This document shows positions 1 through 64,000 of a stretch of 64,000 bases of DNA, one piece after another. This DNA is from Nitrospirae bacterium GWF2_44_13. GTDB taxonomy: Bacteria > Nitrospirota > Thermodesulfovibrionia > Thermodesulfovibrionales > UBA1546. Position numbers and translations under genes: made by a program. The stretch spans positions 171,127-235,126 of the forward strand of contig MHEE01000012.1 in NCBI GenBank assembly GCA_001805105.1. The letters are read 5' to 3'. The notes under the pieces are model-generated. The model did not search any database and had not been told where the DNA came from. It saw only the letters and a list, made by a program, of their open reading frames with translations. How positions within the stretch are numbered: position 1 is the stretch's first letter; the number at the start of each line of letters is the position of its first letter.

Positions 1-1074
1 AACATTTCTAATCTCTATTTTCTTAGTAAATTCAATTTTTTCATTGTTTTCAACTTCAATTTTACCCGTTAATTCCTTAAAAACTATATCCAGTCCCCTT
101 GAGCCAAAAACTAAATAATTATGACTGCCCAATATCCGGCTCAAGGCAGGAAACATTCTATAAAGCGCCATTACATATACAGAAATAAAAGGCAGTATGA
201 AAGCGCTATCACTATATTTATAGATAAAGAAAACAATTACTAAAAGCAAACTTGCAAAACCAATTGTTTCCAATATATTTTTTGGAATTGTCATAAAAGT
301 ATAATAAGTTGTTTGTGTCCTTGTAATTTGTTCGGTGATATCGCTCATTTTTTTTAAAATATTTTTTTTGTCAGGCAGCATTTTGATAAATTTGAAATTT
401 CCAAATGTTTCAGTTAAAATTTTATACAGTCTTTTATCAAAAGACTCTCTTTTGACGCCTTCATCTTTCATGATTTTAGAAGTTATTTTTGTAAGCGCAA
501 ATACTTTAACGCCCAAAACTACTGATAATATTAATGTTGCTTTTATGTTTACAAGCAACAGCACGATATAAAAACAAACCAATATCATTATATCTGATAA
601 AAAAAAGAGCAGATATTGAAGAATAAATGAGAAATACATAGCTTCTGATGTAATACTTTTTATAAGGTCCGCAGAATTCCTATTGGCAAAATCAGAATAC
701 GGCATATTTATATAATTTTGAAAAAGCCGCCGCGATATAGAACGAAATATACCAAAGACATAACTATTTAACAAATAACTATGCAAAATACTATAAATTC
801 CTCTTAATATAAAAAAGCCTGTAAGAATAAGGCCAAATAATATTAAAAAACTGGGGATGCTTGTAAATCCCAAGATGTTATATAGCTTCATATAAAAACC
901 CGTACTTATCAATGCCGGATTAGAAGCAATAGCTATGAACGGCACAATAGAAAAAATCCCAATTGTTTCTATAAGAGTTATTATAAAAGATAAAAAAACT
1001 AAGCCTATCAGCTTTTTTTTATCTTTTGCAGTAAGAATTATCGCTATCTTATTTAAAGAATTTATAAAACTCAC
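1..1074 (-). CDS. ABC exporter, fused TMD-NBD type (MsbA/PglK-like), partial: 3' end lies beyond the left window edge
   Basis: Absent from the ORF track (no stop inside window). Hand translation of the minus strand from GTG 1074..1072 gives 358 open codons down to nt 1: VSFINSLNKIAIILTAKDKKKLIGLVFLSFIITLIETIGIFSIVPFIAIASNP... This is a multi-TM exporter domain ending ...GKIEVENNEKIEFTKKIEIRNV, the usual entry into an ABC ATPase domain. The GTG overlaps the upstream stop (GTGA). Confidence 0.7.
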   Translation of the reverse strand, partial: MSFINSLNKIAIILTAKDKKKLIGLVFLSFIITLIETIGIFSIVPFIAIASNPALISTGFYMKLYNILGFTSIPSFLILFGLILTGFFILRGIYSILHSYLLNSYVFGIFRSISRRLFQNYINMPYSDFANRNSADLIKSITSEAMYFSFILQYLLFFLSDIMILVCFYIVLLLVNIKATLILSVVLGVKVFALTKITSKIMKDEGVKRESFDKRLYKILTETFGNFKFIKMLPDKKNILKKMSDITEQITRTQTTYYTFMTIPKNILETIGFASLLLVIVFFIYKYSDSAFILPFISVYVMALYRMFPALSRILGSHNYLVFGSRGLDIVFKELTGKIEVENNEKIEFTKKIEIRNV

Positions 1075-2795
1075 GAATATCCCCTTCTAAAAATTATTGT
1101 ATTAACTTCATCTTCCCTTAAGGGTGCCGGGGTCTCGCGAATAAGTTTTTTAAGAGAGATATCCGTATTTCCATTTTTTTTGATTTTTCTTGCAAATAAT
1201 TTTTTAAGCAGCACCCTTATTAATCGGTTAAAACCAAAAAATCTTAGAATTACAATATGCTTTAATAGAGATTTCCTTATCCTCCACGGCAACAAACTAT
1301 ATATCAATCCAACTCTCTGCCGTCTTGATTTTTTATTTTTCAAAATATTTATGTATCCGTGCTTTTTGATATGTTTTGCTATTAATTCCAAATAAATATA
1401 AAATTTCCAATAAGCTATTTCTTCCTTCTCGTATTCTGTAAAGTTTAAATATTGGTCTATATCACTTGCATTTGCATTATAAATACTCTCTATATACTTT
1501 TCTTCGTCTTCCAGTGATGGCCCAATGAGACCAATTCTTCTTGTATACTCATAGATTTGTGTGCCGGGAATTGCCTGAACATAATTAACACATATTTCAT
1601 AGGGCATATTTATATCATCCGGTATAACATCCGACAAATTGTCAATTGTTTCCTGTATTGTCTGTTCTGTTTCGCCGGGCATCCCAATCACCAAGCCAAT
1701 TATAGTAAAAATATTATACTTGTAGCACAGTTTTATCGCGTTTATATTTTCTTTAACCGTTGTTTTTTTGTCCATGACGTCAAGCATTTTTTGCGATAAT
1801 GATTCTATGCCAAAATTAATATGCACGCATCCGGATTCGCTCCATGTTTTGATTATTTGTTCGTCAATATTTTTTACTCTTACTGCCCCTGCACTCCAAT
1901 TTAAATTACTGCCTTTTAAATATTCTATAAGTTTTTGGGTATGACTTCCTTTCATTCCAAAATTTTCCTCTGCAAACATGATCATTCCGACATCGCAGTC
2001 TTCTTTAAGCTTATCAATATAATTAACAACATCATCGGTAGCTATAACTTTATATCCTTTATAATATCTATGACAAAAAGAACATCTATTTACACATCCT
2101 TTGCTGGCAAAAACTATTCCTAACTTCTTTCCTCTATTTTCTGGATAAAGTAAACTTAAGAATTTCTTTAGAATTCCAGCATTGAACCTGTCTCTATAAT
2201 GTTGTCCACCATCTATCTGCTGAATATATTGATCTAAATTTGTGAATTTTGATATTAGATTATAGTTGAACTGGCGCAACCCTTTTTCAATATCTTCATT
2301 CGCATACCCGGTAAAATAGGGGATATTATTCCTCAGAAAAACAAGTCCTTTGATATCCATATAGTCGTCTTTATTTCCAATTTCAAAATCATTCTGTTGA
2401 AGTCTTCTAATCAAATCGCTGAAAGCGGGCTCGGATTCGCCAAAACAGCAAAAACCAATTTTTGTTTTCAAGAGAATAATATTAGATATGACACTCATTT
2501 GGCCGCCTAAGACTTGAACAATATCCGGAAAGTTATCTCCAATAAAATTAGATAATCTTTTAAGATACGTATAGGCCGGTGTTAACATGGCGCTGAATCC
2601 TATTATCCGGGGAGAGAAAGCTTGAATTCTGCTTTTAATTTCATCAAATGAAGGCCTGTAATAATCTAAATCGAAAAATGAAACATCGCAGTTTAAAGAT
2701 TGGTCTATGCCCTCCATAACTCTTGATATTGCAACAGGAGCATAATCTGTTGCTGAGGGACCACCGGGTATATTCATTAAAAGTATCTTTGTCAT
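1071..2795 (-). CDS. B12-binding-domain (class B-like) radical SAM enzyme
   Basis: Track ORF 1071..2915 trimmed to internal ATG 2795 (AAGGA 6 nt upstream); the 40 extra N-terminal codons read through the repeat at 2829-2959. MTKILLMNIPGG..., Rossmann-like N-domain (VLGGQ, GESEPAF), then cluster motif ASKGCVNRCSFC. Confidence 0.8.
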   Translation of the reverse strand: MTKILLMNIPGGPSATDYAPVAISRVMEGIDQSLNCDVSFFDLDYYRPSFDEIKSRIQAFSPRIIGFSAMLTPAYTYLKRLSNFIGDNFPDIVQVLGGQMSVISNIILLKTKIGFCCFGESEPAFSDLIRRLQQNDFEIGNKDDYMDIKGLVFLRNNIPYFTGYANEDIEKGLRQFNYNLISKFTNLDQYIQQIDGGQHYRDRFNAGILKKFLSLLYPENRGKKLGIVFASKGCVNRCSFCHRYYKGYKVIATDDVVNYIDKLKEDCDVGMIMFAEENFGMKGSHTQKLIEYLKGSNLNWSAGAVRVKNIDEQIIKTWSESGCVHINFGIESLSQKMLDVMDKKTTVKENINAIKLCYKYNIFTIIGLVIGMPGETEQTIQETIDNLSDVIPDDINMPYEICVNYVQAIPGTQIYEYTRRIGLIGPSLEDEEKYIESIYNANASDIDQYLNFTEYEKEEIAYWKFYIYLELIAKHIKKHGYINILKNKKSRRQRVGLIYSLLPWRIRKSLLKHIVILRFFGFNRLIRVLLKKLFARKIKKNGNTDISLKKLIRETPAPLREDEVNTIIFRRGYS

Positions 2796-2828
2796 CAATA
2801 ATCCTTTTTTATTAATAGAGCATTGTTT

Positions 2829-2959
2829 GACGGACTCGTAAAAGTCGTCATACCCGCGAAGGCGGGTATCCAGAGCGCAAGCAACTACTTGAAAAAAATG
2901 GATTCCCGTTTTCACGGGAATGACAAAAAAGCGCTTTTCGGACTTTTTACGAGTCCGTC
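2829..2959. repeat. 131-bp structured intergenic element: terminal inverted repeats enclosing two GC-rich hairpins (REP/MITE-like)
   Basis: GACGGACTCGTAAAAGTC (2829-2846) pairs with GACTTTTTACGAGTCCGTC (2941-2959). Hairpin ATACCCGC-GAAG-GCGGGTAT (2850-2869). Hairpin ATTCCCG-TTTTCA-CGGGAAT (2902-2921). Palindrome AAAAGCGCTTTT (2927-2938). Lies between the stop of 2964..4196 and the start of 1071..2795. Confidence 0.75.
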
Positions 2960-2963
2960 TTGT

Positions 2964-4196
2964 TTATTTCAAAGAATTTTTAGGGGTTTTCAACAGCGTC
3001 ATTATATTTTTCATTGCTCTAACGGTTCCGCCGTAAAAGCCCGCGAAAAAGATAAAAAAACCATACTTAAAAAGTTCCCTAAATAATTCTAAAGCATATA
3101 ACACTTTTTTATTTTTAATGAGGGCAAACATTGTAAAAGTTAGTCCATTAATTGAATTTACCTTAAAGGTTCTGCTTAAAAAAATTTCAACTTTTTCTAT
3201 TTGTTGAGTATTATTCTTTTCTAAAATTTCTCCTAATTCTCTTAATATGTTTGGTATAACAACTTGAGGCAAAAAGTTATTAATTGCCTTTTCGTATGCA
3301 TTTTTTGCTATAACTTCCCTTATATCCGCATGTAACAGATAGTACCTTACCTTTTCTATTAATTCCTCCTTGCTATTGAATATATCTACTTCTTCCCCAA
3401 CCTCTGCAAAGACATGTATATTGGGTGTATATTCAGCAAGACAAAATGTTCTTGTTAAAGCGCTTTCACACCAATGTCCGCCTGACTGTCTCGCCCTGTT
3501 TAATAATGGATCATCTTTATTCATCCAGAGCAAGTCACTCAGTTTATTAAAATTCAAAGCAATTTTGCTTCTTGATAATATGTTTGAAAATTTGTCCCAT
3601 TCAAGAAAACCATTTTTTGAACCTTCTCCAAAGGTTTCTACATTAATGCCATTGTCAATTAAAAAGTTTATATATTCCATTCTGTCACGTTGATTACAAC
3701 CTCCGATAAAACAGACATCAATATCTTTAGTTGCTTCAATTGGGAAGTAAATATTTTGCGGGTGCGTGGTCGAAAAGAAAATGGATGGTATATTTAACTT
3801 TTGATAAGCATAAACACTGAAAAAATCACAAGTAATAACTGCGTCGGCGATTTGGCAATAGTATTTACTGTGTGAATCAAAATACGCTTCATCATCCCAC
3901 ATCCAAAAAACTATTTTTGTTTTATTTTTCAGAGATGCATAAAATTCAACCGATAATTGATAATTCCCAGGAAAAGGAGAAGAAATAACAATATTTACTT
4001 TTTTTTCAAATATAAAATTACTTATATATTTTTCAGTATTTCTAATCCCATATTTATAGCTATATTCAACAAAATTGAAATAGTAAATATTAGTTAAAGA
4101 TTTTTTTAACTCATCACAAATAAAATTTAAGTACTGATTTTTATTTGTAGGCAATAAATATAAAATATTTTTGTCCACAAAATAGTTCTGCTGCAT
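2964..4196 (-). CDS. CgeB-type glycosyltransferase (GT-B, Glyco_trans_1_2-like)
   Basis: 410 aa. The segment IFNSKEELIEKVRYYLLHADIREVIAKNAYEKA matches the CgeB-family signature (FxxxEELxEKIxYYLxHxxERExIAxxG). Paralogue of the next gene. Very AT-rich. Confidence 0.55.
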   Translation of the reverse strand: MQQNYFVDKNILYLLPTNKNQYLNFICDELKKSLTNIYYFNFVEYSYKYGIRNTEKYISNFIFEKKVNIVISSPFPGNYQLSVEFYASLKNKTKIVFWMWDDEAYFDSHSKYYCQIADAVITCDFFSVYAYQKLNIPSIFFSTTHPQNIYFPIEATKDIDVCFIGGCNQRDRMEYINFLIDNGINVETFGEGSKNGFLEWDKFSNILSRSKIALNFNKLSDLLWMNKDDPLLNRARQSGGHWCESALTRTFCLAEYTPNIHVFAEVGEEVDIFNSKEELIEKVRYYLLHADIREVIAKNAYEKAINNFLPQVVIPNILRELGEILEKNNTQQIEKVEIFLSRTFKVNSINGLTFTMFALIKNKKVLYALELFRELFKYGFFIFFAGFYGGTVRAMKNIMTLLKTPKNSLK

Positions 4197-4205
4197 AGAT
4201 AAAAT

Positions 4206-5435
4206 TTATTGCCTTCTGAATATTGATTTTAGAACAGATTTGATTCTAGGAAACATATCTAAAATTTCTTCTTTAAAAAATATAACAATTTGATACAAAT
4301 CAAGTTTTCTGTATTTTAAGATAATCTTTAATTCTTCAAATGCAAATTTAAATTTTAATTGCGTTATAAACCTGATAATTAAAAGCGTTCTGTATGTCGT
4401 GTAATTTCTTATAAATTCTTCATCAAGATATATTTCTGACGGTTTGTATGTTTTCGTTTTCCGCAGTCCATCTATTATTGAAATTAATTTAGGAACAGCC
4501 CGCTCTACAGCATAATCTTTGAGCGCCCTTTCATAACCCTTTTGGGCAATTTTTTCTCTTTCTTCTTCATGAGCAAGATAGTATTTTATTTTTTCAAGCA
4601 GTTCTTCCTTATCATGAAAAATATCTATTTCCTTGCCTACCTCAAAAAAATATTCCAATCCCGGCGCATACTCACACAATGCAAAACTGCCACACATCGT
4701 ATATTCAAAGACTTTTCCCTTAATTTGTTTCATGCGTTTATAGATTTGATGTTTTCTTGTCAACCTCGTTTTTCCCGATACTCCGCTAAAATCTAAATTT
4801 ATTTTACTTCTATTTATAATCTCAATCTTTTTCTCAAATGTTATCCGGCCATTTGGGGAATCCGATCCAAAGGTTTCAATATTAATTCCATTAGCCGACA
4901 AATGCATGATATTATGCCATCTTCCTGCCCCGCCATGTAATGTCCCTATAAAGGATACATCTATATCTTTTGCCAAATTTCCATTTTTACTGTATTTTGT
5001 AGAATCATAATAAGCATAATATGGAATTGAATTGATACCAATTTGACGTAATTTAAAAGTAGAGATGAAATCGTTAACGGTTACTAAATCCATTGCCTGA
5101 GCATAATATTGGTCACGAATTTCATAGTAATATTCTGTATCGCCCGTCATCATTACCAAAAAAACTTCTTTCCTTAGTTTTTCAAGATAGTTAATATCAA
5201 AATAAAACTCGCTTGGACTGGAACCATATATTAGACAGTTAATCCCATTGTCTCTCACATATTTTTTAAGGTAATGATGGGCGCCATAGTGCCCATATTT
5301 ATTATATAGCTGTACATAACTTAGGTATGCAGCGTTATTATTTCGCAATGCCTGTATAAATTGGTTCCCGGTATCATAAGGAGCCTTACTATAGTCCACC
5401 GTGTGAGAAAGAAATAATATTTTTATTTCATCCAT
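4206..5435 (-). CDS. CgeB-type glycosyltransferase (GT-B, Glyco_trans_1_2-like), paralogue
   Basis: 409 aa; IFHDKEELLEKIKYYLAHEEEREKIAQKGYERALKDY. Same architecture as 2964..4196. Confidence 0.55.
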   Translation of the reverse strand: MDEIKILFLSHTVDYSKAPYDTGNQFIQALRNNNAAYLSYVQLYNKYGHYGAHHYLKKYVRDNGINCLIYGSSPSEFYFDINYLEKLRKEVFLVMMTGDTEYYYEIRDQYYAQAMDLVTVNDFISTFKLRQIGINSIPYYAYYDSTKYSKNGNLAKDIDVSFIGTLHGGAGRWHNIMHLSANGINIETFGSDSPNGRITFEKKIEIINRSKINLDFSGVSGKTRLTRKHQIYKRMKQIKGKVFEYTMCGSFALCEYAPGLEYFFEVGKEIDIFHDKEELLEKIKYYLAHEEEREKIAQKGYERALKDYAVERAVPKLISIIDGLRKTKTYKPSEIYLDEEFIRNYTTYRTLLIIRFITQLKFKFAFEELKIILKYRKLDLYQIVIFFKEEILDMFPRIKSVLKSIFRRQ

Positions 5436-5444
5436 AATTTTGAA

Positions 5445-6299
5445 TTATTCTTGTAAATTTTTTATCTCAATAATTTTTTCCCCATCCACTCGTCTTAAAG
5501 TGTAAAGAGAAGAATTCTTTATTTCTGAAATATTTTTATCAAAACCCTTCCAATTATCCCATACGGCGCTTATTAGTTTTCCTGTGATGCCATCAGAAAA
5601 GCCTGATGCAAGGTAAACGCAGAGATTAGCTGCATGGATAGGGGAATCTCCGCCTTTTGATTTTATTCGCACTGCCCCGGAATAATCTTTTCCTCCGCGT
5701 ATTTTCCCTGCCTGTATGATCTCCTTAAGCATATTTGTATAAACGGACCCGGGCGCTATGGAATTAACATCAATTCCGTGATCCCTGACTTCTTCAGACA
5801 AGGTTTCAGTGAATCGTACTATTGCAGCTTTTGATGAAGCATAAGCAGAATAATTCGGTCTTGGAAAAGTTGATCCCCCTCCCGAAAAGTTGATAATTTT
5901 TCCCTTCTTATTAGAAATCATTGCGGGTAAAACATGCCTGCAGCAGAGCATAGTTCCTATGAGGTTTGTCATGATGCAATTAATCCAGTCTTTCTCCGAT
6001 ATATCTGTAAGCGGCCCTATAGGTTTTTGTACAGCCGCCGCATTGATAAGTATGTCGATGGTCCCAAACAAAGCAAGAGTTTTCTTAATAAGGTTTTTGA
6101 CTGAAGCTGAGTCTCTTATATCCGTGCGGCAATAAAAAAAGCGCGGTTCTTTTTTGAGCTTTATCTTTGTAATATCCGCTGAGATAACTTTTGCGCCTTC
6201 TGCTATAAATTGGTCCACAATCGTTGAACCAATCCCTCCGGCCCCACCGGTAATGATTGCAACCTTATTCTTGAGACGTTGTTCATTTTTTATTTGCAC
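5445..6299 (-). CDS. Classical short-chain dehydrogenase/reductase
   Basis: VAIITGGAGGIGS (TGxxxGxG) and YSAYASSKAA (YxxxK). Abuts the upstream gene with no gap. Confidence 0.8.
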   Translation of the reverse strand: MQIKNEQRLKNKVAIITGGAGGIGSTIVDQFIAEGAKVISADITKIKLKKEPRFFYCRTDIRDSASVKNLIKKTLALFGTIDILINAAAVQKPIGPLTDISEKDWINCIMTNLIGTMLCCRHVLPAMISNKKGKIINFSGGGSTFPRPNYSAYASSKAAIVRFTETLSEEVRDHGIDVNSIAPGSVYTNMLKEIIQAGKIRGGKDYSGAVRIKSKGGDSPIHAANLCVYLASGFSDGITGKLISAVWDNWKGFDKNISEIKNSSLYTLRRVDGEKIIEIKNLQE

Positions 6300-8249
6300 T
6301 TAATTGATCTCTCTGCAGGAATATAGATAGGCGCCCCGCTTATTGCCGTACCAGACGACTTCTCTGCACCAGTCATCCCATGAAGGCCATTTCGAAGTTG
6401 TTCTGTCTATTTCATAATAGTATTCGCCTTTTTCAACCGGAACATTCTTCCCGGTTAAATTAGCCTTGTAAATATCCCAAATGCTGTAAGATAATTTTAT
6501 TTTAAGATTTTTATCCTGAAATGGCATTTTTAATAAGTTTTGATTGAAAACAATAGCATCGTGAAGAATATCTTTGCAGTTATTTATCTTTTTACGGTCT
6601 AAAAATTTGCCAACTAACTGTTCCGCTTCTTTGTAAAATTCAGAGAGTTTATTTTCAGCGCATAATTTGATTAGCATTAACTCGTCAGGCGGCCACCAGA
6701 TATTCAGCCATTTCTTGGACTGCGCAAATTCAGTTCCCCCATTTTGTATGCATTCAGCTTGAGTCCTGAAAAAATCTATGATTTCAGTCAAAACAGGATG
6801 CTTCTCTTCATTCTCTAAGAATGCTTCGATAAGCTTCCGGTAAGGCACGCCGCTCTCACTGTTGATCAGTATAAGAGGTATCTGAATGAGTTTGTCAAAA
6901 TGCAGGAGTGCGGTCATCCACCCGAACATCCTGGCCTTGACCCAATCCTTTTTGGGCATTGCTCCGGTTGCGATAACCAATCTTTGATGTTCAGCAATCT
7001 CAAAATCATCCGTTAGGCTTCCATGAATGTTTACCAGCTTGTTATTTACTGTAACAATGCCATATTTTTTAAGATATACGGGGTCATCCATTTCCGAACC
7101 GGTAAGAATTGAGAGATTGTTAAACTGGATCCTGTTGTGCTGGCCGCTGCTTATGATGTTCGAAACTCCGTCAGCGAAACTGGAATATGTTTCGCGCGGC
7201 AGGCCCAGAATCACATCGGTGAAAGTTTCTATGCCTGCTTCGCTGAACTTTTCCTGCAGTTCATTGAAAGTGTCAAGAGATATATTTTCCCTTTTTATGC
7301 TCTTTAAAGTGTCCGGGTTCGCCGATTGGATCGCTAATGAGACCCCCTTATTTAATTTATGATCAGACAGGGTTTTGTATAGATTATAAACACGCATTGT
7401 TGAGTTTTTTGTATTTTGCACAGAAAGGGCCTTCGGGTAGCCAAATTTATCTTTATTTTTTGCAGTGTATTCTGCCAGGAGAAGATCCCTTGGAAAAATT
7501 CCAAAATTAGCATCGCAGCAAAAAATGAATTCTATTTTATTTATACTGAACCAATCAATTTCACGATAAAGTTCTTTTATATCCCTCTGGTAGACCCTTT
7601 TATTTGTAAAAGCTCCCCATACGCAATAGGAACACGAAAATGGACAGCCCCTGTTTGTTTCCCATAGGGCAACCCAGTTCTCATTAGGGTTGGCTTTCAT
7701 AAGATGGTCAAACACGCCTTCGGTATATGGGGAAGGAATCTCGGCCAGATCGGTTGTTCTCATCCCTTGTTCGGTGAGAATATGTTCCCCCTTATTATTT
7801 AAGTAACTTATATTAGGTATATCTTTCCATTGTTTTGTTTTGAAGTTATTCAGAATAGCAAGAAAAGCCTTCTCACCTTCACCGTGACAGGCGAGGTCAA
7901 TGAATCTGTATTTTTTAAGGAATTCTTTGATCCCCCGGATCGGAATCTGAGGGCCGCCGAAAACAACGAGTATATTATTATTAACAGTCTTTAATTGCCT
8001 TGCGATCTCCAGAGAAATATTGATATTCCATGTATAAGCGCTGAAAAAAACTATGTCACAACCGTCAAGCTGTTTGAGGGCGTCCTTTAGTGGTATGCGT
8101 TTGTACAGAGGCAAAGAAAACTCAAATAGTTCTTTATCTTTTAAATATTTCTGTGCATATGCCTGAAGAATTCCGACAGAATAAGGGAAATAGTTCTGAT
8201 TTGAGAAACTGTTGTTTATTTGTACGAGGCCGATTTTTATTTTTTGCAT
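6300..8249 (-). CDS. B12-binding-domain radical SAM enzyme with long C-terminal extension
   Basis: 649 aa; KIGLVQINNSFSNQNYFPYSVGILQAY, VVFGGPQ, CHGEGEKAF, then ETNRGCPFSCSYC. Confidence 0.8.
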   Translation of the reverse strand: MQKIKIGLVQINNSFSNQNYFPYSVGILQAYAQKYLKDKELFEFSLPLYKRIPLKDALKQLDGCDIVFFSAYTWNINISLEIARQLKTVNNNILVVFGGPQIPIRGIKEFLKKYRFIDLACHGEGEKAFLAILNNFKTKQWKDIPNISYLNNKGEHILTEQGMRTTDLAEIPSPYTEGVFDHLMKANPNENWVALWETNRGCPFSCSYCVWGAFTNKRVYQRDIKELYREIDWFSINKIEFIFCCDANFGIFPRDLLLAEYTAKNKDKFGYPKALSVQNTKNSTMRVYNLYKTLSDHKLNKGVSLAIQSANPDTLKSIKRENISLDTFNELQEKFSEAGIETFTDVILGLPRETYSSFADGVSNIISSGQHNRIQFNNLSILTGSEMDDPVYLKKYGIVTVNNKLVNIHGSLTDDFEIAEHQRLVIATGAMPKKDWVKARMFGWMTALLHFDKLIQIPLILINSESGVPYRKLIEAFLENEEKHPVLTEIIDFFRTQAECIQNGGTEFAQSKKWLNIWWPPDELMLIKLCAENKLSEFYKEAEQLVGKFLDRKKINNCKDILHDAIVFNQNLLKMPFQDKNLKIKLSYSIWDIYKANLTGKNVPVEKGEYYYEIDRTTSKWPSWDDWCREVVWYGNKRGAYLYSCREIN

Positions 8250-8259
8250 AGGCGGTAAG

Positions 8260-9627
8260 TTAATCTGTTATGTTTCTATCAAATTTACGGCAGATCTGCA
8301 TGGTAAAGAACTTGCCGAAATCGGTAACTCTCATAGATTTGTCATCAATTTCCAGAATGCCGTCGCTGACGAATTCTTCCAACTGATTGATTTCGGAAGC
8401 AAAATATTTTTTAAAAATTATATTATTTGCATTCCCGAACTCGGCAAAATCCAAGGTGAAATATACGCGTAGTTTCTGTATAAGTTCCCTTCTAATTGTT
8501 TCATCCCGGTTAAGTTTATATCCCCTGAAAACGGGAAAGGTGTTTTTTAAGATAAAGTCTTTATATTCTTTAAATTCGTAAGTATTTTGGAAATAGTAGT
8601 TATTTGCAATAGTGCTCGCGCTTCCCGTACCGATTCCTATAATATTGCGGTATCGGCCCGCAGTATATCCCAATGAGTTCCAACCCGCAGTTTTATTTTT
8701 TAGAGCTTTGGCAAGATCGTCTTCAGGCTTGGCGAAATGCTCAAGCCCTATTCTGACATATTCGCTCCCGGTGAGTTTTTCGACAGCATCATGGAACATG
8801 AGGGTTCTGTCATAAAGGTCAGGCAGGTCTGATTCTTTCATCATCATCTGGTGTTTTTTTACTTTAGGGGCATAGTGCAGGAGAAGCAATGAAACCCTGT
8901 CCGGTGAAATTTTCAGCAATGTATCCATGGTTTTCTGGAATGACGCGCGCGTCTGCTTGGGAAGCCCCCACATAATATCAAAGTTGATGCCGTGAAAAAG
9001 ATCGCGGATCTCAGGGGTAAGAAGGCCTTCGAGAAGTGATGCTGGTTGAACCCTGTTTATTGTTTTTTGAACCTCCGGGTCGAACTCCTGTACACCGAAT
9101 GAAAGCCTATTGAGTCCCTTTGAATGATAATACTTGAGAGTTTCAACGGTAACGGCTCGCGGGTCCACTTCTATGGTAAATTCGTCGATATAGGGGAAGT
9201 CCGAAATTCTCTCAAGCTGCGATATAAGTTCATCGAATTCCTGTCTTTGAAGCAGTGTCGGAGACCCCCCCCCGAGATGAATCTCTTTTATATTTGGCTT
9301 TGTTCCATATTCTCGAAAAAGCGCATGAATAAGCTCAATCTCGGCATACAAATATTTCAGATAGTCTTTAACTCTGTCATAGCTCCTTGTTATTGTCGTA
9401 TGACATGTGCAGTAGTAGCACTGCATTTTGCAGAAAGGTATATGGACATACAAAAGTATGGGCGGGTTGCCGAGTTTAGTTATGTGTGCTTCGACAGCTT
9501 GCCTTACGGAAGCGTCGGTAAAATTAGCGTTCCAGATACTTTTATGCGGGTACTCTACATACATGGCATACAAGTTTCTGTATTTGTCAAGGAGTTTCAT
9601 GTAATCGTTGCGGGAAAGCATCTGCAT
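8260..9627 (-). CDS. HemN-like radical SAM enzyme (coproporphyrinogen dehydrogenase / class C methyltransferase family)
   Basis: 455 aa, full-length HemN layout: EYPHKSIW..., LLYVHIPFCKMQCYYCTC, IHLGGGSPTLL. The ATG overlaps the upstream stop (TGATG at 9625-9629). Confidence 0.8.
   Translation of the reverse strand: MQMLSRNDYMKLLDKYRNLYAMYVEYPHKSIWNANFTDASVRQAVEAHITKLGNPPILLYVHIPFCKMQCYYCTCHTTITRSYDRVKDYLKYLYAEIELIHALFREYGTKPNIKEIHLGGGSPTLLQRQEFDELISQLERISDFPYIDEFTIEVDPRAVTVETLKYYHSKGLNRLSFGVQEFDPEVQKTINRVQPASLLEGLLTPEIRDLFHGINFDIMWGLPKQTRASFQKTMDTLLKISPDRVSLLLLHYAPKVKKHQMMMKESDLPDLYDRTLMFHDAVEKLTGSEYVRIGLEHFAKPEDDLAKALKNKTAGWNSLGYTAGRYRNIIGIGTGSASTIANNYYFQNTYEFKEYKDFILKNTFPVFRGYKLNRDETIRRELIQKLRVYFTLDFAEFGNANNIIFKKYFASEINQLEEFVSDGILEIDDKSMRVTDFGKFFTMQICRKFDRNITD
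9265..9273 (-). repeat. G9 (plus-strand C9) homopolymer inside the HemN-like CDS
   Basis: Minus strand reads CAT CTC GGG GGG GGG TCT = H117 L G G G S122. It is the only G/C run of 9 that I found in the window. Confidence 0.9.
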
Positions 9628-11027
9628 CAGTTTTTTCCTTTACCGGTTTTTTTGTTGATTAACTCCCCACATTTACATCTAAAATCAAGCATCTCGGAAA
9701 CTTCGAGTGTATAGGGTTTGATAAAAAACCTCTCGTAATTCTTGAAATACAAGTCATCGGTTTTATACATATCTTTAGTGTCAATATTCATAAGGATTCC
9801 ATCTTTCTTTGCTTGTTCAAAAACTTCAGTACCAGGGAAAGGGACGATATTCATAAGGTGAATCTTGTCGAAATCTATCTCTTTTATCAGGTTGTAAGTA
9901 TCCATAAGAGTTTCCTGCGTCTCTTCCGGCATCCCCATAATGAAAAATGCGCTTGTATGCAGTTGGGGATATTGCTTTATTAGTTTGACGGTATCTATTA
10001 TCTTTGTTCTCGCCAGCCGCTTACGCATTATTTTGTTCCTTATAAAATCTGAACCACTTTCTATAGCAATGGATATCCTTACCATTCCAGCCGATACCAA
10101 TGCGTCGAGAACTTCCTCATCAAGAGTATTGATGTTGAGCCCGTTCGGAGTTTCAAACTGGATATTGAGCTTTCTTTTTGTTACCTCCGAACATATATCC
10201 AGCGCCCTTTTCTTTTGCAGGGTCATATTGTCGTCCATGAAGGAGAAATGCATATGGTTATAAGTGTTATAGAGGAATTCAATTTCATCCACAACATTAA
10301 CGGCAGTTCTCGGTCTCCATTTAGGGCCCATAACCGTGTACATCGAACAAAAATTACACCGGTTAGGGCAGCTACGGCTGGTGATAATAGGGATGGAAGT
10401 ATTGATGGGCAGATTCTTGGGATTATGCCACTTCGAAGTATCTACGTAATAATCCGTGAGGTCAATGAGATTATAAGCAGGGAAGGGTATCATATCAAGA
10501 TTCTCAATGTAGCGCTTTTTGGGATTAACTTTTACTTCGTTGTTCTCCCTGTATGCGAACCCATCCAGTGAGGCAAAATCCTTTCTGTTGGTTTCCAGCA
10601 TATTGACTAATTGTACTGTTGTTTCTTCACCCTCTCCCATTACAATAAAATCTATAGAAGGACAGTTCTTCAATATTTCACCTGCATATATCGTGAAATG
10701 AATCCCACCGGCAACTATGGGAATATCTTTTCTATGTTCCTTACACCTGATTGAAAATCTAAGAGTATCGGGAAAATTTCCGGAAAAAAGGCACCCGAAC
10801 CCTATCAGTTCCGGAGAAAATTCATCTAATATATTTATTAGATATCTGTCATAAAACTCATTCTTGTCTTTGTCCTTGGGCACTTTCAGCGCCTTCATAT
10901 CCAGGATCTTGACCTCAGCGCAATTCTTCTGAAGTGCTGCGCCAAGGTAAAGAAGGCTCGATGGCAGATAGAATTCATCGTTGTACCATTTAGCGGGAAT
11001 AGGAGGATTTATTAAAAGTATTTTCAT
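9627..11027 (-). CDS. B12-binding-domain radical SAM enzyme
   Basis: MKILLINPPIP..., IVAGGIH, VMGEGEETTVQLV, ITSRSCPNRCNFC. Confidence 0.85.
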   Translation of the reverse strand: MKILLINPPIPAKWYNDEFYLPSSLLYLGAALQKNCAEVKILDMKALKVPKDKDKNEFYDRYLINILDEFSPELIGFGCLFSGNFPDTLRFSIRCKEHRKDIPIVAGGIHFTIYAGEILKNCPSIDFIVMGEGEETTVQLVNMLETNRKDFASLDGFAYRENNEVKVNPKKRYIENLDMIPFPAYNLIDLTDYYVDTSKWHNPKNLPINTSIPIITSRSCPNRCNFCSMYTVMGPKWRPRTAVNVVDEIEFLYNTYNHMHFSFMDDNMTLQKKRALDICSEVTKRKLNIQFETPNGLNINTLDEEVLDALVSAGMVRISIAIESGSDFIRNKIMRKRLARTKIIDTVKLIKQYPQLHTSAFFIMGMPEETQETLMDTYNLIKEIDFDKIHLMNIVPFPGTEVFEQAKKDGILMNIDTKDMYKTDDLYFKNYERFFIKPYTLEVSEMLDFRCKCGELINKKTGKGKN

Positions 11028-11036
11028 TATGGCCCT

Positions 11037-12362
11037 TTAAATATGTGATAATCCGGCTTTATGCAGCCGCGATTGCAGTTCAAGATAATTCTTCACTATC
11101 TGCTCGTTCTTCAAGCCTTTGCCCCACGGGGCAGCATCTTCATATTCGAACGTCAGTGAAGGTATTTCTTCCTTATATCTCCCGTACATATGCATTGTTT
11201 TCGACCAGTCAGTGTTTATATTTTTCATCCCAAATTTAGTCGGATTATTGAAAAGTTGTGTGCCCGGCCGCACGGTCAGTATGGATAGATACACTGACGC
11301 AGGTTTCGTTTCCCGGATGAAATCCCAAGTAATATCGACTATATTCTCAGGTTCGCCGGGAAGCCCAATTATCATATATACCCTGCATTCTATGCCGTTC
11401 TTTTCCAGAAGTTTTATCGTCTCTTTGGCTTTTGCGATATTGATTTTCTTATTTATGATATCAAGGGATTGCTGCCACGCGCTTTCGACACCGAGGCACA
11501 TAGTGACACAGCCGGTGTCTTTCAGAAGTTTTGCTGTTTCCGGAGTAATTCCGTCAACCCTGCACTGTCCCCTCCAGACTATACCTGTCCTGCCTATGGC
11601 CTCAAGATGTTTTACGGCTGCTTCGTGTCCGGGAGGCACGCCTATTTCATCAAGAAGGCTTATTCCCTGCAAGCCATACTCACGCTTCAAATATTCAATC
11701 TCCTGTTCGATCAGTTCCGGTTTCCTGTACCTGACACCCGGGCAGTATTGCTTAACCTGAGGCATCGCGCAGAAATAGCAGTCATACGGGCATCCCCTGC
11801 TGAATATAACCGTGGTTCCAAGCATCTGATCGTAGCCCTTCTTATGCTTGAGGGTCAAGAGCCCTTTTCTTGCTGTTGTTGATTTTGGAAGAAATTTTCT
11901 GCTTGGAAACGGGTATTTGTTTATATCCATGACAGATTTCTCTTCATATATTTTTTTCAGAGATTTCTTTTTATAATCTTCTATGGCATCTTTTATCTTT
12001 TCCTCTCCGGCGCCAATTATAAGAGAATCGAAATGTTCAAGGCTCTCCTTTTGGAATACTGTAGCATGAGGCCCCCCTGCAATATGTTTTGCTTTTGGAT
12101 AGCTATCGCGAAGATTCTTGACTATGGATATTTGTTCTTCCCAGTCCAGAGTATAGACAGAATGCAGATAGATATCGCATTCAGGTATGTGGTAAATCGC
12201 AAAATCCTTCTTTATTCCCCTGAGATCGATGAGAAGCAGCTCTACTTCATTCCCAAAATGGTTCTCTAAAACCGTAAGTATCTGGAAATGGGTATGAGGA
12301 TCGCCCTTAAATGGATCAAAAAGATATTCACTGCTTGGGAAAACAAACCCGATTCTTAACAT
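11037..12362 (-). CDS. B12-binding-domain-like radical SAM enzyme
   Basis: HIAGGPH, IIGAGEEKIKDAI, IFSRGCPYDCYFC. The ATG overlaps the upstream stop (TAATG at 12360-12364). Confidence 0.8.
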   Translation of the reverse strand: MLRIGFVFPSSEYLFDPFKGDPHTHFQILTVLENHFGNEVELLLIDLRGIKKDFAIYHIPECDIYLHSVYTLDWEEQISIVKNLRDSYPKAKHIAGGPHATVFQKESLEHFDSLIIGAGEEKIKDAIEDYKKKSLKKIYEEKSVMDINKYPFPSRKFLPKSTTARKGLLTLKHKKGYDQMLGTTVIFSRGCPYDCYFCAMPQVKQYCPGVRYRKPELIEQEIEYLKREYGLQGISLLDEIGVPPGHEAAVKHLEAIGRTGIVWRGQCRVDGITPETAKLLKDTGCVTMCLGVESAWQQSLDIINKKINIAKAKETIKLLEKNGIECRVYMIIGLPGEPENIVDITWDFIRETKPASVYLSILTVRPGTQLFNNPTKFGMKNINTDWSKTMHMYGRYKEEIPSLTFEYEDAAPWGKGLKNEQIVKNYLELQSRLHKAGLSHI

Positions 12363-13972
12363 TAACTCTTTAACTCTTCAACTTCCTTTTCAGATGTCCA
12401 GTCCTTCGGCCCAAACCGTTTTCTTAATACTTTATATATATCTCTTGGAAGATATTTTTTTAGAATCGCATTTATAAAAAAATTTCTTGTACTCTGGTAT
12501 ACTCTGATAAGTTTCTCAAATAAAATATATTCGTACATAAATTTAAAATATTTTTTTTTGTAACGCCAGTTCTGAATTCTTGAAATTACATAACTCATAT
12601 ATCCGGCATAATACGGGTATCCCATATAATGAATATAATTCTTGTAATCCTTGTAAGAATTAAAATCCCTAAAAAAAACACCGGATGACAATTTGGAAAT
12701 GTTATGAAACCTTCTCGCAATTTCTTTAGGGAACCATCTAATAACTTTCAATTTTAAAGGTGCGCTCCACCGCCCCCACTTTTCCAGAGAATCCGGAAAT
12801 TGGCAGTTATAATCTTTATTCAATAATTCAAATATTGCAGTTCCCGGGAAAGGACAGAGATTTAGAATAACTGTCAAAATGTATGGATTATTATAGGATA
12901 TTTTATCAATAGTATTAAAGGTGGCATTTGAATCGTATTCTGTCTCTGTTGGCCAACCATTCATAAAAGTTACTCTATGGGGTATTTTATTACTCTTCAT
13001 TGCTTCAATGCCACTAACTATCTGTTCAACTTTTATATCTTTTTTGATAACTTCATCCAACAATCTCTGGGAACCCGACTCAGCGCCAAAACTCATATAA
13101 TAACATCCGCTTTTCTTCATTAAATCCATGAACTCCTGACCGAACTTTTTATATGCCCTGTCAAAAGTATCAAATCTGCAAAAAGTTGTCCATCTTATTT
13201 TCAATCCCTTTTGAATGATAGATTGGAATATTTCATAAGCCCTCTGAATATCAATGAAAAATTCATCTTCGTTGGCAAAATTAAAATTTTTGATGTTGTA
13301 TTTTTTGTGAAGATATTCAACTTCTTCCACAACTTTTTCAGCGTTTTTTTGCCTGTATTTCCTTTTATTAAATGCCGGGCTGTAACAGAAACTGCATCTG
13401 TGCGGACAACCCCGTGATGTATGCACAGATATAGCTGTTGGTTCATAGAAAACCTTGCCTAAAAGTTCATACGGAAGGTCCATATCAAGTGTATTCAGGT
13501 CAATTAAATCCTGTGGCTGGTTTATTATTACTTTCCCTTCTTTTTTATATGCAATTCCTCTGACGTTTGATAAATCCCCTTGATTCAACATACACATCGC
13601 CAAATCCTGAATAGTTCTTTCGCCTTCGCCTATAACAACAATATCAACAAGTTCGTTTTGCAGCGTTTGTTCAGGAAGCAAAGATGGGTGCACCCCGCCC
13701 AAAACAATCGGAATGTTGGAGTTATACTTTTTTATTAGTTTTGCGATTTTCAGACCGTCTAATATCATTGTGCCGGTCAACATGCTGATTCCGACAAATA
13801 GATAATTCTCATATTGTATTTTTTTTGTGCTTTCCCACGCCAAATGCAAAATAGATACATCAATATTTATTTTTTGTAATGATTTTGCCACATATAATAG
13901 CCCCTGAGAATATGCGCCCGCTGATGATTTATTTCCGGGATAAATCAATAAAACTTTAGGCTTATTTTGCAT
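12362..13972 (-). CDS. B12-binding-domain radical SAM enzyme
   Basis: Track ORF 12362..14005 trimmed to ATG 13972 (GGGGAG 9 nt upstream). KVLLIYPG..., VLGGVHPS, VIGEGERTIQDLA, HTSRGCPHRCSFC. Confidence 0.8.
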   Translation of the reverse strand: MQNKPKVLLIYPGNKSSAGAYSQGLLYVAKSLQKINIDVSILHLAWESTKKIQYENYLFVGISMLTGTMILDGLKIAKLIKKYNSNIPIVLGGVHPSLLPEQTLQNELVDIVVIGEGERTIQDLAMCMLNQGDLSNVRGIAYKKEGKVIINQPQDLIDLNTLDMDLPYELLGKVFYEPTAISVHTSRGCPHRCSFCYSPAFNKRKYRQKNAEKVVEEVEYLHKKYNIKNFNFANEDEFFIDIQRAYEIFQSIIQKGLKIRWTTFCRFDTFDRAYKKFGQEFMDLMKKSGCYYMSFGAESGSQRLLDEVIKKDIKVEQIVSGIEAMKSNKIPHRVTFMNGWPTETEYDSNATFNTIDKISYNNPYILTVILNLCPFPGTAIFELLNKDYNCQFPDSLEKWGRWSAPLKLKVIRWFPKEIARRFHNISKLSSGVFFRDFNSYKDYKNYIHYMGYPYYAGYMSYVISRIQNWRYKKKYFKFMYEYILFEKLIRVYQSTRNFFINAILKKYLPRDIYKVLRKRFGPKDWTSEKEVEELKS

Positions 13973-14549
13973 AGTAATTCTCCCCTTGCAAGTAAATTTT
14001 TGCAAGTGATAATGCTGTTATGGTTCCTATTGATATAATATTCTTGTTCTTTATAGCATTTATAATTTCTGATTCGTGTAATAAGACTATTTCCATATCC
14101 TCAAGGTCAACCCTGTCGGGCTCAGATATTATTTTAGCATTTGCAGCGTAAAAAAAATAAACTTTTCCACAACCATAATTCGTATGGGGTTTCATGGCTC
14201 CTAAGTATTTCCAATCGTCGGATGCATATCCTGTTTCTTCAAGTAGTTCGCGTTTTGCCGTTTCCAGCGGGTCTTCACCTTTTTCGGTAGTACCTGCGGG
14301 GAGAACTATACTTACATCTTCATAACCGTGAAGATACTGTCTTGACATCACTACCCTATCATCAATAGTTCTTGCAACTGTTATAACCGAGTGCGGAAAT
14401 TCTACATGGTAATAATCATTAATTATTCTGCCATCGGGTAATTTGACCTTTTGAACAGAAATTGTTAAGCGAGAATCAATATGCAGAAGTTCTTTTGTTT
14501 CCAGAATTTCCCATTTAACTTCTTTCTTAGTTTTGTGTAAGGAGTCCAT
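13962..14549 (-). CDS. NUDIX hydrolase (nucleoside-diphosphate-sugar/ADP-ribose pyrophosphatase-like)
   Basis: Nudix box GTTEKGEDPLETAKRELLEETGY. Trimmed from 14660 to ATG 14549 so that it no longer overlaps the upstream epimerase by about 100 nt. Confidence 0.75.
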   Translation of the reverse strand: MDSLHKTKKEVKWEILETKELLHIDSRLTISVQKVKLPDGRIINDYYHVEFPHSVITVARTIDDRVVMSRQYLHGYEDVSIVLPAGTTEKGEDPLETAKRELLEETGYASDDWKYLGAMKPHTNYGCGKVYFFYAANAKIISEPDRVDLEDMEIVLLHESEIINAIKNKNIISIGTITALSLAKIYLQGENYYAK

Positions 14550-14553
14550 TGAA

Positions 14554-15516
14554 CTAAACCTCGTAGTATTCCTTATACCAATCGATTGTTTTCTTAATGC
14601 CTTGGTCCAAAGTCGTTTTTGGCGTCCAGCCGAAAAGCTCCCTGGCTTTTGTCGAATCAAGGCATATTTTTGTTTTTATACTGGGTTTTGACGGGTCATA
14701 TTCAATTGCAAGCCTTTTCCCTGACAATCCACTTATTTTTTTAACCAGTTCGCTTATTGAAAACGCTTTCCCGTATCCTATGTTCACCAGTTCAAATTTA
14801 GAATTTTGTTTTGATATTGCAATCTTGAAGAAATCCACAAGATCGGAAATATACAACAGGTCCCTTTCTTCTTTTCCTTCTCCCCAAACTGTGATCTTCC
14901 CGCCTTCTTTGGCTGTCATGATTTTTGTAATAGTTGCGCCAAAAAAGTGCGAACGCTCAAGATCATACTTATCATATGGGCCATATATATTTGAGTGCCT
15001 TGCTACGGTGAACTTAGTTTCTCCCTGTTTTGAGAAAAATTCGCACATTTTTTCATTATAAATCTTTGTCCAGGCGCTTCCGAAATAACCGCTGAAAAGC
15101 TCCTTATTAGCGTCAAAGTCATTTTCTTTAATAGGGTTGTCACTTGATTGATACATTGTTGTACAGCTTGGGAAAACAAGTTGTGATATCTTCTGCTCAA
15201 ATGCGCTGCGAAATATAAGAGCATTCATAACAGCATTATCTGTGACATGATAATAGGGTTTGGTTACGATGTCTTTTGCTCCTGAGGTTGTGGCGGCCGC
15301 CTGGATAATAATGTCCATCCCTTTTATTGCGGTATTAACATCATTTTTATCGGTAAGGTCAGCTCTGATCATTTTTATGCGGCTATTTTTCAAGGGTTTG
15401 GATTTGAAATAGGTGCCATGAACCTCAAAAGAACTATCTTCGGCAAAAGCCTCGGCTGTATTTCTGCCGATAAAACCCGTACTGCCGCAAATCAGTATTT
15501 TCTTCATCTTTTCCAT
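14554..15516 (-). CDS. NAD-dependent epimerase/dehydratase-family protein (atypical active-site region)
   Basis: KILICGSTGFIGRN Rossmann motif. The region where YxxxK is expected reads FGSAWTKIYNEK. Confidence 0.65.
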   Translation of the reverse strand: MEKMKKILICGSTGFIGRNTAEAFAEDSSFEVHGTYFKSKPLKNSRIKMIRADLTDKNDVNTAIKGMDIIIQAAATTSGAKDIVTKPYYHVTDNAVMNALIFRSAFEQKISQLVFPSCTTMYQSSDNPIKENDFDANKELFSGYFGSAWTKIYNEKMCEFFSKQGETKFTVARHSNIYGPYDKYDLERSHFFGATITKIMTAKEGGKITVWGEGKEERDLLYISDLVDFFKIAISKQNSKFELVNIGYGKAFSISELVKKISGLSGKRLAIEYDPSKPSIKTKICLDSTKARELFGWTPKTTLDQGIKKTIDWYKEYYEV

Positions 15517-16496
15517 GTCTCTTTATTTTTATTCCACCATCCTATGGTTTTCATTATGCCTTCCTCTATAGAATATACGGGTTTCCATCCGGTAACTTTC
15601 TTTATCTTGGATACGTCCAACGCCCTGAATTTTATTGTTGAAGGTTTGCTTAGATCGTAATGAACGTTTGAAGGAGTGTGGCCGGAGTGTTTGATAGACC
15701 AGTTCACCACATCTCCAACGGTTGTTTTTAACCCTGAACCGATATTGAAGGCATCAAATTTGATATCGGCACTATTGAGAAGAGCAATAATTGCAGCAGC
15801 AAAGTCTTCAGAATAAAGGACATCTCTTGTCACGTCAGGGCTTCCCCATACTTCAAAAGGATCCATTTTTTCACAGGCTTTGCGAATAATAGCAGGGATG
15901 AAATAGGAAGATGAGGGGTCAAAGTTCGCGTAAGGCCCGAAAATATTGGAAGAGCGGACATTGATCACTTCCATTCCGGTCTTTTGGTTCCAGAAGAGCC
16001 CCAACTTTTCCAAGAACCTGGATATCCAGGCAACCCCCAAATATGCCAAGTGAGGATCTTTGTTAAAATCTATGTCATCTTCTTTGATAAACCCTTCAAA
16101 CTCCTGATAAACCGTAGCGGTGCCTATATAAATCACGCGTTTAACTTTCTCGTGAAAAAAGGCCTCGAACATCTGAGCATTCATAATGATGTTATCGTTT
16201 GTAAAAAGCCAGGGCTGCGTTGTCATCATCTTTGAACCGGCTGAATGAGAGGCCGCCATTATAGCGCAATCACATCCGCTTACTGCACGCCTGCATTCCT
16301 CAAGAACTCTGAGATCTGCTTTAACATATTCCACCCTTTCGTGTTTAAGGAAAGGTTCTCTATGTCTGTAAGAAGCTTTGATCTTTGTTAATGGATAGTT
16401 GTCAAGAACATACTGCATTATTGCTGAACCGACTGAACCGGTCGAGCCGGCAAGAAACACGCATTTATCGTCTATGTAGAAATTTGTTTTGTTCAT
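15504..16496 (-). CDS. NAD-dependent epimerase/dehydratase-family protein, paralogue of 14554..15516
   Basis: VFLAGSTGSVGSA. The equivalent region reads YLGVAWISRFLEK (same AW motif as its neighbour). Confidence 0.65.
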   Translation of the reverse strand: MNKTNFYIDDKCVFLAGSTGSVGSAIMQYVLDNYPLTKIKASYRHREPFLKHERVEYVKADLRVLEECRRAVSGCDCAIMAASHSAGSKMMTTQPWLFTNDNIIMNAQMFEAFFHEKVKRVIYIGTATVYQEFEGFIKEDDIDFNKDPHLAYLGVAWISRFLEKLGLFWNQKTGMEVINVRSSNIFGPYANFDPSSSYFIPAIIRKACEKMDPFEVWGSPDVTRDVLYSEDFAAAIIALLNSADIKFDAFNIGSGLKTTVGDVVNWSIKHSGHTPSNVHYDLSKPSTIKFRALDVSKIKKVTGWKPVYSIEEGIMKTIGWWNKNKETWKR

Positions 16497-16506
16497 TATT
16501 AATTAT

Positions 16507-17148
16507 CTATTGCGGTTCTATTTCGTCCAGCAGCATCGAAAAATTGCCGATGATCTTGTCTGCTTTTGAAAGATATTTTTTATCTAAAGTCGATGTAATT
16601 GCTATGCAGTACATACCTGCATTCTTGGCTGCTTCTATTCCTATAGGCGCATTCTCAACTACCAGGCATTCCGAGGGCTCGATCCCAAGCTCCTTTGCTG
16701 CCGTGAGGTAGGGGTCGGGAAAGGGTTTGCCTCTATCTATTTTATCACCTGTTATAACTGTGTTGAATTCTTTAAGCAAAGCCGGATATAGAGTATTCGA
16801 CAACCGTGAAAAGTTTGCCGCCGAAACTATAGCCAGCAGGTAACCATTGCCTTTAAGTGTATGTATGGTTTCCTCTACACCTTCATATAATGAAAAATTA
16901 TTATTTTTAAGATAATATTCTTCCTTTGCTTTTACAATTTCTGCGGCTCGGTTTGTATCTTTACCATTCTTGCTTAAAAGTAATTTAGCCAGTTCAATCG
17001 TATTTACACCTTCAAGCAGAAAATATTCATCTTTTGTCAGCTCTATGCCGAACTGAGACAATACATTTTTCCATGCAGTATAGTTGTCTTCCATAGTCCT
17101 GCCGATGACGCCGTCAAAATCAAATAGAATTCCCTTAAATTTATTCAT
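16507..17148 (-). CDS. HAD-superfamily phosphatase/phosphomutase (beta-PGM-like subfamily IA)
   Basis: GILFDFDGVIGRT (DxDG), ...VVENAPIGIEAAKNAGM. Start moved to ATG 17148, which forms an ATGA overlap with the upstream stop. Confidence 0.75.
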   Translation of the reverse strand: MNKFKGILFDFDGVIGRTMEDNYTAWKNVLSQFGIELTKDEYFLLEGVNTIELAKLLLSKNGKDTNRAAEIVKAKEEYYLKNNNFSLYEGVEETIHTLKGNGYLLAIVSAANFSRLSNTLYPALLKEFNTVITGDKIDRGKPFPDPYLTAAKELGIEPSECLVVENAPIGIEAAKNAGMYCIAITSTLDKKYLSKADKIIGNFSMLLDEIEPQ

Positions 17149-18713
17149 AAGGACAGTTTTCCCGCGCTCCAAACCTGATAGGAACGTTTCTTCCATTTAT
17201 CCGCCCAGGTTTTTTTGCCTGATGCAACTGCAATGACAAAATCTAAAAGTTTATCGCCTAAGTTGCCTATGGTTGAATTCTTATCAATGATTTCTCCTGC
17301 ATTAAAATCTATATCCTCATTGAGCTTCTTATATAGCTCAGTAGTAGATGATATCTTAATAACAGGCGCTATTAAATTTCCTTCCACAGCACCCCTACCT
17401 GTGGAGAACAGGAATATGTTAGCGCCGGAGGCCGCTATGCCGGTCATAGATTCAAGGTCATTGCCGGGGCCATTCATTATAGAAAGCCCTTTTCTGTGGG
17501 TCCTCTCTGCGTAGTCCAGAAAATCAACTATAGGCGTAGTCCCGCCCTTTAGAACAGCCCCGAGGCTTTTTAAGGTAAGATTAACAAGGCCGCCTTTTTT
17601 ATTTCCCGGAACAAAGTTGCCTTCCATCGATATACCAAGCTTATCGGCCAGGTCTTTATACCAACTCATGCCTTTAAGAAATTTCATGGCGACAGATTTA
17701 GAAACCATTCTTTTAATAAGTGTTTCCTCAGCTCCTATCATTTCCGGAGTCTCAGAAAGTATTGCTGAGCCGCCCGAATTAATTATTTTGTCAACTGTAC
17801 TTCCTATCAATGGGTTAGCCGTGATACCGGAGAATGAATCCGAAGCTCCGCATTCAGCGCCTATAATAAGGTGTTTTATTGAAACCGGTTCTCTTTTCAC
17901 AGAACATTTTCTGAGGTTTTTTAGAATTAAATTCTTGCCTTTTTCAACTGCCTTACGCGTTCCGCCGCTTTCCTGGATAGAAAGCGTATCTATGGCTTTG
18001 CCGTATTTTGAGAGATCTCCCGCGTATTTTATGAAAGAAGAGGCGCTGATCTTCTCGCAGCCCAGATCTATTATCAATGCGCCGCAGACATTCGGGTTTA
18101 GTATAGTGTTCTTAAGAGTAAGAAGCAGGCGGTCGATCATGACCCCGTCGCTTGAGCCGCAGCCTTCGGTATGCGCTGCAGCTGTTATCCCATCTATATT
18201 TGGATATGCTGCCTTTAGCTTATTGTTTCTGTCCAGGTCATCGGCTATTCTTTTGGCTGTATCGCTTGCGCATAAGGAGGTCGGTATTATTACATAATAA
18301 TTTCTGGTCCCAACTTCTCCATTCTTTCTCTTGTAACCAAAGAATGTCTTGTCAGTTTTGTTTAGGGAAGTATGCATTCGCGGGACAACATAGCTCTTTA
18401 ATAGTTTCTTATAATCTGCCCTTATCTCGCTGACATTGCTTCCATCAACCTTGCTTCCCATAGATATGCCCTTTGAAATACCGAAGGAATAAGAATATTG
18501 CTTTATTTTTTCTCCCTCTTTTATATCAGAGAGCGCAAACCTGTGGCCTGCGGGTACCGTGCTTTTTATCGTTATTAAGGTATCGAAATAAAGAAGAGAG
18601 TCTCCTTTGAGTATTTCCATTTTTGCGACAGCGACATTGTCCTGGGATGACATCACCAAAGCAACATCGCCAAGAGTAAAGTTCTTCTTGAGTTTTACTA
18701 TTTTTTTACCCAT
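17145..18713 (-). CDS. UxaA-family sugar-acid dehydratase (altronate/galactarate dehydratase-like; SAF + GD_AH_C)
   Basis: 522 aa. N-terminal SAF-like DNVAVAKMEILKGD...AGHRFALSDIKEGEKIKQY. C-terminal part has the conserved Cys/Gly-rich segments (AAAHTEGCGSS, IIGAECGASDSFSG). Confidence 0.7.
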   Translation of the reverse strand: MGKKIVKLKKNFTLGDVALVMSSQDNVAVAKMEILKGDSLLYFDTLITIKSTVPAGHRFALSDIKEGEKIKQYSYSFGISKGISMGSKVDGSNVSEIRADYKKLLKSYVVPRMHTSLNKTDKTFFGYKRKNGEVGTRNYYVIIPTSLCASDTAKRIADDLDRNNKLKAAYPNIDGITAAAHTEGCGSSDGVMIDRLLLTLKNTILNPNVCGALIIDLGCEKISASSFIKYAGDLSKYGKAIDTLSIQESGGTRKAVEKGKNLILKNLRKCSVKREPVSIKHLIIGAECGASDSFSGITANPLIGSTVDKIINSGGSAILSETPEMIGAEETLIKRMVSKSVAMKFLKGMSWYKDLADKLGISMEGNFVPGNKKGGLVNLTLKSLGAVLKGGTTPIVDFLDYAERTHRKGLSIMNGPGNDLESMTGIAASGANIFLFSTGRGAVEGNLIAPVIKISSTTELYKKLNEDIDFNAGEIIDKNSTIGNLGDKLLDFVIAVASGKKTWADKWKKRSYQVWSAGKLSL

Positions 18714-20440
18714 TATTTGTCTTTCGAATATGTTTTCATAAGGATCATTTTCCCGGATATATGAAGCCCCTGTACCGTAGCCAGGGTACCGGCCTTCTGC
18801 GTGTCCCCTGCGCCGAGGACAATCTTATTCTCATTGTCCAGCAGTCTGCCCCTGCAGGAAGTATAAAGGCCTATGCCGTCATTTTTAAAGTGCTTCTTGA
18901 AATCCACCTGATTTATAAACATTTCAAATATAACGGTGAACTTGTCGGTTTCGCGAACGATCTTGCCGTGAGATGCCGGTTCCCTGAAATTGAAATAACC
19001 ATATTCTTTAAGGTTGTCGGTTTTCATCTCGGATATGCCTTCGTAACCGGATGTCTCCCTTCCGTATTTATCTTCCAGCCTTACAAGATCGGTTTTCATA
19101 GGAGGACTTTCAATCTCAAGGAGGTACATGCCGTCCTGTGATAATACTTTTGTGGAATGGAACACGCCCTTATCCAGGATCAAGGCATCCCCGCCTTTCA
19201 AATAGTTTCTTGAGGCCAAAGTATTGCTCATTGCGGTTCCGGAAAGTATTATCAGCGAAGTCTTCTTCTCCGGATGGCAATGCATAGAGGTTGAGTTACC
19301 CTTACTGATAAAAAGCAGCCATACCGCAGCATATCTGTTCTCGAAAGCCAGGAATTCGTAGCCCCACGGTTTAATGACTACTTTATCCCTGTATGATTTT
19401 GGCTGCGCATAAGTTGCAAGGTTCTTAGACTTTCTCATTACTTTTAACAAGGACCTTTGATCCTTTTGACCGGCGGTAATGTTGTGTATCCGGGAAGCCC
19501 TCACCTGCTTTTTCTTAAGTTCTTCAAGGTATGAGTTATATGATATACTGATCCCGTCGATGAGTTTTGTCCTGGGCTTCCATCCCAGCTGGCGGATCTT
19601 TGATATATTCAATAGCTTTTTGTGCACTCCGTCAGGCTTGGAAGCGTCAAAAACTATTTTACCTTTATAGCCGACAGCTTTGTTTATTGATCTGGCAAGC
19701 TCTACTATCTTGTAGCCGTGCCCGGTACCGACATTAAAGTAATCCGCTCCTGAAGATCTTTCCGCAAGCAACATGCAAGCGTCGACAAGGTCGTCTACGA
19801 AAAGAAAGTCTCTCACAGGTTTCCCTGTTCCCCATATAACCACTTGTTTTAGATTTGCAAGTTTTGCTTCGTGGAATCTTTTTATAAGAGAAGGAAGCAC
19901 CTGGGCGTTGAGCATATCGTAGCGCTGGTTGGGCCCGTATACGTTCGGGGCTATAACTACGACAAAATCAGTTCCGTACTGCCTGTTGTAGGCTTCGCAC
20001 ATCTTCATACCGCATACTTTTGCCAGAGCAAACGGCTCACAGGTAGCCTCAAGAGGCCCGGTCAATAATGCATCTTCCCTTATCGGTTCTTCAAAGTTCT
20101 TTGGATATGCGTCCGCCGAACTTAAGAAAATGAGTTTCTTAACTTCGTGCTGAAAGGCGCTGTTAATCACGTTGCACTGCATCATCAGGTTTTCATAAAT
20201 GAAATCGGCGCGGTATGTTTTATTTGCAAAAACACCGCCTACTTTACCCGCCGCAAAGAAAACATAATCCGGTTTTTCCTTCTCAAAGAAGGAATGGACC
20301 TGAGACTGGTTGCAGAGGTCCAGTTCAGCATGGCCTCTCGTGATGGTATTCGCGTAACCGTCTTTTGCAAGGCGGCGCAGAATAGCCGAGCCTATAAGGC
20401 CGTTATGCCCTGCTGTATATATCTTGTCAGTCTTTTCCAT
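18713..20440 (-). CDS. Fusion: GDP-L-fucose synthase (Fcl/GMER)-like SDR domain + C-terminal cupin (type II PMI-like)
   Basis: Residues 1-~310 are collinear with E. coli Fcl as I recall it (IYTAGHNGLIGSAI, AAGKVGGVFANKTYRADFIYENLMM, MCEAYNRQYG, VIWGTGKPVRDFLFVDD, DASKPDG). Residues ~350-450 form a cupin: IKPWGYEFLAF...STSMHCHPEKKTSLIILSG. Confidence 0.75.
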   Translation of the reverse strand: MEKTDKIYTAGHNGLIGSAILRRLAKDGYANTITRGHAELDLCNQSQVHSFFEKEKPDYVFFAAGKVGGVFANKTYRADFIYENLMMQCNVINSAFQHEVKKLIFLSSADAYPKNFEEPIREDALLTGPLEATCEPFALAKVCGMKMCEAYNRQYGTDFVVVIAPNVYGPNQRYDMLNAQVLPSLIKRFHEAKLANLKQVVIWGTGKPVRDFLFVDDLVDACMLLAERSSGADYFNVGTGHGYKIVELARSINKAVGYKGKIVFDASKPDGVHKKLLNISKIRQLGWKPRTKLIDGISISYNSYLEELKKKQVRASRIHNITAGQKDQRSLLKVMRKSKNLATYAQPKSYRDKVVIKPWGYEFLAFENRYAAVWLLFISKGNSTSMHCHPEKKTSLIILSGTAMSNTLASRNYLKGGDALILDKGVFHSTKVLSQDGMYLLEIESPPMKTDLVRLEDKYGRETSGYEGISEMKTDNLKEYGYFNFREPASHGKIVRETDKFTVIFEMFINQVDFKKHFKNDGIGLYTSCRGRLLDNENKIVLGAGDTQKAGTLATVQGLHISGKMILMKTYSKDK

Positions 20441-20457
20441 ATTTGTTTGCCGCGAGG

Positions 20458-20961
20458 CTATAACTTTTTAAGAGTTTCTTTCATCCATTCGCCGTTATAT
20501 TTGTAATGCGGCGAGGATATAATATTGCCGTCAACCACCACCGGCGCGTCTACATATTCAGCGCCGGCGTTGATAATGTCATCTTTTATTCCAATATAGC
20601 CGCTTATTTTTTTGCCTTTCACAATACCCGCCGAAATAAGTATCCACGGGCCATGGCAGATCGTTGATACTATCTTGCCCTTTTCATACATCGCTTTAAC
20701 AAAATCAAGGACTTCCTTTATCTGTCTTACCCTGTCAGGAGCTTCGTGTCCGCCCGGGAGTACGACAAGATCATAATTTGATTCCTTGAGGTCTTTAACA
20801 TCTATCGTTGGTTTAGCCGTTATCCCGTATTTTCCTTTTACGGATTCTTTATCTTTCGTTGCAACATCCACCGTAAAACCAGCTTCCTGAAGCCGGTAGT
20901 AAGGATATATGTATTCCTCGTCCTGGAATCCCGGGCCTGTGATAATTACAGCCTTTTTCAT
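20458..20961 (-). CDS. DJ-1/PfpI-family protein
   Basis: MKKAVIITGPGFQDEEYIYPY..., nucleophile elbow ICHGPWILISAG. Trimmed from 21090 to ATG 20961, just after the upstream stop. Confidence 0.75.
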   Translation of the reverse strand: MKKAVIITGPGFQDEEYIYPYYRLQEAGFTVDVATKDKESVKGKYGITAKPTIDVKDLKESNYDLVVLPGGHEAPDRVRQIKEVLDFVKAMYEKGKIVSTICHGPWILISAGIVKGKKISGYIGIKDDIINAGAEYVDAPVVVDGNIISSPHYKYNGEWMKETLKKL

Positions 20962-20963
20962 AA

Positions 20964-21869
20964 TTATTCTCCTTTCTTCAGCATTTCTTTTACAGTTTTG
21001 CATATAATTTCGGCATTCGGAGCCATATTTTTGTATGGCGGGCAAAGGCATTTTGTCCGGTCTTCCAAGCCGAGAGCTTTTACGCTGCATTCGGCCGCAA
21101 AGTTTAGTTCATAGGCTATGGATCTTGCGGCGCCGGCTATCTCGTGCCCCGGGTCAATTACAAGCCCGAGTTTTGATTCCTTCAAAGGCTGTATCAACCT
21201 GTCGGTTATATCGAAAGGCTTTAACCACAGAATATTAACCAGGTTGCAGCGTATGCCGTCTATTTTTAGTGACTCAACTGCTTTAGCTGCTTCAAAACGC
21301 GTGCAAGAAATGGCATAGAGCGTGACATGCGCATTTTCTACGGTTATATCAGAAAGCTCCTGTGTATTTGGGTAGCTAAGCCTGTGTTCACTGCATATCA
21401 TCGGATCGTCGTTTTTCATATATGTTTCCCATATTTCCCTGTATTCATTGGGGGTCATTGGTGAACAGACGCGAAATCCAGGAAAATGCATGAATATGCT
21501 ATGAAGAACTCCAGAATGAACCGGGCCAAGACCGTCAGAAGCTATAGCTCTTACAAAAACAGGCGCGCTTTTTCCATGCAGTTCTTTTGTTTTGGCGGCA
21601 AAGAATATAAGCGGACTGCCATTTAAAATTAAAAAATCCTGAAATCTTATCACAAATATTGGCCGCCTGCCAACTAAGGCTGCTCCAACAGCTATCCCCG
21701 CGCCCGCCACATCGGTCATTGGAAGCTCTACGATACCTTTGACATTGGGGACGGTGTTATTTACCCAGCCAACAGCGCTTATGGACTCGCCCAAGAGCAG
21801 GCCGTTATGCTGCTCAAGATGATCCGAAGTAATTTCTTTTATAGTTTCTGCAAGTGTTTTTTGTCCCAT
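20964..21869 (-). CDS. TPP-dependent 2-oxoacid dehydrogenase E1 beta-like subunit (transketolase pyrimidine-binding + C-terminal domains)
   Basis: ELPMTDVAGAGIAVGAALVGRRPIFVIRFQDF resembles the E1-beta / transketolase Pyr-domain core. 301 aa. Confidence 0.65.
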   Translation of the reverse strand: MGQKTLAETIKEITSDHLEQHNGLLLGESISAVGWVNNTVPNVKGIVELPMTDVAGAGIAVGAALVGRRPIFVIRFQDFLILNGSPLIFFAAKTKELHGKSAPVFVRAIASDGLGPVHSGVLHSIFMHFPGFRVCSPMTPNEYREIWETYMKNDDPMICSEHRLSYPNTQELSDITVENAHVTLYAISCTRFEAAKAVESLKIDGIRCNLVNILWLKPFDITDRLIQPLKESKLGLVIDPGHEIAGAARSIAYELNFAAECSVKALGLEDRTKCLCPPYKNMAPNAEIICKTVKEMLKKGE

Positions 21870-22735
21870 AGTTTTTCCATTTCAGCAATTATGTCTTTCT
21901 CTATCTTTTCGGATTGGCTTGAAAGTCCCATCTTTTCCAATTCTTCTCGAACCATGCTTAAGCGATCCCATTCTGGCGGGCCATCTACACCAACACCCGC
22001 ATGCCAATTGGCACGGCAGGTATATATATTTATAAATGCAGGAAGCGTATTTTTAAATTGTCCTGCCGTTTCCAGAATGGTCCATGGGTCATCGGTAATA
22101 TCAACTGCCGGCATACCCAGAGCTCTTGCAACATGGGTAATGCTCCAACTGCGGCGTATGTCCACCTTTGTAAGTATTGAAAGATTGTTGTCTTCGCATA
22201 CAAAAATAACCGGAAGCCGGTGCGTCACTGCAAAACCCATTGCTGCAAAAACATAGTCTTCTTCCGCGGCGCCGTCTCCAAAGAAACAGACAACAGGTTT
22301 ATTTGAGCCTAAAGCAGCGCCTACGCCGAGAGGGACATTCTCTCCTATCAGTCCATGGTGGCCGAACATGGCCACCTCGTTCTCGTGGCACTGGACGCAG
22401 TTGGAACCGGCTCTTCCCCGGCTGGTGCCGGTGTCCATGCCAAGCAGTTCATCTCTAAGCTTTGCGGGGGTTCCGCCGAAGGCCAGATACGTTCCGTGGC
22501 ATCGGTGCTGAGCGAAGATCATGAAGCCCTGTAGCGCAACAGACATCGCTGCGGCTATCGCTTCCTGACCGCTTGAAAGATAGACAAGGTAATCGATATA
22601 TTTTGCCTGTACCGACTCTATGACCCCCTGCTCAAAATATCTGATAGCGCACATTCTCCTGAAAAGTTCTAAGGATGTTTCTTTGGGGTATTTCTTAGAT
22701 AATCCCGGAATAACGCCGAAATCTTTTGATCTCAT
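21839..22735 (-). CDS. TPP-dependent 2-oxoacid dehydrogenase E1 alpha-like subunit
   Basis: TPP motif FFGDGAAEEDYVFAAMGFAVTHRLPVIFVCEDNNLSI (GDG...N). Also SSGQEAIAAA and HRCHGTYLA. Confidence 0.7.
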   Translation of the reverse strand: MRSKDFGVIPGLSKKYPKETSLELFRRMCAIRYFEQGVIESVQAKYIDYLVYLSSGQEAIAAAMSVALQGFMIFAQHRCHGTYLAFGGTPAKLRDELLGMDTGTSRGRAGSNCVQCHENEVAMFGHHGLIGENVPLGVGAALGSNKPVVCFFGDGAAEEDYVFAAMGFAVTHRLPVIFVCEDNNLSILTKVDIRRSWSITHVARALGMPAVDITDDPWTILETAGQFKNTLPAFINIYTCRANWHAGVGVDGPPEWDRLSMVREELEKMGLSSQSEKIEKDIIAEMEKLWDKKHLQKL

Positions 22736-22736
22736 T

Positions 22737-23726
22737 TTATCCGTTCTTCCTGATTTCTTCTCTACAATGATCGAGAAGTAGTTTAACGCTGTCCTCGAAA
22801 CTATATCGCGCCTGCCACCCGGTCTCTTTTCTGAATTTTGAGGTATCGGGTATCTGCAATGTTACATCAGCCGGCCTGAATAGTTTTGGGTCAGGTTTTG
22901 AAACGATCTTACATTTAGCATGTTTCTTAAGAAGATCAAGGAATTCTCCGACCTTGATAACTGTCGCCCCTCCGATATTATAAGCTTCTCCGTACCTGCA
23001 TCTCATGGTCGCAACCCAGTAGGATTCCATAGCATCTCTTACATCAATGAGCGTTCTTACAGATTCAAGATTGCCGTGAAGAAGTGTTTTCTGAATCCCG
23101 GCTTCAATTCTTGCCACCTGAAGCGCAAAAGAAGTGGCGAAAAGATCGGCTCTCCTGGGATTGATATATGCAAACATCCGTGTTCTGATAATTTTCATTT
23201 TGTAACTTTTAAAATAGGTTAGGCCTAATAAATCCTGAGTCACTTTTGAAACCGCATAGGGGCTTGCGGGATTTATCGGGCAGTCCTCTGTTATAGGAAC
23301 ATTTTTAGGGTCCACCTGGCCATATACCTCAGAAGTGCTGCAAAACTGTATAACAGGATCTATCCCTGCTGCCCTCACCGCTTCAAGCAGATTTGCCGTT
23401 CCCATGATGTTGTTATTAATCACGGATAGAGGCGTGATGAAAGATGCCCTCACGTTCGCGTGAGAAGCGATGTGAAATATCGCGTCGGGTTTTACGGCTG
23501 CAAGAACGGACAACACGGAACTGAAATCCGTGAGATCGCATTCATGCATTTTAATTCTGCTGCCGGTGTGTCTGAGGTTTGTGTTTGCCGACGTGCTATG
23601 CCATCTCGAAATTCCATGCAGGTCAACTCCTTTGTGATTATCTGCGATGTAATCTGCAAGATAACTGCCGCCCGAACCGCTTGCGCCCGTTATGAGGGCT
23701 TTTTTGATTTTCCGCCCCTTGCTCAT
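22737..23726 (-). CDS. GDP-mannose 4,6-dehydratase-family SDR (Gmd-like)
   Basis: ALITGASGSGGSYLADYI, STSEVYG, SPYAVSKVTQDLL, INPRRADLFATSFALQVARI (compare Gmd: ITGQDGSYL, TSELYG, ESPRRGETFVTRKI). Confidence 0.6.
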   Translation of the reverse strand: MSKGRKIKKALITGASGSGGSYLADYIADNHKGVDLHGISRWHSTSANTNLRHTGSRIKMHECDLTDFSSVLSVLAAVKPDAIFHIASHANVRASFITPLSVINNNIMGTANLLEAVRAAGIDPVIQFCSTSEVYGQVDPKNVPITEDCPINPASPYAVSKVTQDLLGLTYFKSYKMKIIRTRMFAYINPRRADLFATSFALQVARIEAGIQKTLLHGNLESVRTLIDVRDAMESYWVATMRCRYGEAYNIGGATVIKVGEFLDLLKKHAKCKIVSKPDPKLFRPADVTLQIPDTSKFRKETGWQARYSFEDSVKLLLDHCREEIRKNG

Positions 23727-24661
23727 ATATTCCCATACCTTGTATTTCTGATAATTCTATACCCTTTAATTAATTCTTTTATACCATCATCAAGTGAAAA
23801 TTTTGGCTTAAAACCGGTTCGCTCAATTTTTTCGTTTGAGACGATATAATCTCTCTTATCAGGGTCTTCGCCGATTGGAGCCTCAAGATATACGAAATCC
23901 GGAACCTGTTCTTTAATCTTTGCGCAGAGTTCAAGTTTTGAAAGGTTTGCATCTGAAAGCCCTACATTATACGGCTCATTTTTCATAGCTCCAAAATTAT
24001 TCATTGCATGAATAAAGGCCCGCGCCACATCACGAATATGGATATAGTTTCTCTTGAAATGCCCTTCAAAAATAACAACAAACCTGTCCGTCACCGCGCG
24101 GTAGGCAAAGTCATTGACCAGCAAATCTATCCTCATTCTCGGAGACATCCCAAAAACAGTTGCCAGTCTCAGGCTTATGGAATTCCCCCTGTCAAGAAGA
24201 ATTTGTTCGGCCTCTACCTTTGCTTTTCCATAAAGAGAAATAGGCTTTAAAGGCGTTTCTTCAGTGCAGTATGAATCTTTCTGCCCGATTCCATATCCGC
24301 TGTTTGTGCAGGGATAAATAATCCTCTGCTCTTTTGATGCGAGCTTTGTAATTAAAGCTATCGCATCTCTGTTCGTTGTTATGGTCCCGGATTTGTCTCT
24401 GCCGCAAAGCGGAGCCCCTACCAGCGCTGCAAGAGGTATAATGCAATCAGCCTTTTGCAGAAGAGGTCTTAAGACAGCTTCCTCTCTTGCATCTCCCCTT
24501 ACCGCATCAAAATTCTCATAAGCACAGTATTCGAGCAGAGAGTTCTGCCCGAACATAAAATTATCCAGAACTGTGACTTTATGGCCTGCTTTTAAAAGTT
24601 CAGGAACCAGTATTGAGCCCAGATAACCAGCACCGCCTGTGACTAAAATATTGTAACTCAT
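23723..24661 (-). CDS. NAD-dependent sugar epimerase/reductase (extended SDR)
   Basis: ILVTGGAGYLGSILV, YGKAKVEAEQ (YxxxK). Overlaps the downstream gene by 4 nt. Confidence 0.75.
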   Translation of the reverse strand: MSYNILVTGGAGYLGSILVPELLKAGHKVTVLDNFMFGQNSLLEYCAYENFDAVRGDAREEAVLRPLLQKADCIIPLAALVGAPLCGRDKSGTITTNRDAIALITKLASKEQRIIYPCTNSGYGIGQKDSYCTEETPLKPISLYGKAKVEAEQILLDRGNSISLRLATVFGMSPRMRIDLLVNDFAYRAVTDRFVVIFEGHFKRNYIHIRDVARAFIHAMNNFGAMKNEPYNVGLSDANLSKLELCAKIKEQVPDFVYLEAPIGEDPDKRDYIVSNEKIERTGFKPKFSLDDGIKELIKGYRIIRNTRYGNI

Positions 24662-24671
24662 TCACCTCTCC

Positions 24672-25844
24672 TTATATAACCTTCAATGTTTCATGAAGAT
24701 AATCTATCTTATCCCTTATATCATAAGGGTGATTACCGACAAAAAAGCCGTTATAGTGGGCGATGTCAGCATTCACGGATTTTGTGGCAACATAGTCATA
24801 ATATTTAATAACATCATGCCTTAGAATATTTCCCCCTGTTATTATTCTATGTTCTATATTTGCATCTCTGAGTTTTTGTAAAACCTTTTTACGATTAATA
24901 TTTAATTCCGGGTTTATGATCATTGTAAAGGCAAACCATGAAGATTCTCCAACCTCCTTCTGAGTGATAAATCTTTCATCATCTTTAAATAAATTAACAA
25001 AATGTTCTGCATTTTTTCTTCTGACCCCGATAAATTCTTCTAATTTATTTAGCTGCACATTGCCGATAGCGCCCTGAATCTCGGTAGGCCTAAGATTATA
25101 TCCCGGGAGAATAAATCTATAAGCCTCAAAGAAATCATCATCCCTCTTTTCAAAGATTGGACTGTCCTTATCCTGATCCCGTGTCCAACCGTGATTTCTG
25201 AGAGACTTTAACAGATTATAGATTTCTCTATCATCTGTTAAAACTAGGCCACCTTCAATCGTTGAAATATGATGCGAAAAAAATGTACTGAAGGTATTTA
25301 CCAATCCAAACGTTCCTGTATATCTGCCATTAAATTTTGCGCCCATCGATTCACAGTTATCCTCAAAAAGGATAATGTTATTTTCGCTGCACAGCTTTGT
25401 TATCTCATCAAATTGGCATGGATTCCCCAAAATACTGACAGCAACTATCATTTTTGTATTGTTGGTTACGGCTTTTTTCAATTCTTTGACATCATAATTT
25501 AAGGTATGCAGATCAATGTCTACAAACTTAAGCTTCAGCCCATACTGATGAAGCGGATGGAATGTCGTTGCCCATGATATGCACGGCACGAGCACTTCGT
25601 CTCCTCTTTTGAGTGGATTTTCTTTTTTATAAAAAAGTGAAGCCACAGCAATAAGATTAGCCGAAGACCCGGAGTTTGACATAACCGCATATTTCATCCC
25701 TAAATGCCGGGCAAAACATTCCTCAAATTCTCTTACATTTTTCCCCATAGTATAATTACCGCTGTCCAGCACCCTAATTGCTGCCTGTCTCTCTTCGTCA
25801 CCCCACGTTAAACTCACAAGTTCAAATCTCTCTACACGAGCCAT
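24672..25844 (-). CDS. colD: PLP/PMP-dependent 4-keto-6-deoxy-sugar 3-dehydratase, ColD-like (DegT family with His in place of the Schiff-base Lys)
   Basis: Trimmed to ATG 25844 (390 aa). Collinear with my recollection of E. coli O55 ColD: GDEVLVPCISWATTFHPLHQYGLKLKFVDIDLHTLN, EDNCESMGA, FSTFFSHHISTIEGG, NHGWTRD, LPGYNLRPTEIQGAIG. An HH dipeptide (25269-25274) sits where aminotransferases carry K. Confidence 0.75.
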   Translation of the reverse strand: MARVERFELVSLTWGDEERQAAIRVLDSGNYTMGKNVREFEECFARHLGMKYAVMSNSGSSANLIAVASLFYKKENPLKRGDEVLVPCISWATTFHPLHQYGLKLKFVDIDLHTLNYDVKELKKAVTNNTKMIVAVSILGNPCQFDEITKLCSENNIILFEDNCESMGAKFNGRYTGTFGLVNTFSTFFSHHISTIEGGLVLTDDREIYNLLKSLRNHGWTRDQDKDSPIFEKRDDDFFEAYRFILPGYNLRPTEIQGAIGNVQLNKLEEFIGVRRKNAEHFVNLFKDDERFITQKEVGESSWFAFTMIINPELNINRKKVLQKLRDANIEHRIITGGNILRHDVIKYYDYVATKSVNADIAHYNGFFVGNHPYDIRDKIDYLHETLKVI

Positions 25845-25860
25845 CGGAATCTTCTTCTCC

Positions 25861-26865
25861 TTATTGCTTCCTGTAATAGTTAGGTTTATATACCATAATT
25901 TCGGAACCGCTGAAATCAAATTTAAAGGGCACATGCAGAAAATTGCTCAATGCCTCTTTTACCTTTTTTTGATTTTCAGGTTCAACATAAAAGACAATAA
26001 AACCGCCCCCGCCTGCACCGCACAGTTTTCCTCCAACTGCGCCGCTTTTGACGGCAGTCTCATATATGTCATCAATATCCCTCGTCGTAATCTTGCTGGA
26101 TAATTTCCTTTTCAACTGCCAGGTCTCATTTAAAAGCCTTCCGAAATCAACGAAATCATCTTTCCCTGAGGCTATTATTTTATAGGCTTCATCCACTAAT
26201 TCTTTCATTTTAGACAGTTCATTCTTATTCCTGTGTGTGTTCTGAATCTGCTCCTGTGCTATAACAGAGGCATATCTTGACAGCCCTGTGAAAAAAAGCA
26301 TAAATTTATTCTCAAAATTTCTCAGATGTTCTTCCTTCATTATAATCGGCTCTACGAGTATCTTACCGTTCTGCAGAAACTCAATTGTGTTTAATCCGCC
26401 GTATGCAGCCCATACCTGATCCTGAGAGCCTACATTCTCTTTGATAAGGTTTTGCTCTATATGTATCGCTTCTTTATAAAGCTCCTCTTTTGTAATAACC
26501 TTACCATCAAGCGCATATAATGTCTTCAGAAGCCCTACTGTAAAGGCAGAACTTGATCCCATACCGGAAAGTGCGGGGATATCGCTGTCGTGATGGATTT
26601 CCAGCCCGCATTCAATTTTTAAGTATCTCAACGTCTCCCTTGCAGCGGGATGCTGCATTTCATCAATGCTGGTTACGGTCTCTATTTTTGAGTATGCAAC
26701 CCTGTGTTTATGTTTGAAAAATGGAGGAAGTTCTCTGCACGTAATATAACAATACTTATCTATCGCCACACCAAGAACCTTGCCGCCGTGTTCCATATAC
26801 CATGAAGGATAATCTGTGCCGCCTCCAAAAAATGAGATTCTATGCGGCGTTCGTGAAATAATCAT
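25861..26865 (-). CDS. GHMP-family sugar kinase (HddA / D,D-heptose-7-phosphate kinase-like)
   Basis: MIISRTPHRISFFGGGTDYPSWY..., GMGSSSAFTVG (GHMP motif II), KLCGAGGGGF. Confidence 0.65.
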   Translation of the reverse strand: MIISRTPHRISFFGGGTDYPSWYMEHGGKVLGVAIDKYCYITCRELPPFFKHKHRVAYSKIETVTSIDEMQHPAARETLRYLKIECGLEIHHDSDIPALSGMGSSSAFTVGLLKTLYALDGKVITKEELYKEAIHIEQNLIKENVGSQDQVWAAYGGLNTIEFLQNGKILVEPIIMKEEHLRNFENKFMLFFTGLSRYASVIAQEQIQNTHRNKNELSKMKELVDEAYKIIASGKDDFVDFGRLLNETWQLKRKLSSKITTRDIDDIYETAVKSGAVGGKLCGAGGGGFIVFYVEPENQKKVKEALSNFLHVPFKFDFSGSEIMVYKPNYYRKQ

Positions 26866-27572
26866 CTGCGTACTCCTTTCGAAATAGGGCCAAGTTCTTC
26901 CTGTGCTTTTTTATAGTCATCAGGCATTCCGATATCTATAAAATAATCATCACTGATAAAGGCAAAAGGACGTATATTGTTTATTTTTTTATGCAAAAAG
27001 TCAACTTCAAATGAAAAGGCATCTTTATCAGGGTCAAAAAATCCTGATATCGTCTTTTTCATAGCATAAACTCCGCCATTTATATAACCGCAGCGCTTAA
27101 AAGTCTTCTCCTCAAAACCGACTACCCTGCTGTCTTTTATATTTACAGCGCCGTATCTGTCAAAATCATGCATAGGTTTTACGGCAATGGTTAATATAGA
27201 ATCCTCCGCATGATGAAAGTCAATCATCTTTCTTAAATCAATATTAAAAAACGTATCGCCGTTCAATACCATAAACTCCTCTCCCTCCGCGGCCATCAAT
27301 GCCTTTTTAAGGGCGCCTCCTGTCCCGAGAGGTTTATCCTCTATGACATATTTAATATTCATATTTTTATATTGCACGCCGAAATAATCCTTAATGGCTT
27401 CATATTTGTATCCCACAGAAAGCAGAATCTTTTTTACATCATAAGCTGCCAGATAATCCAATAAATAACATATAAATGGCTTGCCATTTATATCTGCCAT
27501 CGGCTTAGGAACATCTTTTACAAGACTCCGGAGTCTTGTGCCCGCCCCGCCTGCCAAGATTATTGCTTCCAT
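26862..27572 (-). CDS. Sugar-1-phosphate nucleotidyltransferase (HddC/ManC-like, probably guanylyltransferase)
   Basis: MEAIILAGGAGTRLRSLVKDVPKPMADINGKPF..., PLGTGGAL. 4-nt overlap with the kinase gene. Confidence 0.7.
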   Translation of the reverse strand: MEAIILAGGAGTRLRSLVKDVPKPMADINGKPFICYLLDYLAAYDVKKILLSVGYKYEAIKDYFGVQYKNMNIKYVIEDKPLGTGGALKKALMAAEGEEFMVLNGDTFFNIDLRKMIDFHHAEDSILTIAVKPMHDFDRYGAVNIKDSRVVGFEEKTFKRCGYINGGVYAMKKTISGFFDPDKDAFSFEVDFLHKKINNIRPFAFISDDYFIDIGMPDDYKKAQEELGPISKGVRR

Positions 27573-27588
27573 GATAAAATTTTCAACA

Positions 27589-28710
27589 TCAGTTAAATAT
27601 TTTGCTCACTATATCTGCAACCATCTTTGCAATGGCAGGGGATGCTGTCAGTCCGGGAGATTCTATCCCAATTAAATTAATAAGCCCTTGCATCCCATTT
27701 TCTGTTTCGTCTTTTATAACAAAATCTCTTACTTTCTCATTCTGTCCCGACAGTTTTGGACGAACCCCCGCCATATCAGGAACAAACGCATCTCTCTCAA
27801 GTCCCGGTATAATCCTTAAAGCTGCTTCGTAAAACCTCTCCCCTTTATTTGCATCTACTCTATAATCAATGTTTTCTATATATTCCGTATCAGGCCCGAA
27901 ACGCAGGCGGCCGCTTAAATCCAGTGTTGCATGAACACCCAAGCCTGCAAGCTCCTCATGCGGAACAGGATAAACAAGCATTTTAACAGGCGAAGGCTTG
28001 GCATAAGAAAAATATGAACCCTTACAGTATTTGAGTTTATAGCTGCTCTTTTGAATATCAATGCCTGCGAGGTTAGCAATGTAATCAGACGAAAGGCCTG
28101 CACAATTAATCGCTAATTTCGATTTAAACCGATAATCTTCCTGTTGGATACCGACAACGAACCCATTGTTTTCCTTACTTAAACTGTTAACCTCACTATT
28201 AAAGGCAAATAAGACTCCATTACCCTGAGCCCTATTGTAGAAATGCTTCATCAGCGAATGCGAGTCAATTATTCCCGTATTGGGAGAATAAAGGGCTGCA
28301 ATCGCTGCGGTGTTCGGCTCTGTTACGTTAATGTCGTTCTCATCCATGATTACTAATCCCTTTACATTATTCCTCTGCCCTTTTTTATGCAGTTCCTCAA
28401 GAATTTTTAGCTCTGACTGCTCTGTAGCCACAATTATTTTGCCTAATTTTTTATGAGGGATAGAATATTTATTACAGATAGCATATAGCTGTTCGGAGCC
28501 CTCTACGCATAACCGCGCTTTTAAGGAGCCTTCAGGATAATATAGGCCTGAATGTATAACTTCGCTGTTGCGGCTGCTCGTTTCCTGCCCAAACGTATTG
28601 TGTCTTTCAAGAACGACTATATTGTCGTATCTTGATGAAAGTTCCGCTGCAACTGCCAAGCCGACAACACCGGAGCCGATAATTGTGATTTTAACTTCTT
28701 CCATTGTCAA
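27589..28710 (-). CDS. FAD-dependent oxidoreductase (LhgO / DAO family)
   Basis: KITIIGSGVVGLAVAAEL (GxGxxG), SSRNSEVIHSGLYYPEGSLKARLC. Confidence 0.6.
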   Translation of the reverse strand: MTMEEVKITIIGSGVVGLAVAAELSSRYDNIVVLERHNTFGQETSSRNSEVIHSGLYYPEGSLKARLCVEGSEQLYAICNKYSIPHKKLGKIIVATEQSELKILEELHKKGQRNNVKGLVIMDENDINVTEPNTAAIAALYSPNTGIIDSHSLMKHFYNRAQGNGVLFAFNSEVNSLSKENNGFVVGIQQEDYRFKSKLAINCAGLSSDYIANLAGIDIQKSSYKLKYCKGSYFSYAKPSPVKMLVYPVPHEELAGLGVHATLDLSGRLRFGPDTEYIENIDYRVDANKGERFYEAALRIIPGLERDAFVPDMAGVRPKLSGQNEKVRDFVIKDETENGMQGLINLIGIESPGLTASPAIAKMVADIVSKIFN

Positions 28711-28754
28711 GCATAGCGCCTTGATACGGCTAATCCAATACTATAAATTGAAAA

Positions 28755-30176
28755 TTATTGATTATGAATTTCCTTGCACGCATTTATACTGGGGTGGCTC
28801 CAATACAATTTACAAACTCCAAAACTCAAACCAAGCATAAACCATAAAGATGGGATAACAACAAAACTACTTGCTAATCTAAAAAATAACATTGCGATTA
28901 AAGTAGCAGAAAGAAGCTGAATGATATTGTCAGTTTCCAAAGAACTCTTTATAATTCTTATTTGCTCCACAACTACAAGAGCTATAAGGCACAGTAAAGA
29001 AATTACGCCTATTATCCCTACATTAAAAAATTCTGTAAGGAACAAATTATGGGCGTCAAGCAGGCTTTTATTAATTTCTTCACCATCTACCCCAAATTTT
29101 TCCATAAATTTCATAGTTTTTCTGTCAAGAGTTTTTTCAAAATTATTAGCCATTTGTGGCAATAATTTTTGTGAAAGCCCGGCTCCGTTTCCAACCCAAA
29201 AGACTTCCATGGAATTAATGGAACTACTGAGGCTCACTATAACAGCCTTTGCTCTAATCATAAATGAATGTTTACCAATAGGGGAAAATATATTCAGTCT
29301 ATCTTTTATATCCGGCCTACCTTCTATTCCAGTTAAATTTGAATGATTAGCAATATTTGGGAATCTGTTAATTAAAAAACTTTTTATATCACTCTGATTA
29401 TTCACAAAAATCGTAAGTACTATAAATAAAATTAAAGTTTTTACTATAAAAAATCCGTGTTTTTTAAAAACGAAGAATAAATAAATTAAAAATAAAACTA
29501 CAGAAACTATTAGGGCTTTTGTGTATGTGAGTATTATAGCAGAGAACCATAATATCAACAAAAGCCACTTCACCTATTTCCAAGATTTTTTATCAAAAAA
29601 GTTGAGGATTACATAAAAAACAGGGCCTATAGAATACAACATTAAATCTCCAAAATAAGGCGCATCTCCACCCAAATATATCAACCCTAAATTACCATTA
29701 TTATTTCCTAATCGAGCGCCATGTTCAGTGAAAAAAACATAATACCCAAACCCCAATATACCGATAACTAACGACACTATACCCATTGTAATCAATAGCA
29801 ATATAGCTGTTTCTTTAGTCGCTATGCTCTCAGAAATAATAACCATCATAAGCAGTAAACAAGAAACGATCACTGCTTGCTTTAATGATTCTTCAGGCAT
29901 AGGAGAATTAAGGAGCGATGCAAATTGCGAAATGCCATAAATAAAAGCAAAAGTGTAAACTAATTTTTCTTTTAAGCATCTTTTTCTTTCAAACTTAATG
30001 AATCTAAGAAACCAAGCAACAACAAGTAACATAAAAGTTATCATTGTTATTTTTATCTCAAACCGGCTGACAGAAAACAAATCCCATTCGATTGCATGAA
30101 ACGGCAATGAAATAACGAATAATATAAGTGATATATTTATGAAATTATTTTGTTTTGATTCGCCAATTAATTTCAT
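28755..30176 (-). pseudogene. O-antigen ligase/polymerase-like (Wzy_C) membrane protein interrupted by a single in-frame TAG (29574-29576)
   Basis: Track ORFs 29574..30176 (200 aa) and 28755..29573 (272 aa, GTG start, no SD) are contiguous and in the same frame: ...TGG AAA TAG GTG AAG TGG... The N-part is polytopic. The C-part carries WVGNGAGLS...LDAHNLFLTEFFNVGIIG, the WaaL/PglL-type H-x-H/A-N...E.G motif region. Confidence 0.55.
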
Positions 30177-31642
30177 GCCGGGTTTCTCCTACGAGGATAT
30201 ATATAATAAAGCACTACAGAAAAAGGTAAGATATTCATTACTACAATATTAAGCCATGGGAACCCGCCATAAAAAAAATTCCGTGATTGACCGAGAATAA
30301 ATATGTATAACATTACAACACCTGCGTTATAACTATTCTTTCTAAAAATATTATAAACAATTCTAATCAGAGCGCCAAAAACAGCAAATCCGATTATCAC
30401 ACCGGGTAGTCCAAAATCTGAGTAGAATTGACCATGTAAGCCAACAGCATAGCCTGAAAAAAAGAAGTCCGGATTAATATCATAAAGTGCAACTCTAGCT
30501 CCATATACAAAAGGTTTTCCTTCCCATAAAGCTCTTGGAATTAATAAAATAAACATCTCCTCAAATAATCTCTGTCCGAAATAATAAGCATTATGGGAAA
30601 AATGGGATATAATCATGCATAAGCGCTCAAATGACTCAAAACTCTGCATATAAATGAGAATATGAGAAAAACTCAAAGGAAAGGCGGCTTGAGGAGTTCT
30701 GAGAGAAGTAAACGTTATCATGATAAATATACCAATGGACAATAAAATAAAAAGTTCAGTAAATCTTACTTTCCTCCTAGTATAGTGCAAAAAAGCAAAT
30801 AGAAAAAAAGCGATGAAGATTGGTCCGCTTTTTGATGTTGTGATAATACCATTAGTAATTGTATAGGCTATATAAAGCAATATAAATATATTTGCACAAC
30901 GGATAAGCGCTTTGTTTTTTGGGTTATCTCTTGGAAGCATAAAACATGTAAAAAAAATGTAACTAAAGAAGGATTCAAAAAATAAGAGAACTGTAGTATA
31001 CCCCCTAATGCTATCTTCTCTCCGTATAAACTCACTGCCATAACTTTTAAACCCAATTATTTCCGATAGGCTTGCATGCATAAGATAGGATTTAATGATA
31101 GCAATTACTAAAAGAGCAACAACTGATATAAAAACATAGGATATGATTCTTCTTGTGGATGGCTCTGTACCAAATGGAAGACTAACATTAACCCCTATTT
31201 TTTGTGCTAATTTATAACCGAAACATAGCGCATATAAAGCAAAGATTGAAATCCAGACAGCATATTCAAAAGAAGACATATCCCAATAATTATATTTTAT
31301 TATACCTGCTCCCGGTATGAATAAAATGGCAAAAATAGGCATTACAAAGAATGGAAAATATAAACAGAGAATAATATTTATAAAGGAAAAAAAATCGCCT
31401 TCACTTTCATTCCAAAAAATTGCAATAAACAATAATATTGACAAAATTAAAACTGCAGCATTAATAAGTATTCTTTCATGAATTGTTAATAAATTCATTA
31501 TTGTCACTATAGAACTAAGAAGCAGGGAAACAAATACGAAGATAGACAAGATTAATAGAGTAGTTGACAATCTGTTGTCCATAGGATGCACGTTTGATAA
31601 TAATTTCACTATGGACTTAGATATCGGCTTAGATGAACTCAT
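30173..31642 (-). CDS. Polytopic membrane protein, oligosaccharide repeat-unit polymerase (Wzy)-like
   Basis: 489 aa, more than 10 predicted hydrophobic helices, very AT-rich. ATGA overlap with the downstream ORF. No soluble-domain motifs. Confidence 0.4.
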   Translation of the reverse strand: MSSSKPISKSIVKLLSNVHPMDNRLSTTLLILSIFVFVSLLLSSIVTIMNLLTIHERILINAAVLILSILLFIAIFWNESEGDFFSFINIILCLYFPFFVMPIFAILFIPGAGIIKYNYWDMSSFEYAVWISIFALYALCFGYKLAQKIGVNVSLPFGTEPSTRRIISYVFISVVALLVIAIIKSYLMHASLSEIIGFKSYGSEFIRREDSIRGYTTVLLFFESFFSYIFFTCFMLPRDNPKNKALIRCANIFILLYIAYTITNGIITTSKSGPIFIAFFLFAFLHYTRRKVRFTELFILLSIGIFIMITFTSLRTPQAAFPLSFSHILIYMQSFESFERLCMIISHFSHNAYYFGQRLFEEMFILLIPRALWEGKPFVYGARVALYDINPDFFFSGYAVGLHGQFYSDFGLPGVIIGFAVFGALIRIVYNIFRKNSYNAGVVMLYIFILGQSRNFFYGGFPWLNIVVMNILPFSVVLYYIYPRRRNPA

Positions 31643-31644
31643 GG

Positions 31645-33405
31645 CTATTTTGTTTTCAGATTAATTCTTTTCTGATAATTAGCCTTTGCATTCTCTACCT
31701 CTGCATTTGTAACATTAATGCCGGGTGGAATTTCAAAGGGTTGAGGATATGGCAAAGCGTCAGATTTGCGCTTATACAAAAAAATGCCTTCTTCTGAAGC
31801 AACAAGTTCAAACACATCCTGACGTCTCTCTATCCAGTCATAATAAAACTGCGGATACTGCCTTAAGCCATCCCAAGACCCCGGAATACTTCCAGTCCCG
31901 GTTTTAATAGGATTTTGCTTATCAATAAAAATATATTCTGCTCCATCTATCCATGGAAATATATATATTGACTTGCTTTTATACACATCCTGCAATAAAA
32001 ATTGTTCCGCAGATATCGAGACGTTCTCGGGAATTAATTTTGCAACTTTCCGTATTATTTCATCATGAGATGTCGGTTGATATCTGGTTATATTAAAAGT
32101 GTTTGTGCGAAAGGGGGCAAGGGAGAAATCTTTATTCCAAAACTGAATAGAAAAGGGAGAGGGGCCAAAATAGACAGCGCTTGCTAGGCTGCCGCAAAGT
32201 ACCGCAAATGCTGCCCGCTCTTTTGTAATCCTGAACTTAAGCCGCAGAAATGCCATAAATCGAGGGTGTTTATCAGAGAAGGCTGCAACATTATTAACCC
32301 CCTCAACGGCAGCCCAAACAACTGCGACAAGGATTGGAGATACATAGTAAAGGAAATACGAACTATGTGTAACAGAGCTGCTGAAAGCAAGGAAGATTGC
32401 TGATGGAAGCGCTATTACAAGAACTTTGAAACCAAAAACCGGCACAAAAGAAAAAGGCAATAGATACATGAAATAATTAATACTTTTGTGTGGATGAAAA
32501 AGATGCGCAATTAGCTTGATCGGATGAAGCAGCACGTTTTTAATTATTTCAACCGGGGCGCTTCCGAACTCAGAAAAAGACCCGGCAGCCACATTCACAC
32601 TCCCGCCATCTCCTCTAAATGCCGGCATTATGACTTTAAGGACGGCTATCAGATATATGAGGGAAAGCGCCATAATACCGGAACCGAGCGCCCTCTTTTC
32701 TTGAAAAACAGCGATATAAAACCCTATTCCAAAAACAAAGAATGCCGTATCCTCCCGAACCAGAAGAGAAAGGGCGCAACATGCCAACACCGCCCATATA
32801 TTCGCATCTTTCTGCATTGCAACGCCCAGCGTTAACATACCAATGGGAATGATAAATCTCAAAAAATCAAACTCATACAGGGTTATGTATTGAAATGTTG
32901 GGTTTAATAATAATGCTAATGAAATACAAAAAGCGCTAAAATCACCTATCTTCGGTTTTGCAAAAAGATATAAAATTATTACTGAGGAGGCAAGGAGAAT
33001 TGTCTGAGCCCAATTTATAGTATGAAAAGAGGGGAAAAGCTTGAATAAAAAACCGAAAACATAGGCAATCGGGGTAAAATGAGTTGAAAGCCAATTGCCG
33101 GTTCCAGACACAAAATTCTCTTGCATTGAAAGAAACAATCCTTTCCCATTGGCAAAATTATTAAATATTTCAAGATAACCGGCAAAATCAACATAGCTGT
33201 GATGAGAAAGCACTGTGAAGTCTTTCATTGCAGAAAAGATGATCACATAAAGAATGCTTGACAGCGCAACAATTGAGAAAAATGACTTTCTTTTGCTGAC
33301 ACTTTCAAACAATGGAAGTTTATTGAAAACAATAAACCCCGCGGTTGTTACGATTAGCACGATTATTATTCCAATAAAATATATAAGCGAATATTTAAGC
33401 ATCAT
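31645..33405 (-). CDS. Large polytopic membrane protein, DUF2079/GT-C-like
   Basis: 586 aa. N-terminal loop HSYVDFAGYLEIFNNFANGKGLFLSM...WLSTHFTPIAYVF resembles the DUF2079 signature (D.g.f.q......G......lg.Hf.p). C-terminal ~150-aa soluble domain. Confidence 0.45.
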   Translation of the reverse strand: MMLKYSLIYFIGIIIVLIVTTAGFIVFNKLPLFESVSKRKSFFSIVALSSILYVIIFSAMKDFTVLSHHSYVDFAGYLEIFNNFANGKGLFLSMQENFVSGTGNWLSTHFTPIAYVFGFLFKLFPSFHTINWAQTILLASSVIILYLFAKPKIGDFSAFCISLALLLNPTFQYITLYEFDFLRFIIPIGMLTLGVAMQKDANIWAVLACCALSLLVREDTAFFVFGIGFYIAVFQEKRALGSGIMALSLIYLIAVLKVIMPAFRGDGGSVNVAAGSFSEFGSAPVEIIKNVLLHPIKLIAHLFHPHKSINYFMYLLPFSFVPVFGFKVLVIALPSAIFLAFSSSVTHSSYFLYYVSPILVAVVWAAVEGVNNVAAFSDKHPRFMAFLRLKFRITKERAAFAVLCGSLASAVYFGPSPFSIQFWNKDFSLAPFRTNTFNITRYQPTSHDEIIRKVAKLIPENVSISAEQFLLQDVYKSKSIYIFPWIDGAEYIFIDKQNPIKTGTGSIPGSWDGLRQYPQFYYDWIERRQDVFELVASEEGIFLYKRKSDALPYPQPFEIPPGINVTNAEVENAKANYQKRINLKTK

Positions 33406-33410
33406 TTCGA

Positions 33411-34838
33411 CTAATGAGCAGGCTTGGCTCTCACCATTTTCACAAATGAAATAAAGTCATTGAAAAGCAGAGGGATAAACTTTGGCTTCTCAAGCAGGAG
33501 TTTTGCATATTTAGCTATTATGCGCGGCCTTAAATAAAACTTCCTAAATGCTTCATTCCTTTTTTTTATAAGATAACTTTTGGTCAGTGCGTGGGGAACA
33601 AATACAATATTCCACATGTTCATGTGTTCCCAATCATCATCAAATTCGCCGGTTGTTTTTGCTATTTCATGTACTTCAGAGCCTGGAAATGGAGTAAGAA
33701 ATGTTATTTGGAAATCAGAGAGCGGAAGTGAAAGAGCAAAATCAATAGTCCTCTGTACTGTGTCCTGCGTCTCGTTTGGGAATCCAATAATAAAATACCC
33801 CTTTGATCTGATTCCGGCAGCTTCAGTCCATGCGACAGTTCTCCTCACCTGTTCCATGCTAATGTTTTTATTGACCTGTTTTAGAATTTCCGGCGCTCCA
33901 CTTTCGACCCCATACGCAATCTGGAAACAACCTGCATCTCGCATCATCTCAAGGGATTCCTGTGTCATCATATCAACTCTCGAGGAGCAACTCCACGGAA
34001 TTGAACTAAATCGCGCCTTAAGGCCTGAGCATATAGATCGAAGACGTTTCTTATCGTAGGCAAAAGTGTCATCATTGAATATCAAACTCTTGATGTTATG
34101 ATTCTCTACCAACTGGCCGATCATGTTAAGGACGTATTCCGCACTATGCCCACGAATTCTCCGGCCAAAAACACTGACGTCACAAAAAGTACACTTTCCA
34201 AAACATCCCCGCGAGGTAATAAGGCTTGCTGTCGGCTGATCCTGAAAGCGGGTAGCGGAAAGCTTATACAGCTCGAATGGCAGCAAAAGATCCCATGCAG
34301 GTAAAGGCAAGGTATCAAGGTTTTGTATAAATCCCCTGCTTTCGGTTTTAATCAACTGCCGGCCATTTCTAAAAATAATTCCGGCGACTTTACTTAAAGA
34401 GGCGTTATTCGAAAGCGCGTCAAGGAGATCAATCAAGGTTTCCTCTCCTTCTCCTAAGACTCCGACATCAAAAGAATCATACCTTTTCATTGTCATCTCA
34501 GGCACGGCAGATATATGAGGACCGCCCAAGATAACTTTAACGCTTGAATTAGCCGCTTTCAGGTGCATAGCCAGTCTGCTTGCGGAAGCAATCGCCATCG
34601 TTGCAGCAGATATTCCCACGAATGCAGGATTAAGTGAGAGCACTTCATTCACAATCCTATCAAATGGCCTTTCCGGGCATGAAGCATCAATCAAAAAGGT
34701 CTCATAGCCAGCCTTTTTACAGATGGCGCTAAGATAAAGCAGACCTATTGGCGGCATGTTTGCCCCACCTTTTCCAAGAGAGCCGTAACGCTCCTCAAGG
34801 GTTAGCGGTGGTGATATAAAAACAATCCTCTCTCTCAT
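33411..34838 (-). CDS. B12-binding-domain radical SAM enzyme
   Basis: Trimmed to ATG 34838 by alignment with its paralogue (MRERIVFISPP vs MYSKKIVFIEPS). ILGGPHIS, VLGEGEETLIDLL, ITSRGCFGKCTFC. Confidence 0.8.
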   Translation of the reverse strand: MRERIVFISPPLTLEERYGSLGKGGANMPPIGLLYLSAICKKAGYETFLIDASCPERPFDRIVNEVLSLNPAFVGISAATMAIASASRLAMHLKAANSSVKVILGGPHISAVPEMTMKRYDSFDVGVLGEGEETLIDLLDALSNNASLSKVAGIIFRNGRQLIKTESRGFIQNLDTLPLPAWDLLLPFELYKLSATRFQDQPTASLITSRGCFGKCTFCDVSVFGRRIRGHSAEYVLNMIGQLVENHNIKSLIFNDDTFAYDKKRLRSICSGLKARFSSIPWSCSSRVDMMTQESLEMMRDAGCFQIAYGVESGAPEILKQVNKNISMEQVRRTVAWTEAAGIRSKGYFIIGFPNETQDTVQRTIDFALSLPLSDFQITFLTPFPGSEVHEIAKTTGEFDDDWEHMNMWNIVFVPHALTKSYLIKKRNEAFRKFYLRPRIIAKYAKLLLEKPKFIPLLFNDFISFVKMVRAKPAH

Positions 34839-34916
34839 ACTATAGAACCTACATTTCGGGAGACGCACATGTGGGCATAAAGGCGCACCTTCTGCATGTT
34901 CATTGCAAAATCATTT

Positions 34917-36335
34917 CTAATGATTATTGCCTTTGAGTACATATTGACCGAGCATATAAGCCCCTCGCAAAGCAATTATGGGATTTTTTACCATTTTTAA
35001 ATACGACAATACTGGCCGGGGCCGAAAAAAGAATTTGCGCATTGCTCTTTTCTGGTTCTCAATCAGTTGTTTTTTTGTTAGGCATCGAGGAATAAAAACC
35101 GGTGAGAACAAATTCATCCCCTCCCATTCATTCTCAAACGCCCCGTATTCATCTGCCATAAGCGAGGCTTTTGTGCCTGGCAGGGGGGTGAAAAAAGTCA
35201 TCCTGAAGTCATCCAACCCGCAATTACACGCAAATTCTATTGTTTCATCAATAGTCTCTTGGGTTTCACCAAAGTGGCCGATCATAAAAAAGCCAACTGT
35301 TCTGATTCCCGCACTGCGGGCCATATCAATAGCCCTGCATACTTTCTCTTTGGTGATATTTTTGCCAAGTAAATCCATGATCCTCTGATTGCCGGTTTCA
35401 ATGCCATAGGATATCTGCCAACATCCGGCTTTTGCCATAAGATTAAGCATCTCCTGATTTACCATATCAACTCGTGCATTGCAGGACCACGTCAAATCAA
35501 GCTTCTTTTCTATCAACATATTGAGCAGTTTTTTCAAATTCTCCCTAAACGTGACAAAATTATCATCAAAAAGCATAAATTCCCGAATGTCATATCTTTC
35601 CTTAAGATGTTTCAGCATATTTATTATGTATTCTGCAGAGTATGTCGAAATTGTCTTGTGGCAGCCGCTATAGCAAAAGATGCATTTGCCAGGGCAGCCC
35701 CTCGAAGTAAGTATGGGGGTTGCCGGTGTGCGGTGCGCTGCAAATAGAGGGGTTTTATAAATATATGGAAAGCCCTCGAGAATATCCCAAGCGTACAGAG
35801 GAAGATCGTCTAATTTTATTTTTTCTCCTCGCTGCCCGGTATTTATAAGCTGGCTATGCTCCCGGCTTATAGTGCCTTTAACAGTACTTGCTGCATTCCC
35901 TTTATTTACTGTATCGAGTAACTCCGGCAAAGAATAATCTGCTTCACCTATAAATCCTATATCGATATCGGGAAAACGAAGCATTGTCTCTTCAGGAACT
36001 GATGAAATATGCGCTCCACCCAAGAGAATAATTGCTTCCGGCACTGCGGCTTTTATAGCCTTTGCAAGTTTACCAGCCTGCATGATATGAGGCGTCATTG
36101 CAGTCAAGCCTACAAATCGTGGGTTGATCTTCTTAAGTCTGCCAATAACATCTCCATAAGTCAGTCCAAGAGCTGGACAATCAATAATGTGGGGGGCATA
36201 GCCTCTCTCACGAACAATAGCAGCTAAGAGAAGCAAATTAAGAGGCGGTGAGACTGCTCCGACCTTTGCTAAACCTCCATAAATTTCCTCTAATGCCACG
36301 GAGGGTTCTATGAAAACAATTTTTTTAGAATACAC
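34917..36335 (-). CDS. B12-binding-domain radical SAM enzyme, paralogue of 33411..34838
   Basis: LLGGAHIS, FIGEADYSLPELL, LTSRGCPGKCIFC. C-terminal ends are similar (FRKFYLRPR / MRKFFFRPR). Confidence 0.8.
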   Translation of the reverse strand: MYSKKIVFIEPSVALEEIYGGLAKVGAVSPPLNLLLLAAIVRERGYAPHIIDCPALGLTYGDVIGRLKKINPRFVGLTAMTPHIMQAGKLAKAIKAAVPEAIILLGGAHISSVPEETMLRFPDIDIGFIGEADYSLPELLDTVNKGNAASTVKGTISREHSQLINTGQRGEKIKLDDLPLYAWDILEGFPYIYKTPLFAAHRTPATPILTSRGCPGKCIFCYSGCHKTISTYSAEYIINMLKHLKERYDIREFMLFDDNFVTFRENLKKLLNMLIEKKLDLTWSCNARVDMVNQEMLNLMAKAGCWQISYGIETGNQRIMDLLGKNITKEKVCRAIDMARSAGIRTVGFFMIGHFGETQETIDETIEFACNCGLDDFRMTFFTPLPGTKASLMADEYGAFENEWEGMNLFSPVFIPRCLTKKQLIENQKRAMRKFFFRPRPVLSYLKMVKNPIIALRGAYMLGQYVLKGNNH

Positions 36336-36337
36336 TG

Positions 36338-37078
36338 CTATTTTATCCTTTTCAGTCGTAAAAGCATTAAGAGGGTTCTTTTTATTGTCTTTATAACTTC
36401 CATCTTGCTTTCTCCTTCTTTTTGATCATATCTGAGAATGAGGGGAACTTCTACCGCAAGAATATCCATGCTTCTCAACTTTATTAGCAGTTCTGCCATG
36501 CATGCAAACCCTTTCTCCTCTATGAGCCTATCTTTAAACTTCTCATGGGCATTCCTCAAACATTCAAGACTATAAGCACGGTAACCACAGGTGTAATCCT
36601 TAACGCCCTTAATTGGGAAAAGTATTCTCATCATCCACGAGGCGCCTATGCTAAGTATCTGTCTGAGTTTTGTCACACCGATTATCCTGCTATCCCCGAG
36701 ATATCTGGATGCAATAGCAACATCAAAGCCGTCTCTTATTTTATTTACCATCTGATAAATATGCTCCGGATTGTGTGTATTATCAGAATCAAGGACAATA
36801 GCGATATCTTCTTCGTTAAATGAAAGCTTAAGCACTTCTCTGATAAGGCTAAAAAAGGCAAATCCCAATCCTTCATTCTGGTCCTTCCCTATAATTTTGA
36901 GTGGAATACCATATTTATTCTGCTTTAGAATATCAAGCGTATTGTCTGTGCTGCCATCATTGTAAGCAATTACTTGATAATCAAAACTATGACTCTCCAT
37001 CTCTGTTTTAATACGCTTTAGAAGGGGCTCAAGCGCCTTCCCCTCATTATAGGCAGGCAGTAGAATATAGATTATCAA
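36338..37078 (-). CDS. GT2 polyprenyl-phosphate glycosyltransferase, DPM1/Ppm1-like (soluble type)
   Basis: MIIYILLPAYNEGKAL, YNDGSTDNT, VLDSDNTHNPE (compare DPM1 DADxxHxP), VAIASRY, VKDYTCGYRAY. Confidence 0.75.
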   Translation of the reverse strand: MIIYILLPAYNEGKALEPLLKRIKTEMESHSFDYQVIAYNDGSTDNTLDILKQNKYGIPLKIIGKDQNEGLGFAFFSLIREVLKLSFNEEDIAIVLDSDNTHNPEHIYQMVNKIRDGFDVAIASRYLGDSRIIGVTKLRQILSIGASWMMRILFPIKGVKDYTCGYRAYSLECLRNAHEKFKDRLIEEKGFACMAELLIKLRSMDILAVEVPLILRYDQKEGESKMEVIKTIKRTLLMLLRLKRIK

Positions 37079-37092
37079 ATTATTATCTCAAT

Positions 37093-38529
37093 TTAATTCG
37101 TAGGACTTAGGAATCTTCGGAAATAACCAACGCCAAAACTCATCAGGCGCAAGAACTCTGCGGGTCTGAGCGCCCGTTTGAAGAGAATCCAAGCATACGC
37201 CGGACGCAGGTAGAATTTACGGTATGCTTTTCTAATAATCTTATCCAATTTCTCTTTTTTCACTCCTGGAATTTCAATAACAAATTGACTTCCACCAGTC
37301 ATATAGTTGTCCCAATTGACATCCACGACTAAATTTTTGGCTCTAACTATGTCAAAAAATTCTGTTCCAGGATATGGTGTTGCAGGATAAAACTCTACGT
37401 AGTCCGGGTTAATTTGCTTTGCAAAATCCACTGTCTCTTGAATTGTCTCTCGGGTCTCTCCAGGCAGCCCTATGAGAAAATAAACAAGAGAACTAATTCC
37501 GACTTTTCTAAGAAGTTTAACGGTATCCTTAATATGTTCAGGCTTCGTCCCTTTTTTTATCATTTTAAGAATTTGGGCATTGCCGCTCTCACCTCCGATG
37601 GAGAGCATAAAGCAACCGGCATCTCTCATGAGCTGGAACATCTCTTCGTCCCGCTTATCTACACGGGTATTGGTCCACCACGTAATCTTAATTTTACGCT
37701 CAATTATTGCCTTGCATAGTTTTTTTACATATTCAGGCGAGCATGTAAAATCATCAGCATGCATCCAGACATGACGAATACCGAATTTGCCTATAACATG
37801 ATTCTCCAACTCATCTATAACACTTGCTATAGAGCGAAAACGGACTTTTTTGCCATAGTAGAGATGTCCAACACAAAAAATACAATTATGAACGCATCCC
37901 CTTGAAGCACTTACCATCACATAAGGCTTATTAAAAATGGGATGAAAATATCTTGATTTATCAAAATGTTCCCAGGCCGGGAACCCAAGCGAATCCAGAT
38001 CGGAATTATACTCTCTATCTGCTGAAACAATGACTTTTCCATTAACCCGCATGGTGCATCCATGTATTCCTTCATCCGGAATTCTCCCATCTTGAAGAGC
38101 TGAAATCAATTCCTGGCTGGTCCATTCGGGTTCATGGCGTATCACACAGTCAATAAATGAATTTTTATTCATAATCTCTTGATGGAGAGCAGTTACATGG
38201 GTTCCAAAAACCACGGTAAAACAACCCTGATAGCGTTTCTTGAATGTTTCAACAAATAATAAATCAGCATTTATTGAAGGTGTTACAGTATTAATAAATG
38301 CCGCTTCAGGTTGAAACTCATCCATATCCATAAACAAATCTTCATTAGTTATTCCTGAGGCAATACAGTCATAAACCTTCAGGGTGTGACCACCGCGGCC
38401 ATGGATTCCGGCCAAATAAGCCAGTGTCATCTGTGGTATAGAGGTCTTGCGCATATTTTGAGAAGACTGGCAGCGCCCTTCACGAATAATTGATATATGA
38501 TAAGGAGGATTGAGTATCAAGATTTTCAT
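37093..38529 (-). CDS. B12-binding-domain-like radical SAM enzyme
   Basis: MKILILNPPYH..., VFGTHVT, SASRGCVHNCIFC. Confidence 0.75.
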   Translation of the reverse strand: MKILILNPPYHISIIREGRCQSSQNMRKTSIPQMTLAYLAGIHGRGGHTLKVYDCIASGITNEDLFMDMDEFQPEAAFINTVTPSINADLLFVETFKKRYQGCFTVVFGTHVTALHQEIMNKNSFIDCVIRHEPEWTSQELISALQDGRIPDEGIHGCTMRVNGKVIVSADREYNSDLDSLGFPAWEHFDKSRYFHPIFNKPYVMVSASRGCVHNCIFCVGHLYYGKKVRFRSIASVIDELENHVIGKFGIRHVWMHADDFTCSPEYVKKLCKAIIERKIKITWWTNTRVDKRDEEMFQLMRDAGCFMLSIGGESGNAQILKMIKKGTKPEHIKDTVKLLRKVGISSLVYFLIGLPGETRETIQETVDFAKQINPDYVEFYPATPYPGTEFFDIVRAKNLVVDVNWDNYMTGGSQFVIEIPGVKKEKLDKIIRKAYRKFYLRPAYAWILFKRALRPAEFLRLMSFGVGYFRRFLSPTN

Positions 38530-38537
38530 AAAAGGTT

Positions 38538-40031
38538 TTAATCGATAGAAAGGAAAAATTGTTTAAACTTTCTTATTAAAAACATTTCAGGAACAGACTT
38601 AAATGCGTTAAGCCGCCAACGGATTAAAAACCAGAATCTTATAGGCAAATATAATATTTTAGCGAGTTTAGGCAGAGCCTGATAAAACAAATCGGATATA
38701 AGGTATGAGATAGTAACGATATTTTCGTAAAATTGATACTCTTTTTTGTCAACTTTGCCCTTCTTGAGGTTAAGATGATGGAAAGTTGTCCACTCATAGA
38801 TAGTCTTTGGGACTTCATCAGGGTAATCCTGTCTATAAACGTCGAATAAAGCGGTTCCCGGGTAAGGAGTAAAGTTATTAATATTTGCAAGTTGGGCATT
38901 AGGATTTTCTTGCTTGAGTTTTTTCATCATATTAACTGTTGCAAGCGCATCTTCCCTCTTTTCCCGTGGAAATCCGATCATAAAGTTGTACGCAGGAGTA
39001 AGATTCAGATTTTTACACTCACGATTAACTTCATATATATCCTTTGTCGTAATCCCTTTTTTAATAAAAGAGAGAATTTTTTCTGAGCCTGATTCAACCC
39101 CAAATCGAAGTATTGCGCCTATCTTTTTTAAATCTTGACGTGCTTCATTTGGAAGGCGTTTGAATTCTTGTATAGTGATACCGGGAAGATAAACTTTTAA
39201 CTTCTGCCGGCACAGATATTCAATGATTGCAGCAGCTCTGGGTATGTTAACAAAAAAATTATCGTCTCGAATCCAAATAGACCTTAGCTTGTATTTCTCA
39301 GTGTTGTATTGTATCATTTCTATTGTTTTTTCCTTACTCATTGAACGCCATTTACGGCCGAAAAAGGCTGCATTGTAACAATACGCACATTCCCAACAAC
39401 AACCCCTGCTTGTTTCTCCCAAATCTAACTCCCGGTCCGAAAGTAAAGAGGCTTTCTTAAAAATATATTTCTCCGCATCGACAAGGCCGAAACGGTCAAT
39501 CGGAAAGGTATCCATATTGATTAAGGGGCGTTTAGGCGTTCTCACTATTTGTTTCCCATTCTTAAAGATTAGTCCCGGTACCGACATAAGAATATCCATT
39601 TTATTTTCATTAAGTGCGTTAACTAATTCGAGGATAGTTTCTTCCCCTTCTCCAATTACACCAAAATCAATTAATTCACACTGAATGCTCTGTTCCGGCA
39701 CAAGGGAGACATGGACGCCGCCAAAAACAATTGGAGTCGCAGGAGAATGTTCTCTTATAAAATTGGCGATATTAAGGGCATTTTTAAGTTGAACCCCTGT
39801 CATGGAGGAAATTCCAATCAATAATGGTTCTTGCTTCAGTTCCTCTCTTATGACATTTTCCCAGTTTTTCTCAATTCTCTGGTCAATGATAATGATACGA
39901 TTTTTTATTTTATGGTGGACCAAATAAGCGCCCACCGCTAAAATGCTATGAGGTGGAGTAATTCCAACCCCGATATCATAACCAGTATTTGGATAGATTA
40001 AAATTACACTCCGATATCGAGAGTATGCCAT
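38538..40031 (-). CDS. B12-binding-domain radical SAM enzyme
   Basis: VFGGVHVS, VIGEGEETILELV, ETSRGCCWECAYC. Confidence 0.8.
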   Translation of the reverse strand: MAYSRYRSVILIYPNTGYDIGVGITPPHSILAVGAYLVHHKIKNRIIIIDQRIEKNWENVIREELKQEPLLIGISSMTGVQLKNALNIANFIREHSPATPIVFGGVHVSLVPEQSIQCELIDFGVIGEGEETILELVNALNENKMDILMSVPGLIFKNGKQIVRTPKRPLINMDTFPIDRFGLVDAEKYIFKKASLLSDRELDLGETSRGCCWECAYCYNAAFFGRKWRSMSKEKTIEMIQYNTEKYKLRSIWIRDDNFFVNIPRAAAIIEYLCRQKLKVYLPGITIQEFKRLPNEARQDLKKIGAILRFGVESGSEKILSFIKKGITTKDIYEVNRECKNLNLTPAYNFMIGFPREKREDALATVNMMKKLKQENPNAQLANINNFTPYPGTALFDVYRQDYPDEVPKTIYEWTTFHHLNLKKGKVDKKEYQFYENIVTISYLISDLFYQALPKLAKILYLPIRFWFLIRWRLNAFKSVPEMFLIRKFKQFFLSID

Positions 40032-40037
40032 AAAGAA

Positions 40038-40184
40038 TTACTCCATAAAAAAGGCTAAAAATATCCCTGCAAAAAGGCTTATAACCCCTGCAAGGATAAT
40101 ATTTTTCTTTATATTAGGACTCACAGACATTTTGGGAATATATGGTTTATCTATGTCCTGCTCGACAAATTCGGAACAATTCAT
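40038..40184 (-). CDS. Possible 48-aa small membrane protein (below the ORF-track size cutoff)
   Basis: Hand translation: MNCSEFVEQDIDKPYIPKMSVSPNIKKNIILAGVISLFAGIFLAFFME. One C-terminal TM helix. The stop is 6 nt before the next ATG. No convincing SD. Confidence 0.2.
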   Translation of the reverse strand: MNCSEFVEQDIDKPYIPKMSVSPNIKKNIILAGVISLFAGIFLAFFME

Positions 40185-40197
40185 TTCGAGTTTAAAG

Positions 40198-40320
40198 TTA
40201 GTCCCACCATGTTTTCAAGTTTATAATAATTAGTTGAGACATTATATCCCAGCGCCTCATGCGGCCTATATATGACCCAATAAGACCTACTACTCCTGTC
40301 AATATTATCATCTTCCCCAT
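40198..40320 (-). pseudogene. Possible remnant of the N-terminus of an NAD-dependent epimerase/dehydratase gene
   Basis: Hand translation: MGKMIILTGVVGLIGSYIGRMRRWDIMSQLIIINLKTWWD*. ILTGxxGxIGS is the SDR Rossmann motif. The ATG overlaps the ugd stop (TGATG). The ORF stops after 40 codons. Confidence 0.25.
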
Positions 40321-41648
40321 CATTCACCAACACCTATCTGAAAGTATTCAAATCCTATTTCGTTAAGTTTTTCTTTATTATACTGATTTCTTCCGTCAAA
40401 AATTATTTTATTTTTCAGACGCCTTGCAATCTCATCAAAGTCAGGGCTCCTGAACTCCTTCCACTCCGTAACAAGCAGCAAGGCATCAGCGCCTGACAAT
40501 GCAGTATATTTGGAATCAGCATACTCTACGTTTTTTAAGTCCTTGAGATAGTACGCCTTGGCAACATCCATTGCTCTGGGGTCATACGCCTTTATCTTTG
40601 CTCCATGCTTTGTAAGTTCCCGAATTATAGCTATACTTGACGCCTCTCTTGTGTCGTCTGTCTCAGGCTTGAAGGACAACCCCCAAACAGCAAATACATG
40701 CCCATTTAAATCCTCACCGAACCTTTTTATAACCTTACGGACCAGGACTAATTTCTGAGATTCATTTATTTCCTGAACCGCCCTGAGCATCCTGGCCGCA
40801 TATTTATTTTCTGTAGCTAATCTTTCCAGCGCCCTTACATCCTTAGGGAAACAGCTTCCACCGTATCCGCAGCCAGGATATATAAAGCTGTATCCTATTC
40901 TGCTGTCGCTTCCTATCCCTACCCTAACCTTATTAACATCAGCCCCTACTCTCTCGCAGATATTGGCTATTTCATTTATAAAAGATACCTTTGCGGCAAG
41001 CATCGCATTTGCGGCATATTTTGTCATCTCAGCGCTTCTTACATCCATAGAAATAAACCTTTCGTGGCTCCTTGTAAATGGCGCATAAAGTTCTTTTATC
41101 TTCTCAAGCGCCTTTGGATTATCCGCCCCTGCGATAACCCTGTCCGGCCTCATAAAATCTTCGACAGCAGCCCCTTCTTTAAGGAATTCAGGATTGGACA
41201 CAACATCAAACGGTATTTCAAGTTTCCTTTTATTCAGTTCACTTTTTACGACATCTCTAACCTTATCCGCTGTTCCTACAGGCACGGTTGACTTATTAAC
41301 GATGATAATATGGTGTGTCATATTTTTGCCTATATCACTGGCTGCCTGCAAAACATGCTGCAAATCAGCGCTCCCGTCTTCTCCCATCGGAGTGCCGACT
41401 GCAATACAGCATATCTCGCTGTTGTCAATTGCCTCTTTAATGTCAGTCGTAAACCTTAATGTCCCCGCCCTGTAATTTTCAGCGACCAGAGGTTCAAGCC
41501 CGGGCTCGTAGATGGGGATAACACCGCGTTTAAGGTTGTCTATTTTTTTTCTGTCAACATCCACACAAAAAACGCTGTTTCCCATCTGCGCCATGCATGC
41601 GCCTGTGACGAGCCCTACATATCCTGTGCCTATAATTGAAATTCTCAT
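40320..41648 (-). CDS. ugd: UDP-glucose 6-dehydrogenase
   Basis: MRISIIGTGYVGLVTGACMAQMGNSVFCVDVDRKKIDNLKRGVIPIYEPGLEPLV, GGSCFPKDV (catalytic Cys), 442 aa. Confidence 0.9.
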   Translation of the reverse strand: MRISIIGTGYVGLVTGACMAQMGNSVFCVDVDRKKIDNLKRGVIPIYEPGLEPLVAENYRAGTLRFTTDIKEAIDNSEICCIAVGTPMGEDGSADLQHVLQAASDIGKNMTHHIIIVNKSTVPVGTADKVRDVVKSELNKRKLEIPFDVVSNPEFLKEGAAVEDFMRPDRVIAGADNPKALEKIKELYAPFTRSHERFISMDVRSAEMTKYAANAMLAAKVSFINEIANICERVGADVNKVRVGIGSDSRIGYSFIYPGCGYGGSCFPKDVRALERLATENKYAARMLRAVQEINESQKLVLVRKVIKRFGEDLNGHVFAVWGLSFKPETDDTREASSIAIIRELTKHGAKIKAYDPRAMDVAKAYYLKDLKNVEYADSKYTALSGADALLLVTEWKEFRSPDFDEIARRLKNKIIFDGRNQYNKEKLNEIGFEYFQIGVGE

Positions 41649-41760
41649 TTTTATTCTCCCTGCGTTTATATAATGCTCCGCCCTCTCAGTTACATGTCCT
41701 CGTTTAAGAGGATAATAACCAGGAAGGCTTAAACTCTTACCGCTTTAAAAACTCTGGACT

Positions 41761-42309
41761 CTAAACAGCTTCCACTTCTAAAGCGTCTATCTTCAGCGAC
41801 ACGCCCTGCCTGAGTATATCAACGGAAAGAACAAGGAGATGCTGTCCTTTCCTTTCCGCAAGAATACCTTCCACTCCTGCAAGAGGCCCCATTTTTATCC
41901 TTACCCTCTGGCCTTCCTTCAAATACGGATAGGGGTCAAGGGTTTCTTTGCTTTCAACGAGCTTTTTTAAAGAAATTATCTGATCTTCTGCGACAGGCTC
42001 CGGCTCACTGGGAACAATGCCAAGAAATCTTACAACCCCTTTAGTTTTCAGGACAGACAGCATGGCTTCATAAATCTTATTCATATGGACAAAAATATAA
42101 CCAGGGAAAAGAGGGAAATTTATTAACTTCTTTCTGTCCTTCCATCTGCTGAGTCTCTCAACAGCAGGCAGAAATGTCTCTACGCCGGATTTTTTCAATC
42201 TTTCCACCACTTTAAACTCATGGCGGGATTTAACATGAACAGCATACCAACTCTGTTGCGAGTCGCAACGATAAGCGCCAGAAATATCAGTTAATTCCAT
42301 GTTGCTCAT
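41761..42309 (-). CDS. Specialised NusG paralogue (RfaH/UpxY-like transcription antiterminator)
   Basis: WYAVHVKSRHEFKVVERLKKSGVETFLP...FPLFPGYIFVHM (NGN domain). KOW-like EGQRVRIKMGPLAGVEGIL. Confidence 0.8.
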   Translation of the reverse strand: MSNMELTDISGAYRCDSQQSWYAVHVKSRHEFKVVERLKKSGVETFLPAVERLSRWKDRKKLINFPLFPGYIFVHMNKIYEAMLSVLKTKGVVRFLGIVPSEPEPVAEDQIISLKKLVESKETLDPYPYLKEGQRVRIKMGPLAGVEGILAERKGQHLLVLSVDILRQGVSLKIDALEVEAV

Positions 42310-42884
42310 ATATAATAAACCCTTTCGGGATTTACACCGGCCTTATTCATCGTTTCACTTGCCCTGCCGTCAAGGGATGCAACCAGTATTGCATCATATT
42401 CAATTCCATTGACATTCTCTATTGAATAGATGTCATGCCCGAAAAATCCCTTTCCCATCCCGCTGTCAGCAACAACACCAACTATCTTAAGCGGCAGCCC
42501 TCTCGTAGAGATGTAACATAACTCGGCAACCTCTCCATCGCCCCAGAGAAGAATATTCCTTACATCGGAAGCCAGCATCAGCGCATAAGTCTGCTCAATC
42601 TTCTGTCTAACGTCTCTGAAATAGTCTATTGAGCGGTTCATATATCTGTAGGTAAGTTTTGCCTTCTCTGCAAAACCCTTAGGGGTAATTATATACTTGA
42701 CTCTGTTTTTAGGAAGGTTTTTGACTTTTATGAGTCCTTTGCTATAAAGCCTCTTTACATATGCATTGACTAAGCCGAGGGCAATCCCAAGACGGTCAGC
42801 CAACGCCCGCTGGGTAATTACCGACTCCCTTGTAAGTTCGTCAAGCAGCCTGAGGGATATGTCCTCAGGCGGATGATTGTTCAT
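42306..42884 (-). CDS. Winged-helix regulator, MarR_EPS-like N-domain plus ~90-aa Rossmann-like C-domain
   Basis: ITQRALADRLGIALGLVNAYVKRLYSKGLIKVKNLPKNRVKYIITPKGFAEKAKLTYRYM resembles the EPS-associated MarR family pattern as I recall it. C-terminal NILLWGDGEVAE...IVGVVAD...DAILVAS. Confidence 0.6.
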   Translation of the reverse strand: MNNHPPEDISLRLLDELTRESVITQRALADRLGIALGLVNAYVKRLYSKGLIKVKNLPKNRVKYIITPKGFAEKAKLTYRYMNRSIDYFRDVRQKIEQTYALMLASDVRNILLWGDGEVAELCYISTRGLPLKIVGVVADSGMGKGFFGHDIYSIENVNGIEYDAILVASLDGRASETMNKAGVNPERVYYI

Positions 42885-42895
42885 GTCATGAACAA
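42877..42895. promoter_or_regulatory. Perfect 9-1-9 palindrome spanning the regulator start codon (candidate operator or start-occluding hairpin)
   Basis: TTGTTCATG-T-CATGAACAA. The regulator ATG (42884..42882) lies inside the left arm. Confidence 0.35.
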
Positions 42896-42957
42896 TACCA
42901 CATAAAAATCAGTTTAGTCAATAGGTATCTGGGAGTACTTACTTCAAAAATTCGCTG

Positions 42958-43809
42958 CTAAAAACGCTTAGCTGTTGAAAGAAATTTTTTGAGGGCCACT
43001 TCGCGTTTTTCCGGAGTATAATTTACTGAAAGCCTTGTAATTTCCGTATCAAGCACGGAATAGGCAGGACGTTTTGCAGGGCGCGGAAATTCCTCGGAAG
43101 TTACCGGGATTATTTCTGCGCGTATGCCTGCCATTGAAACAATCTCTCTGGCATAATCAAACCAGCTTATGCCGCTGCCTGAATCGTCGGCAATGTGATA
43201 TATCCCGAAACTTCCGCTTTCAATAAGTTTCTTTATTCCTGCAGAGAGATTTAAAGTATAAGTCGGAGAACATATCTGGTCCGTAACAACTTTCACTGCG
43301 CTCTGCTCTTTTGCAAGCCTGAGAATCGTAATCACAAAATTATTATTTCCTCTGCCGTAAAGCCCGCTTGTCCTCACTATGTAAAACTTGTTCGTAATCC
43401 ATTGTATATATTTTTCTCCTGCAAGCTTTGATTCTCCATAGACATTCAGGGGATTTGGCGCGTCAAACGGCGTATAAGGTTTACTTTTTTTACCGTCAAA
43501 AACATAATCCGTGCTGATATGGCATAAAGGAATTTGCATTTCCGCGCACGCAATTGCAATGTTCTGAACGCCTATGCCGTTTACCTGAAATGCCTTTCCC
43601 CTTTCTTCCTCAGCCGTGTCTACCTTTGTATATGCAGCGCAATTGATTACTATATCAGGCGCACTTCTTTTTATATTTTTTATAACAGCATCTTTTTGAG
43701 TAATGTCCATCTCCTGCTTTGAAAGCGGTATTATCTCATTATTTTCTTTCAGCACAGGCATTAAATCCCGTGCAAGCATGCTTTCCGAGCCTGTAATTAA
43801 AATTTTCAT
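42958..43809 (-). CDS. rfbD: dTDP-4-dehydrorhamnose reductase
   Basis: MKILITGSESMLARDL..., YTKVDTAEEE, STDYVFDG, YGESKLAGE. ATG 43809 forms an ATGA overlap with the rfbB stop (the track start at 43818 is also possible). Confidence 0.8.
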   Translation of the reverse strand: MKILITGSESMLARDLMPVLKENNEIIPLSKQEMDITQKDAVIKNIKRSAPDIVINCAAYTKVDTAEEERGKAFQVNGIGVQNIAIACAEMQIPLCHISTDYVFDGKKSKPYTPFDAPNPLNVYGESKLAGEKYIQWITNKFYIVRTSGLYGRGNNNFVITILRLAKEQSAVKVVTDQICSPTYTLNLSAGIKKLIESGSFGIYHIADDSGSGISWFDYAREIVSMAGIRAEIIPVTSEEFPRPAKRPAYSVLDTEITRLSVNYTPEKREVALKKFLSTAKRF

Positions 43810-44822
43810 CTCTCCCAAAATCCCCTGCTCTCAGCGCCAAGCCTCTCCTTAAGCGATTTCCACCACCACTCGTTATCCTTGTACCACTTTATGGTCATCT
43901 CAAGCCCCTCTTCTATCTTTACAGAAGGCCTCCATTTCAACTTGCGCCTTATTTTTGAATTATCAAGAGCATACCTGTAGTCATGCCCCGGCCTGTCTTT
44001 AACAAATTTAATATGCCTTTCACTTTTCCCCATTATTTTAAGAACGCTTCTTGCAAGCTCTATATTTTCAACCTCGCAATTGCCGCCCGCATTATACACT
44101 TCACCTGCCTTGCCGTTATGCATGACGTTGTCAATTGCCGCACAAGTGTCCCCTACAAAACACCAGTCTCTCACATTTTTCCCCTTCCCATAAATAGGAA
44201 CAGGTTTATTCAGCAAGAGATTCGTAATCATAAGGGGAATAAACTTTTCAGGGAACTGGTAATAGCCGTAATTATTTGACGGCCTGACAATTACTACGGG
44301 CAACTTGTAAGTTTCATAATATGCACGTATGAGAAGGTCAGCTGATGCCTTAGACGCCGAATATGGCGAATTGGGCACAAGCATTCTCTTCTCCGTGAAT
44401 TTTCCTTTGCTGCCGAGCGCCCCATACACCTCATCAGTTGAGATATGAACAAATTTCTTCATTGAAACCGTTCTTGTCCGAAAGATGCTGCGCACAGCCT
44501 CAAGTAAAGTATGAGTTCCTAAAACATTTGTAGTCAGAAAAGGAGATGAATTCTGGATGGATCTGTCAACATGCGTCTCTGCGGCAAAGTTTACGATATA
44601 GTCTGCATCGCCGAGCATATTTACAACAAGATTCTTATCCTCAATTCTTCCACGGAAAAAATGATACCTTTTATTTCCTTTTATATCTCTTAGATTCTCT
44701 GGGTTTCCAGCGTATGTCAGGGCGTCTATGTTTACAATCTCATAGTCAGGATACTTCTTCAGGATATACCTGACAAAGTTTGAACCTATAAATCCGCATC
44801 CGCCTGTAACAACTATCTTCAT
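43806..44822 (-). CDS. rfbB: dTDP-glucose 4,6-dehydratase
   Basis: MKIVVTGGCGFIGSNFVRYILKKYPDYEIVNIDALTYAGNPENL, FAAETHVDRS, ISTDEVYG, YSASKASADLL. Confidence 0.9.
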   Translation of the reverse strand: MKIVVTGGCGFIGSNFVRYILKKYPDYEIVNIDALTYAGNPENLRDIKGNKRYHFFRGRIEDKNLVVNMLGDADYIVNFAAETHVDRSIQNSSPFLTTNVLGTHTLLEAVRSIFRTRTVSMKKFVHISTDEVYGALGSKGKFTEKRMLVPNSPYSASKASADLLIRAYYETYKLPVVIVRPSNNYGYYQFPEKFIPLMITNLLLNKPVPIYGKGKNVRDWCFVGDTCAAIDNVMHNGKAGEVYNAGGNCEVENIELARSVLKIMGKSERHIKFVKDRPGHDYRYALDNSKIRRKLKWRPSVKIEEGLEMTIKWYKDNEWWWKSLKERLGAESRGFWER

Positions 44823-44849
44823 TTTCTAAAGGATGCTCCCCTGTCCGAA

Positions 44850-45365
44850 TTATTCAATTTTAAATGGACTATTGAAATCGTTCTCATATCTAACCTCATC
44901 AACTTTCTCTTTTCTATTCCACCCAGCATAAAGTCTATCCGGAAAATTCAAAACCATCGCATCTTTAGAATCGATATTTTTATATGCATGGACCACTCCA
45001 GGCGGCACAACCACTATAAGCCTGTCTGCATTTTCCAATACCTTTTTATTTTTATGCGTGGGCGACCCCTTCCTGTTATCCCACAAATAAAGCCTGAATT
45101 CACCTAAGAAACAAAAATAGTCTGTCTGCTCTCTGTGTTCATGTGGCCCTCTCACAACATCAGGATTGGTGATAGATATGTAGCTCATCGCAGGATAAAA
45201 CTTTGAGTCGTTTTGAATTAGGTTGAGGGTTAGATCGTCTTTCCTGAATAATTCTCCCAGCCACCCGCGATTATCAGCGTAAGTCTCCATTTTTTTGATA
45301 AAAACACCTTCTATGTCGCCGTCCCTAAACATGCCTCTATAATCAGACTTCAACTGTTGAGTCAT
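44850..45365 (-). CDS. rfbC: dTDP-4-dehydrorhamnose 3,5-epimerase-related cupin (short RmlC-type)
   Basis: DNRGWLGELF, VVRGPHEHREQTDYFCFLGEF, DNRKGSPT, VVVPPGVVHAYKN. Positioned between rfbA and rfbB. Confidence 0.65.
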   Translation of the reverse strand: MTQQLKSDYRGMFRDGDIEGVFIKKMETYADNRGWLGELFRKDDLTLNLIQNDSKFYPAMSYISITNPDVVRGPHEHREQTDYFCFLGEFRLYLWDNRKGSPTHKNKKVLENADRLIVVVPPGVVHAYKNIDSKDAMVLNFPDRLYAGWNRKEKVDEVRYENDFNSPFKIE

Positions 45366-46410
45366 CCCCTATCATCAGGCGCAGCGCTCTATGACGAACC
45401 GCATCCCTTATAATTTTTGTGTTTTTACCTACAAGACTGTCTTCAAGCCTTTCAACCCCTGAAAGAAATGCATTGCTGAGAATTACAGAGTGCTCGATAG
45501 AAGAATCTGTTACAGTAACCTCTCTGCCAATGCTTGTAAAAGGGCCTATGAATGAATTCTTAATCTCAGAGCCCTTCCCTATTATAACCGGCCCCCTGAT
45601 AATGCTATTTATCACAGTCGCCCCTTTTTCCACTGTTACCCTTCCAAGTATCTGACTCTTGCTGTCAACCATACCGTTAATCTGCCGCTTTATATATTCA
45701 TCAAGAACTATTGTATTTGCCTGAAGGATGTCGTCTTTTTTGCCTGTATCAAGCCACCAGCCTTTTAAGACTTCACTTTTTACCTTGCCGCCCATGCTTA
45801 TAAGCATCTGTATCGCATCCGTTATTTCAAGCTCGCCTCTGAACGACGGTTTTATCTTATCAATAGCGTCATGTATCATTGCAGTAAATATATAGACGCC
45901 GACAAGCGCAAGATTCGATGGCGGATTTTTAGGTTTTTCTACCAGCTTTATTATATTGCCCTTCCTATCAAGCTTTGCCACGCCAAATTGTTTTGGGTTG
46001 TCCACTTCCTTAAGAAATATCGCGGCGTCAATATGCTGTTTTTTAAATTTCTTAATCGCATCTTTGACCCCATGTGAGAGAAGATTGTCTCCAAGGTACA
46101 TTATAAAATCGTCTTTTCTCAGAAAATTCATAGCTGTCTTTACGGCGTGTGCAAGCCCTGCAGGCTCTGCCTGTAAAATATAAGTTACATTAACACCCCA
46201 CTCCTTCCCATCCTTTACATACTGCTTCACCTCATTTCCTGTTTCAGGTGAGATAATAATGCCTACATCTTTTATCCCTGCATCTTTAATATGCCTGAGA
46301 ACATATCCGAGTATGGGTGTATTTGCTACAGGGACAAGCTGCTTGGCTGTTGTATAGGTCAGCGGCCTGAGCCTTGTACCTTTTCCGCCGCTTAATATCA
46401 ATGCTTTCAT
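45343..46410 (-). CDS. rfbA: Glucose-1-phosphate thymidylyltransferase, long form with C-terminal left-handed beta-helix
   Basis: Trimmed to ATG 46410 (GAAAGGA upstream). MKALILSGGKGTRLRPLTYTTAKQLVPVANTPILGYVL. C-terminal hexapeptide-like repeats. Confidence 0.8.
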   Translation of the reverse strand: MKALILSGGKGTRLRPLTYTTAKQLVPVANTPILGYVLRHIKDAGIKDVGIIISPETGNEVKQYVKDGKEWGVNVTYILQAEPAGLAHAVKTAMNFLRKDDFIMYLGDNLLSHGVKDAIKKFKKQHIDAAIFLKEVDNPKQFGVAKLDRKGNIIKLVEKPKNPPSNLALVGVYIFTAMIHDAIDKIKPSFRGELEITDAIQMLISMGGKVKSEVLKGWWLDTGKKDDILQANTIVLDEYIKRQINGMVDSKSQILGRVTVEKGATVINSIIRGPVIIGKGSEIKNSFIGPFTSIGREVTVTDSSIEHSVILSNAFLSGVERLEDSLVGKNTKIIRDAVRHRALRLMIGDDSTVEV

Positions 46411-46460
46411 GCAACAGTCCTTTCTCTCTGCTCTACGAGTCATAGACAACTTTAACGTTT

Positions 46461-46490
46461 TTGTAAATTTGTTGTATTATACTGTAAAAT
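46461..46490 (+). promoter_or_regulatory. Candidate sigma70-type promoter in the 102-bp divergent intergenic region
   Basis: TTGTAA (46461-66) - 18 nt - TAAAAT (46485-90). GGAGG at 46504-08 lies 4 nt before ATG 46513. On the opposite strand a perfect TATAAT (46481..46476) could serve the rmlA operon. Confidence 0.25.
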
Positions 46491-46512
46491 ACACAAAATT
46501 TCTGGAGGCAGA

Positions 46513-47484
46513 ATGAGGACTATCGCAGTCACAGGTTGTGCAGGATTTATCGGATGCAAGGTATCGGAAAAGCTGATTGAGGACGGCTATTCTGTCGTCG
46601 GCATTGACAACATTAATGATTATTATGATCCAAGGTTAAAGGAATGGCGGCTTGAACAGTTGAAAGGAAAAGGCTCAGGCTTTAATTTTTATAAATGTGA
46701 TATAGGCAATTACAATGAAGTCAAAAAAGTATTCGCCAATCACAAAATAGATGCGGTTATCAATCTTGCCGCGAGGGCAGGTGTGCGGGCATCGGTGGAA
46801 GACCCGTGGATATATCTTGATACAAATGTTAAGGGGACATTAAATCTCCTTGAGTGCTGTAAAAACTTCGATACAAAAAAATTCGTACTGGCCTCTACAT
46901 CAAGCATCTATGGGCTTAACAAGATGCCCTTTAAAGAGACCGACAACACAGACCATCCATTAGCTCCGTATTCTGCTACAAAAAAAGGCGCTGAGGCGAT
47001 ATGCCACAGCTATCATTATCTTTCAGGCCTTGACATAAGCATCCCAAGATACTTCACTGTGTACGGACCGGCAGGCAGGCCTGATATGAGCATATTCAGA
47101 TTCATTAAAAACATTGACAACGAAAGGCCCATCCCTGTCTTTGGCAACGGGAAACAAACAAGAGACTTTACCTATATTGACGACATAGCAGACGGAACAA
47201 TAAAATGCCTTCAGCCGTTCGGTTATGAAATCTTTAACTTCGGCAGCGACAAGCCTGTGGAACTGATGTATGTAATAAACCTGATAGAGCAGCGCCTCGG
47301 GAAAAAGGCAGAGATAGAATGGCTGCCTATACACCCGGCAGATGTGCTGGCGACATGGGCAGACATAGAAAAATCAAAAGAGAAACTCGGATGGGAACCG
47401 ACCGTTTCAATAGAAGAAGGCGTACAACATACAGTTGACTGGTATCTAAAGAACAGGGAATTTTTAAACAGGCTTAAAGATTAA
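46513..47484 (+). CDS. NAD-dependent nucleotide-sugar epimerase (UDP-glucuronate 4-epimerase-like); the only plus-strand gene
   Basis: MRTIAVTGCAGFIGCKVSEKLIEDGYSVVGIDNINDYYDPRLKEWRL, YSATKKGAE. Confidence 0.7.
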   Translation: MRTIAVTGCAGFIGCKVSEKLIEDGYSVVGIDNINDYYDPRLKEWRLEQLKGKGSGFNFYKCDIGNYNEVKKVFANHKIDAVINLAARAGVRASVEDPWIYLDTNVKGTLNLLECCKNFDTKKFVLASTSSIYGLNKMPFKETDNTDHPLAPYSATKKGAEAICHSYHYLSGLDISIPRYFTVYGPAGRPDMSIFRFIKNIDNERPIPVFGNGKQTRDFTYIDDIADGTIKCLQPFGYEIFNFGSDKPVELMYVINLIEQRLGKKAEIEWLPIHPADVLATWADIEKSKEKLGWEPTVSIEEGVQHTVDWYLKNREFLNRLKD

Positions 47485-47936
47485 AAATTCTTGTCATTAT
47501 CACAGTCAATAGCAAATGTGTCACCAGTTACCCTCGTGCCTGTATTGCCAGTAGCAACGGCCCTAAAACAAGGAGTTTTATTTCCATAGGTCGGCGGATT
47601 GGTACTAGTGTTAGTAATTTCCTCGTCTCTCACTATTATGTAGCTAAAGCTAAGATCAGCGCCAGGCCTAAATCCTGGTAGTACCGTAGCCGCCTGAATC
47701 AAAGCTACATTACCAAGCTGGTCAGCGCCTGCAACACCTGTTGTAGACGCATACATTGCATTCTCAGCATAGAACTGTTCCTCAAGAAGCCTCAAGGTCT
47801 GAAGATTTGTATATGCCTCTGTCCTTGTAGCGCTCTTCTGCTGACCGATATAAGCAGGGATTGCAATCATTGCAAGGATGCCGATAATAGCAACCACAAT
47901 CAAAAGCTCTGTTAAAGTAAAGCCTTTTTTATTCAT
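47481..47936 (-). CDS. Type IV pilin-like protein (prepilin N-terminal cleavage/methylation domain, C-terminal disulfide loop)
   Basis: Trimmed to ATG 47936 (AGGAGGTG 5 nt upstream). MNKKG|FTLTELLIVVAIIGILAMIAIPAY (G-1, F+1, E+5). Two Cys near the C-terminus (PCFRAV...AIDC). Confidence 0.85.
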   Translation of the reverse strand: MNKKGFTLTELLIVVAIIGILAMIAIPAYIGQQKSATRTEAYTNLQTLRLLEEQFYAENAMYASTTGVAGADQLGNVALIQAATVLPGFRPGADLSFSYIIVRDEEITNTSTNPPTYGNKTPCFRAVATGNTGTRVTGDTFAIDCDNDKNF

Positions 47937-48040
47937 AATCACCTCCTGAAAGTGTTTAAAGTAATTAAAAAACAATCTATCATTTTTAGACAGATTATTA
48001 CTTCCCTGAGTAATACCTTATTTACTATTGCTTCTAAACT

Positions 48041-49168
48041 TCAATTTTTCAACACTTTTTTAAAAGATTCTATTACATAACAGACCTCTGTATTGTCCAG
48101 ACGAGGATAAAGAGGAAGTGAAACTGTTCTTTTCCCTATGTCTTCAGCTACGGGGAAATCTCCTTCTTTATAGCCAAAAGTTTCTCTATAATATTTAAGC
48201 AAGTGAATTGGCCTATAATTGACAGCCACTCCTATACCTCTTTTTTGAAGCTTATGTAAAATTTCATCTCTTTTTTCGGGGCTAACAAGTATTGTAAAGA
48301 GATGTCTTGCATGTTTTGAATTCGAGACAGTCTTTAAAATCTCAATACCTTTTATATCTTTAAAGGCATCTTCATATATCTTCCATATCCTAACTCTTTG
48401 TGACCAAAGCTCCTCAATCCTCTGAAGCTGACCTATGAGCAAAGCAGCCTGAATATTATCCATGTTATATTTCCATCCGAGCACAGGCATATCCCAGTGC
48501 CTATAAATCTTTGTGTATCGGTCTAAGGCAGATTTATCAATGCCGTGCAGCCTTAACATCCTGATTATCTCTGCCTTTTCTGAACTGCTGGTCGTTACGG
48601 TTCCTCCTTCACCCGATGTTATATTCTTTGTTGCATAAAAACTGAAACATGCTGTTTCTGCCAGTTCTCCAACCCTTACTCCATCTCTTTCAGCCTCAAT
48701 TGCATGTGCTGCATCTTCTATGATTACAAGACTGTATTTATCCGCAATAGTTCTTATCTTTTGCATATTGCACATCTGTCCATATAGATGCACTGGCATT
48801 ATCGCCTTTGTTGTTTTCGTTATCGCCGCTTCAATGAGTTCAGCATTTATATTTCCTGTCTCTTTTTCAACATCAACAAATACCGGCGTGGCGCCTGCGT
48901 GAAGGATGGAGTTTGAAGTGGCGCAAAAGCTCATCGGCGTTGTTATGACCTCATCCCCCCTGCCAATGCCGTAAGCAAGAAGGCTCAAATGCAAAGCGGC
49001 AGTACAGCTTGTTACGCCTATGGCATGCTGCGCCTTAAGATATGCGGCAAACGAATTCTCAAACTCCGAAACAACCTGACCTGTCGTCAGGAATATGGAA
49101 TTTAAAACATCAGTCGCTCTCTTTATGTCATCCTGTTCGATGTTATGTTTAAAAAATTCTATTTTCAC
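48041..49168 (-). CDS. DegT/DnrJ/EryC1-family PLP sugar aminotransferase
   Basis: FSFYATKNITSGEGG (Schiff-base Lys present), GDEVITTPMSF, EDAAHA. Confidence 0.85.
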   Translation of the reverse strand: MKIEFFKHNIEQDDIKRATDVLNSIFLTTGQVVSEFENSFAAYLKAQHAIGVTSCTAALHLSLLAYGIGRGDEVITTPMSFCATSNSILHAGATPVFVDVEKETGNINAELIEAAITKTTKAIMPVHLYGQMCNMQKIRTIADKYSLVIIEDAAHAIEAERDGVRVGELAETACFSFYATKNITSGEGGTVTTSSSEKAEIIRMLRLHGIDKSALDRYTKIYRHWDMPVLGWKYNMDNIQAALLIGQLQRIEELWSQRVRIWKIYEDAFKDIKGIEILKTVSNSKHARHLFTILVSPEKRDEILHKLQKRGIGVAVNYRPIHLLKYYRETFGYKEGDFPVAEDIGKRTVSLPLYPRLDNTEVCYVIESFKKVLKN

Positions 49169-49171
49169 TTT

Positions 49172-50200
49172 CTAATACCAGATAATATTCCCCTTTTTAT
49201 CTTTTACAGGCACCTTTCGCATTGAAACCTGCTTCTCCCACATTGCCTTGTTATTTTTATACCATTCTATCGTCCTCTTAAGCCCATCTTCAAAACCGAC
49301 ATTAGTCCTGAAACTCACAGTATTCGCTATTTTATCAGTGGACGATATGTGTTTTTCAACCTGCCCAAATCTTTCTTCCATGAACTCAAGTCGACTTTCG
49401 TCAAGCCCGAACACATCACATATCATTTCAGCAATCTTAAGGACACTTATGCTTTTACCGCTTCCTGCATTGAAAACCTCTCCCTTTACCTTATCAATCG
49501 GCGCATGAACAGCTTTATCCACAGCCTCGGCAGTATCATCAACAAAAACCCAGTCCCTTTCAGCAGTACCGTCGCCATGTATGGTCAAAGGCTCTCCAAG
49601 CAAAGCACTTGTTATAAACCTCGGGATTACCTTCTCAAGATGCTGCGAAGGGCCGTAATTATTGAACGGCCGTATAATGACACCCGGTATATCATAAGAG
49701 ACTACATAAGAATGGACAAGCCTGTCAGCTCCAGCCTTTGCGGCAGCATACGGCGTTGTAGGATTTAATGGGTGGTCTTCATCCATAGGCTCATAAAGAG
49801 CTGAGCCGTAAACCTCGGATGTTGAGATGTGGATAAATCTCTCTATTCTGTCAACATGCTTTAAAACAGCATTTGCTACAGATTGAGTTCCCAGAACATC
49901 GGTAACAAAAAAGACCCTGTTAAGATAGAGGGAGCGGGCAACATGTGTTTCTGCTGCAAAATGTACAACTACATCAGACCTGCCCACAAGGTCGCTTACA
50001 AGGTCAAGGTTGTTTACATCACCGTACCAGAATTCAAATCTCTCTGAATTCCTGCTCTCAAGAGGAATATTTTCTATATTCCCTGCATAAGTTAAGGCAT
50101 CAAGGACGATTATTTTATAGCCGCTATATTTTTTGAATATGTGCCTGACGAAATTACTTCCAATAACCCCCGCCCCGCCTGTAACAAGAATTGTTTTCAT
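49172..50200 (-). CDS. NDP-hexose 4,6-dehydratase (RfbB-like, second copy)
   Basis: MKTILVTGGAGVIGSNFVRHIFKKYSGYKIIVLDALTYAGNIENI, FAAETHVARS, ISTSEVYG, YAAAKAGADRL. Confidence 0.75.
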   Translation of the reverse strand: MKTILVTGGAGVIGSNFVRHIFKKYSGYKIIVLDALTYAGNIENIPLESRNSERFEFWYGDVNNLDLVSDLVGRSDVVVHFAAETHVARSLYLNRVFFVTDVLGTQSVANAVLKHVDRIERFIHISTSEVYGSALYEPMDEDHPLNPTTPYAAAKAGADRLVHSYVVSYDIPGVIIRPFNNYGPSQHLEKVIPRFITSALLGEPLTIHGDGTAERDWVFVDDTAEAVDKAVHAPIDKVKGEVFNAGSGKSISVLKIAEMICDVFGLDESRLEFMEERFGQVEKHISSTDKIANTVSFRTNVGFEDGLKRTIEWYKNNKAMWEKQVSMRKVPVKDKKGNIIWY

Positions 50201-50231
50201 AATAAAGCCTCCTTAACAGATAATTGCTGCT

Positions 50232-51809
50232 TTATAATGCATCAGATGAATCCATTGTTTTATACATTAAAGCAATAGGCTCATTCTGGAATGATATAAT
50301 ACTTTCTAATCTATAGCCCAAGCTTTTGGCATAATTGGAATCGTTAAGCATACGCATCCATATCATATCCTTATATGGGACATACATCTTTCCGGATAAT
50401 ATCACATATGAAGGCTTCAACGTTTGGCTTATTGTTTTAAGCGTATCAAGATCATACGGAAGCCATATAGCCTTTCTATCAGCATACCATGCCAGTTCCC
50501 ACGGCATATCTGTCAAGATAAGAGTATCTTTTTCCGTCAATTTCTCAACCTGTTTACCCATTGATATGAACGGATTTATCGGTTTGGGACTTTTCCAGTA
50601 CGGCATTGCAGTAAAAGCAAAGGCTATCAGCCCGAATGACAATACAATCGGGCTGTATTTTTTTAAAAGATCATCAACGTTAATCACGGAAACAATCATC
50701 ATTATTGGAAAAAAGAACATGTAATAATACGGCACAGGCCCCATCGGAAGGAGTAAAGCAGTCTGCACAATAATTCCCACGATAGTAATAATCCTCAACA
50801 TGCGCACCCGGGAATTTTTTAAAGGCATAAAAAATGTTACTCCTGTCAGCAATAAGACAACAGGGGTGTAAAAATCCACCGAGTTCTCTAAAAGCCTCCA
50901 AAACCACTGATAGCTCTTTGATATCATCTCCCCGGGATGGCTCATGACGAACATGATGGGGTTAATATCGCTTATTTGTGTCCATACTGAATAAGTCGGG
51001 AAGCTTTTTGTGAACAACAAAAAACTATAGCCATACAATGAAAAGAAAGGATTCCCAATGATACTGTAGTTTCTGACAAGATGCGGCGTGATTCCTATCA
51101 TGAAACCAATTGACAGTTTTCCTGCATCAAGAAATCTTTCTCTTAGATTTTGTTTTCCGTGAAAAATATACATCAGGAAAAAAGCGATAAAGACAAACTG
51201 GGTATTTGCCCTCACGAGTTGTAAGAGACCGAGCATAATTCCGTAAATCAGGGGTCTGCATGGATATTTGATATAGAAATAAAAAAAAGCGACATAAAGC
51301 GACGAATACATAATATTGGGCTCAGCCTGCAGGCTGTGGTCAAGAAAGCACTTCATGCACGAAACCAGCAATGCGGCTATTAGGCTTATAACCGTATTTT
51401 TGGAAAGCTCATATGCAAGGAAATAAACTAAAATAATCAGAGCAACAAAAAAAACACCATTTAAAAAAACAACAGTAAAGTCTGACTGACCAAATATTTT
51501 AAAGGATAATCCTAAGATGTAAGGGTAACCTATCATTCGGGTGATTTCAGGCTGAGGAAGGGTTTTAAAAAAACGGTATGCAAGGGGCCTCAATACAGAT
51601 GTGGAATAACCATTCCCTTCATTAACATTTTTTGCCAGTTGAGCATAATCATGGCTGTCATTTATGACAAAACCATTAAAATGCAAGGCATAGTTTGCAT
51701 ACCATATTGCAACAGCAATTAAAAAAACAAGGATTAAGCCTAATTTAAAGGATAATCTAATTGAATATTCTAAATTTTCTTTTTGAAGATTCTCTTGACT
51801 CTGTTCCAT
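50232..51809 (-). CDS. GT-C-type polytopic glycosyltransferase (ArnT/PMT_2-like)
   Basis: Start set to ATG 51809 (AAGGA upstream); the track start at 51899 would overlap the upstream gene by 130 nt. First periplasmic loop INDSHDYAQLAKNVNEGNGYSTSVLRPL is typical of ArnT/GT39-83-type enzymes. About 12 TM helices plus a C-terminal soluble domain. Confidence 0.55.
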   Translation of the reverse strand: MEQSQENLQKENLEYSIRLSFKLGLILVFLIAVAIWYANYALHFNGFVINDSHDYAQLAKNVNEGNGYSTSVLRPLAYRFFKTLPQPEITRMIGYPYILGLSFKIFGQSDFTVVFLNGVFFVALIILVYFLAYELSKNTVISLIAALLVSCMKCFLDHSLQAEPNIMYSSLYVAFFYFYIKYPCRPLIYGIMLGLLQLVRANTQFVFIAFFLMYIFHGKQNLRERFLDAGKLSIGFMIGITPHLVRNYSIIGNPFFSLYGYSFLLFTKSFPTYSVWTQISDINPIMFVMSHPGEMISKSYQWFWRLLENSVDFYTPVVLLLTGVTFFMPLKNSRVRMLRIITIVGIIVQTALLLPMGPVPYYYMFFFPIMMIVSVINVDDLLKKYSPIVLSFGLIAFAFTAMPYWKSPKPINPFISMGKQVEKLTEKDTLILTDMPWELAWYADRKAIWLPYDLDTLKTISQTLKPSYVILSGKMYVPYKDMIWMRMLNDSNYAKSLGYRLESIISFQNEPIALMYKTMDSSDAL

Positions 51810-53296
51810 AACATCCTTGCCGTAACATTTATAAATCGGAAAGCTAAATAGAAGAAAGCCCTGCCCATTTTTAAAATCTCGCCAATGGATAAATACCATT
51901 TGCTGGAAAGTTTTATAACATTGCCGCCTGCTACTGATTGTGTAAATAACAGCTTTAATCCACTGAAGCTTAGGTAATAGGATAAGTTAGCCCACATCGT
52001 ATCGAAAATGAGTTCAATCCTGTCGTTTCCCTCAGGAACGTAGGGAATATCGTCGCTTTCCCACATGTATTGAACTCCGAAGTTCTCCCAATTCCCTTTG
52101 ATAAGGATTTTACCTTCAGGCGCGAGCATATTATAGACAGGGGTTCCAGGATATGGAGCAAGGGTATTAAAACGGACTGATGACAATGGAAGAGATTTTA
52201 CTAATTTCATCGCACCCCATCGGTCTCTCCTTGTCTCTGTCGGCAGCCCGAAAATTATTGTAGTTCCGACAGCAATACCTTTTCCGGCTGCCCTTTCTAT
52301 CGCTTCAATAACTTCTCTGACCGTTTCTCCCTTATTAATAACTTTCATAAGTCTTTCGCTGCTTGTCTCGAGGCCATAATAAATAATCCTGAAGTTGGCT
52401 TCTGCAGCCTTATCAAGTATCTCGTCCGTGGCATTATCTCCGCGCATTGAACCATGAAAAAATGCCTTTTTATATAAACCTTCACTGATAATTGCGTCAC
52501 AAAGCTCTATGAAGTGTTTCTTGTTAACAGAAATATTATCGTCCATAAGAAAAACCGATTTCTGTCTATATTTATTAATTAAAGTGGAGCATTCAGAAAT
52601 TACTCTATCAACAGAATGAAAACGATATTTTCGTCCTGAAATGCTCCTCGCAGAACAGAATGTGCAGCCATAAGGGCATCCTCTTGAGCCGAACACCCCG
52701 GAAAAGTTTGGATATTTATCAAGATGCTTTTCAAATAAATGATACGGAAATGGAGGGATATCATCAAGATTCTCAATTAAAGGCCTGCTGGGGTTGTGAA
52801 CAGGGCTGCCATTATTATTGTAGGAGATTCCAAGTATATGCCTAAAGTCTTTTCCGTTAAGTATCAAAGCAATAAGTTCTTTTACAGTCTCTTCCCCTTC
52901 TCCTCTTACAACAACATCAACGCCTTTTCTGAACAGCACTTCTTCAGGAACGACTGTGGGATGTATCCCGCCAAAGACAATTTTTGATTTGGGGTCAAGC
53001 ATCTTAACCTTCTCTGCTAATTCATAAGCCCTGCCGCTGTTTAAGGTCAAAACACTCAGGCCGATAACCCGAGGTTTGCGTAGAGCATATATTGTTTCAA
53101 ATAATAGATTATCGTTAAGAGGGGTTACTTGTTCATCAATGATATTCACATGTTCAATACCTGATGCCATTAAATAGCCGGCAAGGACACCAATGCTTGT
53201 GGGGAACGAAATATTTATAAGGGCGTTAATCCTCTTGTTTTGAGAATAGTCGCTTATTTTAGGATTGATTAATAAGATATTTGTCTCCAATATCAC
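51770..53296 (-). CDS. B12-binding-domain radical SAM enzyme
   Basis: VFGGIHPT, VRGEGEETVKELI, VFGSRGCPYGCTFC. 4-nt overlap with the upstream GT2. Confidence 0.8.
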   Translation of the reverse strand: MILETNILLINPKISDYSQNKRINALINISFPTSIGVLAGYLMASGIEHVNIIDEQVTPLNDNLLFETIYALRKPRVIGLSVLTLNSGRAYELAEKVKMLDPKSKIVFGGIHPTVVPEEVLFRKGVDVVVRGEGEETVKELIALILNGKDFRHILGISYNNNGSPVHNPSRPLIENLDDIPPFPYHLFEKHLDKYPNFSGVFGSRGCPYGCTFCSARSISGRKYRFHSVDRVISECSTLINKYRQKSVFLMDDNISVNKKHFIELCDAIISEGLYKKAFFHGSMRGDNATDEILDKAAEANFRIIYYGLETSSERLMKVINKGETVREVIEAIERAAGKGIAVGTTIIFGLPTETRRDRWGAMKLVKSLPLSSVRFNTLAPYPGTPVYNMLAPEGKILIKGNWENFGVQYMWESDDIPYVPEGNDRIELIFDTMWANLSYYLSFSGLKLLFTQSVAGGNVIKLSSKWYLSIGEILKMGRAFFYLAFRFINVTARMLWNRVKRIFKKKI

Positions 53297-54228
53297 TTCT
53301 CCTTCTTTTCTTCCATGCCAATAAAATCTTTAACAATAAAAGGAGGCCTTCTCCTTGATTCATCAAAGTTGCGCCAGAGGTATTCTCCTAATACTCCAAG
53401 CAATATCATTTGGACTCCCGATACTAAAAGAAGAACAACCATAAGAGATGTCCAGCCCTCTATAGTTTTAGAATAAAACAGCCGCGCAGCAATGACAATT
53501 AATGCATATATAAAACCTGTAAAAGCTATTGTTATCCCCAAAAAGGACATAACTCTCAAGGGGTAATAAGAAAATGATACAAAGGTATCTATAAACAGTT
53601 TAATTTTCTTGCCTAATGTCCATTTTGAAGCTCCCTTGTACCTTGCCCCCTTTTTGTAATAAACTACCTTCTGACTGAATCCGCTCCATAGTATAAGACC
53701 GAATATAGATGTGTTTTTTTCTCCCATTGAGATAACAGCATTCACTACTTTCCTGTCAATGAGAAATACATCAGTTCCGCTTTCCGGCATATTCTTAAGC
53801 GCAAACTTTCTTACAAGTCTGTAATATAATCTTTGAAAAAATTGTCCCGAATCTTTCTTCCATTCTCTTACGCCGATCACAACCTCATATCCACTCCGCC
53901 ATTCGTTTATCAATCGGTGAATAAGTTCGGGAGGATCCTGAAGATCAGCGGAAATAAAAGTGCATACATCTCCATTTGAATACATAAGTCCGGCAAGGCA
54001 GGCTGAGTGACTGCCGAAATTTCTTGATAGACTCAAGGCCTTTATACGATTATCTTTTGTTGAGAGTTCTCTTATAATACGGAGAGAACCATCCGAAGAA
54101 CCGTCATCAATAAAAATAAATTCGAAATCATACTCAGCTTGAATTGCTATTTCATTCAATTTCTGATAAAGAACAGAAAGATTTTCCTCTTCATTATATA
54201 TCGGGATAATTACTGATATTAAAGCCAT
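53293..54228 (-). CDS. GT2 polyprenyl-phosphate glycosyltransferase, ArnC/GtrB-like with two C-terminal TM helices
   Basis: ISVIIPIYNEEENL, FIDDGSSDGS, ISADLQDPPELI, RNFGSHSA. C-terminal hydrophobic pair. Confidence 0.8.
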   Translation of the reverse strand: MALISVIIPIYNEEENLSVLYQKLNEIAIQAEYDFEFIFIDDGSSDGSLRIIRELSTKDNRIKALSLSRNFGSHSACLAGLMYSNGDVCTFISADLQDPPELIHRLINEWRSGYEVVIGVREWKKDSGQFFQRLYYRLVRKFALKNMPESGTDVFLIDRKVVNAVISMGEKNTSIFGLILWSGFSQKVVYYKKGARYKGASKWTLGKKIKLFIDTFVSFSYYPLRVMSFLGITIAFTGFIYALIVIAARLFYSKTIEGWTSLMVVLLLVSGVQMILLGVLGEYLWRNFDESRRRPPFIVKDFIGMEEKKEK

Positions 54229-54243
54229 AATAAAATTAATTTA

Positions 54244-54693
54244 TTATAAGTTTTGTTTTTCGTTTTTCCATTTTTCTATTTCACTTTCAATATTCCGTAC
54301 TATTCTGCCTGGGACGCCTGCTACAAGGGAATATGGCGGTATTACAGTTCCTTCCGTAATCACGGTCCCTGCCGCAATAATACTATGATGACCTATATGA
54401 ACACCTATTAGTATAGTTGAATGCTCTCCAATAAAAACATAGTCTTCTACGACAGTCTCAGATTTTTCAACTTCGTTGTATTCTCTTTCTGTCACGCAAC
54501 GCTTTACAGTTGAATGAGTGATTATATGGACGCCGCAGCTTATATTACAGCATCTACCAATTCTTAATCCTCCTATACCATCAATAACAGTAAAAGCCCC
54601 AATCCACGTTCCTTCCCCAATCTCAGGATTATTTATAATCCATGCATGGGGATTATATTTGTTAGGAGAAATTCCATGCTCATCAAATGTCAT
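54244..54693 (-). CDS. Left-handed beta-helix (hexapeptide) acyl/acetyltransferase
   Basis: Start set to ATG 54693 (ATGA overlap with the upstream stop). Hexapeptide repeats IGEGTWIGAFTVIDG..., IGEHSTILIGVHIGHHSIIAAGTVI. Confidence 0.7.
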   Translation of the reverse strand: MTFDEHGISPNKYNPHAWIINNPEIGEGTWIGAFTVIDGIGGLRIGRCCNISCGVHIITHSTVKRCVTEREYNEVEKSETVVEDYVFIGEHSTILIGVHIGHHSIIAAGTVITEGTVIPPYSLVAGVPGRIVRNIESEIEKWKNEKQNL

Positions 54694-55814
54694 TGCAATA
54701 CCTCTTTTATGCATTGTATAACATATGCCTGTTCCTCCACTGTCATTGTTGGATACAAAGGAAGCAGGATTGTATTTTTTGTAACGTGCTCAACTCCGGG
54801 CAAAGGAACATAGTATTTTTTATAGCACTCCTCCATATGAATCGCCATAATCCCTCTTCTTGTCGCTATGCCCTTTTTAAGTAGCCTCCGCATTAAATCA
54901 TCACGTGATACAGGCGAGGTGTCAAGCAATTCAACCCAGTATGATTGATAATTAGGGAAGGCGTAGTCAGGGATTTTAGGGACTTTTAGACATGGGATTT
55001 TTCTTAATTCCGTATTATAAAGATCTGATATCTGTCTTCTTCTTTTTATAATAAATAGCAGTCTTTTAAGCTGTTCTATGCCTATCGCAGCTTGAATATC
55101 GGTCATCCTATAGTTATATCCAATTTCTGGATACATTTCTATTATAACTTTGTCTGCCGTGTGCCTTTCAATATCGGATACTGACATGCCGTGATGACGG
55201 AACCTTCTTAATCTTTCTGCAATCACCTGATTGTCGGTTGTTATCATTCCACCTTCTCCAGTTGTTATAATCTTTCTCGGATGAAAGCTGAAACATGCAA
55301 TGTTGCCATGTCCTCCTATTTTCTTGCCCCTATATTCAGACCCGATAGCACATGCTGCATCTTCTATAAGCACAAGACCGCGCTTCTTACATAAATCCAT
55401 TATCTGGTTAAGGTCAACAGGAAGTCCCATCTGGTGGACAGGCATAACAGCCTTTGTCTTTTTGGTAATAATCTTCTCAATCGTCTCTACTGTAACATTA
55501 CAAGTATCAGGGTCAATATCCGCGAAAACAGGTATCGCACCTGCATGCACTACTGAGTTCGCGGTTGCTATAAAAGACAAGGAAGGCACAATAACCTCAT
55601 CTCCTGTGCTTATGCCTGATACCACAAGCGCAGCGTGAAGAGCCGTAGTGCATGACGTTGTTGCAACCGCATATTTCGCGCCAACATATAGGGCAAACAT
55701 CTCTTCGAATTCTTTAACCTTGGGCCCCTGTGAAACCCAGCCCGAACGGATAGCTTCAGCTGCTGCGGTTTCTTCTTCAATGCCTAAATAAGGCTTTGCA
55801 ATCGGTATATTCAT
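54690..55814 (-). CDS. DegT-family PLP sugar aminotransferase (ArnB-like position)
   Basis: FSFHPRKIITTGEGG, GDEVIVPSLSF, EDAACA. Confidence 0.85.
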   Translation of the reverse strand: MNIPIAKPYLGIEEETAAAEAIRSGWVSQGPKVKEFEEMFALYVGAKYAVATTSCTTALHAALVVSGISTGDEVIVPSLSFIATANSVVHAGAIPVFADIDPDTCNVTVETIEKIITKKTKAVMPVHQMGLPVDLNQIMDLCKKRGLVLIEDAACAIGSEYRGKKIGGHGNIACFSFHPRKIITTGEGGMITTDNQVIAERLRRFRHHGMSVSDIERHTADKVIIEMYPEIGYNYRMTDIQAAIGIEQLKRLLFIIKRRRQISDLYNTELRKIPCLKVPKIPDYAFPNYQSYWVELLDTSPVSRDDLMRRLLKKGIATRRGIMAIHMEECYKKYYVPLPGVEHVTKNTILLPLYPTMTVEEQAYVIQCIKEVLQ

Positions 55815-56818
55815 TTGGGAGTCTCCCAGTTAAAAACAATATCTTCTTTCATCAAATTTGCCGTATTATATCCCTGAGATATAAACCAGCTTATAAACAT
55901 ATCAAGCCCTTTATCAATCCCTATTTCTGCCCTGAATCCAAAAAGCCTTTCTGCCTTCTTAACTCCTGCAAAATGCCTCTTAACATCACCCGGTCTTTCT
56001 TTTTCAAAAACCTGTTTTATGTGAGGCTTGCCAAGCTTTTTGTAAATCTTTTCAGCAAGCTCTTTTATGCTGACCTCTTCGCCGCGAGCAATATTAACGG
56101 TCTGTCCAATCATCTCATCACATCCGGACGCCTTGATAATCCCTTTTACCGTATCAGCAACATAGGTAAAATCCCTTGTCTGCAACCCGTCCCCAAAAAT
56201 AACAGGGGGCTGATCATTAAGCGCCCTAAGGACAAATTTGGGAATCACCTCGCCGTATGCGCCTTCAAAGTGTTCCCTCGGCCCATAGGTATTGAATGGG
56301 ATGACAACCATTGATTGCATGCCGTATGTCCTGTGATACGCAAGTGCATATTTCTCGCCGGCGAGCTTGCTTGCCCCATATATAGTAGTGGGTTCACAAG
56401 GATGCGTCTCGTCCATGGGGACATTAACAGCCGTGCCGTATACCTCTGAAGACGATACATACACAAACCTTTTTACAGAATTCTTAAGCGCAGCCATGCA
56501 CAGATTCAAAGTTCCAGTAGCATTGACCTCATGGTTAATTTCGGGGTCGTTAATTGAAACCCTGAGGCATTGAACAGCAAGATGATAAATAACATCTACT
56601 CCTTTTGTAATGCTAAACAAAAGATTTTTATCTCTTACATCTCCTTCTATAATTTCAACGTTATCTTTTCCAGCATAATGAGCTACATTCTTCTTTTTAC
56701 CTGATGAAAAATTGTCAAGGATTACAATATGGTTGTCTATGACAAGCTCATCCACAAGATTGCTGCCGATGAAACCGGCCCCTCCTGTAACAAGTATTTT
56801 CATGCCCTTAATCTTCAT
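55811..56818 (-). CDS. Extended SDR nucleotide-sugar epimerase/dehydratase/decarboxylase
   Basis: MKILVTGGAGFIGSNLVDELV, SSSEVYG, YGASKLAGE. Confidence 0.75.
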   Translation of the reverse strand: MKIKGMKILVTGGAGFIGSNLVDELVIDNHIVILDNFSSGKKKNVAHYAGKDNVEIIEGDVRDKNLLFSITKGVDVIYHLAVQCLRVSINDPEINHEVNATGTLNLCMAALKNSVKRFVYVSSSEVYGTAVNVPMDETHPCEPTTIYGASKLAGEKYALAYHRTYGMQSMVVIPFNTYGPREHFEGAYGEVIPKFVLRALNDQPPVIFGDGLQTRDFTYVADTVKGIIKASGCDEMIGQTVNIARGEEVSIKELAEKIYKKLGKPHIKQVFEKERPGDVKRHFAGVKKAERLFGFRAEIGIDKGLDMFISWFISQGYNTANLMKEDIVFNWETPK

Positions 56819-56821
56819 ATT

Positions 56822-57928
56822 CTAACTTCTGAAAAATTCCTTAATCTTTTCTGAGATATATACCTGATATTCCTCTTTAAGTTCAGGATACATAGGCAAT
56901 GACAATATCTCGCTGCAAGCCTTTTCTGTTTCCGGAAAATCACCTTTTCTATATCCAAAAACAGCAACTGCTTCCTGAAGATGAGCAGGATTTTTATAAT
57001 GAATGCCCGTTCCTATGCCATTTTTTGAAAGATATTTCTGCAGTTCATCTCTTCTTTGACTTCGGACTACATATAAATGATAAACATGCATCCGGCCTTT
57101 TGCCTCAACAGGAAGCTCAAGAGGGGTATCTTTCAAAAATGAATTATATATCTCTGCCCTTTCTCTTCTTTTACTGTTGTATTCATTGAGATATTTCAGC
57201 CTTATTCTCAAAATTGCAGCCTGTATCTCATCGAGCCTGCCGTTATAACCTATAACAGCATGTTCGTATTTTGATTTATGTCCGTGATTCCTGTATAAAC
57301 GTATGAACTCTGCTGTTTTTTCATTATTAGTTATGACAATGCCGCCTTCGCCGTATGTCCCAAGATTTTTTGTAAAATAAAAACTGAAACAGCCGGCGTC
57401 TCCCAGTGCCCCTGCTTTAATGCCTTTATAAAGCGCGCCATGAGCCTGACATGCGTCTTCTATTACAGAAATCCCGTATTGTTTTGAGATTTCTAATATT
57501 GGGTCTATTCCCGCTGTCTGCCCGTACATATGGACAGGGATTATTGCCTTTGTCTTTTTTGTTATCTTTTTTTCTATGTCTGCGGGGTTAATGTTATAAG
57601 TCAGCGGATCAATATCAACAAAGACCGGCCTTGCCCCTATACATGAAATCGCCTCTACTGTTGCAAAAAAGGTATGCGGCGTTGTTATGACCTCATCTCC
57701 TTCTTTTATTCCGCAGGCCAAAAGGGCAAATTGAATAGCTTCAGTCCCTGAGCCTACGCCTATTGCATATCTTGCGCCGCAAAAGGAAGCAAATTCCTTT
57801 TCGAATGCCTGACAATTCGGCCCTATATTCAGATTCATTCCATCTAAAACATCGCCGATTGCTTTCATCACTTCATCTTTTATAGGTTCAAACCCAGCTT
57901 TAAGGTCAACAAAAGGGATTTCTTTCAT
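56822..57928 (-). CDS. DegT-family PLP sugar aminotransferase (WbpE/WlbC-like position)
   Basis: Start at ATG 57928 (ATGA overlap). FSFYFTKNLGTYGEGG, GDEVITTPHTF, EDACQA. Confidence 0.8.
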   Translation of the reverse strand: MKEIPFVDLKAGFEPIKDEVMKAIGDVLDGMNLNIGPNCQAFEKEFASFCGARYAIGVGSGTEAIQFALLACGIKEGDEVITTPHTFFATVEAISCIGARPVFVDIDPLTYNINPADIEKKITKKTKAIIPVHMYGQTAGIDPILEISKQYGISVIEDACQAHGALYKGIKAGALGDAGCFSFYFTKNLGTYGEGGIVITNNEKTAEFIRLYRNHGHKSKYEHAVIGYNGRLDEIQAAILRIRLKYLNEYNSKRRERAEIYNSFLKDTPLELPVEAKGRMHVYHLYVVRSQRRDELQKYLSKNGIGTGIHYKNPAHLQEAVAVFGYRKGDFPETEKACSEILSLPMYPELKEEYQVYISEKIKEFFRS

Positions 57929-58584
57929 TTGCTTTCCTTTTCCTGATATGGCGGCCACATATATGGCTTCTCATAAAAACCTTTGGGACATGTCAACTGG
58001 TCGATTTTTTTAATAACTTTTGCAGGGTTTCCTGCAACAACACTGTCAGGGGGGACATCCTTTGTTACAACAGAACCGGCGCCTATAAGACTGTTCTTGC
58101 CGATTTTGATACCCGGGAGTATTGTGGAATTAGCTCCGATCCTGACATAGTCTTCAACTACAGCGCCACCCTTACATTCTTTGTAATGCGGACACCCCAT
58201 GGGATGAGGATCATCCGTAAAAACAACATTCGGGCCGACAAAGACATATTTGCCGATTGTTACCATCTCCAGAAAACAACTACTGTGAATCCTGCTGTAA
58301 TCGCCTATTCTGTTTCCAAATTCAAGGACAGAATTTGTTCCGATGCTTACATTATTGCCGATGAGATTATCTTCCCTGATGGATACTCCCTGACCTGTCT
58401 GAAAATAATCTCCGATTTCGCTGCCTGCGTAAACAGTGGTGAACGGCCTTATCTGCCCGTTACTGCCGATTTTTAATTCTAAATCTCCGTGCTTCGCTCC
58501 GCGGGGAGGCTTGCCGATAATGGACGGCGGCTCTATCAATGTCCCTTCACCGACAATAACGTTTGGATAGATGACATTATTCAT
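57925..58584 (-). CDS. Hexapeptide-repeat N-acetyltransferase (WbpD/WlbB-like)
   Basis: Left-handed beta-helix repeats throughout (VGEGTLIEPPSIIG..., IGANSTILPGIKIGKNSLIGAGSVV). Confidence 0.7.
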   Translation of the reverse strand: MNNVIYPNVIVGEGTLIEPPSIIGKPPRGAKHGDLELKIGSNGQIRPFTTVYAGSEIGDYFQTGQGVSIREDNLIGNNVSIGTNSVLEFGNRIGDYSRIHSSCFLEMVTIGKYVFVGPNVVFTDDPHPMGCPHYKECKGGAVVEDYVRIGANSTILPGIKIGKNSLIGAGSVVTKDVPPDSVVAGNPAKVIKKIDQLTCPKGFYEKPYMWPPYQEKESK

Positions 58585-59597
58585 ATGTTTACTTTAACGC
58601 CGCCTTTTTTCAGTGACTTACTTGCAGCTTCAAGAATTCTAACTACTCTTAGCCCTGACTCTCCGTCAGTTATAGGTTTTTTCTTGTTTTTTATGCAGTC
58701 GGCAAAATGTTCGATTTCCACTTTTAATGCCTCTATGTTTGTAATTGCAGGCGCATACATATCTCCTATCCTGTATTGCACCATGCTCTGATAAACGGAT
58801 TTCTCGTTAGCCTTTGAAAGCGTAATACCCTTATCATAAATCTTTATCTTTTCGGCCGGGTCAAGATCATCAAATACAACCATCTTCTTGCTTCCGCCGA
58901 TTATGACCTTTCGTATCTTAACAGGCGACATCCAGTTAACGTGAAAGTGGGCTATTATATTATCTCTGAATTTGACCGTAACATATGCGACATCTTCCAG
59001 CCCCCTCGGTGTATGGCTTGCACCAGTTGCAACAACGCTCACGGGTTTTTCTTCAATAATGAAATCCATAATCGAAAGGTCATGAGGGGCAAGGTCCCAG
59101 ATTACATTTACATCATGCTGAAAGAGTCCCAGATTAACCCTGACAGAATCAAAATAATACACATCTCCAAGTTCACCTGCTGATATGAAGTCCTTAATCC
59201 TCCTTATAGAGCCTGTATATATGAATGTATGGTCAACAAGAAGGGTTAAACCTTTTTTATATGCAAGATTAACAAGAGTTTCCGCCTCCCTGGCAGTTGA
59301 AGTAAAGGGCTTTTCAACAAGCACGTGCTTGCCTGACTCAAGGGCTTCTTTCACAAGTTTATAATGCGTAAAAACCGGTGTGGCCACTGCTACTGCATGA
59401 ATATCTTTATCCTTCAATAAACTCTTATAATCAGTTGTTACATTAATGGACGGATGCCTTAGTTTAATGCGTTCAAGCTTGTCGCGGCTTAAGTCGCAGG
59501 CAAATTTTATATCAGTGTTGTAATTGTCGCTGAAATTTCTGATGAGATTTGGCCCCCAGTAGCCGCAGCCTATAACGCCTACCTTTATATCCTTCAT
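58581..59597 (-). CDS. Gfo/Idh/MocA-family NAD(P) oxidoreductase (WlbA-like sugar 3-dehydrogenase position)
   Basis: MKDIKVGVIGCGYWGPNLIRNF, VLVEKPF. Confidence 0.7.
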   Translation of the reverse strand: MKDIKVGVIGCGYWGPNLIRNFSDNYNTDIKFACDLSRDKLERIKLRHPSINVTTDYKSLLKDKDIHAVAVATPVFTHYKLVKEALESGKHVLVEKPFTSTAREAETLVNLAYKKGLTLLVDHTFIYTGSIRRIKDFISAGELGDVYYFDSVRVNLGLFQHDVNVIWDLAPHDLSIMDFIIEEKPVSVVATGASHTPRGLEDVAYVTVKFRDNIIAHFHVNWMSPVKIRKVIIGGSKKMVVFDDLDPAEKIKIYDKGITLSKANEKSVYQSMVQYRIGDMYAPAITNIEALKVEIEHFADCIKNKKKPITDGESGLRVVRILEAASKSLKKGGVKVNI

Positions 59598-60322
59598 GCC
59601 TTTTTCTTTAGCTCCATGCTCAAAATCAAACCCATTGTCATATCTATATATTTTACCTCAAAGCCGAGCTTCTTATAGAAGTTCATTGCTATGCTATTAT
59701 TAGCCTGTGTTCTGACTGTGGCCGTATTCACCCCATTTTCTTTAAACCATTTTAAAGCCCTGTGCATAAGACTGGTTCCTATCCCTTTGCCCTGTGACTT
59801 GGGAATTACACCGATATGAGGTATGTCCCCTCTATTTTTAGACAGTCTTTTGCAGGTGATAAAACCGCTCTTTTCGGCAACAAATACCTTAATCGTTTTA
59901 TCTTCCACAGAATTTTCAACCCAAGCCTGATAGACCTTGTCAGCTTCTTTTTTTGTAAAAAAGGGGTCATTATAAAAACGGCTGTCTTTGAACAGTCCCC
60001 TTACGGTTGTTTTGAGCATTGGGCTATCTTTGCCTGTTGCCTCCCTTATATTAGAATTTGAGATTTGAGATTTAAGATTTGAAATATTTTTGATAATCTT
60101 TTTTTCCCATACAATACCAATATCAGTCAAATAAAATCCGTGTTTTTCGAGAAGCTGGATTTCTGCTATCTTATCCAAAATTAATCTGCATGAGAGATAT
60201 TCGTATCCTTTGTTATGCGCCTGATGAATCAGATTTTTGAGTTTCTTTCCCTGCGGGACTTTTGTTAATCTTCCGATTTTCCTGCTAAAAAATTCTGAAT
60301 CCCACTCAACTTTCTCAATCAA
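59594..60322 (-). CDS. GNAT N-acetyltransferase, WecD (TDP-fucosamine acetyltransferase)-like
   Basis: N-terminal VEWDSEFFSRKIGRL (WecD-type opening). C-terminal GNAT core HIGVIPKSQGKGIGTSLMHRAL. Confidence 0.6.
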   Translation of the reverse strand: MIEKVEWDSEFFSRKIGRLTKVPQGKKLKNLIHQAHNKGYEYLSCRLILDKIAEIQLLEKHGFYLTDIGIVWEKKIIKNISNLKSQISNSNIREATGKDSPMLKTTVRGLFKDSRFYNDPFFTKKEADKVYQAWVENSVEDKTIKVFVAEKSGFITCKRLSKNRGDIPHIGVIPKSQGKGIGTSLMHRALKWFKENGVNTATVRTQANNSIAMNFYKKLGFEVKYIDMTMGLILSMELKKKA

Positions 60323-61244
60323 GAATATGCTCCTTAATAATATAGATAGGCCTTGCCTGAACCTCCTGATATACCCTGCCGATATATTCCCCTATAATGC
60401 CGAGCATTAAAAGTTGTATTCCGCCGACGAATAGGACTGCTACAATTATTGAGGCATAGCCAAGCACAGGTATCCCGAGGAATAACTTTTTGTAGATAAA
60501 ATACAAACTATAAAACAATCCGATACCTGAACTCAGCAAGCCGATGTAAGTTGCAAGCCTGAGCGGAAAGGTCGAAAATGACGTAATGGCATTAAATGCA
60601 AGTCTGAAGAGCTTGATGACATTGTATTTGCTTTTCCCGCGCTCGCGCGGTGCGTGCTCAACTTCCTGCATGGCAGTTTTAAATCCGGTCCATGCTATCA
60701 TGCCGTGAATAAACCTTGACCGCTCTCTCATGCTGTTAAGGGCGTCAAGTATCTTCCTGTCGAATATCCTCAAAAGCGTCTGGTTTCTCGGAATGTTTAT
60801 TCCGGAAAAGCTGTTGATAAACCACCAGAATACAAAAGAAGCAAATCGCTTTAATATTGAATCCTTTTTTTCTTTTCTTATCCCGTAGACAAGCTCATAA
60901 CCTTCATTGAATTTTTTGAGAAGCTTCGGAATTTCCTCTGGCGGATCCTGCAAGTCTCCGTCCATCAATATAATTGCCTTACCTTGTGCATGATCCATGC
61001 CTGCTGTGATTGCTATATGATGTCCGAAGTTTCTTGAGAAGCTGAGTCCTTTTACTCTCGAATCCTTTTCATGCAAATCCTTTATAATCTGCCAGCTTTT
61101 ATCTGAGCTTCCGTCATCAACAAAAATAATTTCATAGGTTCCAAGCCTCTCCATAACCGTCCCCAAACGTCTGTGAAGTTCACTGACATTCTCTTCTTCA
61201 TTGTAAACCGGTATAATTATGGAAAATTCAATCATATCCTTCAC
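60315..61244 (-). CDS. GT2 polyprenyl-phosphate glycosyltransferase, ArnC/GtrB-like with two C-terminal TM helices (paralogue of 53293..54228)
   Basis: FSIIIPVYNEEENV, FVDDGSSDKS, LMDGDLQDPPEEI, RNFGHHIA. Confidence 0.8.
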   Translation of the reverse strand: MKDMIEFSIIIPVYNEEENVSELHRRLGTVMERLGTYEIIFVDDGSSDKSWQIIKDLHEKDSRVKGLSFSRNFGHHIAITAGMDHAQGKAIILMDGDLQDPPEEIPKLLKKFNEGYELVYGIRKEKKDSILKRFASFVFWWFINSFSGINIPRNQTLLRIFDRKILDALNSMRERSRFIHGMIAWTGFKTAMQEVEHAPRERGKSKYNVIKLFRLAFNAITSFSTFPLRLATYIGLLSSGIGLFYSLYFIYKKLFLGIPVLGYASIIVAVLFVGGIQLLMLGIIGEYIGRVYQEVQARPIYIIKEHILD

Positions 61245-61294
61245 TGCCTGATGGCTTTAATCGACAATATCCCTTTATACTAACCTTTTTTCTT

Positions 61295-63150
61295 CTACTT
61301 TTTAATACTTTCAATCTCACCCTCTATTTTTGCTATCATCTCCTTTACATCTAAGTCTTTAGGGTGTCTTTTCAGCGCATACTTATAAGCAGTAAGTGCA
61401 TCTCTTAGCTTCCCCATCTCATAAAAGGTCTTGCCTAAAGTTATAAGATATTTTGGATTGCTTTTATATATAGTAGCCTTATATGAGGCAACAAACACAA
61501 TTACATCGTAAACATAGTCTTTAGAAAGCCTGTATTTTGCTATAATCTCATGATTTTGGGGAATGTCCCTTATAAATATAATGGCAACATGGTCGCCATA
61601 TATGGGAACCCAGTTTTCATTGTCAGCGAGTTTTAAAAGGAGCCTCGGAACCGTTCCATAGACATCCAGAATGTCAAACAGTATAAAATTGATATTATAG
61701 TGATCTAACAATCTTTTCCAGAGAGGAGTTTTTCCCTCGGGAAGTTCTTTATTAACAATCGTCTCTACGGCATTCATCATCCATAAATGTTCTGCCTGAG
61801 TAGTTGCACTAAGCCATCTAGTATCAATAAATGTTCTTTTCCATGGATAAAGTCTCCATGTAATATAGCCGCCGTAACCAGCTTCATTGAGCATATTGCC
61901 CTGTAATCTATTTTTTTCTATGAAATCAACTGCACTTACTGGAGTAGTATGCCACCGCGCTATATCCAGTTTTAATTCTCTGGTCTTATAAATACTGGCA
62001 AAGAAAATTACAGACGACAACAACGCCACAATTGCAAAAGCATACTCCATCCTGTTCCTGAGATTATTAGACAATCTATCGAACAGATCCCGGGATAATA
62101 TATCCGTCTCTTTCCCGATAATCATTGCTGCAATCAATATGTAATAAATAACAAATCTGCCTGCTGTTGCAGCCATAACGCAGAAACCTACCAGAAGCGC
62201 TACATGTGTTAAATCCAGCTTTTTATTCCTTAAAATTAAGATGAATAAAAAAATGAAGGTCATTGCAGCATAGCCGTATGGAAACGGAGAAACCCTGCTT
62301 ATATAAGCAGAAATGGGTGAGTGATATTCCTGAATGCCCGATGTAAGGATACTATACTTAGGTGAAAAGGCAACAGAAAAAGCCTCCCATCCCGTAGGGT
62401 TTATGCAGGAAGCCAAGAAGGCTAATGACAAAGCAATATAAAAAACGATTATTTCTCGTTTATTATATGTTGCCTTTTTTAATCCAATCTTAATGCCTTC
62501 ACATAACATATAAACCAGAATGATAAAATTACCGATGATAAACCCGCCGTGAAGGTTAGACCATAGGAGCATTACGGGAAAAAGAAAAAATAAAACTGCC
62601 CAGCTTTTTTCTTTTTGGACTGCAACTCTATCCTTAAATTCTTCAAGGATAATAAATATTAAGGGGGTAAAGAGTATTGTGAACAAAACAGGACGCTCAC
62701 CCACAGCACTTGTTATTTGAAAATATACAAGAAAGATAAGGACAAATGAAACATAGAAATTTACATTCCATTTTTTAAGTCTCCAGAGGACTAACAATAT
62801 AGTCATCAATAAAATTGATGATCTGAGGATTATTATTCCTTTCGGGCCTGTGCTTTCAAAGACCAGATAAAATATAATTTGAGCAAGCCAATATTGCTTC
62901 AGTAAAAAATTTTCCCTCTCTGGTAGAAGGCTCTCATTCTCTTTTAGGTTTAAGGTATAGGAAAACGGATCTTTATCAGGGAGCTTGCCTGTTTCTACGA
63001 TATATCTGCCTGTCGCTATGTGCCACCAGAAATCGGAATCAAAAAGATTACAAGCTAAAAAAACATAATAAAAACTACCAAGAATGATAATAAAGGCTAA
63101 AACAGATAGGGTTTTTAGATTTTTTTTTTATAAAATTCAATTATTGTCAT
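61295..63150 (-). CDS. Polytopic membrane protein with C-terminal TPR (GT-C-like); reading frame broken at an A10 tract 7 codons after the ATG
   Basis: The track ORF (61295..62809, TTG start) is N-terminally incomplete. The same frame stays open to 63127 and encodes KKNLKTLSVLAFIIILGSFYYVFLACNLFDSDFWWHIATGRYIVETGKLPDKDPFSYT... with no ATG/GTG/TTG. The only upstream ATG (63150) reads ATG ACA ATA ATT GAA TTT TAT A10 TC TAA and is in the other frame; A11 or A8 would fuse them. C-terminus: LGKTFYEMGKLRDALTAYKYALKRHP (TPR). Confidence 0.6.
63120..63129 (-). repeat. A10 (plus-strand T10) homopolymer at the frame break of the membrane/TPR gene
   Basis: Plus strand 63120-63129 = TTTTTTTTTT, flanked by A at 63119 and A at 63130. 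Confidence 0.95.
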
Positions 63151-63158
63151 AAATAGTT

Positions 63159-63195
63159 AGCTATCAGGTCCGGAAGGTTCCCGGCCCTGATAGCT
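63159..63195 (-). terminator. Strong stem-loop directly after the pilin stop (terminator/attenuator-like)
   Basis: AGCTATCAGG (63159-68) pairs perfectly with CCTGATAGCT (63186-95). Inner CCGG/CCGG (63170-73 / 63181-84), 7-nt loop. In the RNA sense it is followed by AACUAUUUAUG; the hairpin ends 8 nt before ATG 63150. Confidence 0.5.
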
Positions 63196-63211
63196 TGAAC
63201 CTGTTTCCCTT

Positions 63212-64000: not shown

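What the first reader, a model, noticed from the sequence alone, without database searches (positions are those of the whole stretch)
1071..40031. Eleven radical SAM genes (ten B12-domain type) embedded in a purely glycan locus
Seen: ten ORFs combine an N-terminal Rossmann-like module (GG-x-H/Q and (G)EGE-type signatures, as in cobalamin-binding domains) with a CxxxCxxC cluster motif. They are 1071..2795 (CVNRCSFC), 6300..8249 (CPFSCSYC), 9627..11027 (CPNRCNFC), 11037..12362 (CPYDCYFC), 12362..13972 (CPHRCSFC), 33411..34838 (CFGKCTFC), 34917..36335 (CPGKCIFC), 37093..38529 (CVHNCIFC), 38538..40031 (CCWECAYC), and 51770..53296 (CPYGCTFC) in the neighbouring unit. 8260..9627 is HemN-like (CKMQCYYC). 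Five of them are consecutive and translationally coupled (6300..13972). Established: characterised class B enzymes functionalise unactivated C or P centres (GenK/GenD1 on aminoglycoside sugars, Fom3, PhpK, TsrM, HpnP/HpnR, BchQ/R, PoyB/C). Inference: the context is nucleotide-sugar enzymes, GTs, Wzy/WaaL-like proteins and an ABC exporter. There is no PKS/NRPS, no aminocyclitol genes and no convincing precursor peptide. The simplest reading is a surface glycan or polyprenyl-linked glycolipid bearing many radical-installed modifications, such as C-methylation or other C-C/C-H chemistry. I know of no characterised cell-surface polysaccharide pathway with this density of divergent class-B-like paralogues.
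Basis: partly seen in the sequence, partly recalled or inferred. Interest (0 to 1): 0.9.

Follow-up and report, generated by a model that had tools for sequence, protein, structure and literature searches.

The report
Radical-SAM-rich surface glycan operon
An uncultured anaerobic groundwater bacterium has a sugar-coat gene operon of more than 55 kb that holds at least 13 radical SAM enzymes, and parts of this gene set recur next to sugar-building genes in many distant microbes, which points to an unstudied way of chemically remodelling cell-surface sugars.

Summary
All eleven ORFs carry CxxxCxxC and match PF04055. Ten also match the B12-binding domain, eight of them above Pfam's cut-off. Two more B12-type genes lie just beyond the window's left edge.

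The window comes from a Thermodesulfovibrionales MAG (Nitrospirae bacterium GWF2_44_13). The genes form one minus-strand array that includes a UpxY antiterminator and a MarR-EPS regulator.

The array is a mosaic of modules that are conserved across phyla:
- **Module A:** a GDP-sugar cassette (HddA/HddC-like, dehydratases, RfbH-like, E1 alpha/beta, NUDIX, DJ-1). It contains a TokK/CysS-like methylase, a HemN-like enzyme and three further class-B paralogues.
- **Module B:** a Dol-P-Man-synthase-like GT2 flanked by four radical SAM genes and followed by a GT-C-fold membrane protein. The window also contains a second GT2, radical SAM, PMT_2 unit.

Orthologues elsewhere always sit in glycan loci. 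None was found in a lipid, cofactor or RiPP locus.

The best reading is radical tailoring of nucleotide-linked and polyprenyl-phosphate-linked sugars for a surface glycan. The chemistry is inferred, and it need not all be cobalamin-dependent or methylation: one paralogue folds most like AprD4. No curated family cut-off is met except HemN's, whose conserved context contradicts a heme role.

The parts
1..1074 (-). N-terminal 358 codons of a fused TMD-NBD ABC exporter. The full protein is 570 aa and continues beyond the window.
   Evidence: The ORF runs off the window edge. The full protein, read from L014, scores 504.5 bits against NCBIfam PglK over its full length, versus 297 for MsbA.
1071..2795 (-). 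B12-binding/radical SAM paralogue with motif CVNRCSFC. It has its own orthogroup, which is paired with a Glyco_trans_1_2 glycosyltransferase in other phyla.
   Evidence: PF04055 73 bits and PF02310 35.4 bits. Orthologues score 600-754 bits next to the GT in Methanoperedens L007 and Elusimicrobia L008.
2964..5435 (-). Two soluble Glyco_trans_1_2-type glycosyltransferases (2964-4196 and 4206-5435).
   Evidence: PF13524 at 45.6 and 89.6 bits. No transmembrane segment predicted.
5445..6299 (-). Short-chain dehydrogenase. It is the conserved partner of the TokK-like enzyme.
   Evidence: PF00106 173 bits. It is adjacent to the 6300-type gene in L007, L008, L009 and L019.
6300..8249 (-). TokK/CysS/KedN5-like cobalamin radical SAM C-methyltransferase candidate (CPFSCSYC).
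   Evidence: TokK 7kdx 294 bits, E 2e-86, over residues 19-477. CysS 184 bits. NCBIfam KedN5 233 bits against a cut-off of 700.
8260..9627 (-). HemN-like radical SAM protein (CKMQCYYC). It is annotated publicly as coproporphyrinogen III oxidase.
   Evidence: TIGR00538 369.7 bits, above the 325 cut-off. The alignment to 1olt shows FQGYT replaced by SLGYT. Homologues at 49-69% identity all lie in NDP-sugar cassettes.
9627..13972 (-). Three consecutive B12-binding/radical SAM paralogues: 9627-11027, 11037-12362 and 12362-13972.
   Evidence: Pfam hits. Best NCBIfam partial hits are Sden_1168 at 211 bits, PhpK at 106 bits and ApyD/BchE at 141 bits, all below their cut-offs. Orthologues are syntenic in L008, L009, L019, L020 and L021.
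13962..28710 (-). Nucleotide-sugar cassette. In order: NUDIX, two SDR epimerase/reductases, HAD, UxaA-like dehydratase, Fcl-like plus cupin, DJ-1/PfpI, E1 beta/alpha thiamine enzyme, Gmd-like dehydratase, SDR, RfbH-like DegT, HddA-like GHMP kinase, HddC-like guanylyltransferase, FAD oxidoreductase.
   Evidence: Pfam. NCBIfam: HddC 260 bits (cut-off 300), HddA 155, Fcl 402 (cut-off 500), Gmd 159, RfbH 267.
28755..31642 (-). Polytopic membrane proteins. One is a Wzy_C-like gene split by an in-frame TAG (28755-29573 plus 29574-30176). The other is a Wzy-like repeat-unit polymerase candidate (30173-31642).
   Evidence: Wzy_C 18 bits. TIGR04370 37 bits against a cut-off of 40. Transmembrane counts are 5, 4 and 11. 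The TAG is shown.
31645..33405 (-). DUF2079 membrane protein with a GT-C glycosyltransferase fold.
   Evidence: PF09852 152 bits. AF2 model pLDDT 85.4. The top 21 Foldseek PDB hits are all GT-C enzymes, including PglB, ArnT, DPY19, ALG9 and AftA.
33411..36335 (-). Two HpnJ-like B12-binding/radical SAM paralogues (33411-34868 and 34917-36335), 41% identical to each other.
   Evidence: Pfam. HpnJ 212 and 168 bits against a cut-off of 578. An orthologue of 34917 (619 bits) follows the GT2 in Riflebacteria L017.
36338..37078 (-). Small GT2 (246 aa, one C-terminal hydrophobic segment). Candidate polyprenyl-phosphate sugar synthase.
   Evidence: Best PDB match is Dol-P-Man synthase 5mlz at 76.6 bits, followed by ArnC and GtrB. 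Orthologues at 316-338 bits immediately follow the 37093-type gene in L016, L017 and L018.
37093..40031 (-). Two radical SAM paralogues. 37093-38529 is HpnJ/BchE-like by sequence and AprD4-like by fold. 38538-40031 carries the motif CCWECAYC.
   Evidence: Pfam. HpnJ 231 bits. AF2 pLDDT 91.4 and AprD4 6fd2 TM 0.79/0.83.
40320..42884 (-). UDP-glucose 6-dehydrogenase (40320-41648), UpxY-family antiterminator (41761-42309) and MarR-type EPS regulator (42306-42884). These mark the regulatory head of the array.
   Evidence: Pfam. UpxY 128 bits, above the cut-off of 100. MarR_EPS 72.6 bits, below the cut-off of 88.
50232..54228 (-). Second lipid-linked-sugar unit: ArnC/PgfS-like GT2 (53293-54228), then B12-binding/radical SAM (51770-53296), then PMT_2 GT-C (50232-51899).
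   Evidence: PgfS 227 bits and ArnC 188 bits over the full length. PF02310 73.7 and PF04055 91.7 bits. PMT_2 38.3 bits, above the cut-off of 26.1.

Best explanation
The window is most of a unidirectional cell-surface glycan operon longer than 55 kb. It belongs to an anaerobic Thermodesulfovibrionales bacterium, and in it radical SAM enzymes act as sugar-tailoring enzymes. The operon is a mosaic of units that are each conserved, probably through horizontal transfer, in other uncultured microbes.

Module A (about 28.7 to 5.4 kb) builds one or more exotic GDP-activated sugars by a route resembling the GDP-heptose and lincosamide pathways. The route uses a GHMP kinase, a HAD phosphatase and a guanylyltransferase. 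These are followed by 4,6-dehydration, RfbH/ColD-type 3-deoxygenation, epimerase/reductases, a thiamine-dependent two-carbon transfer and a sugar-acid-type dehydratase. On these intermediates a TokK/CysS-like cobalamin methylase adds methyl group(s) to unactivated carbon. Three further class-B paralogues and a HemN-like enzyme carry out additional radical steps.

Module B (about 40.0 to 31.6 kb), and again the unit at 54.2 to 50.2 kb, works on a lipid carrier. A small GT2 loads a monosaccharide onto polyprenyl phosphate. Adjacent radical SAM enzymes remodel that sugar on the cytoplasmic face, by C-methylation, deoxygenation or ring rearrangement. A GT-C enzyme (DUF2079 or PMT_2) then transfers it outside the membrane onto the glycan or a protein.

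The backbone oligosaccharide is assembled by GT1/GT4 enzymes, flipped by a PglK-like ABC transporter, and polymerised or ligated by Wzy-like and Wzy_C-like proteins.

Shown here: domain content, fold assignments, gene order and cross-phylum synteny. Inferred: every substrate, the stage at which each radical SAM enzyme acts, cobalamin use, and the chemistry.

The confidence of 0.62 applies to the general claim that the radical SAM enzymes tailor sugars of a surface glycan. The specific claims about the lipid-linked stage and about methylation deserve about 0.35 each.
For: Radical SAM and B12 domains:
- All eleven carry the radical SAM domain and ten carry the B12-binding domain.
- 6300-8249 matches TokK at 294 bits and CysS at 184 bits.

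Orthogroups and synteny:
- Paralogues within the locus are only 20-33% identical. Each has orthologues at 50-69% identity in other phyla, so they are distinct orthogroups and not recent duplicates.
- Module A synteny (NUDIX, 12362/11037/9627-type, HemN-like, 6300-type, SDR, GT, with GHMP kinase, E1 alpha/beta, DJ-1, DegT and NTP-transferase) appears in Elusimicrobia L008, L009 and L020, Omnitrophota L021, L019 and Methanoperedens L007. It appears in part in Kiritimatiellae, SAR11-like MAGs and Magnetomicrobium.
- Methanoperedens L007 has ORFs whose N-terminal sequences look like GmhA, GmhB and Wzm/Wzt beside the cassette. This assignment is by eye and was not tested.
- HddC-like 260 bits (cut-off 300), HddA-like 155, Fcl-like 402, RfbH-like 267.

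Module B:
- The 37093-type gene is immediately followed by a 36338-type GT2 orthologue in Brocadiales, Riflebacteria and Omnitrophota.
- More distant family members in Nanoarchaeota and another MAG sit with small GT2 and PMT_2 genes.
- DUF2079 orthologues directly abut a B12 radical SAM gene.
- The GT2's best solved match is Dol-P-Man synthase, then ArnC and GtrB. The other two GT2s are PgfS/ArnC-like over their full length.
- DUF2079 has a GT-C fold.

Assembly and regulation:
- PglK-like ABC transporter.
- UpxY passes its cut-off.
- Wzy-like and Wzy_C-like proteins are present.

Precedents from the literature:
- Radical SAM enzymes acting on lipid-linked sugars: HpnJ and calditol synthase (PMC13459092), and MoeK5 (PMC9204698).
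- Tailoring at the lipid-linked stage in three-component GT-C systems (PMC11127046).
Against: - No product is known and nothing has been tested biochemically. The organism is uncultured.
- None of the class-B paralogues reaches the curated cut-off of any characterised family.
- Cobalamin binding is not demonstrated. Two B12-domain hits fall below Pfam's cut-off. The best structural neighbour of 37093-38529 is AprD4, which as far as I recall does not use cobalamin.
- No cobalamin riboswitch or any other Rfam family was found in the window.
- No initiating phosphoglycosyltransferase, Wzx or GtrA-type flippase was found in the roughly 74 kb seen.
- The Wzy-like hit is just below its cut-off, the Wzy_C hit is weak, and the Wzy_C-like gene is interrupted by a TAG codon.
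- Gene adjacency cannot tell whether the radical SAM enzymes act on NDP-sugars, on polyprenyl-P-sugars or on the finished glycan.
Confidence: 0.62

Rival explanations
1. The operon makes an exported small molecule and not a cell-surface polymer. The product would be an oligosaccharide or glycolipid natural product, comparable to an aminoglycoside or moenomycin. The radical SAM enzymes would act as antibiotic-type tailoring enzymes and the ABC transporter as an efflux pump.
For: The nearest characterised relatives are antibiotic enzymes: TokK and CysS, AprD4 and the KedN5 family. The ABC protein is of the fused exporter type. No initiating phosphoglycosyltransferase or Wzx is visible in the 74 kb seen.
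Against: - A UpxY-family antiterminator and an EPS-type MarR regulator are present.
- The ABC transporter matches the lipid-linked-oligosaccharide flippase PglK far better than efflux pumps.
- Wzy-like and Wzy_C-like proteins, three GT-C enzymes and three polyprenyl-P-sugar-synthase-like GT2s are present.
- Related loci carry Bac_transf, Glycos_transf_4 and Wzy_C genes.
- No aminocyclitol, PKS or NRPS genes were found.
- The modules occur in streamlined SAR11-like and DPANN genomes.
Confidence: 0.13
2. The HpnJ-, BchE- and ladderane-like paralogues modify membrane lipids (hopanoid-like or other isoprenoid or alkyl chains). The glycosyltransferases would only add head groups.
For: The best NCBIfam partial hits include HpnJ at 168-231 bits and the lipid-biosynthesis B12 radical SAM family at 90-125 bits. 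The HpnI-HpnJ logic, a glycosyltransferase followed by a radical SAM enzyme acting on a lipid-linked sugar, resembles module B (PMC13459092).
Against: - All scores are far below the cut-offs (578 for HpnJ, 360 for the ladderane family).
- No squalene-hopene cyclase, hpn, fatty-acid or isoprenoid genes appear in the window or in any related locus.
- The conserved partners are nucleotide-sugar enzymes, Dol-P-Man-synthase-like GT2s and GT-C transferases.
Confidence: 0.06
3. The cluster modifies a tetrapyrrole or other cofactor. This was proposed for the radical-SAM-rich loci next to NifH paralogues in groundwater Elusimicrobia. HemN would act as a genuine coproporphyrinogen oxidase and the BchE-like proteins would act on porphyrins.
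For: 8260-9627 passes the HemN equivalog cut-off and aligns over its full length with E. coli HemN. BchE is a top partial hit for several paralogues. Meheust et al. describe up to 13 radical SAM genes, some with B12-binding or HemN_C domains, beside NifHDK paralogues in Rifle Elusimicrobia (10.1101/765248).
Against: - No NifH-like P-loop motif (GKGGxGKS) was found in the ORFs of at least 90 aa of L007-L013. No nitrogenase-like or tetrapyrrole-pathway Pfam family was reported for any window ORF.
- HemN-like homologues at 49-69% identity are embedded in NDP-sugar cassettes in three further phylum-level contexts.
- The FQGYT segment of E. coli HemN is replaced by SLGYT. As far as I recall, that segment contacts the second SAM molecule.
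- BchE scores of 117-202 bits are far below the 481 cut-off.
Confidence: 0.03
4. The radical SAM enzymes mature a ribosomal peptide (RiPP), and the sugars only glycosylate it.
For: Partial hits to ApyD (131-176 bits) and to the RiPP C-methyltransferase subfamily TIGR03975 (up to 113 bits).
Against: - All hits are below their cut-offs (750 and 282).
- Intergenic space is minimal. The only small ORF noticed looks like a Wzz C-terminal fragment.
- No protease, leader-peptide-binding or cyclodehydratase gene is present.
- The conserved partners are sugar enzymes.
Confidence: 0.02

Closest known systems
GenK / GenD1 (gentamicin) and MoeK5 (moenomycin): cobalamin radical SAM C-methyltransferases acting on sugars
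   Same: They have the class-B architecture and methylate unactivated sugar carbons. MoeK5 acts in the pathway to a lipid-linked saccharide. Reviews place MoeK5, Fom3 and HpnJ in one sequence-similarity-network neighbourhood (PMC9204698).
   Different: Each is a single tailoring enzyme of a secondary metabolite. Here at least 12 divergent paralogues sit in a UpxY-controlled surface-glycan operon that also has a PglK-like flippase and GT-C enzymes.
TokK / ThnK / CysS / KedN5 iterative cobalamin radical SAM methylases
   Same: 6300-8249 aligns with TokK over the cobalamin domain, the radical SAM domain and the start of the C-terminal domain (294 bits, E 2e-86). It matches CysS at 184 bits. KedN5 is its best NCBIfam family.
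   Different: The KedN5 score of 233 bits is below the cut-off of 700. The roughly 170 C-terminal residues are unmatched. The substrates of the known enzymes are carbapenem or aryl-ether intermediates on pantetheine, whereas here the conserved neighbours are GDP-sugar enzymes and an SDR.
AprD4 / AprD3 (apramycin): radical SAM 1,2-diol dehydratase on an aminoglycoside sugar
   Same: AprD4 is the best structural match of the 37093-38529 model (TM 0.79/0.83 over the full length) and its best PDB sequence hit (95 bits). It acts on a sugar diol, and SDR reductases are plentiful in the locus.
   Different: Identity is only 21%. The NCBIfam AprD4 score is 117 bits against a cut-off of 500, and HpnJ scores higher. 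From memory, AprD4 does not bind cobalamin. Whether 37093-38529 does is unknown.
HpnI-HpnK-HpnJ (hopanoid cyclitol ether) and calditol synthase Cds
   Same: A glycosyltransferase puts a hexose on a lipid, and a radical SAM enzyme then rearranges that lipid-linked sugar (PMC13459092). HpnJ is the best NCBIfam hit for 33411, 34917 and 37093, which flank a GT2.
   Different: Scores of 168-231 bits are far below the 578 cut-off. No hopanoid or archaeal tetraether genes are present. The presumed lipid here is polyprenyl phosphate, and a GT-C enzyme follows.
Three-component polyprenyl-phosphate sugar systems (GtrB/ArnC/PgfS plus a GT-C; ArnD or an epimerase acting at the lipid-linked stage)
   Same: A Dol-P-Man-synthase/ArnC/PgfS-like GT2 plus a GT-C (PMT_2 or DUF2079) lie in one unit. 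There is precedent for modifying the sugar while it is on the lipid (PMC11127046).
   Different: No known system of this kind includes radical SAM enzymes. No GtrA or ArnEF-type flippase was found here.
GDP-heptose (HddA/GmhB/HddC) and GDP-octose (lincosamide LmbP/K/O) pathways
   Same: The logic is a GHMP kinase, a HAD phosphatase and a guanylyltransferase, followed by dehydratase, epimerase and aminotransferase steps. ORFs in the Methanoperedens homologue L007 look like GmhA and GmhB by their N-termini (not tested).
   Different: No GmhA is present in the window. The HAD protein is of the beta-phosphoglucomutase type. HddA and HddC score below their cut-offs. The known pathways contain no radical SAM enzymes, E1 alpha/beta, UxaA-like dehydratase or DJ-1 protein.

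Membership tests
Class B (cobalamin-dependent) radical SAM enzymes | Radical SAM core with a CxxxCxxC cluster motif (PF04055) | tested here: met
   All ten hit PF04055 at 51.9-101.2 bits against a cut-off of 29.5. The two extra genes left of the window also hit it.
Class B (cobalamin-dependent) radical SAM enzymes | N-terminal Rossmann-type B12-binding domain (PF02310) | tested here: met
   Eight of ten are above the gathering score of 32.1. 11037-12362 (27.1 bits) and 37093-38529 (26.4 bits) are below it but have E no greater than 7e-6. The AF2 model of 37093-38529 superposes over its full length on TsrM, OxsB, CysS and TokK.
Class B (cobalamin-dependent) radical SAM enzymes | Actual binding and use of cobalamin | not testable with these tools
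   The best structural neighbour of 37093-38529 is AprD4. From memory, AprD4 has the domain but no cobalamin. No cobalamin riboswitch is present in the window.
Characterised class-B equivalogs (HpnJ, BchE, PhpK, Sden_1168, KedN5, HpnR, BzaD, QCMT, ladderane family, ApyD) | Score at or above NCBIfam's curated cut-off | tested here: not met
   The best ratios are KedN5 233/700, HpnJ 231/578, Sden_1168 211/575 and BchE 202/481.
TokK/CysS-type cobalamin C-methyltransferases (for 6300-8249) | Full-architecture similarity to a solved member | tested here: met
   TokK 7kdx 294 bits, E 2e-86, query residues 19-477 against chain residues 21-479. CysS 184 bits.
HemN, oxygen-independent coproporphyrinogen III oxidase (for 8260-9627) | Score above the TIGR00538 cut-off and full-length similarity to E. 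coli HemN | tested here: met
   369.7 bits against a cut-off of 324.95. 268 bits over residues 10-451 against 1olt. The YxHxPFC, CxxxCxxCxC and GGGxPT segments are conserved.
HemN, oxygen-independent coproporphyrinogen III oxidase (for 8260-9627) | Role in heme synthesis, judged by genomic association and conservation of the FQGYT segment | tested here: not met
   In the window and in L008, L009, L019, L020 and L021 the gene lies inside NDP-sugar and radical SAM cassettes, with no tetrapyrrole genes. FQGYT is replaced by SLGYT.
UpxY-regulated polysaccharide loci | A UpxY-family NusG paralogue at the head of a long unidirectional glycan operon | tested here: met
   NF033644 128 bits against a cut-off of 100. 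All genes from 46449 down to beyond the left edge are on the minus strand.
Wzx/Wzy-dependent or LLO-type glycan assembly | Initiating phosphoglycosyltransferase, flippase, and polymerase or ligase | tested here: inconclusive
   A PglK-like ABC flippase is present at 504 bits, below the 1000 cut-off. The Wzy-like hit is 37 bits against a cut-off of 40. The Wzy_C hit is 18 bits and the gene is split by a TAG. No Bac_transf or Glycos_transf_4 was found in the 74 kb seen, though both occur in related loci L018 and L022.
Three-component polyprenyl-P-sugar / GT-C glycosylation systems | A polyprenyl-phosphate glycosyltransferase (GT2) plus a GT-C transferase in one unit | tested here: met
   GT2 36338-37078 matches Dol-P-Man synthase at 76.6 bits, then ArnC and GtrB. 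GT2s 53293 and 60315 are PgfS/ArnC-like at 188-270 bits. PMT_2 scores 38.3 bits, above the 26.1 cut-off. DUF2079 has a GT-C fold.
Three-component polyprenyl-P-sugar / GT-C glycosylation systems | A small GtrA/ArnEF-type flippase | tested here: not met
   No such family appeared among the scanned window ORFs of at least 100 aa. Smaller ORFs were not scanned. LPG_synthase_TM proteins occur in related loci L022 and L024.

The most novel reading that the evidence does not exclude
There may be a widespread, undescribed branch of glycan biosynthesis in uncultured anaerobes. It would span Nitrospirota, Elusimicrobiota, Omnitrophota, Brocadiales, Riflebacteria, DPANN archaea and Methanoperedens.

In it, monosaccharides carried on polyprenyl phosphate or on GDP are rebuilt by batteries of radical SAM enzymes before GT-C or Leloir transfer. 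The steps could include iterative C-methylation, radical deoxygenation, and ring contraction to carbasugars. The result would be surface glycans made of C-alkylated, branched or carbocyclic sugars not yet seen in any polysaccharide.

A corollary is that some '+14 Da methylated' sugars reported by mass spectrometry alone on anammox S-layer glycans (PMC5088730) may be C-methyl rather than O-methyl.
Probability: 0.35. Interest if true: 0.9.

Novelty: new variant of a known kind. Interest (0 to 1): 0.78.

Why it matters
Cobalamin-type radical SAM enzymes form a very large family that is mostly uncharacterised. Two recent reviews list members acting on antibiotics, cofactors, lipids and proteins, and neither mentions polysaccharide or glycan assembly.

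This locus and its cross-phylum relatives give a concrete and testable functional context for a dozen orthogroups at once: tailoring of nucleotide-linked and lipid-linked sugars.

If confirmed, this would have several consequences:
- It would add radical C-C and C-H chemistry to the rules of cell-surface glycan biosynthesis.
- It would predict new sugar structures in environmentally dominant anaerobes, including relatives of anammox bacteria.
- It would explain part of their cobalamin demand.
- It would supply enzymes for making C-alkylated sugars.
- It would show that the public annotation 'coproporphyrinogen III oxidase' for this HemN-like clade is probably wrong.

Tried and rejected
- **Anammox origin.** The sample label 'ANAN16' first suggested an anammox reactor. 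The cluster look-up showed the organism is the Rifle groundwater MAG Nitrospirae bacterium GWF2_44_13. The anammox S-layer papers therefore bear on this only indirectly, through the Brocadiales orthologue.
- **Own genome not found.** The genome-contig scan did not return the organism's own genome, only relatives at up to 64% identity.
- **Link to the NifH-paralogue loci of Elusimicrobia.** No NifH-like motif was found in the related loci L007-L013.
- **RNA elements.** No tRNA gene and no Rfam family was found, so there is no cobalamin riboswitch in the window. The promoter and terminator scan was at background level.
- **Phosphonate reading.** The Sden_1168 and PhpK partial hits prompted this idea. 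It was rejected because no PEP mutase or phosphonate gene is present.
- **Literature.** Nine searches for radical SAM combined with polysaccharide, O-antigen, undecaprenyl, GT-C or polyprenyl terms found no paper that describes such a system.
- **TIGR04157.** The weak hit of a GT4 to TIGR04157 'glyco_rSAM_CFB' (47 bits against a cut-off of 400) was judged uninformative.
- Walking further left along the contig was blocked by the look-up rules.

Full report
**Observation**

All large ORFs but one lie on the minus strand. Eleven of the 56 minus-strand ORFs of at least 100 aa contain a CxxxCxxC motif. All eleven match the Radical_SAM domain (E from 1e-13 to 9e-29).

Ten also match the B12-binding domain N-terminal to the cluster. 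Eight are above Pfam's gathering score. 11037-12362 (27.1 bits) and 37093-38529 (26.4 bits) are just below it.

8260-9627 has the radical SAM domain plus a weak HemN_C hit. It passes NCBIfam's HemN cut-off (369.7 against 325). The five consecutive genes are separated by -1, 9, -1 and 10 nt. Paralogues share 20-33% identity, with one pair at 41%.

**Source and extent**

Exact-sequence look-ups identify the window as the MAG 'Nitrospirae bacterium GWF2_44_13', order Thermodesulfovibrionales. The same gene order occurs on contigs from several independent assemblies.

The array continues past the left edge of the window. It holds a PglK-like ABC transporter (504 bits over its full length), a class I methyltransferase, an asparagine synthase-like protein, a GT4, a B12 radical SAM protein (496 aa), a DUF362 protein, another B12 radical SAM protein (484 aa) and another GT4.

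The contiguous unit therefore holds at least 11 class-B-type genes plus the HemN-like gene, and the neighbouring unit holds one more (51770-53296). At the head of the array sit rml-like genes, a MarR-EPS-type regulator and a UpxY-family antiterminator that passes its cut-off (128 against 100). GC content varies from 30% to 45% in blocks along the array, as expected for a mosaic.

**Context**

Pfam and NCBIfam scans of every large ORF found only four kinds of gene:
- nucleotide-sugar enzymes;
- glycosyltransferases;
- polytopic membrane proteins of glycan assembly;
- two type IV pilin-like proteins and the regulators.

No PKS/NRPS, aminocyclitol, isoprenoid, tetrapyrrole or RiPP machinery was found. 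No tRNA gene and no Rfam family (including a cobalamin riboswitch) was found either.

**What the paralogues resemble**

No class-B paralogue reaches the curated cut-off of any characterised family. The best ratios are KedN5 233/700, HpnJ 231/578, Sden_1168 211/575 and BchE 202/481.

6300-8249 is clearly related to the structurally solved iterative cobalamin methylases TokK (294 bits, E 2e-86, residues 19-477) and CysS (184 bits).

An AlphaFold model of 37093-38529, built from 42 homologues (pLDDT 91.4), superposes best on AprD4 (TM 0.79/0.83). AprD4 is the radical SAM diol dehydratase that deoxygenates an aminoglycoside sugar. The next matches are the cobalamin enzymes TsrM, MgmA, OxsB, CysS and TokK. 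From memory, AprD4 carries the Rossmann domain without binding cobalamin. 'B12-domain type' is therefore an architectural statement and not proof of cofactor use.

The 37093 family has an invariant N-terminal REGRC motif and two further near-invariant cysteines. I cannot explain these.

**Conservation, the key result**

Each paralogue has orthologues in other phyla that are much closer (50-69% identity) than its paralogues within the locus. They are therefore separate orthogroups. Two modules stand out.

*Module A.* This module runs NUDIX, 12362-type, 11037-type, 9627-type, HemN-like, 6300-type, SDR, GT. It is accompanied by a GHMP kinase, a guanylyltransferase, E1 alpha/beta, DJ-1/PfpI, HAD, DegT and many SDR enzymes.
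- It is syntenic in three Elusimicrobia genomes, an Omnitrophota genome and an unassigned contig.
- It is present in part in Methanoperedens, Kiritimatiellae, SAR11-like Alphaproteobacteria and Magnetomicrobium.
- HemN-like homologues chosen only by sequence, at 69%, 50% and 49% identity, all turned out to lie inside such cassettes.
- The nucleotide-sugar part resembles the GDP-heptose pathway: HddC-like 260 bits (cut-off 300), HddA-like 155, Gmd-like, RfbH-like 267, Fcl-like 402.
- The Methanoperedens version has ORFs whose N-termini look like GmhA and GmhB by eye. This was not tested.

*Module B.* The 37093-type gene is immediately followed by an orthologue of the 246-aa GT2 (316-338 bits) in Brocadiales, Riflebacteria and Omnitrophota. 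Further radical SAM genes and PMT_2 or DUF2079 proteins lie nearby.
- Family members at 37-40% identity, from a Nanoarchaeota genome and another MAG, again sit with small GT2s, PMT_2 and more B12 radical SAM genes.
- Orthologues of the DUF2079 protein directly abut a B12 radical SAM gene in two further loci.
- The GT2's best solved relatives are Dol-P-Man synthase, ArnC and GtrB.
- The other two GT2s in the window are PgfS/ArnC-like over their full length.
- A model of the DUF2079 protein (pLDDT 85.4) hits only GT-C enzymes in its top 21 PDB matches.
- The window repeats the same logic at 54.2-50.2 kb: ArnC-like GT2, radical SAM, PMT_2.

**Interpretation**

The simplest model that accounts for all of this is a surface-glycan operon in which radical SAM enzymes tailor sugars at two stages. 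One stage is on GDP-linked intermediates (module A). The other is on polyprenyl-phosphate-linked monosaccharides, between their synthesis by a GT2 and their transfer by a GT-C enzyme (module B).

Precedents exist for each element:
- radical SAM enzymes that act on lipid-linked sugars: HpnJ and calditol synthase (PMC13459092), and MoeK5 (PMC9204698);
- sugar tailoring at the lipid stage in three-component systems (PMC11127046);
- cobalamin methylases and AprD4 acting on aminoglycoside sugars.

The PglK-like transporter, the Wzy-like and Wzy_C-like proteins and the pilin genes suggest a lipid-linked oligosaccharide route that ends on LPS, capsule or a protein. The substrates, the order of steps, cobalamin use and the actual reactions are all inference.

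**Rivals**

- *Secreted glycoside natural product.* This is the most serious rival. The nearest characterised enzymes are antibiotic enzymes and no initiating transferase was seen. The regulators, the flippase type, the GT-C enzymes and the spread into streamlined genomes argue against it.
- *Lipid modification.* There are no lipid genes, and scores are far below the cut-offs.
- *Tetrapyrrole or cofactor modification.* The HemN-like gene passes the HemN cut-off, and Rifle Elusimicrobia have radical-SAM-rich NifH-paralogue loci (10.1101/765248). However, no NifH-like motif was found in L007-L013. No nitrogenase-like or tetrapyrrole Pfam family was reported for any window ORF. The HemN-like clade's conserved context is sugar metabolism.
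- *RiPP maturation.* No precursor gene or RiPP machinery is present.

**Novelty**

Two recent reviews of cobalamin radical SAM enzymes contain no mention of polysaccharide or glycan assembly. Nine literature searches found no description of such a system.

The enzyme families and the glycan-assembly logic are each known. Their combination, its density here (at least 13 radical SAM genes) and its cross-domain conservation are new. I therefore rate it a new variant of a known kind, of high interest, with the chemistry still open.

Noticed in passing
window 28755-30176 (-): Two adjacent membrane-protein ORFs (200 aa and 272 aa, the second weakly Wzy_C-like) are in the same frame and separated by a single TAG codon. 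This could be a pseudogene, a sequencing error or a read-through site in an O-antigen-ligase/O-OTase-like gene.
   Followed up: partly
window 40041-40187 (-), in the 289-nt gap between 38538-40031 and the UDP-glucose dehydrogenase gene: A 48-codon ORF (MNCSEFVEQDIDKPYIPKMSVSPNIKKNIILAGVISLFAGIFLAFFME) looks like the proline-rich motif plus last transmembrane helix of a Wzz-type chain-length regulator. It is probably a gene remnant and not a precursor peptide.
   Followed up: no
window 47481-47975 (-) and 63212-63745 (-): Two type IV pilin-like proteins (N_methyl motif, one N-terminal transmembrane segment) bracket the second glycan unit. That unit includes ArnC/PgfS-like GT2s, a PMT_2 GT-C and a 9-TM protein with a TPR tail (61295-62809). 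The arrangement suggests pilin glycosylation.
   Followed up: partly
window 8260-9627 (-); public records OGW31430.1 and relatives: This HemN-like clade is annotated 'oxygen-independent coproporphyrinogen III oxidase' in NCBI and JGI records and passes TIGR00538. Its conserved context in at least five phylum-level settings is an NDP-sugar and radical SAM cassette, so the annotation is probably an over-extension.
   Followed up: yes
L002/L015 (JGI 3300009296) 8624-9990; NCBI OGW73254.1: In a sister population (Nitrospirae bacterium RIFOXYB2_FULL_43_5) the HemN-like gene is split into 151-aa and 302-aa ORFs, and the asparagine synthase gene is split as well. This could be gene decay or assembly error.
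   Followed up: no
L014 19125-20099 (left of the window): A DUF362 protein (324 aa) sits between two B12 radical SAM genes. It might be an iron-sulfur electron-transfer partner.
   Followed up: no
L020 13403-14110 and L021 11413-12186: A PhyH-type Fe(II)/2-oxoglutarate dioxygenase lies close to the HemN-like gene in Elusimicrobia (one gene away) and directly next to it in Omnitrophota. The window has no such gene. This places oxygen-dependent and radical chemistry side by side in these cassettes.
   Followed up: no
L011, L012 (AG-901-J22 and Rickettsiales MED652, AT-rich marine Alphaproteobacteria): These streamlined marine genomes carry a TokK-like cobalamin radical SAM gene (about 48% identical to 6300-8249) and an 11037-like gene beside ORFs that look, by eye, like NeuB, NeuC and CMP-sugar synthetase. 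A cobalamin-type enzyme in such genomes is unexpected.
   Followed up: partly
alignment A1 (37093-38529 family): There is an invariant N-terminal motif, R16-E17-G18-R19-C20, in a loop of lower model confidence. C272 and C306 are nearly invariant. Together these could be ligands for an auxiliary cluster.
   Followed up: no
window 46513-47484 (+): This is the only large plus-strand gene, an NDP-sugar epimerase/dehydratase. It converges on the pilin gene with a 4-nt overlap and diverges from the rmlA-like gene, so it marks the boundary between the two minus-strand arrays.
   Followed up: no
window 1-6000 and 28000-32000 versus 18000-24000: GC content is 30-33% in the blocks that hold glycosyltransferases and Wzy-like membrane proteins, and 44-45% in the sugar-nucleotide block. 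This is consistent with a mosaic origin of the operon.
   Followed up: partly

What the first reader, a model, noticed from the sequence alone, without database searches (positions are those of the whole stretch)
31645..40031. Recurrent module: polyprenyl-phosphate GT2 + B12 radical SAM(s) + GT-C membrane protein
A soluble DPM1/Ppm1-like GT2 (36338..37078; DSDNTHNPE) is flanked on each side by a pair of B12-type radical SAM genes (38538, 37093 | 34917, 33411). A DUF2079/GT-C-like membrane protein (31645..33405) follows immediately. The same logic recurs at 50232..54228 (ArnC-like GT2, radical SAM, ArnT-like GT-C), and without a radical SAM gene at 60315..63150 (ArnC-like GT2 + membrane/TPR protein). 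GT2 + GT-C pairs are the established route for periplasmic glycosylation from polyprenyl-P-monosaccharide donors (ArnC/ArnT, GtrB/GtrC, DPA/Emb-Aft, Ppm1/PMT). I could not recognise an initiating phosphoglycosyltransferase (WecA/WbaP/PglC type) or Wzx in the 64 kb. Placing radical SAM enzymes between donor synthase and GT-C suggests they act on the lipid-linked sugar, or on the polyprenyl carrier itself. That substrate class is not known, to my knowledge, for class B radical SAM enzymes.
Basis: inference. Interest (0 to 1): 0.7.

Follow-up and report, generated by a model that had tools for sequence, protein, structure and literature searches.

The report
Radical SAM enzymes inside lipid-linked-sugar glycosylation modules
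In a groundwater Nitrospirota genome, and in relatives from several other mostly anaerobic lineages, radical SAM enzymes sit inside the gene sets that load a sugar onto a membrane lipid carrier and transfer it outside the cell. This suggests, but does not prove, that radical chemistry is done on lipid-linked sugars.

Summary
At 31645-40031 a 246-aa GT2 is flanked by two B12-domain radical SAM (rSAM) genes on each side and followed by a DUF2079 protein. All are on the minus strand, 2-48 bp apart.

The GT2 matches polyprenyl-phosphate sugar synthases by sequence and predicted fold (DPMS, ArnC, GtrB). The DUF2079 model matches only GT-C enzymes, with ArnT first.

The adjacency is conserved. The core triad is rSAM_h (37093)-GT2-rSAM_g (34917). 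It recurs in Magnetobacterium, Syntrophales, Geobacter and Riflebacteria, and in altered form in Omnitrophota and anammox bacteria. rSAM_f is a paralogue of g. rSAM_i has no strong orthologue outside close relatives.

Distant relatives of rSAM_h also sit beside GtrA, short GT2 and PMT_2/GT-C genes. The second module (GT2-rSAM_j-PMT_2, 50232-54228) is conserved in four lineages. It has Arn-pathway logic, with the rSAM in ArnD's position.

Whether the rSAMs act on the lipid-linked sugar or on the nucleotide sugar remains inference. Lipid-linked sugars are not a wholly new rSAM substrate: HpnJ and Cds are genetic precedents. Cobalamin use by rSAM_h is uncertain.

I found no published description of this module. 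Verdict: new variant of a known kind, interest about 0.65.

The parts
38538..40031 (-). rSAM_i: B12-binding + radical SAM protein, 497 aa. An addition with no strong orthologue outside close relatives.
   Evidence: Pfam. CCWECAYC motif. Orthologues only in close relatives (L091-L093). Best NCBIfam hit is BchE at 124 bits, far below the cut-off.
37093..38529 (-). rSAM_h: conserved upstream partner of the GT2, 478 aa. HpnJ/AprD4-like radical SAM with a degenerate B12-type N-terminal domain.
   Evidence: Radical_SAM 101 bits, B12-binding 26.4 bits, below threshold. HpnJ 231 bits against a cut-off of 577. Best PDB match AprD4 6fd2, E 1.6e-37. Orthologues scoring 567-812 bits lie directly upstream of the GT2 in seven other lineages. 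14 of 15 orthologue loci have the GT2 within three genes.
36338..37078 (-). GT2_246: short polyprenyl-phosphate sugar synthase (DPMS/PpgS-like). No TM helix; C-terminal amphipathic helix.
   Evidence: Pfam GT2. Profile against PDB: DPMS 5mlz, E 1.9e-32, over residues 2-243. AF2 model pLDDT 88.5; the top 25 Foldseek hits are all DPMS, ArnC or GtrB. No TM helix.
34917..36335 (-). rSAM_g: conserved downstream partner of the GT2, 472 aa, B12-domain radical SAM.
   Evidence: Pfam. HpnJ 168 bits. Orthologues scoring 518-756 bits lie directly downstream of the GT2 in L011-L015. Best PDB match AprD4, then QCMT.
33411..34868 (-). rSAM_f: paralogue of rSAM_g, 485 aa.
   Evidence: 41% identity and 355 bits to rSAM_g. 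Pfam. HpnJ 212 bits.
31645..33405 (-). DUF2079 protein, 586 aa: GT-C-fold glycosyltransferase, the presumed user of the lipid-linked sugar.
   Evidence: DUF2079 152 bits. AF2 pLDDT 93.7. All 17 Foldseek PDB hits at E<=1e-3 are GT-C enzymes, ArnT first. hhalign to PMT_2 gives 83.5% probability. D73, H109, E218 and D495 are invariant in 31 homologues.
28755..31642 (-). Three polytopic membrane ORFs in the same operon: a 489-aa, 11-TM polymerase-like protein, and an abutting 200 + 272 aa pair that looks like a split Wzy_C-like protein.
   Evidence: TIGR04370 37 bits against a cut-off of 40. Wzy_C 18 bits. TM counts. Gaps of 2, -4 and 0 bp.
40320..41648 (-). UDP-glucose 6-dehydrogenase-like gene directly upstream. 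A possible source of the sugar donor.
   Evidence: Pfam. TuaD 521 bits; NDP-sugar dehydrogenase subfamily 465 bits.
53293..54228 (-). GT2_311: ArnC/PgfS/GtrB-type polyprenyl-phosphate GT2 with two C-terminal TM helices (module 2).
   Evidence: PgfS 227 bits and ArnC 188 bits, full length. TM helices at 226-285.
51770..53296 (-). rSAM_j: B12-domain radical SAM between the GT2 and the GT-C (module 2).
   Evidence: Pfam. The same GT2-rSAM_j-polytopic protein order occurs in L171, L172 and L174, and a rearranged version in L173. Fusions to a DUF2334 / polysaccharide-deacetylase-like domain exist.
50232..51899 (-). PMT_2-family GT-C membrane protein (module 2).
   Evidence: PMT_2 38.3 bits. 7 TM segments.
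54244..60322 (-). NDP-amino-sugar block feeding module 2: GNAT, GFO oxidoreductase, hexapeptide acyltransferase, DegT, SDR, DegT, hexapeptide acyltransferase.
   Evidence: Pfam. The same block is syntenic in L172, L173 and L174.
60315..62809 (-). Third pair: ArnC/PgfS-like GT2 (309 aa) plus a 9-TM/TPR membrane protein (504 aa), with no rSAM. GT-C status of the membrane protein is unproven.
   Evidence: PgfS 270 bits, ArnC 236 bits. One TPR repeat. TM count. No hhalign match to PMT_2.

Best explanation
The region encodes Gtr/Arn-like periplasmic glycosylation modules that carry built-in radical SAM tailoring enzymes.

Proposed mechanism for module 1:
1. The 246-aa GT2 transfers a sugar from a nucleotide sugar to polyprenyl phosphate at the cytoplasmic face of the membrane. 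Candidate donors are a UDP-GlcA-derived sugar here and a UDP-ManNAc-derived sugar in other phyla.
2. rSAM_h and rSAM_g, plus the extra rSAM_f and rSAM_i in this lineage, modify the sugar by radical chemistry that keeps the anomeric phosphate intact. Possible reactions are C-methylation, deoxygenation/dehydration or epimerisation. Most likely this happens while the sugar is tethered to the lipid.
3. The product is flipped across the membrane.
4. The DUF2079 GT-C enzyme transfers it to a periplasmic acceptor, either a polymer made by the adjacent Wzy-like proteins or a pilin.

Module 2 follows the same logic, with an Arn-like amino-sugar pathway and rSAM_j in the place of ArnD.

Shown here: the gene content, the family and fold assignments of the GT2 and the GT-C, and conservation of the module across phyla.

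Inferred: polyprenyl phosphate as the acceptor, the stage at which the rSAMs act, their chemistry and the final acceptor.
For: GT2 identity:
- The profile's best PDB matches are DPMS (E 1.9e-32, full catalytic domain), GtrB and ArnC.
- The top 25 fold matches of the model are those same three families.

GT-C identity:
- The DUF2079 model (pLDDT 93.7) matches only GT-C enzymes. ArnT with bound undecaprenyl phosphate is first.

Conservation:
- rSAM_h-GT2-rSAM_g occurs with overlapping or nearly abutting genes in Magnetobacterium (4- and 8-nt overlaps) and Riflebacteria (25-nt gap, then a 4-nt overlap).
- It also occurs in Syntrophales and Geobacter.
- rSAM_h-GT2 occurs in Omnitrophota and anammox bacteria, with DUF2079 or PMT_2 downstream.
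- 7 of 9 close GT2 relatives have a B12-rSAM within two genes, against 3 of 56 distant relatives.
- 14 of 15 rSAM_h orthologue loci have a GT2 homologue within three genes; in nearly all of them it is the GT2_246 type immediately downstream.

Wider association:
- 28 of 32 loci of distant rSAM_h relatives (33-40% identity) have a GT2, a GT-C or a GtrA gene within three genes.
- Pfam confirms GtrA_DPMS_TM, PMT_2, PTPS_related and GT2 in these loci. One example operon reads GT-C, GT2, rSAM, methyltransferase, GtrA, rSAM.

Module 2:
- All soluble sugar enzymes lie upstream of the GT2. rSAM_j lies between the GT2 and a polytopic protein in three of the four lineages and in the window; the fourth (Magnetococcales) is rearranged.
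- Some rSAM_j proteins are fused to a NodB/DUF2334 deacetylase-like domain. ArnD, a deacetylase-family enzyme, is known from the literature to act on the lipid-linked sugar.

Precedents:
- Tailoring at the polyprenyl-phosphate-sugar stage: DprE1/E2 and the ORF13 epimerase (PMC11127046).
- rSAMs acting on lipid-linked sugars: HpnJ and Cds (PMC13459092). HpnJ is the best-scoring characterised family for h, g and f.
Against: - No experiment or direct computational test separates action on the lipid-linked sugar from action on the NDP-sugar.
- The characterised sugar-modifying relatives (AprD4; and GenK, GenD1 and Fom3 from my own knowledge) act on soluble substrates.
- The window holds five more B12-rSAMs beside soluble NDP-sugar enzymes. 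This organism therefore may use rSAMs at the nucleotide-sugar stage.
- The rSAMs have no TM helices. Their C-terminal amphipathic tails do not stand out from those of soluble control proteins.
- No GtrA-type flippase is present in the window.
- The polytopic partner in four lineages (family A3) could not be shown to be GT-C.
- The neighbourhood statistics have only an internal near-versus-far control.
Confidence: 0.5

Rival explanations
1. The same modules exist, but the radical SAM enzymes modify the nucleotide sugar before the GT2 loads it onto polyprenyl phosphate. The lipid route is used only because the unusual sugar is added outside the cytoplasm.
For: The closest solved relative, AprD4, acts on a soluble aminoglycoside sugar. 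Known sugar C-methylating B12-rSAMs (GenK, GenD1, Fom3; from my own knowledge) use soluble or nucleotide-tagged substrates. In many module-1 loci rSAM_h lies upstream of the GT2, right after a UDP-GlcNAc 2-epimerase. The window has other B12-rSAMs among NDP-sugar enzymes.
Against: This does not explain why the clade is tied almost exclusively to GT2, GtrA and GT-C genes, even at 33-40% identity. It does not explain why rSAM_j always follows the GT2, after all the soluble sugar enzymes, or why it is fused to an ArnD-like deacetylase domain. Minimal loci such as L007 contain no other sugar enzyme.
Confidence: 0.3
2. The radical SAM enzymes modify the lipid itself (the polyprenyl carrier or another membrane lipid or head group) rather than the sugar.
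For: B12-rSAMs methylate hopanoids and archaeal lipids (PMC13459092). One related locus pairs rSAM, methyltransferase and GtrA genes with a CDP-alcohol phosphatidyltransferase (L124). Weak NCBIfam hits to a 'lipid biosynthesis B12-binding/radical SAM' family score 89-125 bits.
Against: The carrier pool is shared with essential pathways. The closest characterised families (HpnJ, AprD4) act on sugar rings. Sugar-specific neighbours such as the 2-epimerase, UDP-glucose dehydrogenase and the amino-sugar block vary together with the rSAM set.
Confidence: 0.07
3. The radical SAM enzymes modify a protein or peptide, for example the pilins encoded in the locus or a RiPP, and are only co-located with the glycosylation genes.
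For: Two PilA-like genes lie in the cluster. Weak hits to RiPP C-methyltransferase families score 84-113 bits. Small ORFs lie upstream of rSAM_i.
Against: The small ORFs are remnants of a Wzz-like and a Rossmann-fold gene, not precursor peptides. Pilins are absent from the conserved modules in other phyla. The conserved partner is the GT2.
Confidence: 0.05
4. The adjacency is a chance by-product of a glycan locus unusually rich in radical SAM genes.
For: There are 11 rSAM genes among about 57 genes in the window.
Against: Both triads recur in several other lineages, some in otherwise unrelated surroundings.
Confidence: 0.02

Closest known systems
Three-component (GtrA/GtrB/GtrC-type) periplasmic glycosylation systems, including the pentofuranose systems of Kelly et al. 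2024 (PMC11127046)
   Same: A GT2 polyprenyl-phosphate sugar synthase paired with a GT-C transferase. Related loci also carry a GtrA flippase. Optional tailoring of the lipid-linked sugar has precedent in DprE1/E2 and the ORF13 epimerase.
   Different: The tailoring enzymes here are one to four B12-domain radical SAM proteins, often with a class I methyltransferase in related loci. The window has no GtrA. GT2_246 lacks the TM helices of GtrB.
Arn pathway (Ugd, ArnA, ArnB, ArnC, ArnD, ArnT)
   Same: Module 2 has an SDR, a DegT aminotransferase, an N-acyltransferase, an ArnC-like GT2 with two TM helices and a GT-C. One relative (L171) even has a formyltransferase. DUF2079's best fold match is ArnT.
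   Different: There is no ArnD deformylase. A B12-rSAM, sometimes fused to a deacetylase-like domain, occupies that position. The sugar appears to be a multi-acetamido sugar rather than Ara4N. The GT2 scores below the ArnC equivalog cut-off.
HpnI/HpnK/HpnJ (hopanoid cyclitol ether) and Cds (calditol synthase)
   Same: A glycosyltransferase puts a sugar on a lipid and a radical SAM enzyme then remodels the lipid-linked sugar. HpnJ is the best-scoring characterised family for rSAM_h, g and f.
   Different: Scores are far below the HpnJ cut-off (231 against 577). There is no hopanoid gene context. The lipid here would be a polyprenyl phosphate carrier, and the product must remain a glycosyl donor, so ring contraction is unlikely.
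AprD4 (apramycin radical SAM 1,2-diol dehydratase) and B12-rSAM methylases QCMT and TokK
   Same: These are the closest solved structures by sequence: AprD4 E 1.6e-37, QCMT (9ccb) E 1.2e-24. They share the Rossmann-like N-domain plus rSAM barrel architecture, and AprD4 acts on a sugar.
   Different: AprD4 acts on a soluble aminoglycoside and binds no cobalamin. QCMT and TokK methylate a protein and a carbapenem. None is linked to polyprenyl-phosphate glycosylation.
Short TM-less polyprenyl-phosphate GT2s (human DPM1, mycobacterial Ppm1 domain 2, PpgS)
   Same: A catalytic domain of about 240 aa with no TM helix, a D-x-D...P-E motif and a C-terminal amphipathic helix.
   Different: Only weak NCBIfam matches to PpgS or haloarchaeal dolichyl-phosphate hexose transferase (26-40 bits). 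No partner anchoring subunit has been identified.

Membership tests
Polyprenyl-phosphate GT2 (DPMS/GtrB/ArnC type), tested on GT2_246 | GT-A fold with a D-x-D metal/nucleotide motif | tested here: met
   Pfam GT2 70.9 bits. D97-S-D99 invariant. AF2 model pLDDT 88.5.
Polyprenyl-phosphate GT2 (DPMS/GtrB/ArnC type), tested on GT2_246 | Closest relatives by sequence and fold are polyprenyl-phosphate transferases rather than processive or soluble-acceptor GT2s | tested here: met
   DPMS E 1.9e-32 over the whole domain, then GtrB and ArnC. Foldseek ranks 1-25 are DPMS, ArnC or GtrB. Glucosyl-3-phosphoglycerate synthase (GpgS) appears only from rank 26.
Polyprenyl-phosphate GT2 (DPMS/GtrB/ArnC type), tested on GT2_246 | Membrane anchoring by TM helices | tested here: not met
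   GT2_246 has no TM helix, only a C-terminal amphipathic helix at 228-245. GT2_311 and GT2_309 do have C-terminal TM helices. TM-less members of the family exist (DPM1, PpgS; my own knowledge).
Polyprenyl-phosphate GT2 (DPMS/GtrB/ArnC type), tested on GT2_246 | Transfers sugar to polyprenyl phosphate | not testable with these tools
   Needs an enzyme assay.
GT-C glycosyltransferase, tested on DUF2079 (31645-33405) | Polytopic membrane protein with a GT-C fold | tested here: met
   8 or more TM segments. AF2 pLDDT 93.7. All 17 significant PDB fold hits are GT-C: ArnT, STT3, AglB, ALG9, ALG12, AftA, DPY19.
GT-C glycosyltransferase, tested on DUF2079 (31645-33405) | Conserved acidic residue near the start of the first extracytoplasmic loop | tested here: inconclusive
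   D73 is invariant in 31 homologues and aligns with the conserved D of the PMT_2 alignment. Its topology was not determined.
GT-C glycosyltransferase, tested on the 504-aa TPR protein (61295-62809) | Detectable homology to a GT-C family | tested here: not met
   No Pfam GT-C hit. hhalign to PMT_2 gives 3.5% probability. No structure was predicted.
Class B (cobalamin-dependent) radical SAM | CxxxCxxC radical SAM core | tested here: met
   All ten B12-domain rSAMs and the HemN-type protein have the motif. Radical_SAM scores 52-101 bits.
Class B (cobalamin-dependent) radical SAM | N-terminal B12-binding (PF02310) domain | tested here: inconclusive
   Above threshold for i, g, f and j. Only 26.4 bits against a threshold of 32.1 for rSAM_h. 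Most rSAM_h homologues carry a precomputed PF02310 hit.
Class B (cobalamin-dependent) radical SAM | Binds cobalamin and uses it in catalysis | not testable with these tools
   The closest solved relative, AprD4, has the domain but binds no cobalamin (PMC12931638).
HpnJ | Reaches the NCBIfam equivalog cut-off of 577.6 bits | tested here: not met
   h 231, f 212 and g 168 bits.
HpnJ | Hopanoid biosynthesis gene context | tested here: not met
   No hopanoid genes appear in the Pfam or NCBIfam scans of the window.
Three-component Gtr-type system | GtrA-family flippase | tested here: not met
   My own GtrA HMM found no hit in any of 386 stop-to-stop segments of the window. GtrA is present beside distant rSAM_h relatives.
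Arn pathway (module 2) | ArnD-type deformylase acting on the lipid-linked sugar | tested here: not met
   No deacetylase family was found in the window. rSAM_j occupies that position. A deacetylase-like domain is fused to rSAM_j in other organisms.
Arn pathway (module 2) | ArnC equivalog-level GT2 | tested here: not met
   188 bits against a cut-off of 529, although the match is full length and has the same two-TM architecture.

The most novel reading that the evidence does not exclude
A widespread clade of HpnJ/AprD4-like, B12-domain radical SAM enzymes, found mainly in anaerobic bacteria, tailors monosaccharides while they are attached to polyprenyl phosphate. In that reading they form a fourth component of Gtr/Arn-type systems. 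This would be the first radical SAM chemistry on polyprenyl-phosphate sugars, and a route to C-modified sugars that are delivered only outside the cytoplasm.
Probability: 0.45. Interest if true: 0.8.

Novelty: new variant of a known kind. Interest (0 to 1): 0.65.

Why it matters
Periplasmic glycosylation from polyprenyl-phosphate monosaccharides is a well-understood scheme. Few tailoring steps are known at the lipid-linked stage: deformylation by ArnD and epimerisation by DprE1/E2 and ORF13.

If radical SAM enzymes act at that stage, both fields gain. Class B-type rSAMs would have a new substrate class, and cell-surface glycans would gain a new source of unusual sugars such as C-methyl or deoxy sugars.

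The module is found across Nitrospirota, Desulfobacterota-type lineages, Omnitrophota, Planctomycetota (anammox), Riflebacteria and others. It may therefore shape the envelopes of many uncultured anaerobes.

It also gives hundreds of unannotated 'BchE-like' or 'YgiQ-like' rSAM genes a testable context. The minimal four-gene locus in Magnetobacterium is small enough to express in a heterologous host.

Tried and rejected
- RiPP reading: the small ORFs upstream of rSAM_i (40038-40323) are remnants of a Wzz-like C-terminus and a Rossmann N-terminus, not precursor peptides.
- HpnJ, BchE or any other curated rSAM family: none of the ten B12-rSAMs reaches an NCBIfam cut-off.
- Promoter and terminator scan of 28-43 kb: counts were no higher than in shuffled sequence.
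- Amphipathic-helix test for membrane association of the rSAMs: h, i, j and f have basic/aromatic C-terminal tails, but their hydrophobic moments do not exceed those of soluble control proteins.
- GT-C status of the ~750-aa, 12-TM family (A3) that follows the triad in four lineages: no Pfam, PDB-sequence or hhalign match. Its structure could not be predicted because sequences from other loci are not accepted by that tool.
- GT-C status of the 504-aa TPR protein: no hhalign match.
- Literature: eight searches combining radical SAM with polyprenyl, GtrA, GT-C, three-component or DUF2079 found no description of this association. Subscription-only papers are not covered.
- GtrA in the window: none found.

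Full report
**Source and setting.**
The window matches contigs from Rifle groundwater metagenomes and a Nitrospirota genome bin (GCA_001803715.1). Almost all of its roughly 57 genes are on the minus strand and form one very large glycan biosynthesis locus. That locus includes:
- a dTDP-rhamnose-type gene set;
- several DegT aminotransferases, SDR epimerases/dehydratases and acyltransferases;
- a UpxY-family NusG paralogue;
- two PilA-like pilins;
- three polyprenyl-phosphate-type GT2s;
- ten B12-domain radical SAM (rSAM) proteins and one HemN-type rSAM.

At 31645-40031 the gene order is rSAM_i, rSAM_h, GT2 (246 aa), rSAM_g, rSAM_f, DUF2079. The gaps between them are 8, 14, 2, 48 and 5 bp. Three more membrane ORFs follow in the same operon.

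All four rSAMs carry CxxxCxxC. The N-terminal B12-binding domain passes Pfam's threshold in i, g and f but not in h (26.4 bits against 32.1). rSAM_f is a paralogue of g (41% identity). h and i are each distinct.

The second triad (GT2_311, rSAM_j, PMT_2 at 50232-54228) and the third pair (GT2_309 plus a 9-TM/TPR protein at 60315-62809) are also present.

With that density, adjacency inside this window proves little by itself.

**What the GT2 is.**
A profile of 13 family members finds *Pyrococcus* dolichyl-phosphate mannose synthase as the best solved relative (E 1.9e-32, across residues 2-243). GtrB and ArnC follow. The AlphaFold model (pLDDT 88.5) gives DPMS, ArnC and GtrB as its top 25 fold matches. 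Soluble-acceptor GT2s such as glucosyl-3-phosphoglycerate synthase (GpgS) come only after that.

The protein has no TM helix but ends in a basic amphipathic helix. This resembles the TM-less polyprenyl-phosphate synthases DPM1 and PpgS (my own knowledge). GT2_311 and GT2_309 are full-length ArnC/PgfS-like proteins with C-terminal TM helices.

**What DUF2079 is.**
A model built on 31 homologues (pLDDT 93.7) matches only GT-C enzymes at E<=1e-3. ArnT bound to undecaprenyl phosphate ranks first, followed by STT3/AglB, ALG9/ALG12, AftA and DPY19. A profile comparison with PMT_2 proteins gives 83.5% probability. The GT2 + GT-C pairing is therefore real for modules 1 and 2. It could not be shown for the third pair.

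**Conservation of module 1.**
The GT2 family occurs at 54-66% identity in other lineages. In every long contig examined, an orthologue of rSAM_h (567-812 bits) lies immediately upstream.
- In Magnetobacterium, another Nitrospirota, Syntrophales, Riflebacteria and Geobacter, an orthologue of rSAM_g (518-756 bits) lies immediately downstream. The genes overlap by 4-8 nt in Magnetobacterium. In Riflebacteria there is a 25-nt gap and then a 4-nt overlap.
- In Omnitrophota and an anammox bacterium the downstream gene differs, but DUF2079 or two PMT_2 genes follow.
- In the one-genome-per-species collection, 7 of 9 close relatives have a B12-rSAM within two genes, against 3 of 56 distant relatives (39-51% identity).
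- Those distant relatives mostly sit next to polytopic proteins instead: 22% of neighbouring genes against 6.7% of far genes.

The broader family is therefore a short GT2 paired with a GT-C-like protein. A sub-clade, mainly in anaerobes, has recruited rSAM_h and rSAM_g. No strong orthologue of rSAM_i or rSAM_f was found in other phyla, so both look like lineage-specific additions.

**The reciprocal test.**
I seeded a metagenome scan with the rSAM_h profile. Of the 15 orthologue loci with enough context, 14 have a GT2 homologue within three genes, in nearly all cases the GT2_246 type immediately downstream. Among relatives at only 33-40% identity, 28 of 32 loci have a GT2, a GT-C or a GtrA gene within three genes.

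Pfam confirmed GtrA_DPMS_TM (91-93 bits), PMT_2, PTPS_related and GT2 in these loci. One complete operon reads GT-C, GT2, B12-rSAM, class I methyltransferase, GtrA, B12-rSAM. GtrA homologues were found only near the rSAM (12 of 318 near genes, 0 of 188 far genes). This is an internal control only.

**Conservation of module 2.**
rSAM_j homologues from Clostridiales, Deltaproteobacteria, Magnetococcales and Omnitrophica sit in the same block. The block contains:
- a GFO oxidoreductase;
- DegT aminotransferases;
- an SDR;
- hexapeptide acyltransferases or a formyltransferase;
- a 312-321-aa GT2;
- rSAM_j;
- a 9-12-TM protein (a PMT_2 protein in Magnetococcales).

The GT2 is immediately upstream of rSAM_j in three lineages. 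In Magnetococcales the order is rearranged, with PMT_2 immediately upstream.

This follows Arn-pathway logic: sugar dehydrogenase/SDR, aminotransferase, N-acylation, ArnC, then ArnT. The rSAM stands where ArnD would be. Several rSAM_j homologues are fused to a DUF2334/polysaccharide-deacetylase-like domain, which is ArnD's superfamily.

**Mechanism.**
The best-supported reading has four steps:
1. The GT2 makes a polyprenyl-phosphate sugar.
2. The rSAMs modify the sugar.
3. The product is flipped across the membrane.
4. The GT-C enzyme transfers it to an acceptor.

I favour modification at the lipid-linked stage for four reasons:
- The rSAM clade is tied to lipid-carrier machinery far more tightly than a nucleotide-sugar enzyme needs to be.
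- rSAM_j follows the GT2, after all the soluble enzymes, in the window and three other lineages.
- The deacetylase fusion mirrors ArnD.
- Tailoring of polyprenyl-phosphate sugars (DprE1/E2, ORF13; PMC11127046) and rSAM action on lipid-linked sugars (HpnJ, Cds; PMC13459092) both have precedent.

HpnJ is the best-scoring characterised family for h, g and f, but the scores are far below its cut-off. The closest solved structures are AprD4, a sugar diol dehydratase that binds no cobalamin, and the methylase QCMT. The chemistry is therefore open.

Ring contraction as in HpnJ is unlikely, because the product must stay a glycosyl donor. C-methylation, deoxygenation or epimerisation are more plausible. 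In loci that lack rSAM_g, a class I methyltransferase often sits beside the GT2. This is compatible with a methylation theme but is only a weak hint.

Candidate donors are UDP-GlcA-derived here, because a UDP-glucose dehydrogenase lies upstream. In other phyla they are UDP-ManNAc-derived, because a 2-epimerase lies beside rSAM_h.

**What remains uncertain.**
Nothing here separates action on the lipid-linked sugar from action on the nucleotide sugar; I put the latter at about 0.3. The rSAMs have no TM segments and no convincing membrane-binding signal. The window has no GtrA. The polytopic partner in four lineages is a family with no detectable relatives.

**Novelty.**
Neither a 2026 review of B12-rSAMs nor a 2026 review of lipid-modifying rSAMs mentions polyprenyl, undecaprenyl or dolichyl substrates. 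Eight full-text searches found no paper linking rSAMs with GtrA, GT-C or three-component systems. Subscription-only literature is not covered.

I rate this a new variant of a known kind. It is a Gtr/Arn-type system with radical SAM tailoring enzymes, widespread in uncultured anaerobes, and its key biochemical claim is still untested.

Noticed in passing
window 40038-40323: Two small ORFs lie between the UDP-glucose dehydrogenase gene and rSAM_i. One (48 aa) looks like the C-terminal TM end of a Wzz-type chain-length regulator. The other (41 aa) looks like the GxxGxxG start of a Rossmann-fold enzyme. Both appear to be gene remnants.
   Followed up: partly
window 28755-30176: Two abutting membrane ORFs (200 aa and 272 aa, 0 bp gap) look like a split Wzy_C/O-antigen-ligase-like protein. 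The same split is present in all six near-identical contigs.
   Followed up: partly
window 1071-14005: A second radical SAM island holds five B12-domain rSAMs and a HemN-type protein. The HemN-type protein passes the hemN equivalog cut-off (370 against 325 bits). The island lies beside NUDIX, SDR and two Glyco_trans_1_2 proteins. A coproporphyrinogen-oxidase-like enzyme inside a glycan locus is odd.
   Followed up: no
window 20964-22735: A pair of thiamine-diphosphate E1 alpha/beta-like genes lies among sugar SDRs. This hints at a two-carbon branched-chain sugar, as made by YerE or AviB1/B2-type enzymes (my own knowledge).
   Followed up: no
window 41761-42884: A NusG paralogue passes the UpxY antiterminator family cut-off (128 against 100 bits), and an HTH protein lies next to it. 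The pair sits in the middle of the locus. UpxY is best known from Bacteroides capsule loci, and this genome is Nitrospirota.
   Followed up: no
window 47481-47975 and 63212-63745: Two PilA-like type IV pilin genes are embedded in the glycan locus. One lies directly upstream of the TPR membrane protein and GT2_309. They may be targets of periplasmic glycosylation, as with TfpW-type pilin arabinosylation.
   Followed up: no
L007:12377-15184, L008:6086-8380, L015:5233-7569, L013:5380-7581: A family of ~750-aa proteins with about 12 TM helices accompanies the rSAM_h-GT2-rSAM_g triad in Magnetobacterium, Riflebacteria, Geobacter and Syntrophales. It has no Pfam, PDB-sequence or PMT_2 profile match. 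It may be a new GT-C-like family.
   Followed up: partly
L124:840-5681: This operon reads B12-rSAM, class I methyltransferase, CDP-alcohol phosphatidyltransferase, GtrA, B12-rSAM. A phospholipid head-group enzyme stands where the GT2 usually is, so some relatives may work on a different lipid-linked substrate.
   Followed up: no
P0316 (L174:6001-8601) and P0301, P0302, P0304, P0324, P0336, P0337: These rSAM_j homologues of about 870 aa carry a C-terminal DUF2334/polysaccharide-deacetylase-like domain.
   Followed up: partly
window 51770-51899: The longest ORFs of rSAM_j and the PMT_2 protein overlap by 130 nt. The true PMT_2 start is probably further downstream.
   Followed up: no
window 17145-21090: A galactarate/altronate-dehydratase-like protein (300 bits, below the equivalog cut-off), a 575-aa GDP-fucose-synthase-like protein with a long C-terminal extension, and a DJ-1/PfpI protein all sit inside the sugar locus.
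   Followed up: no
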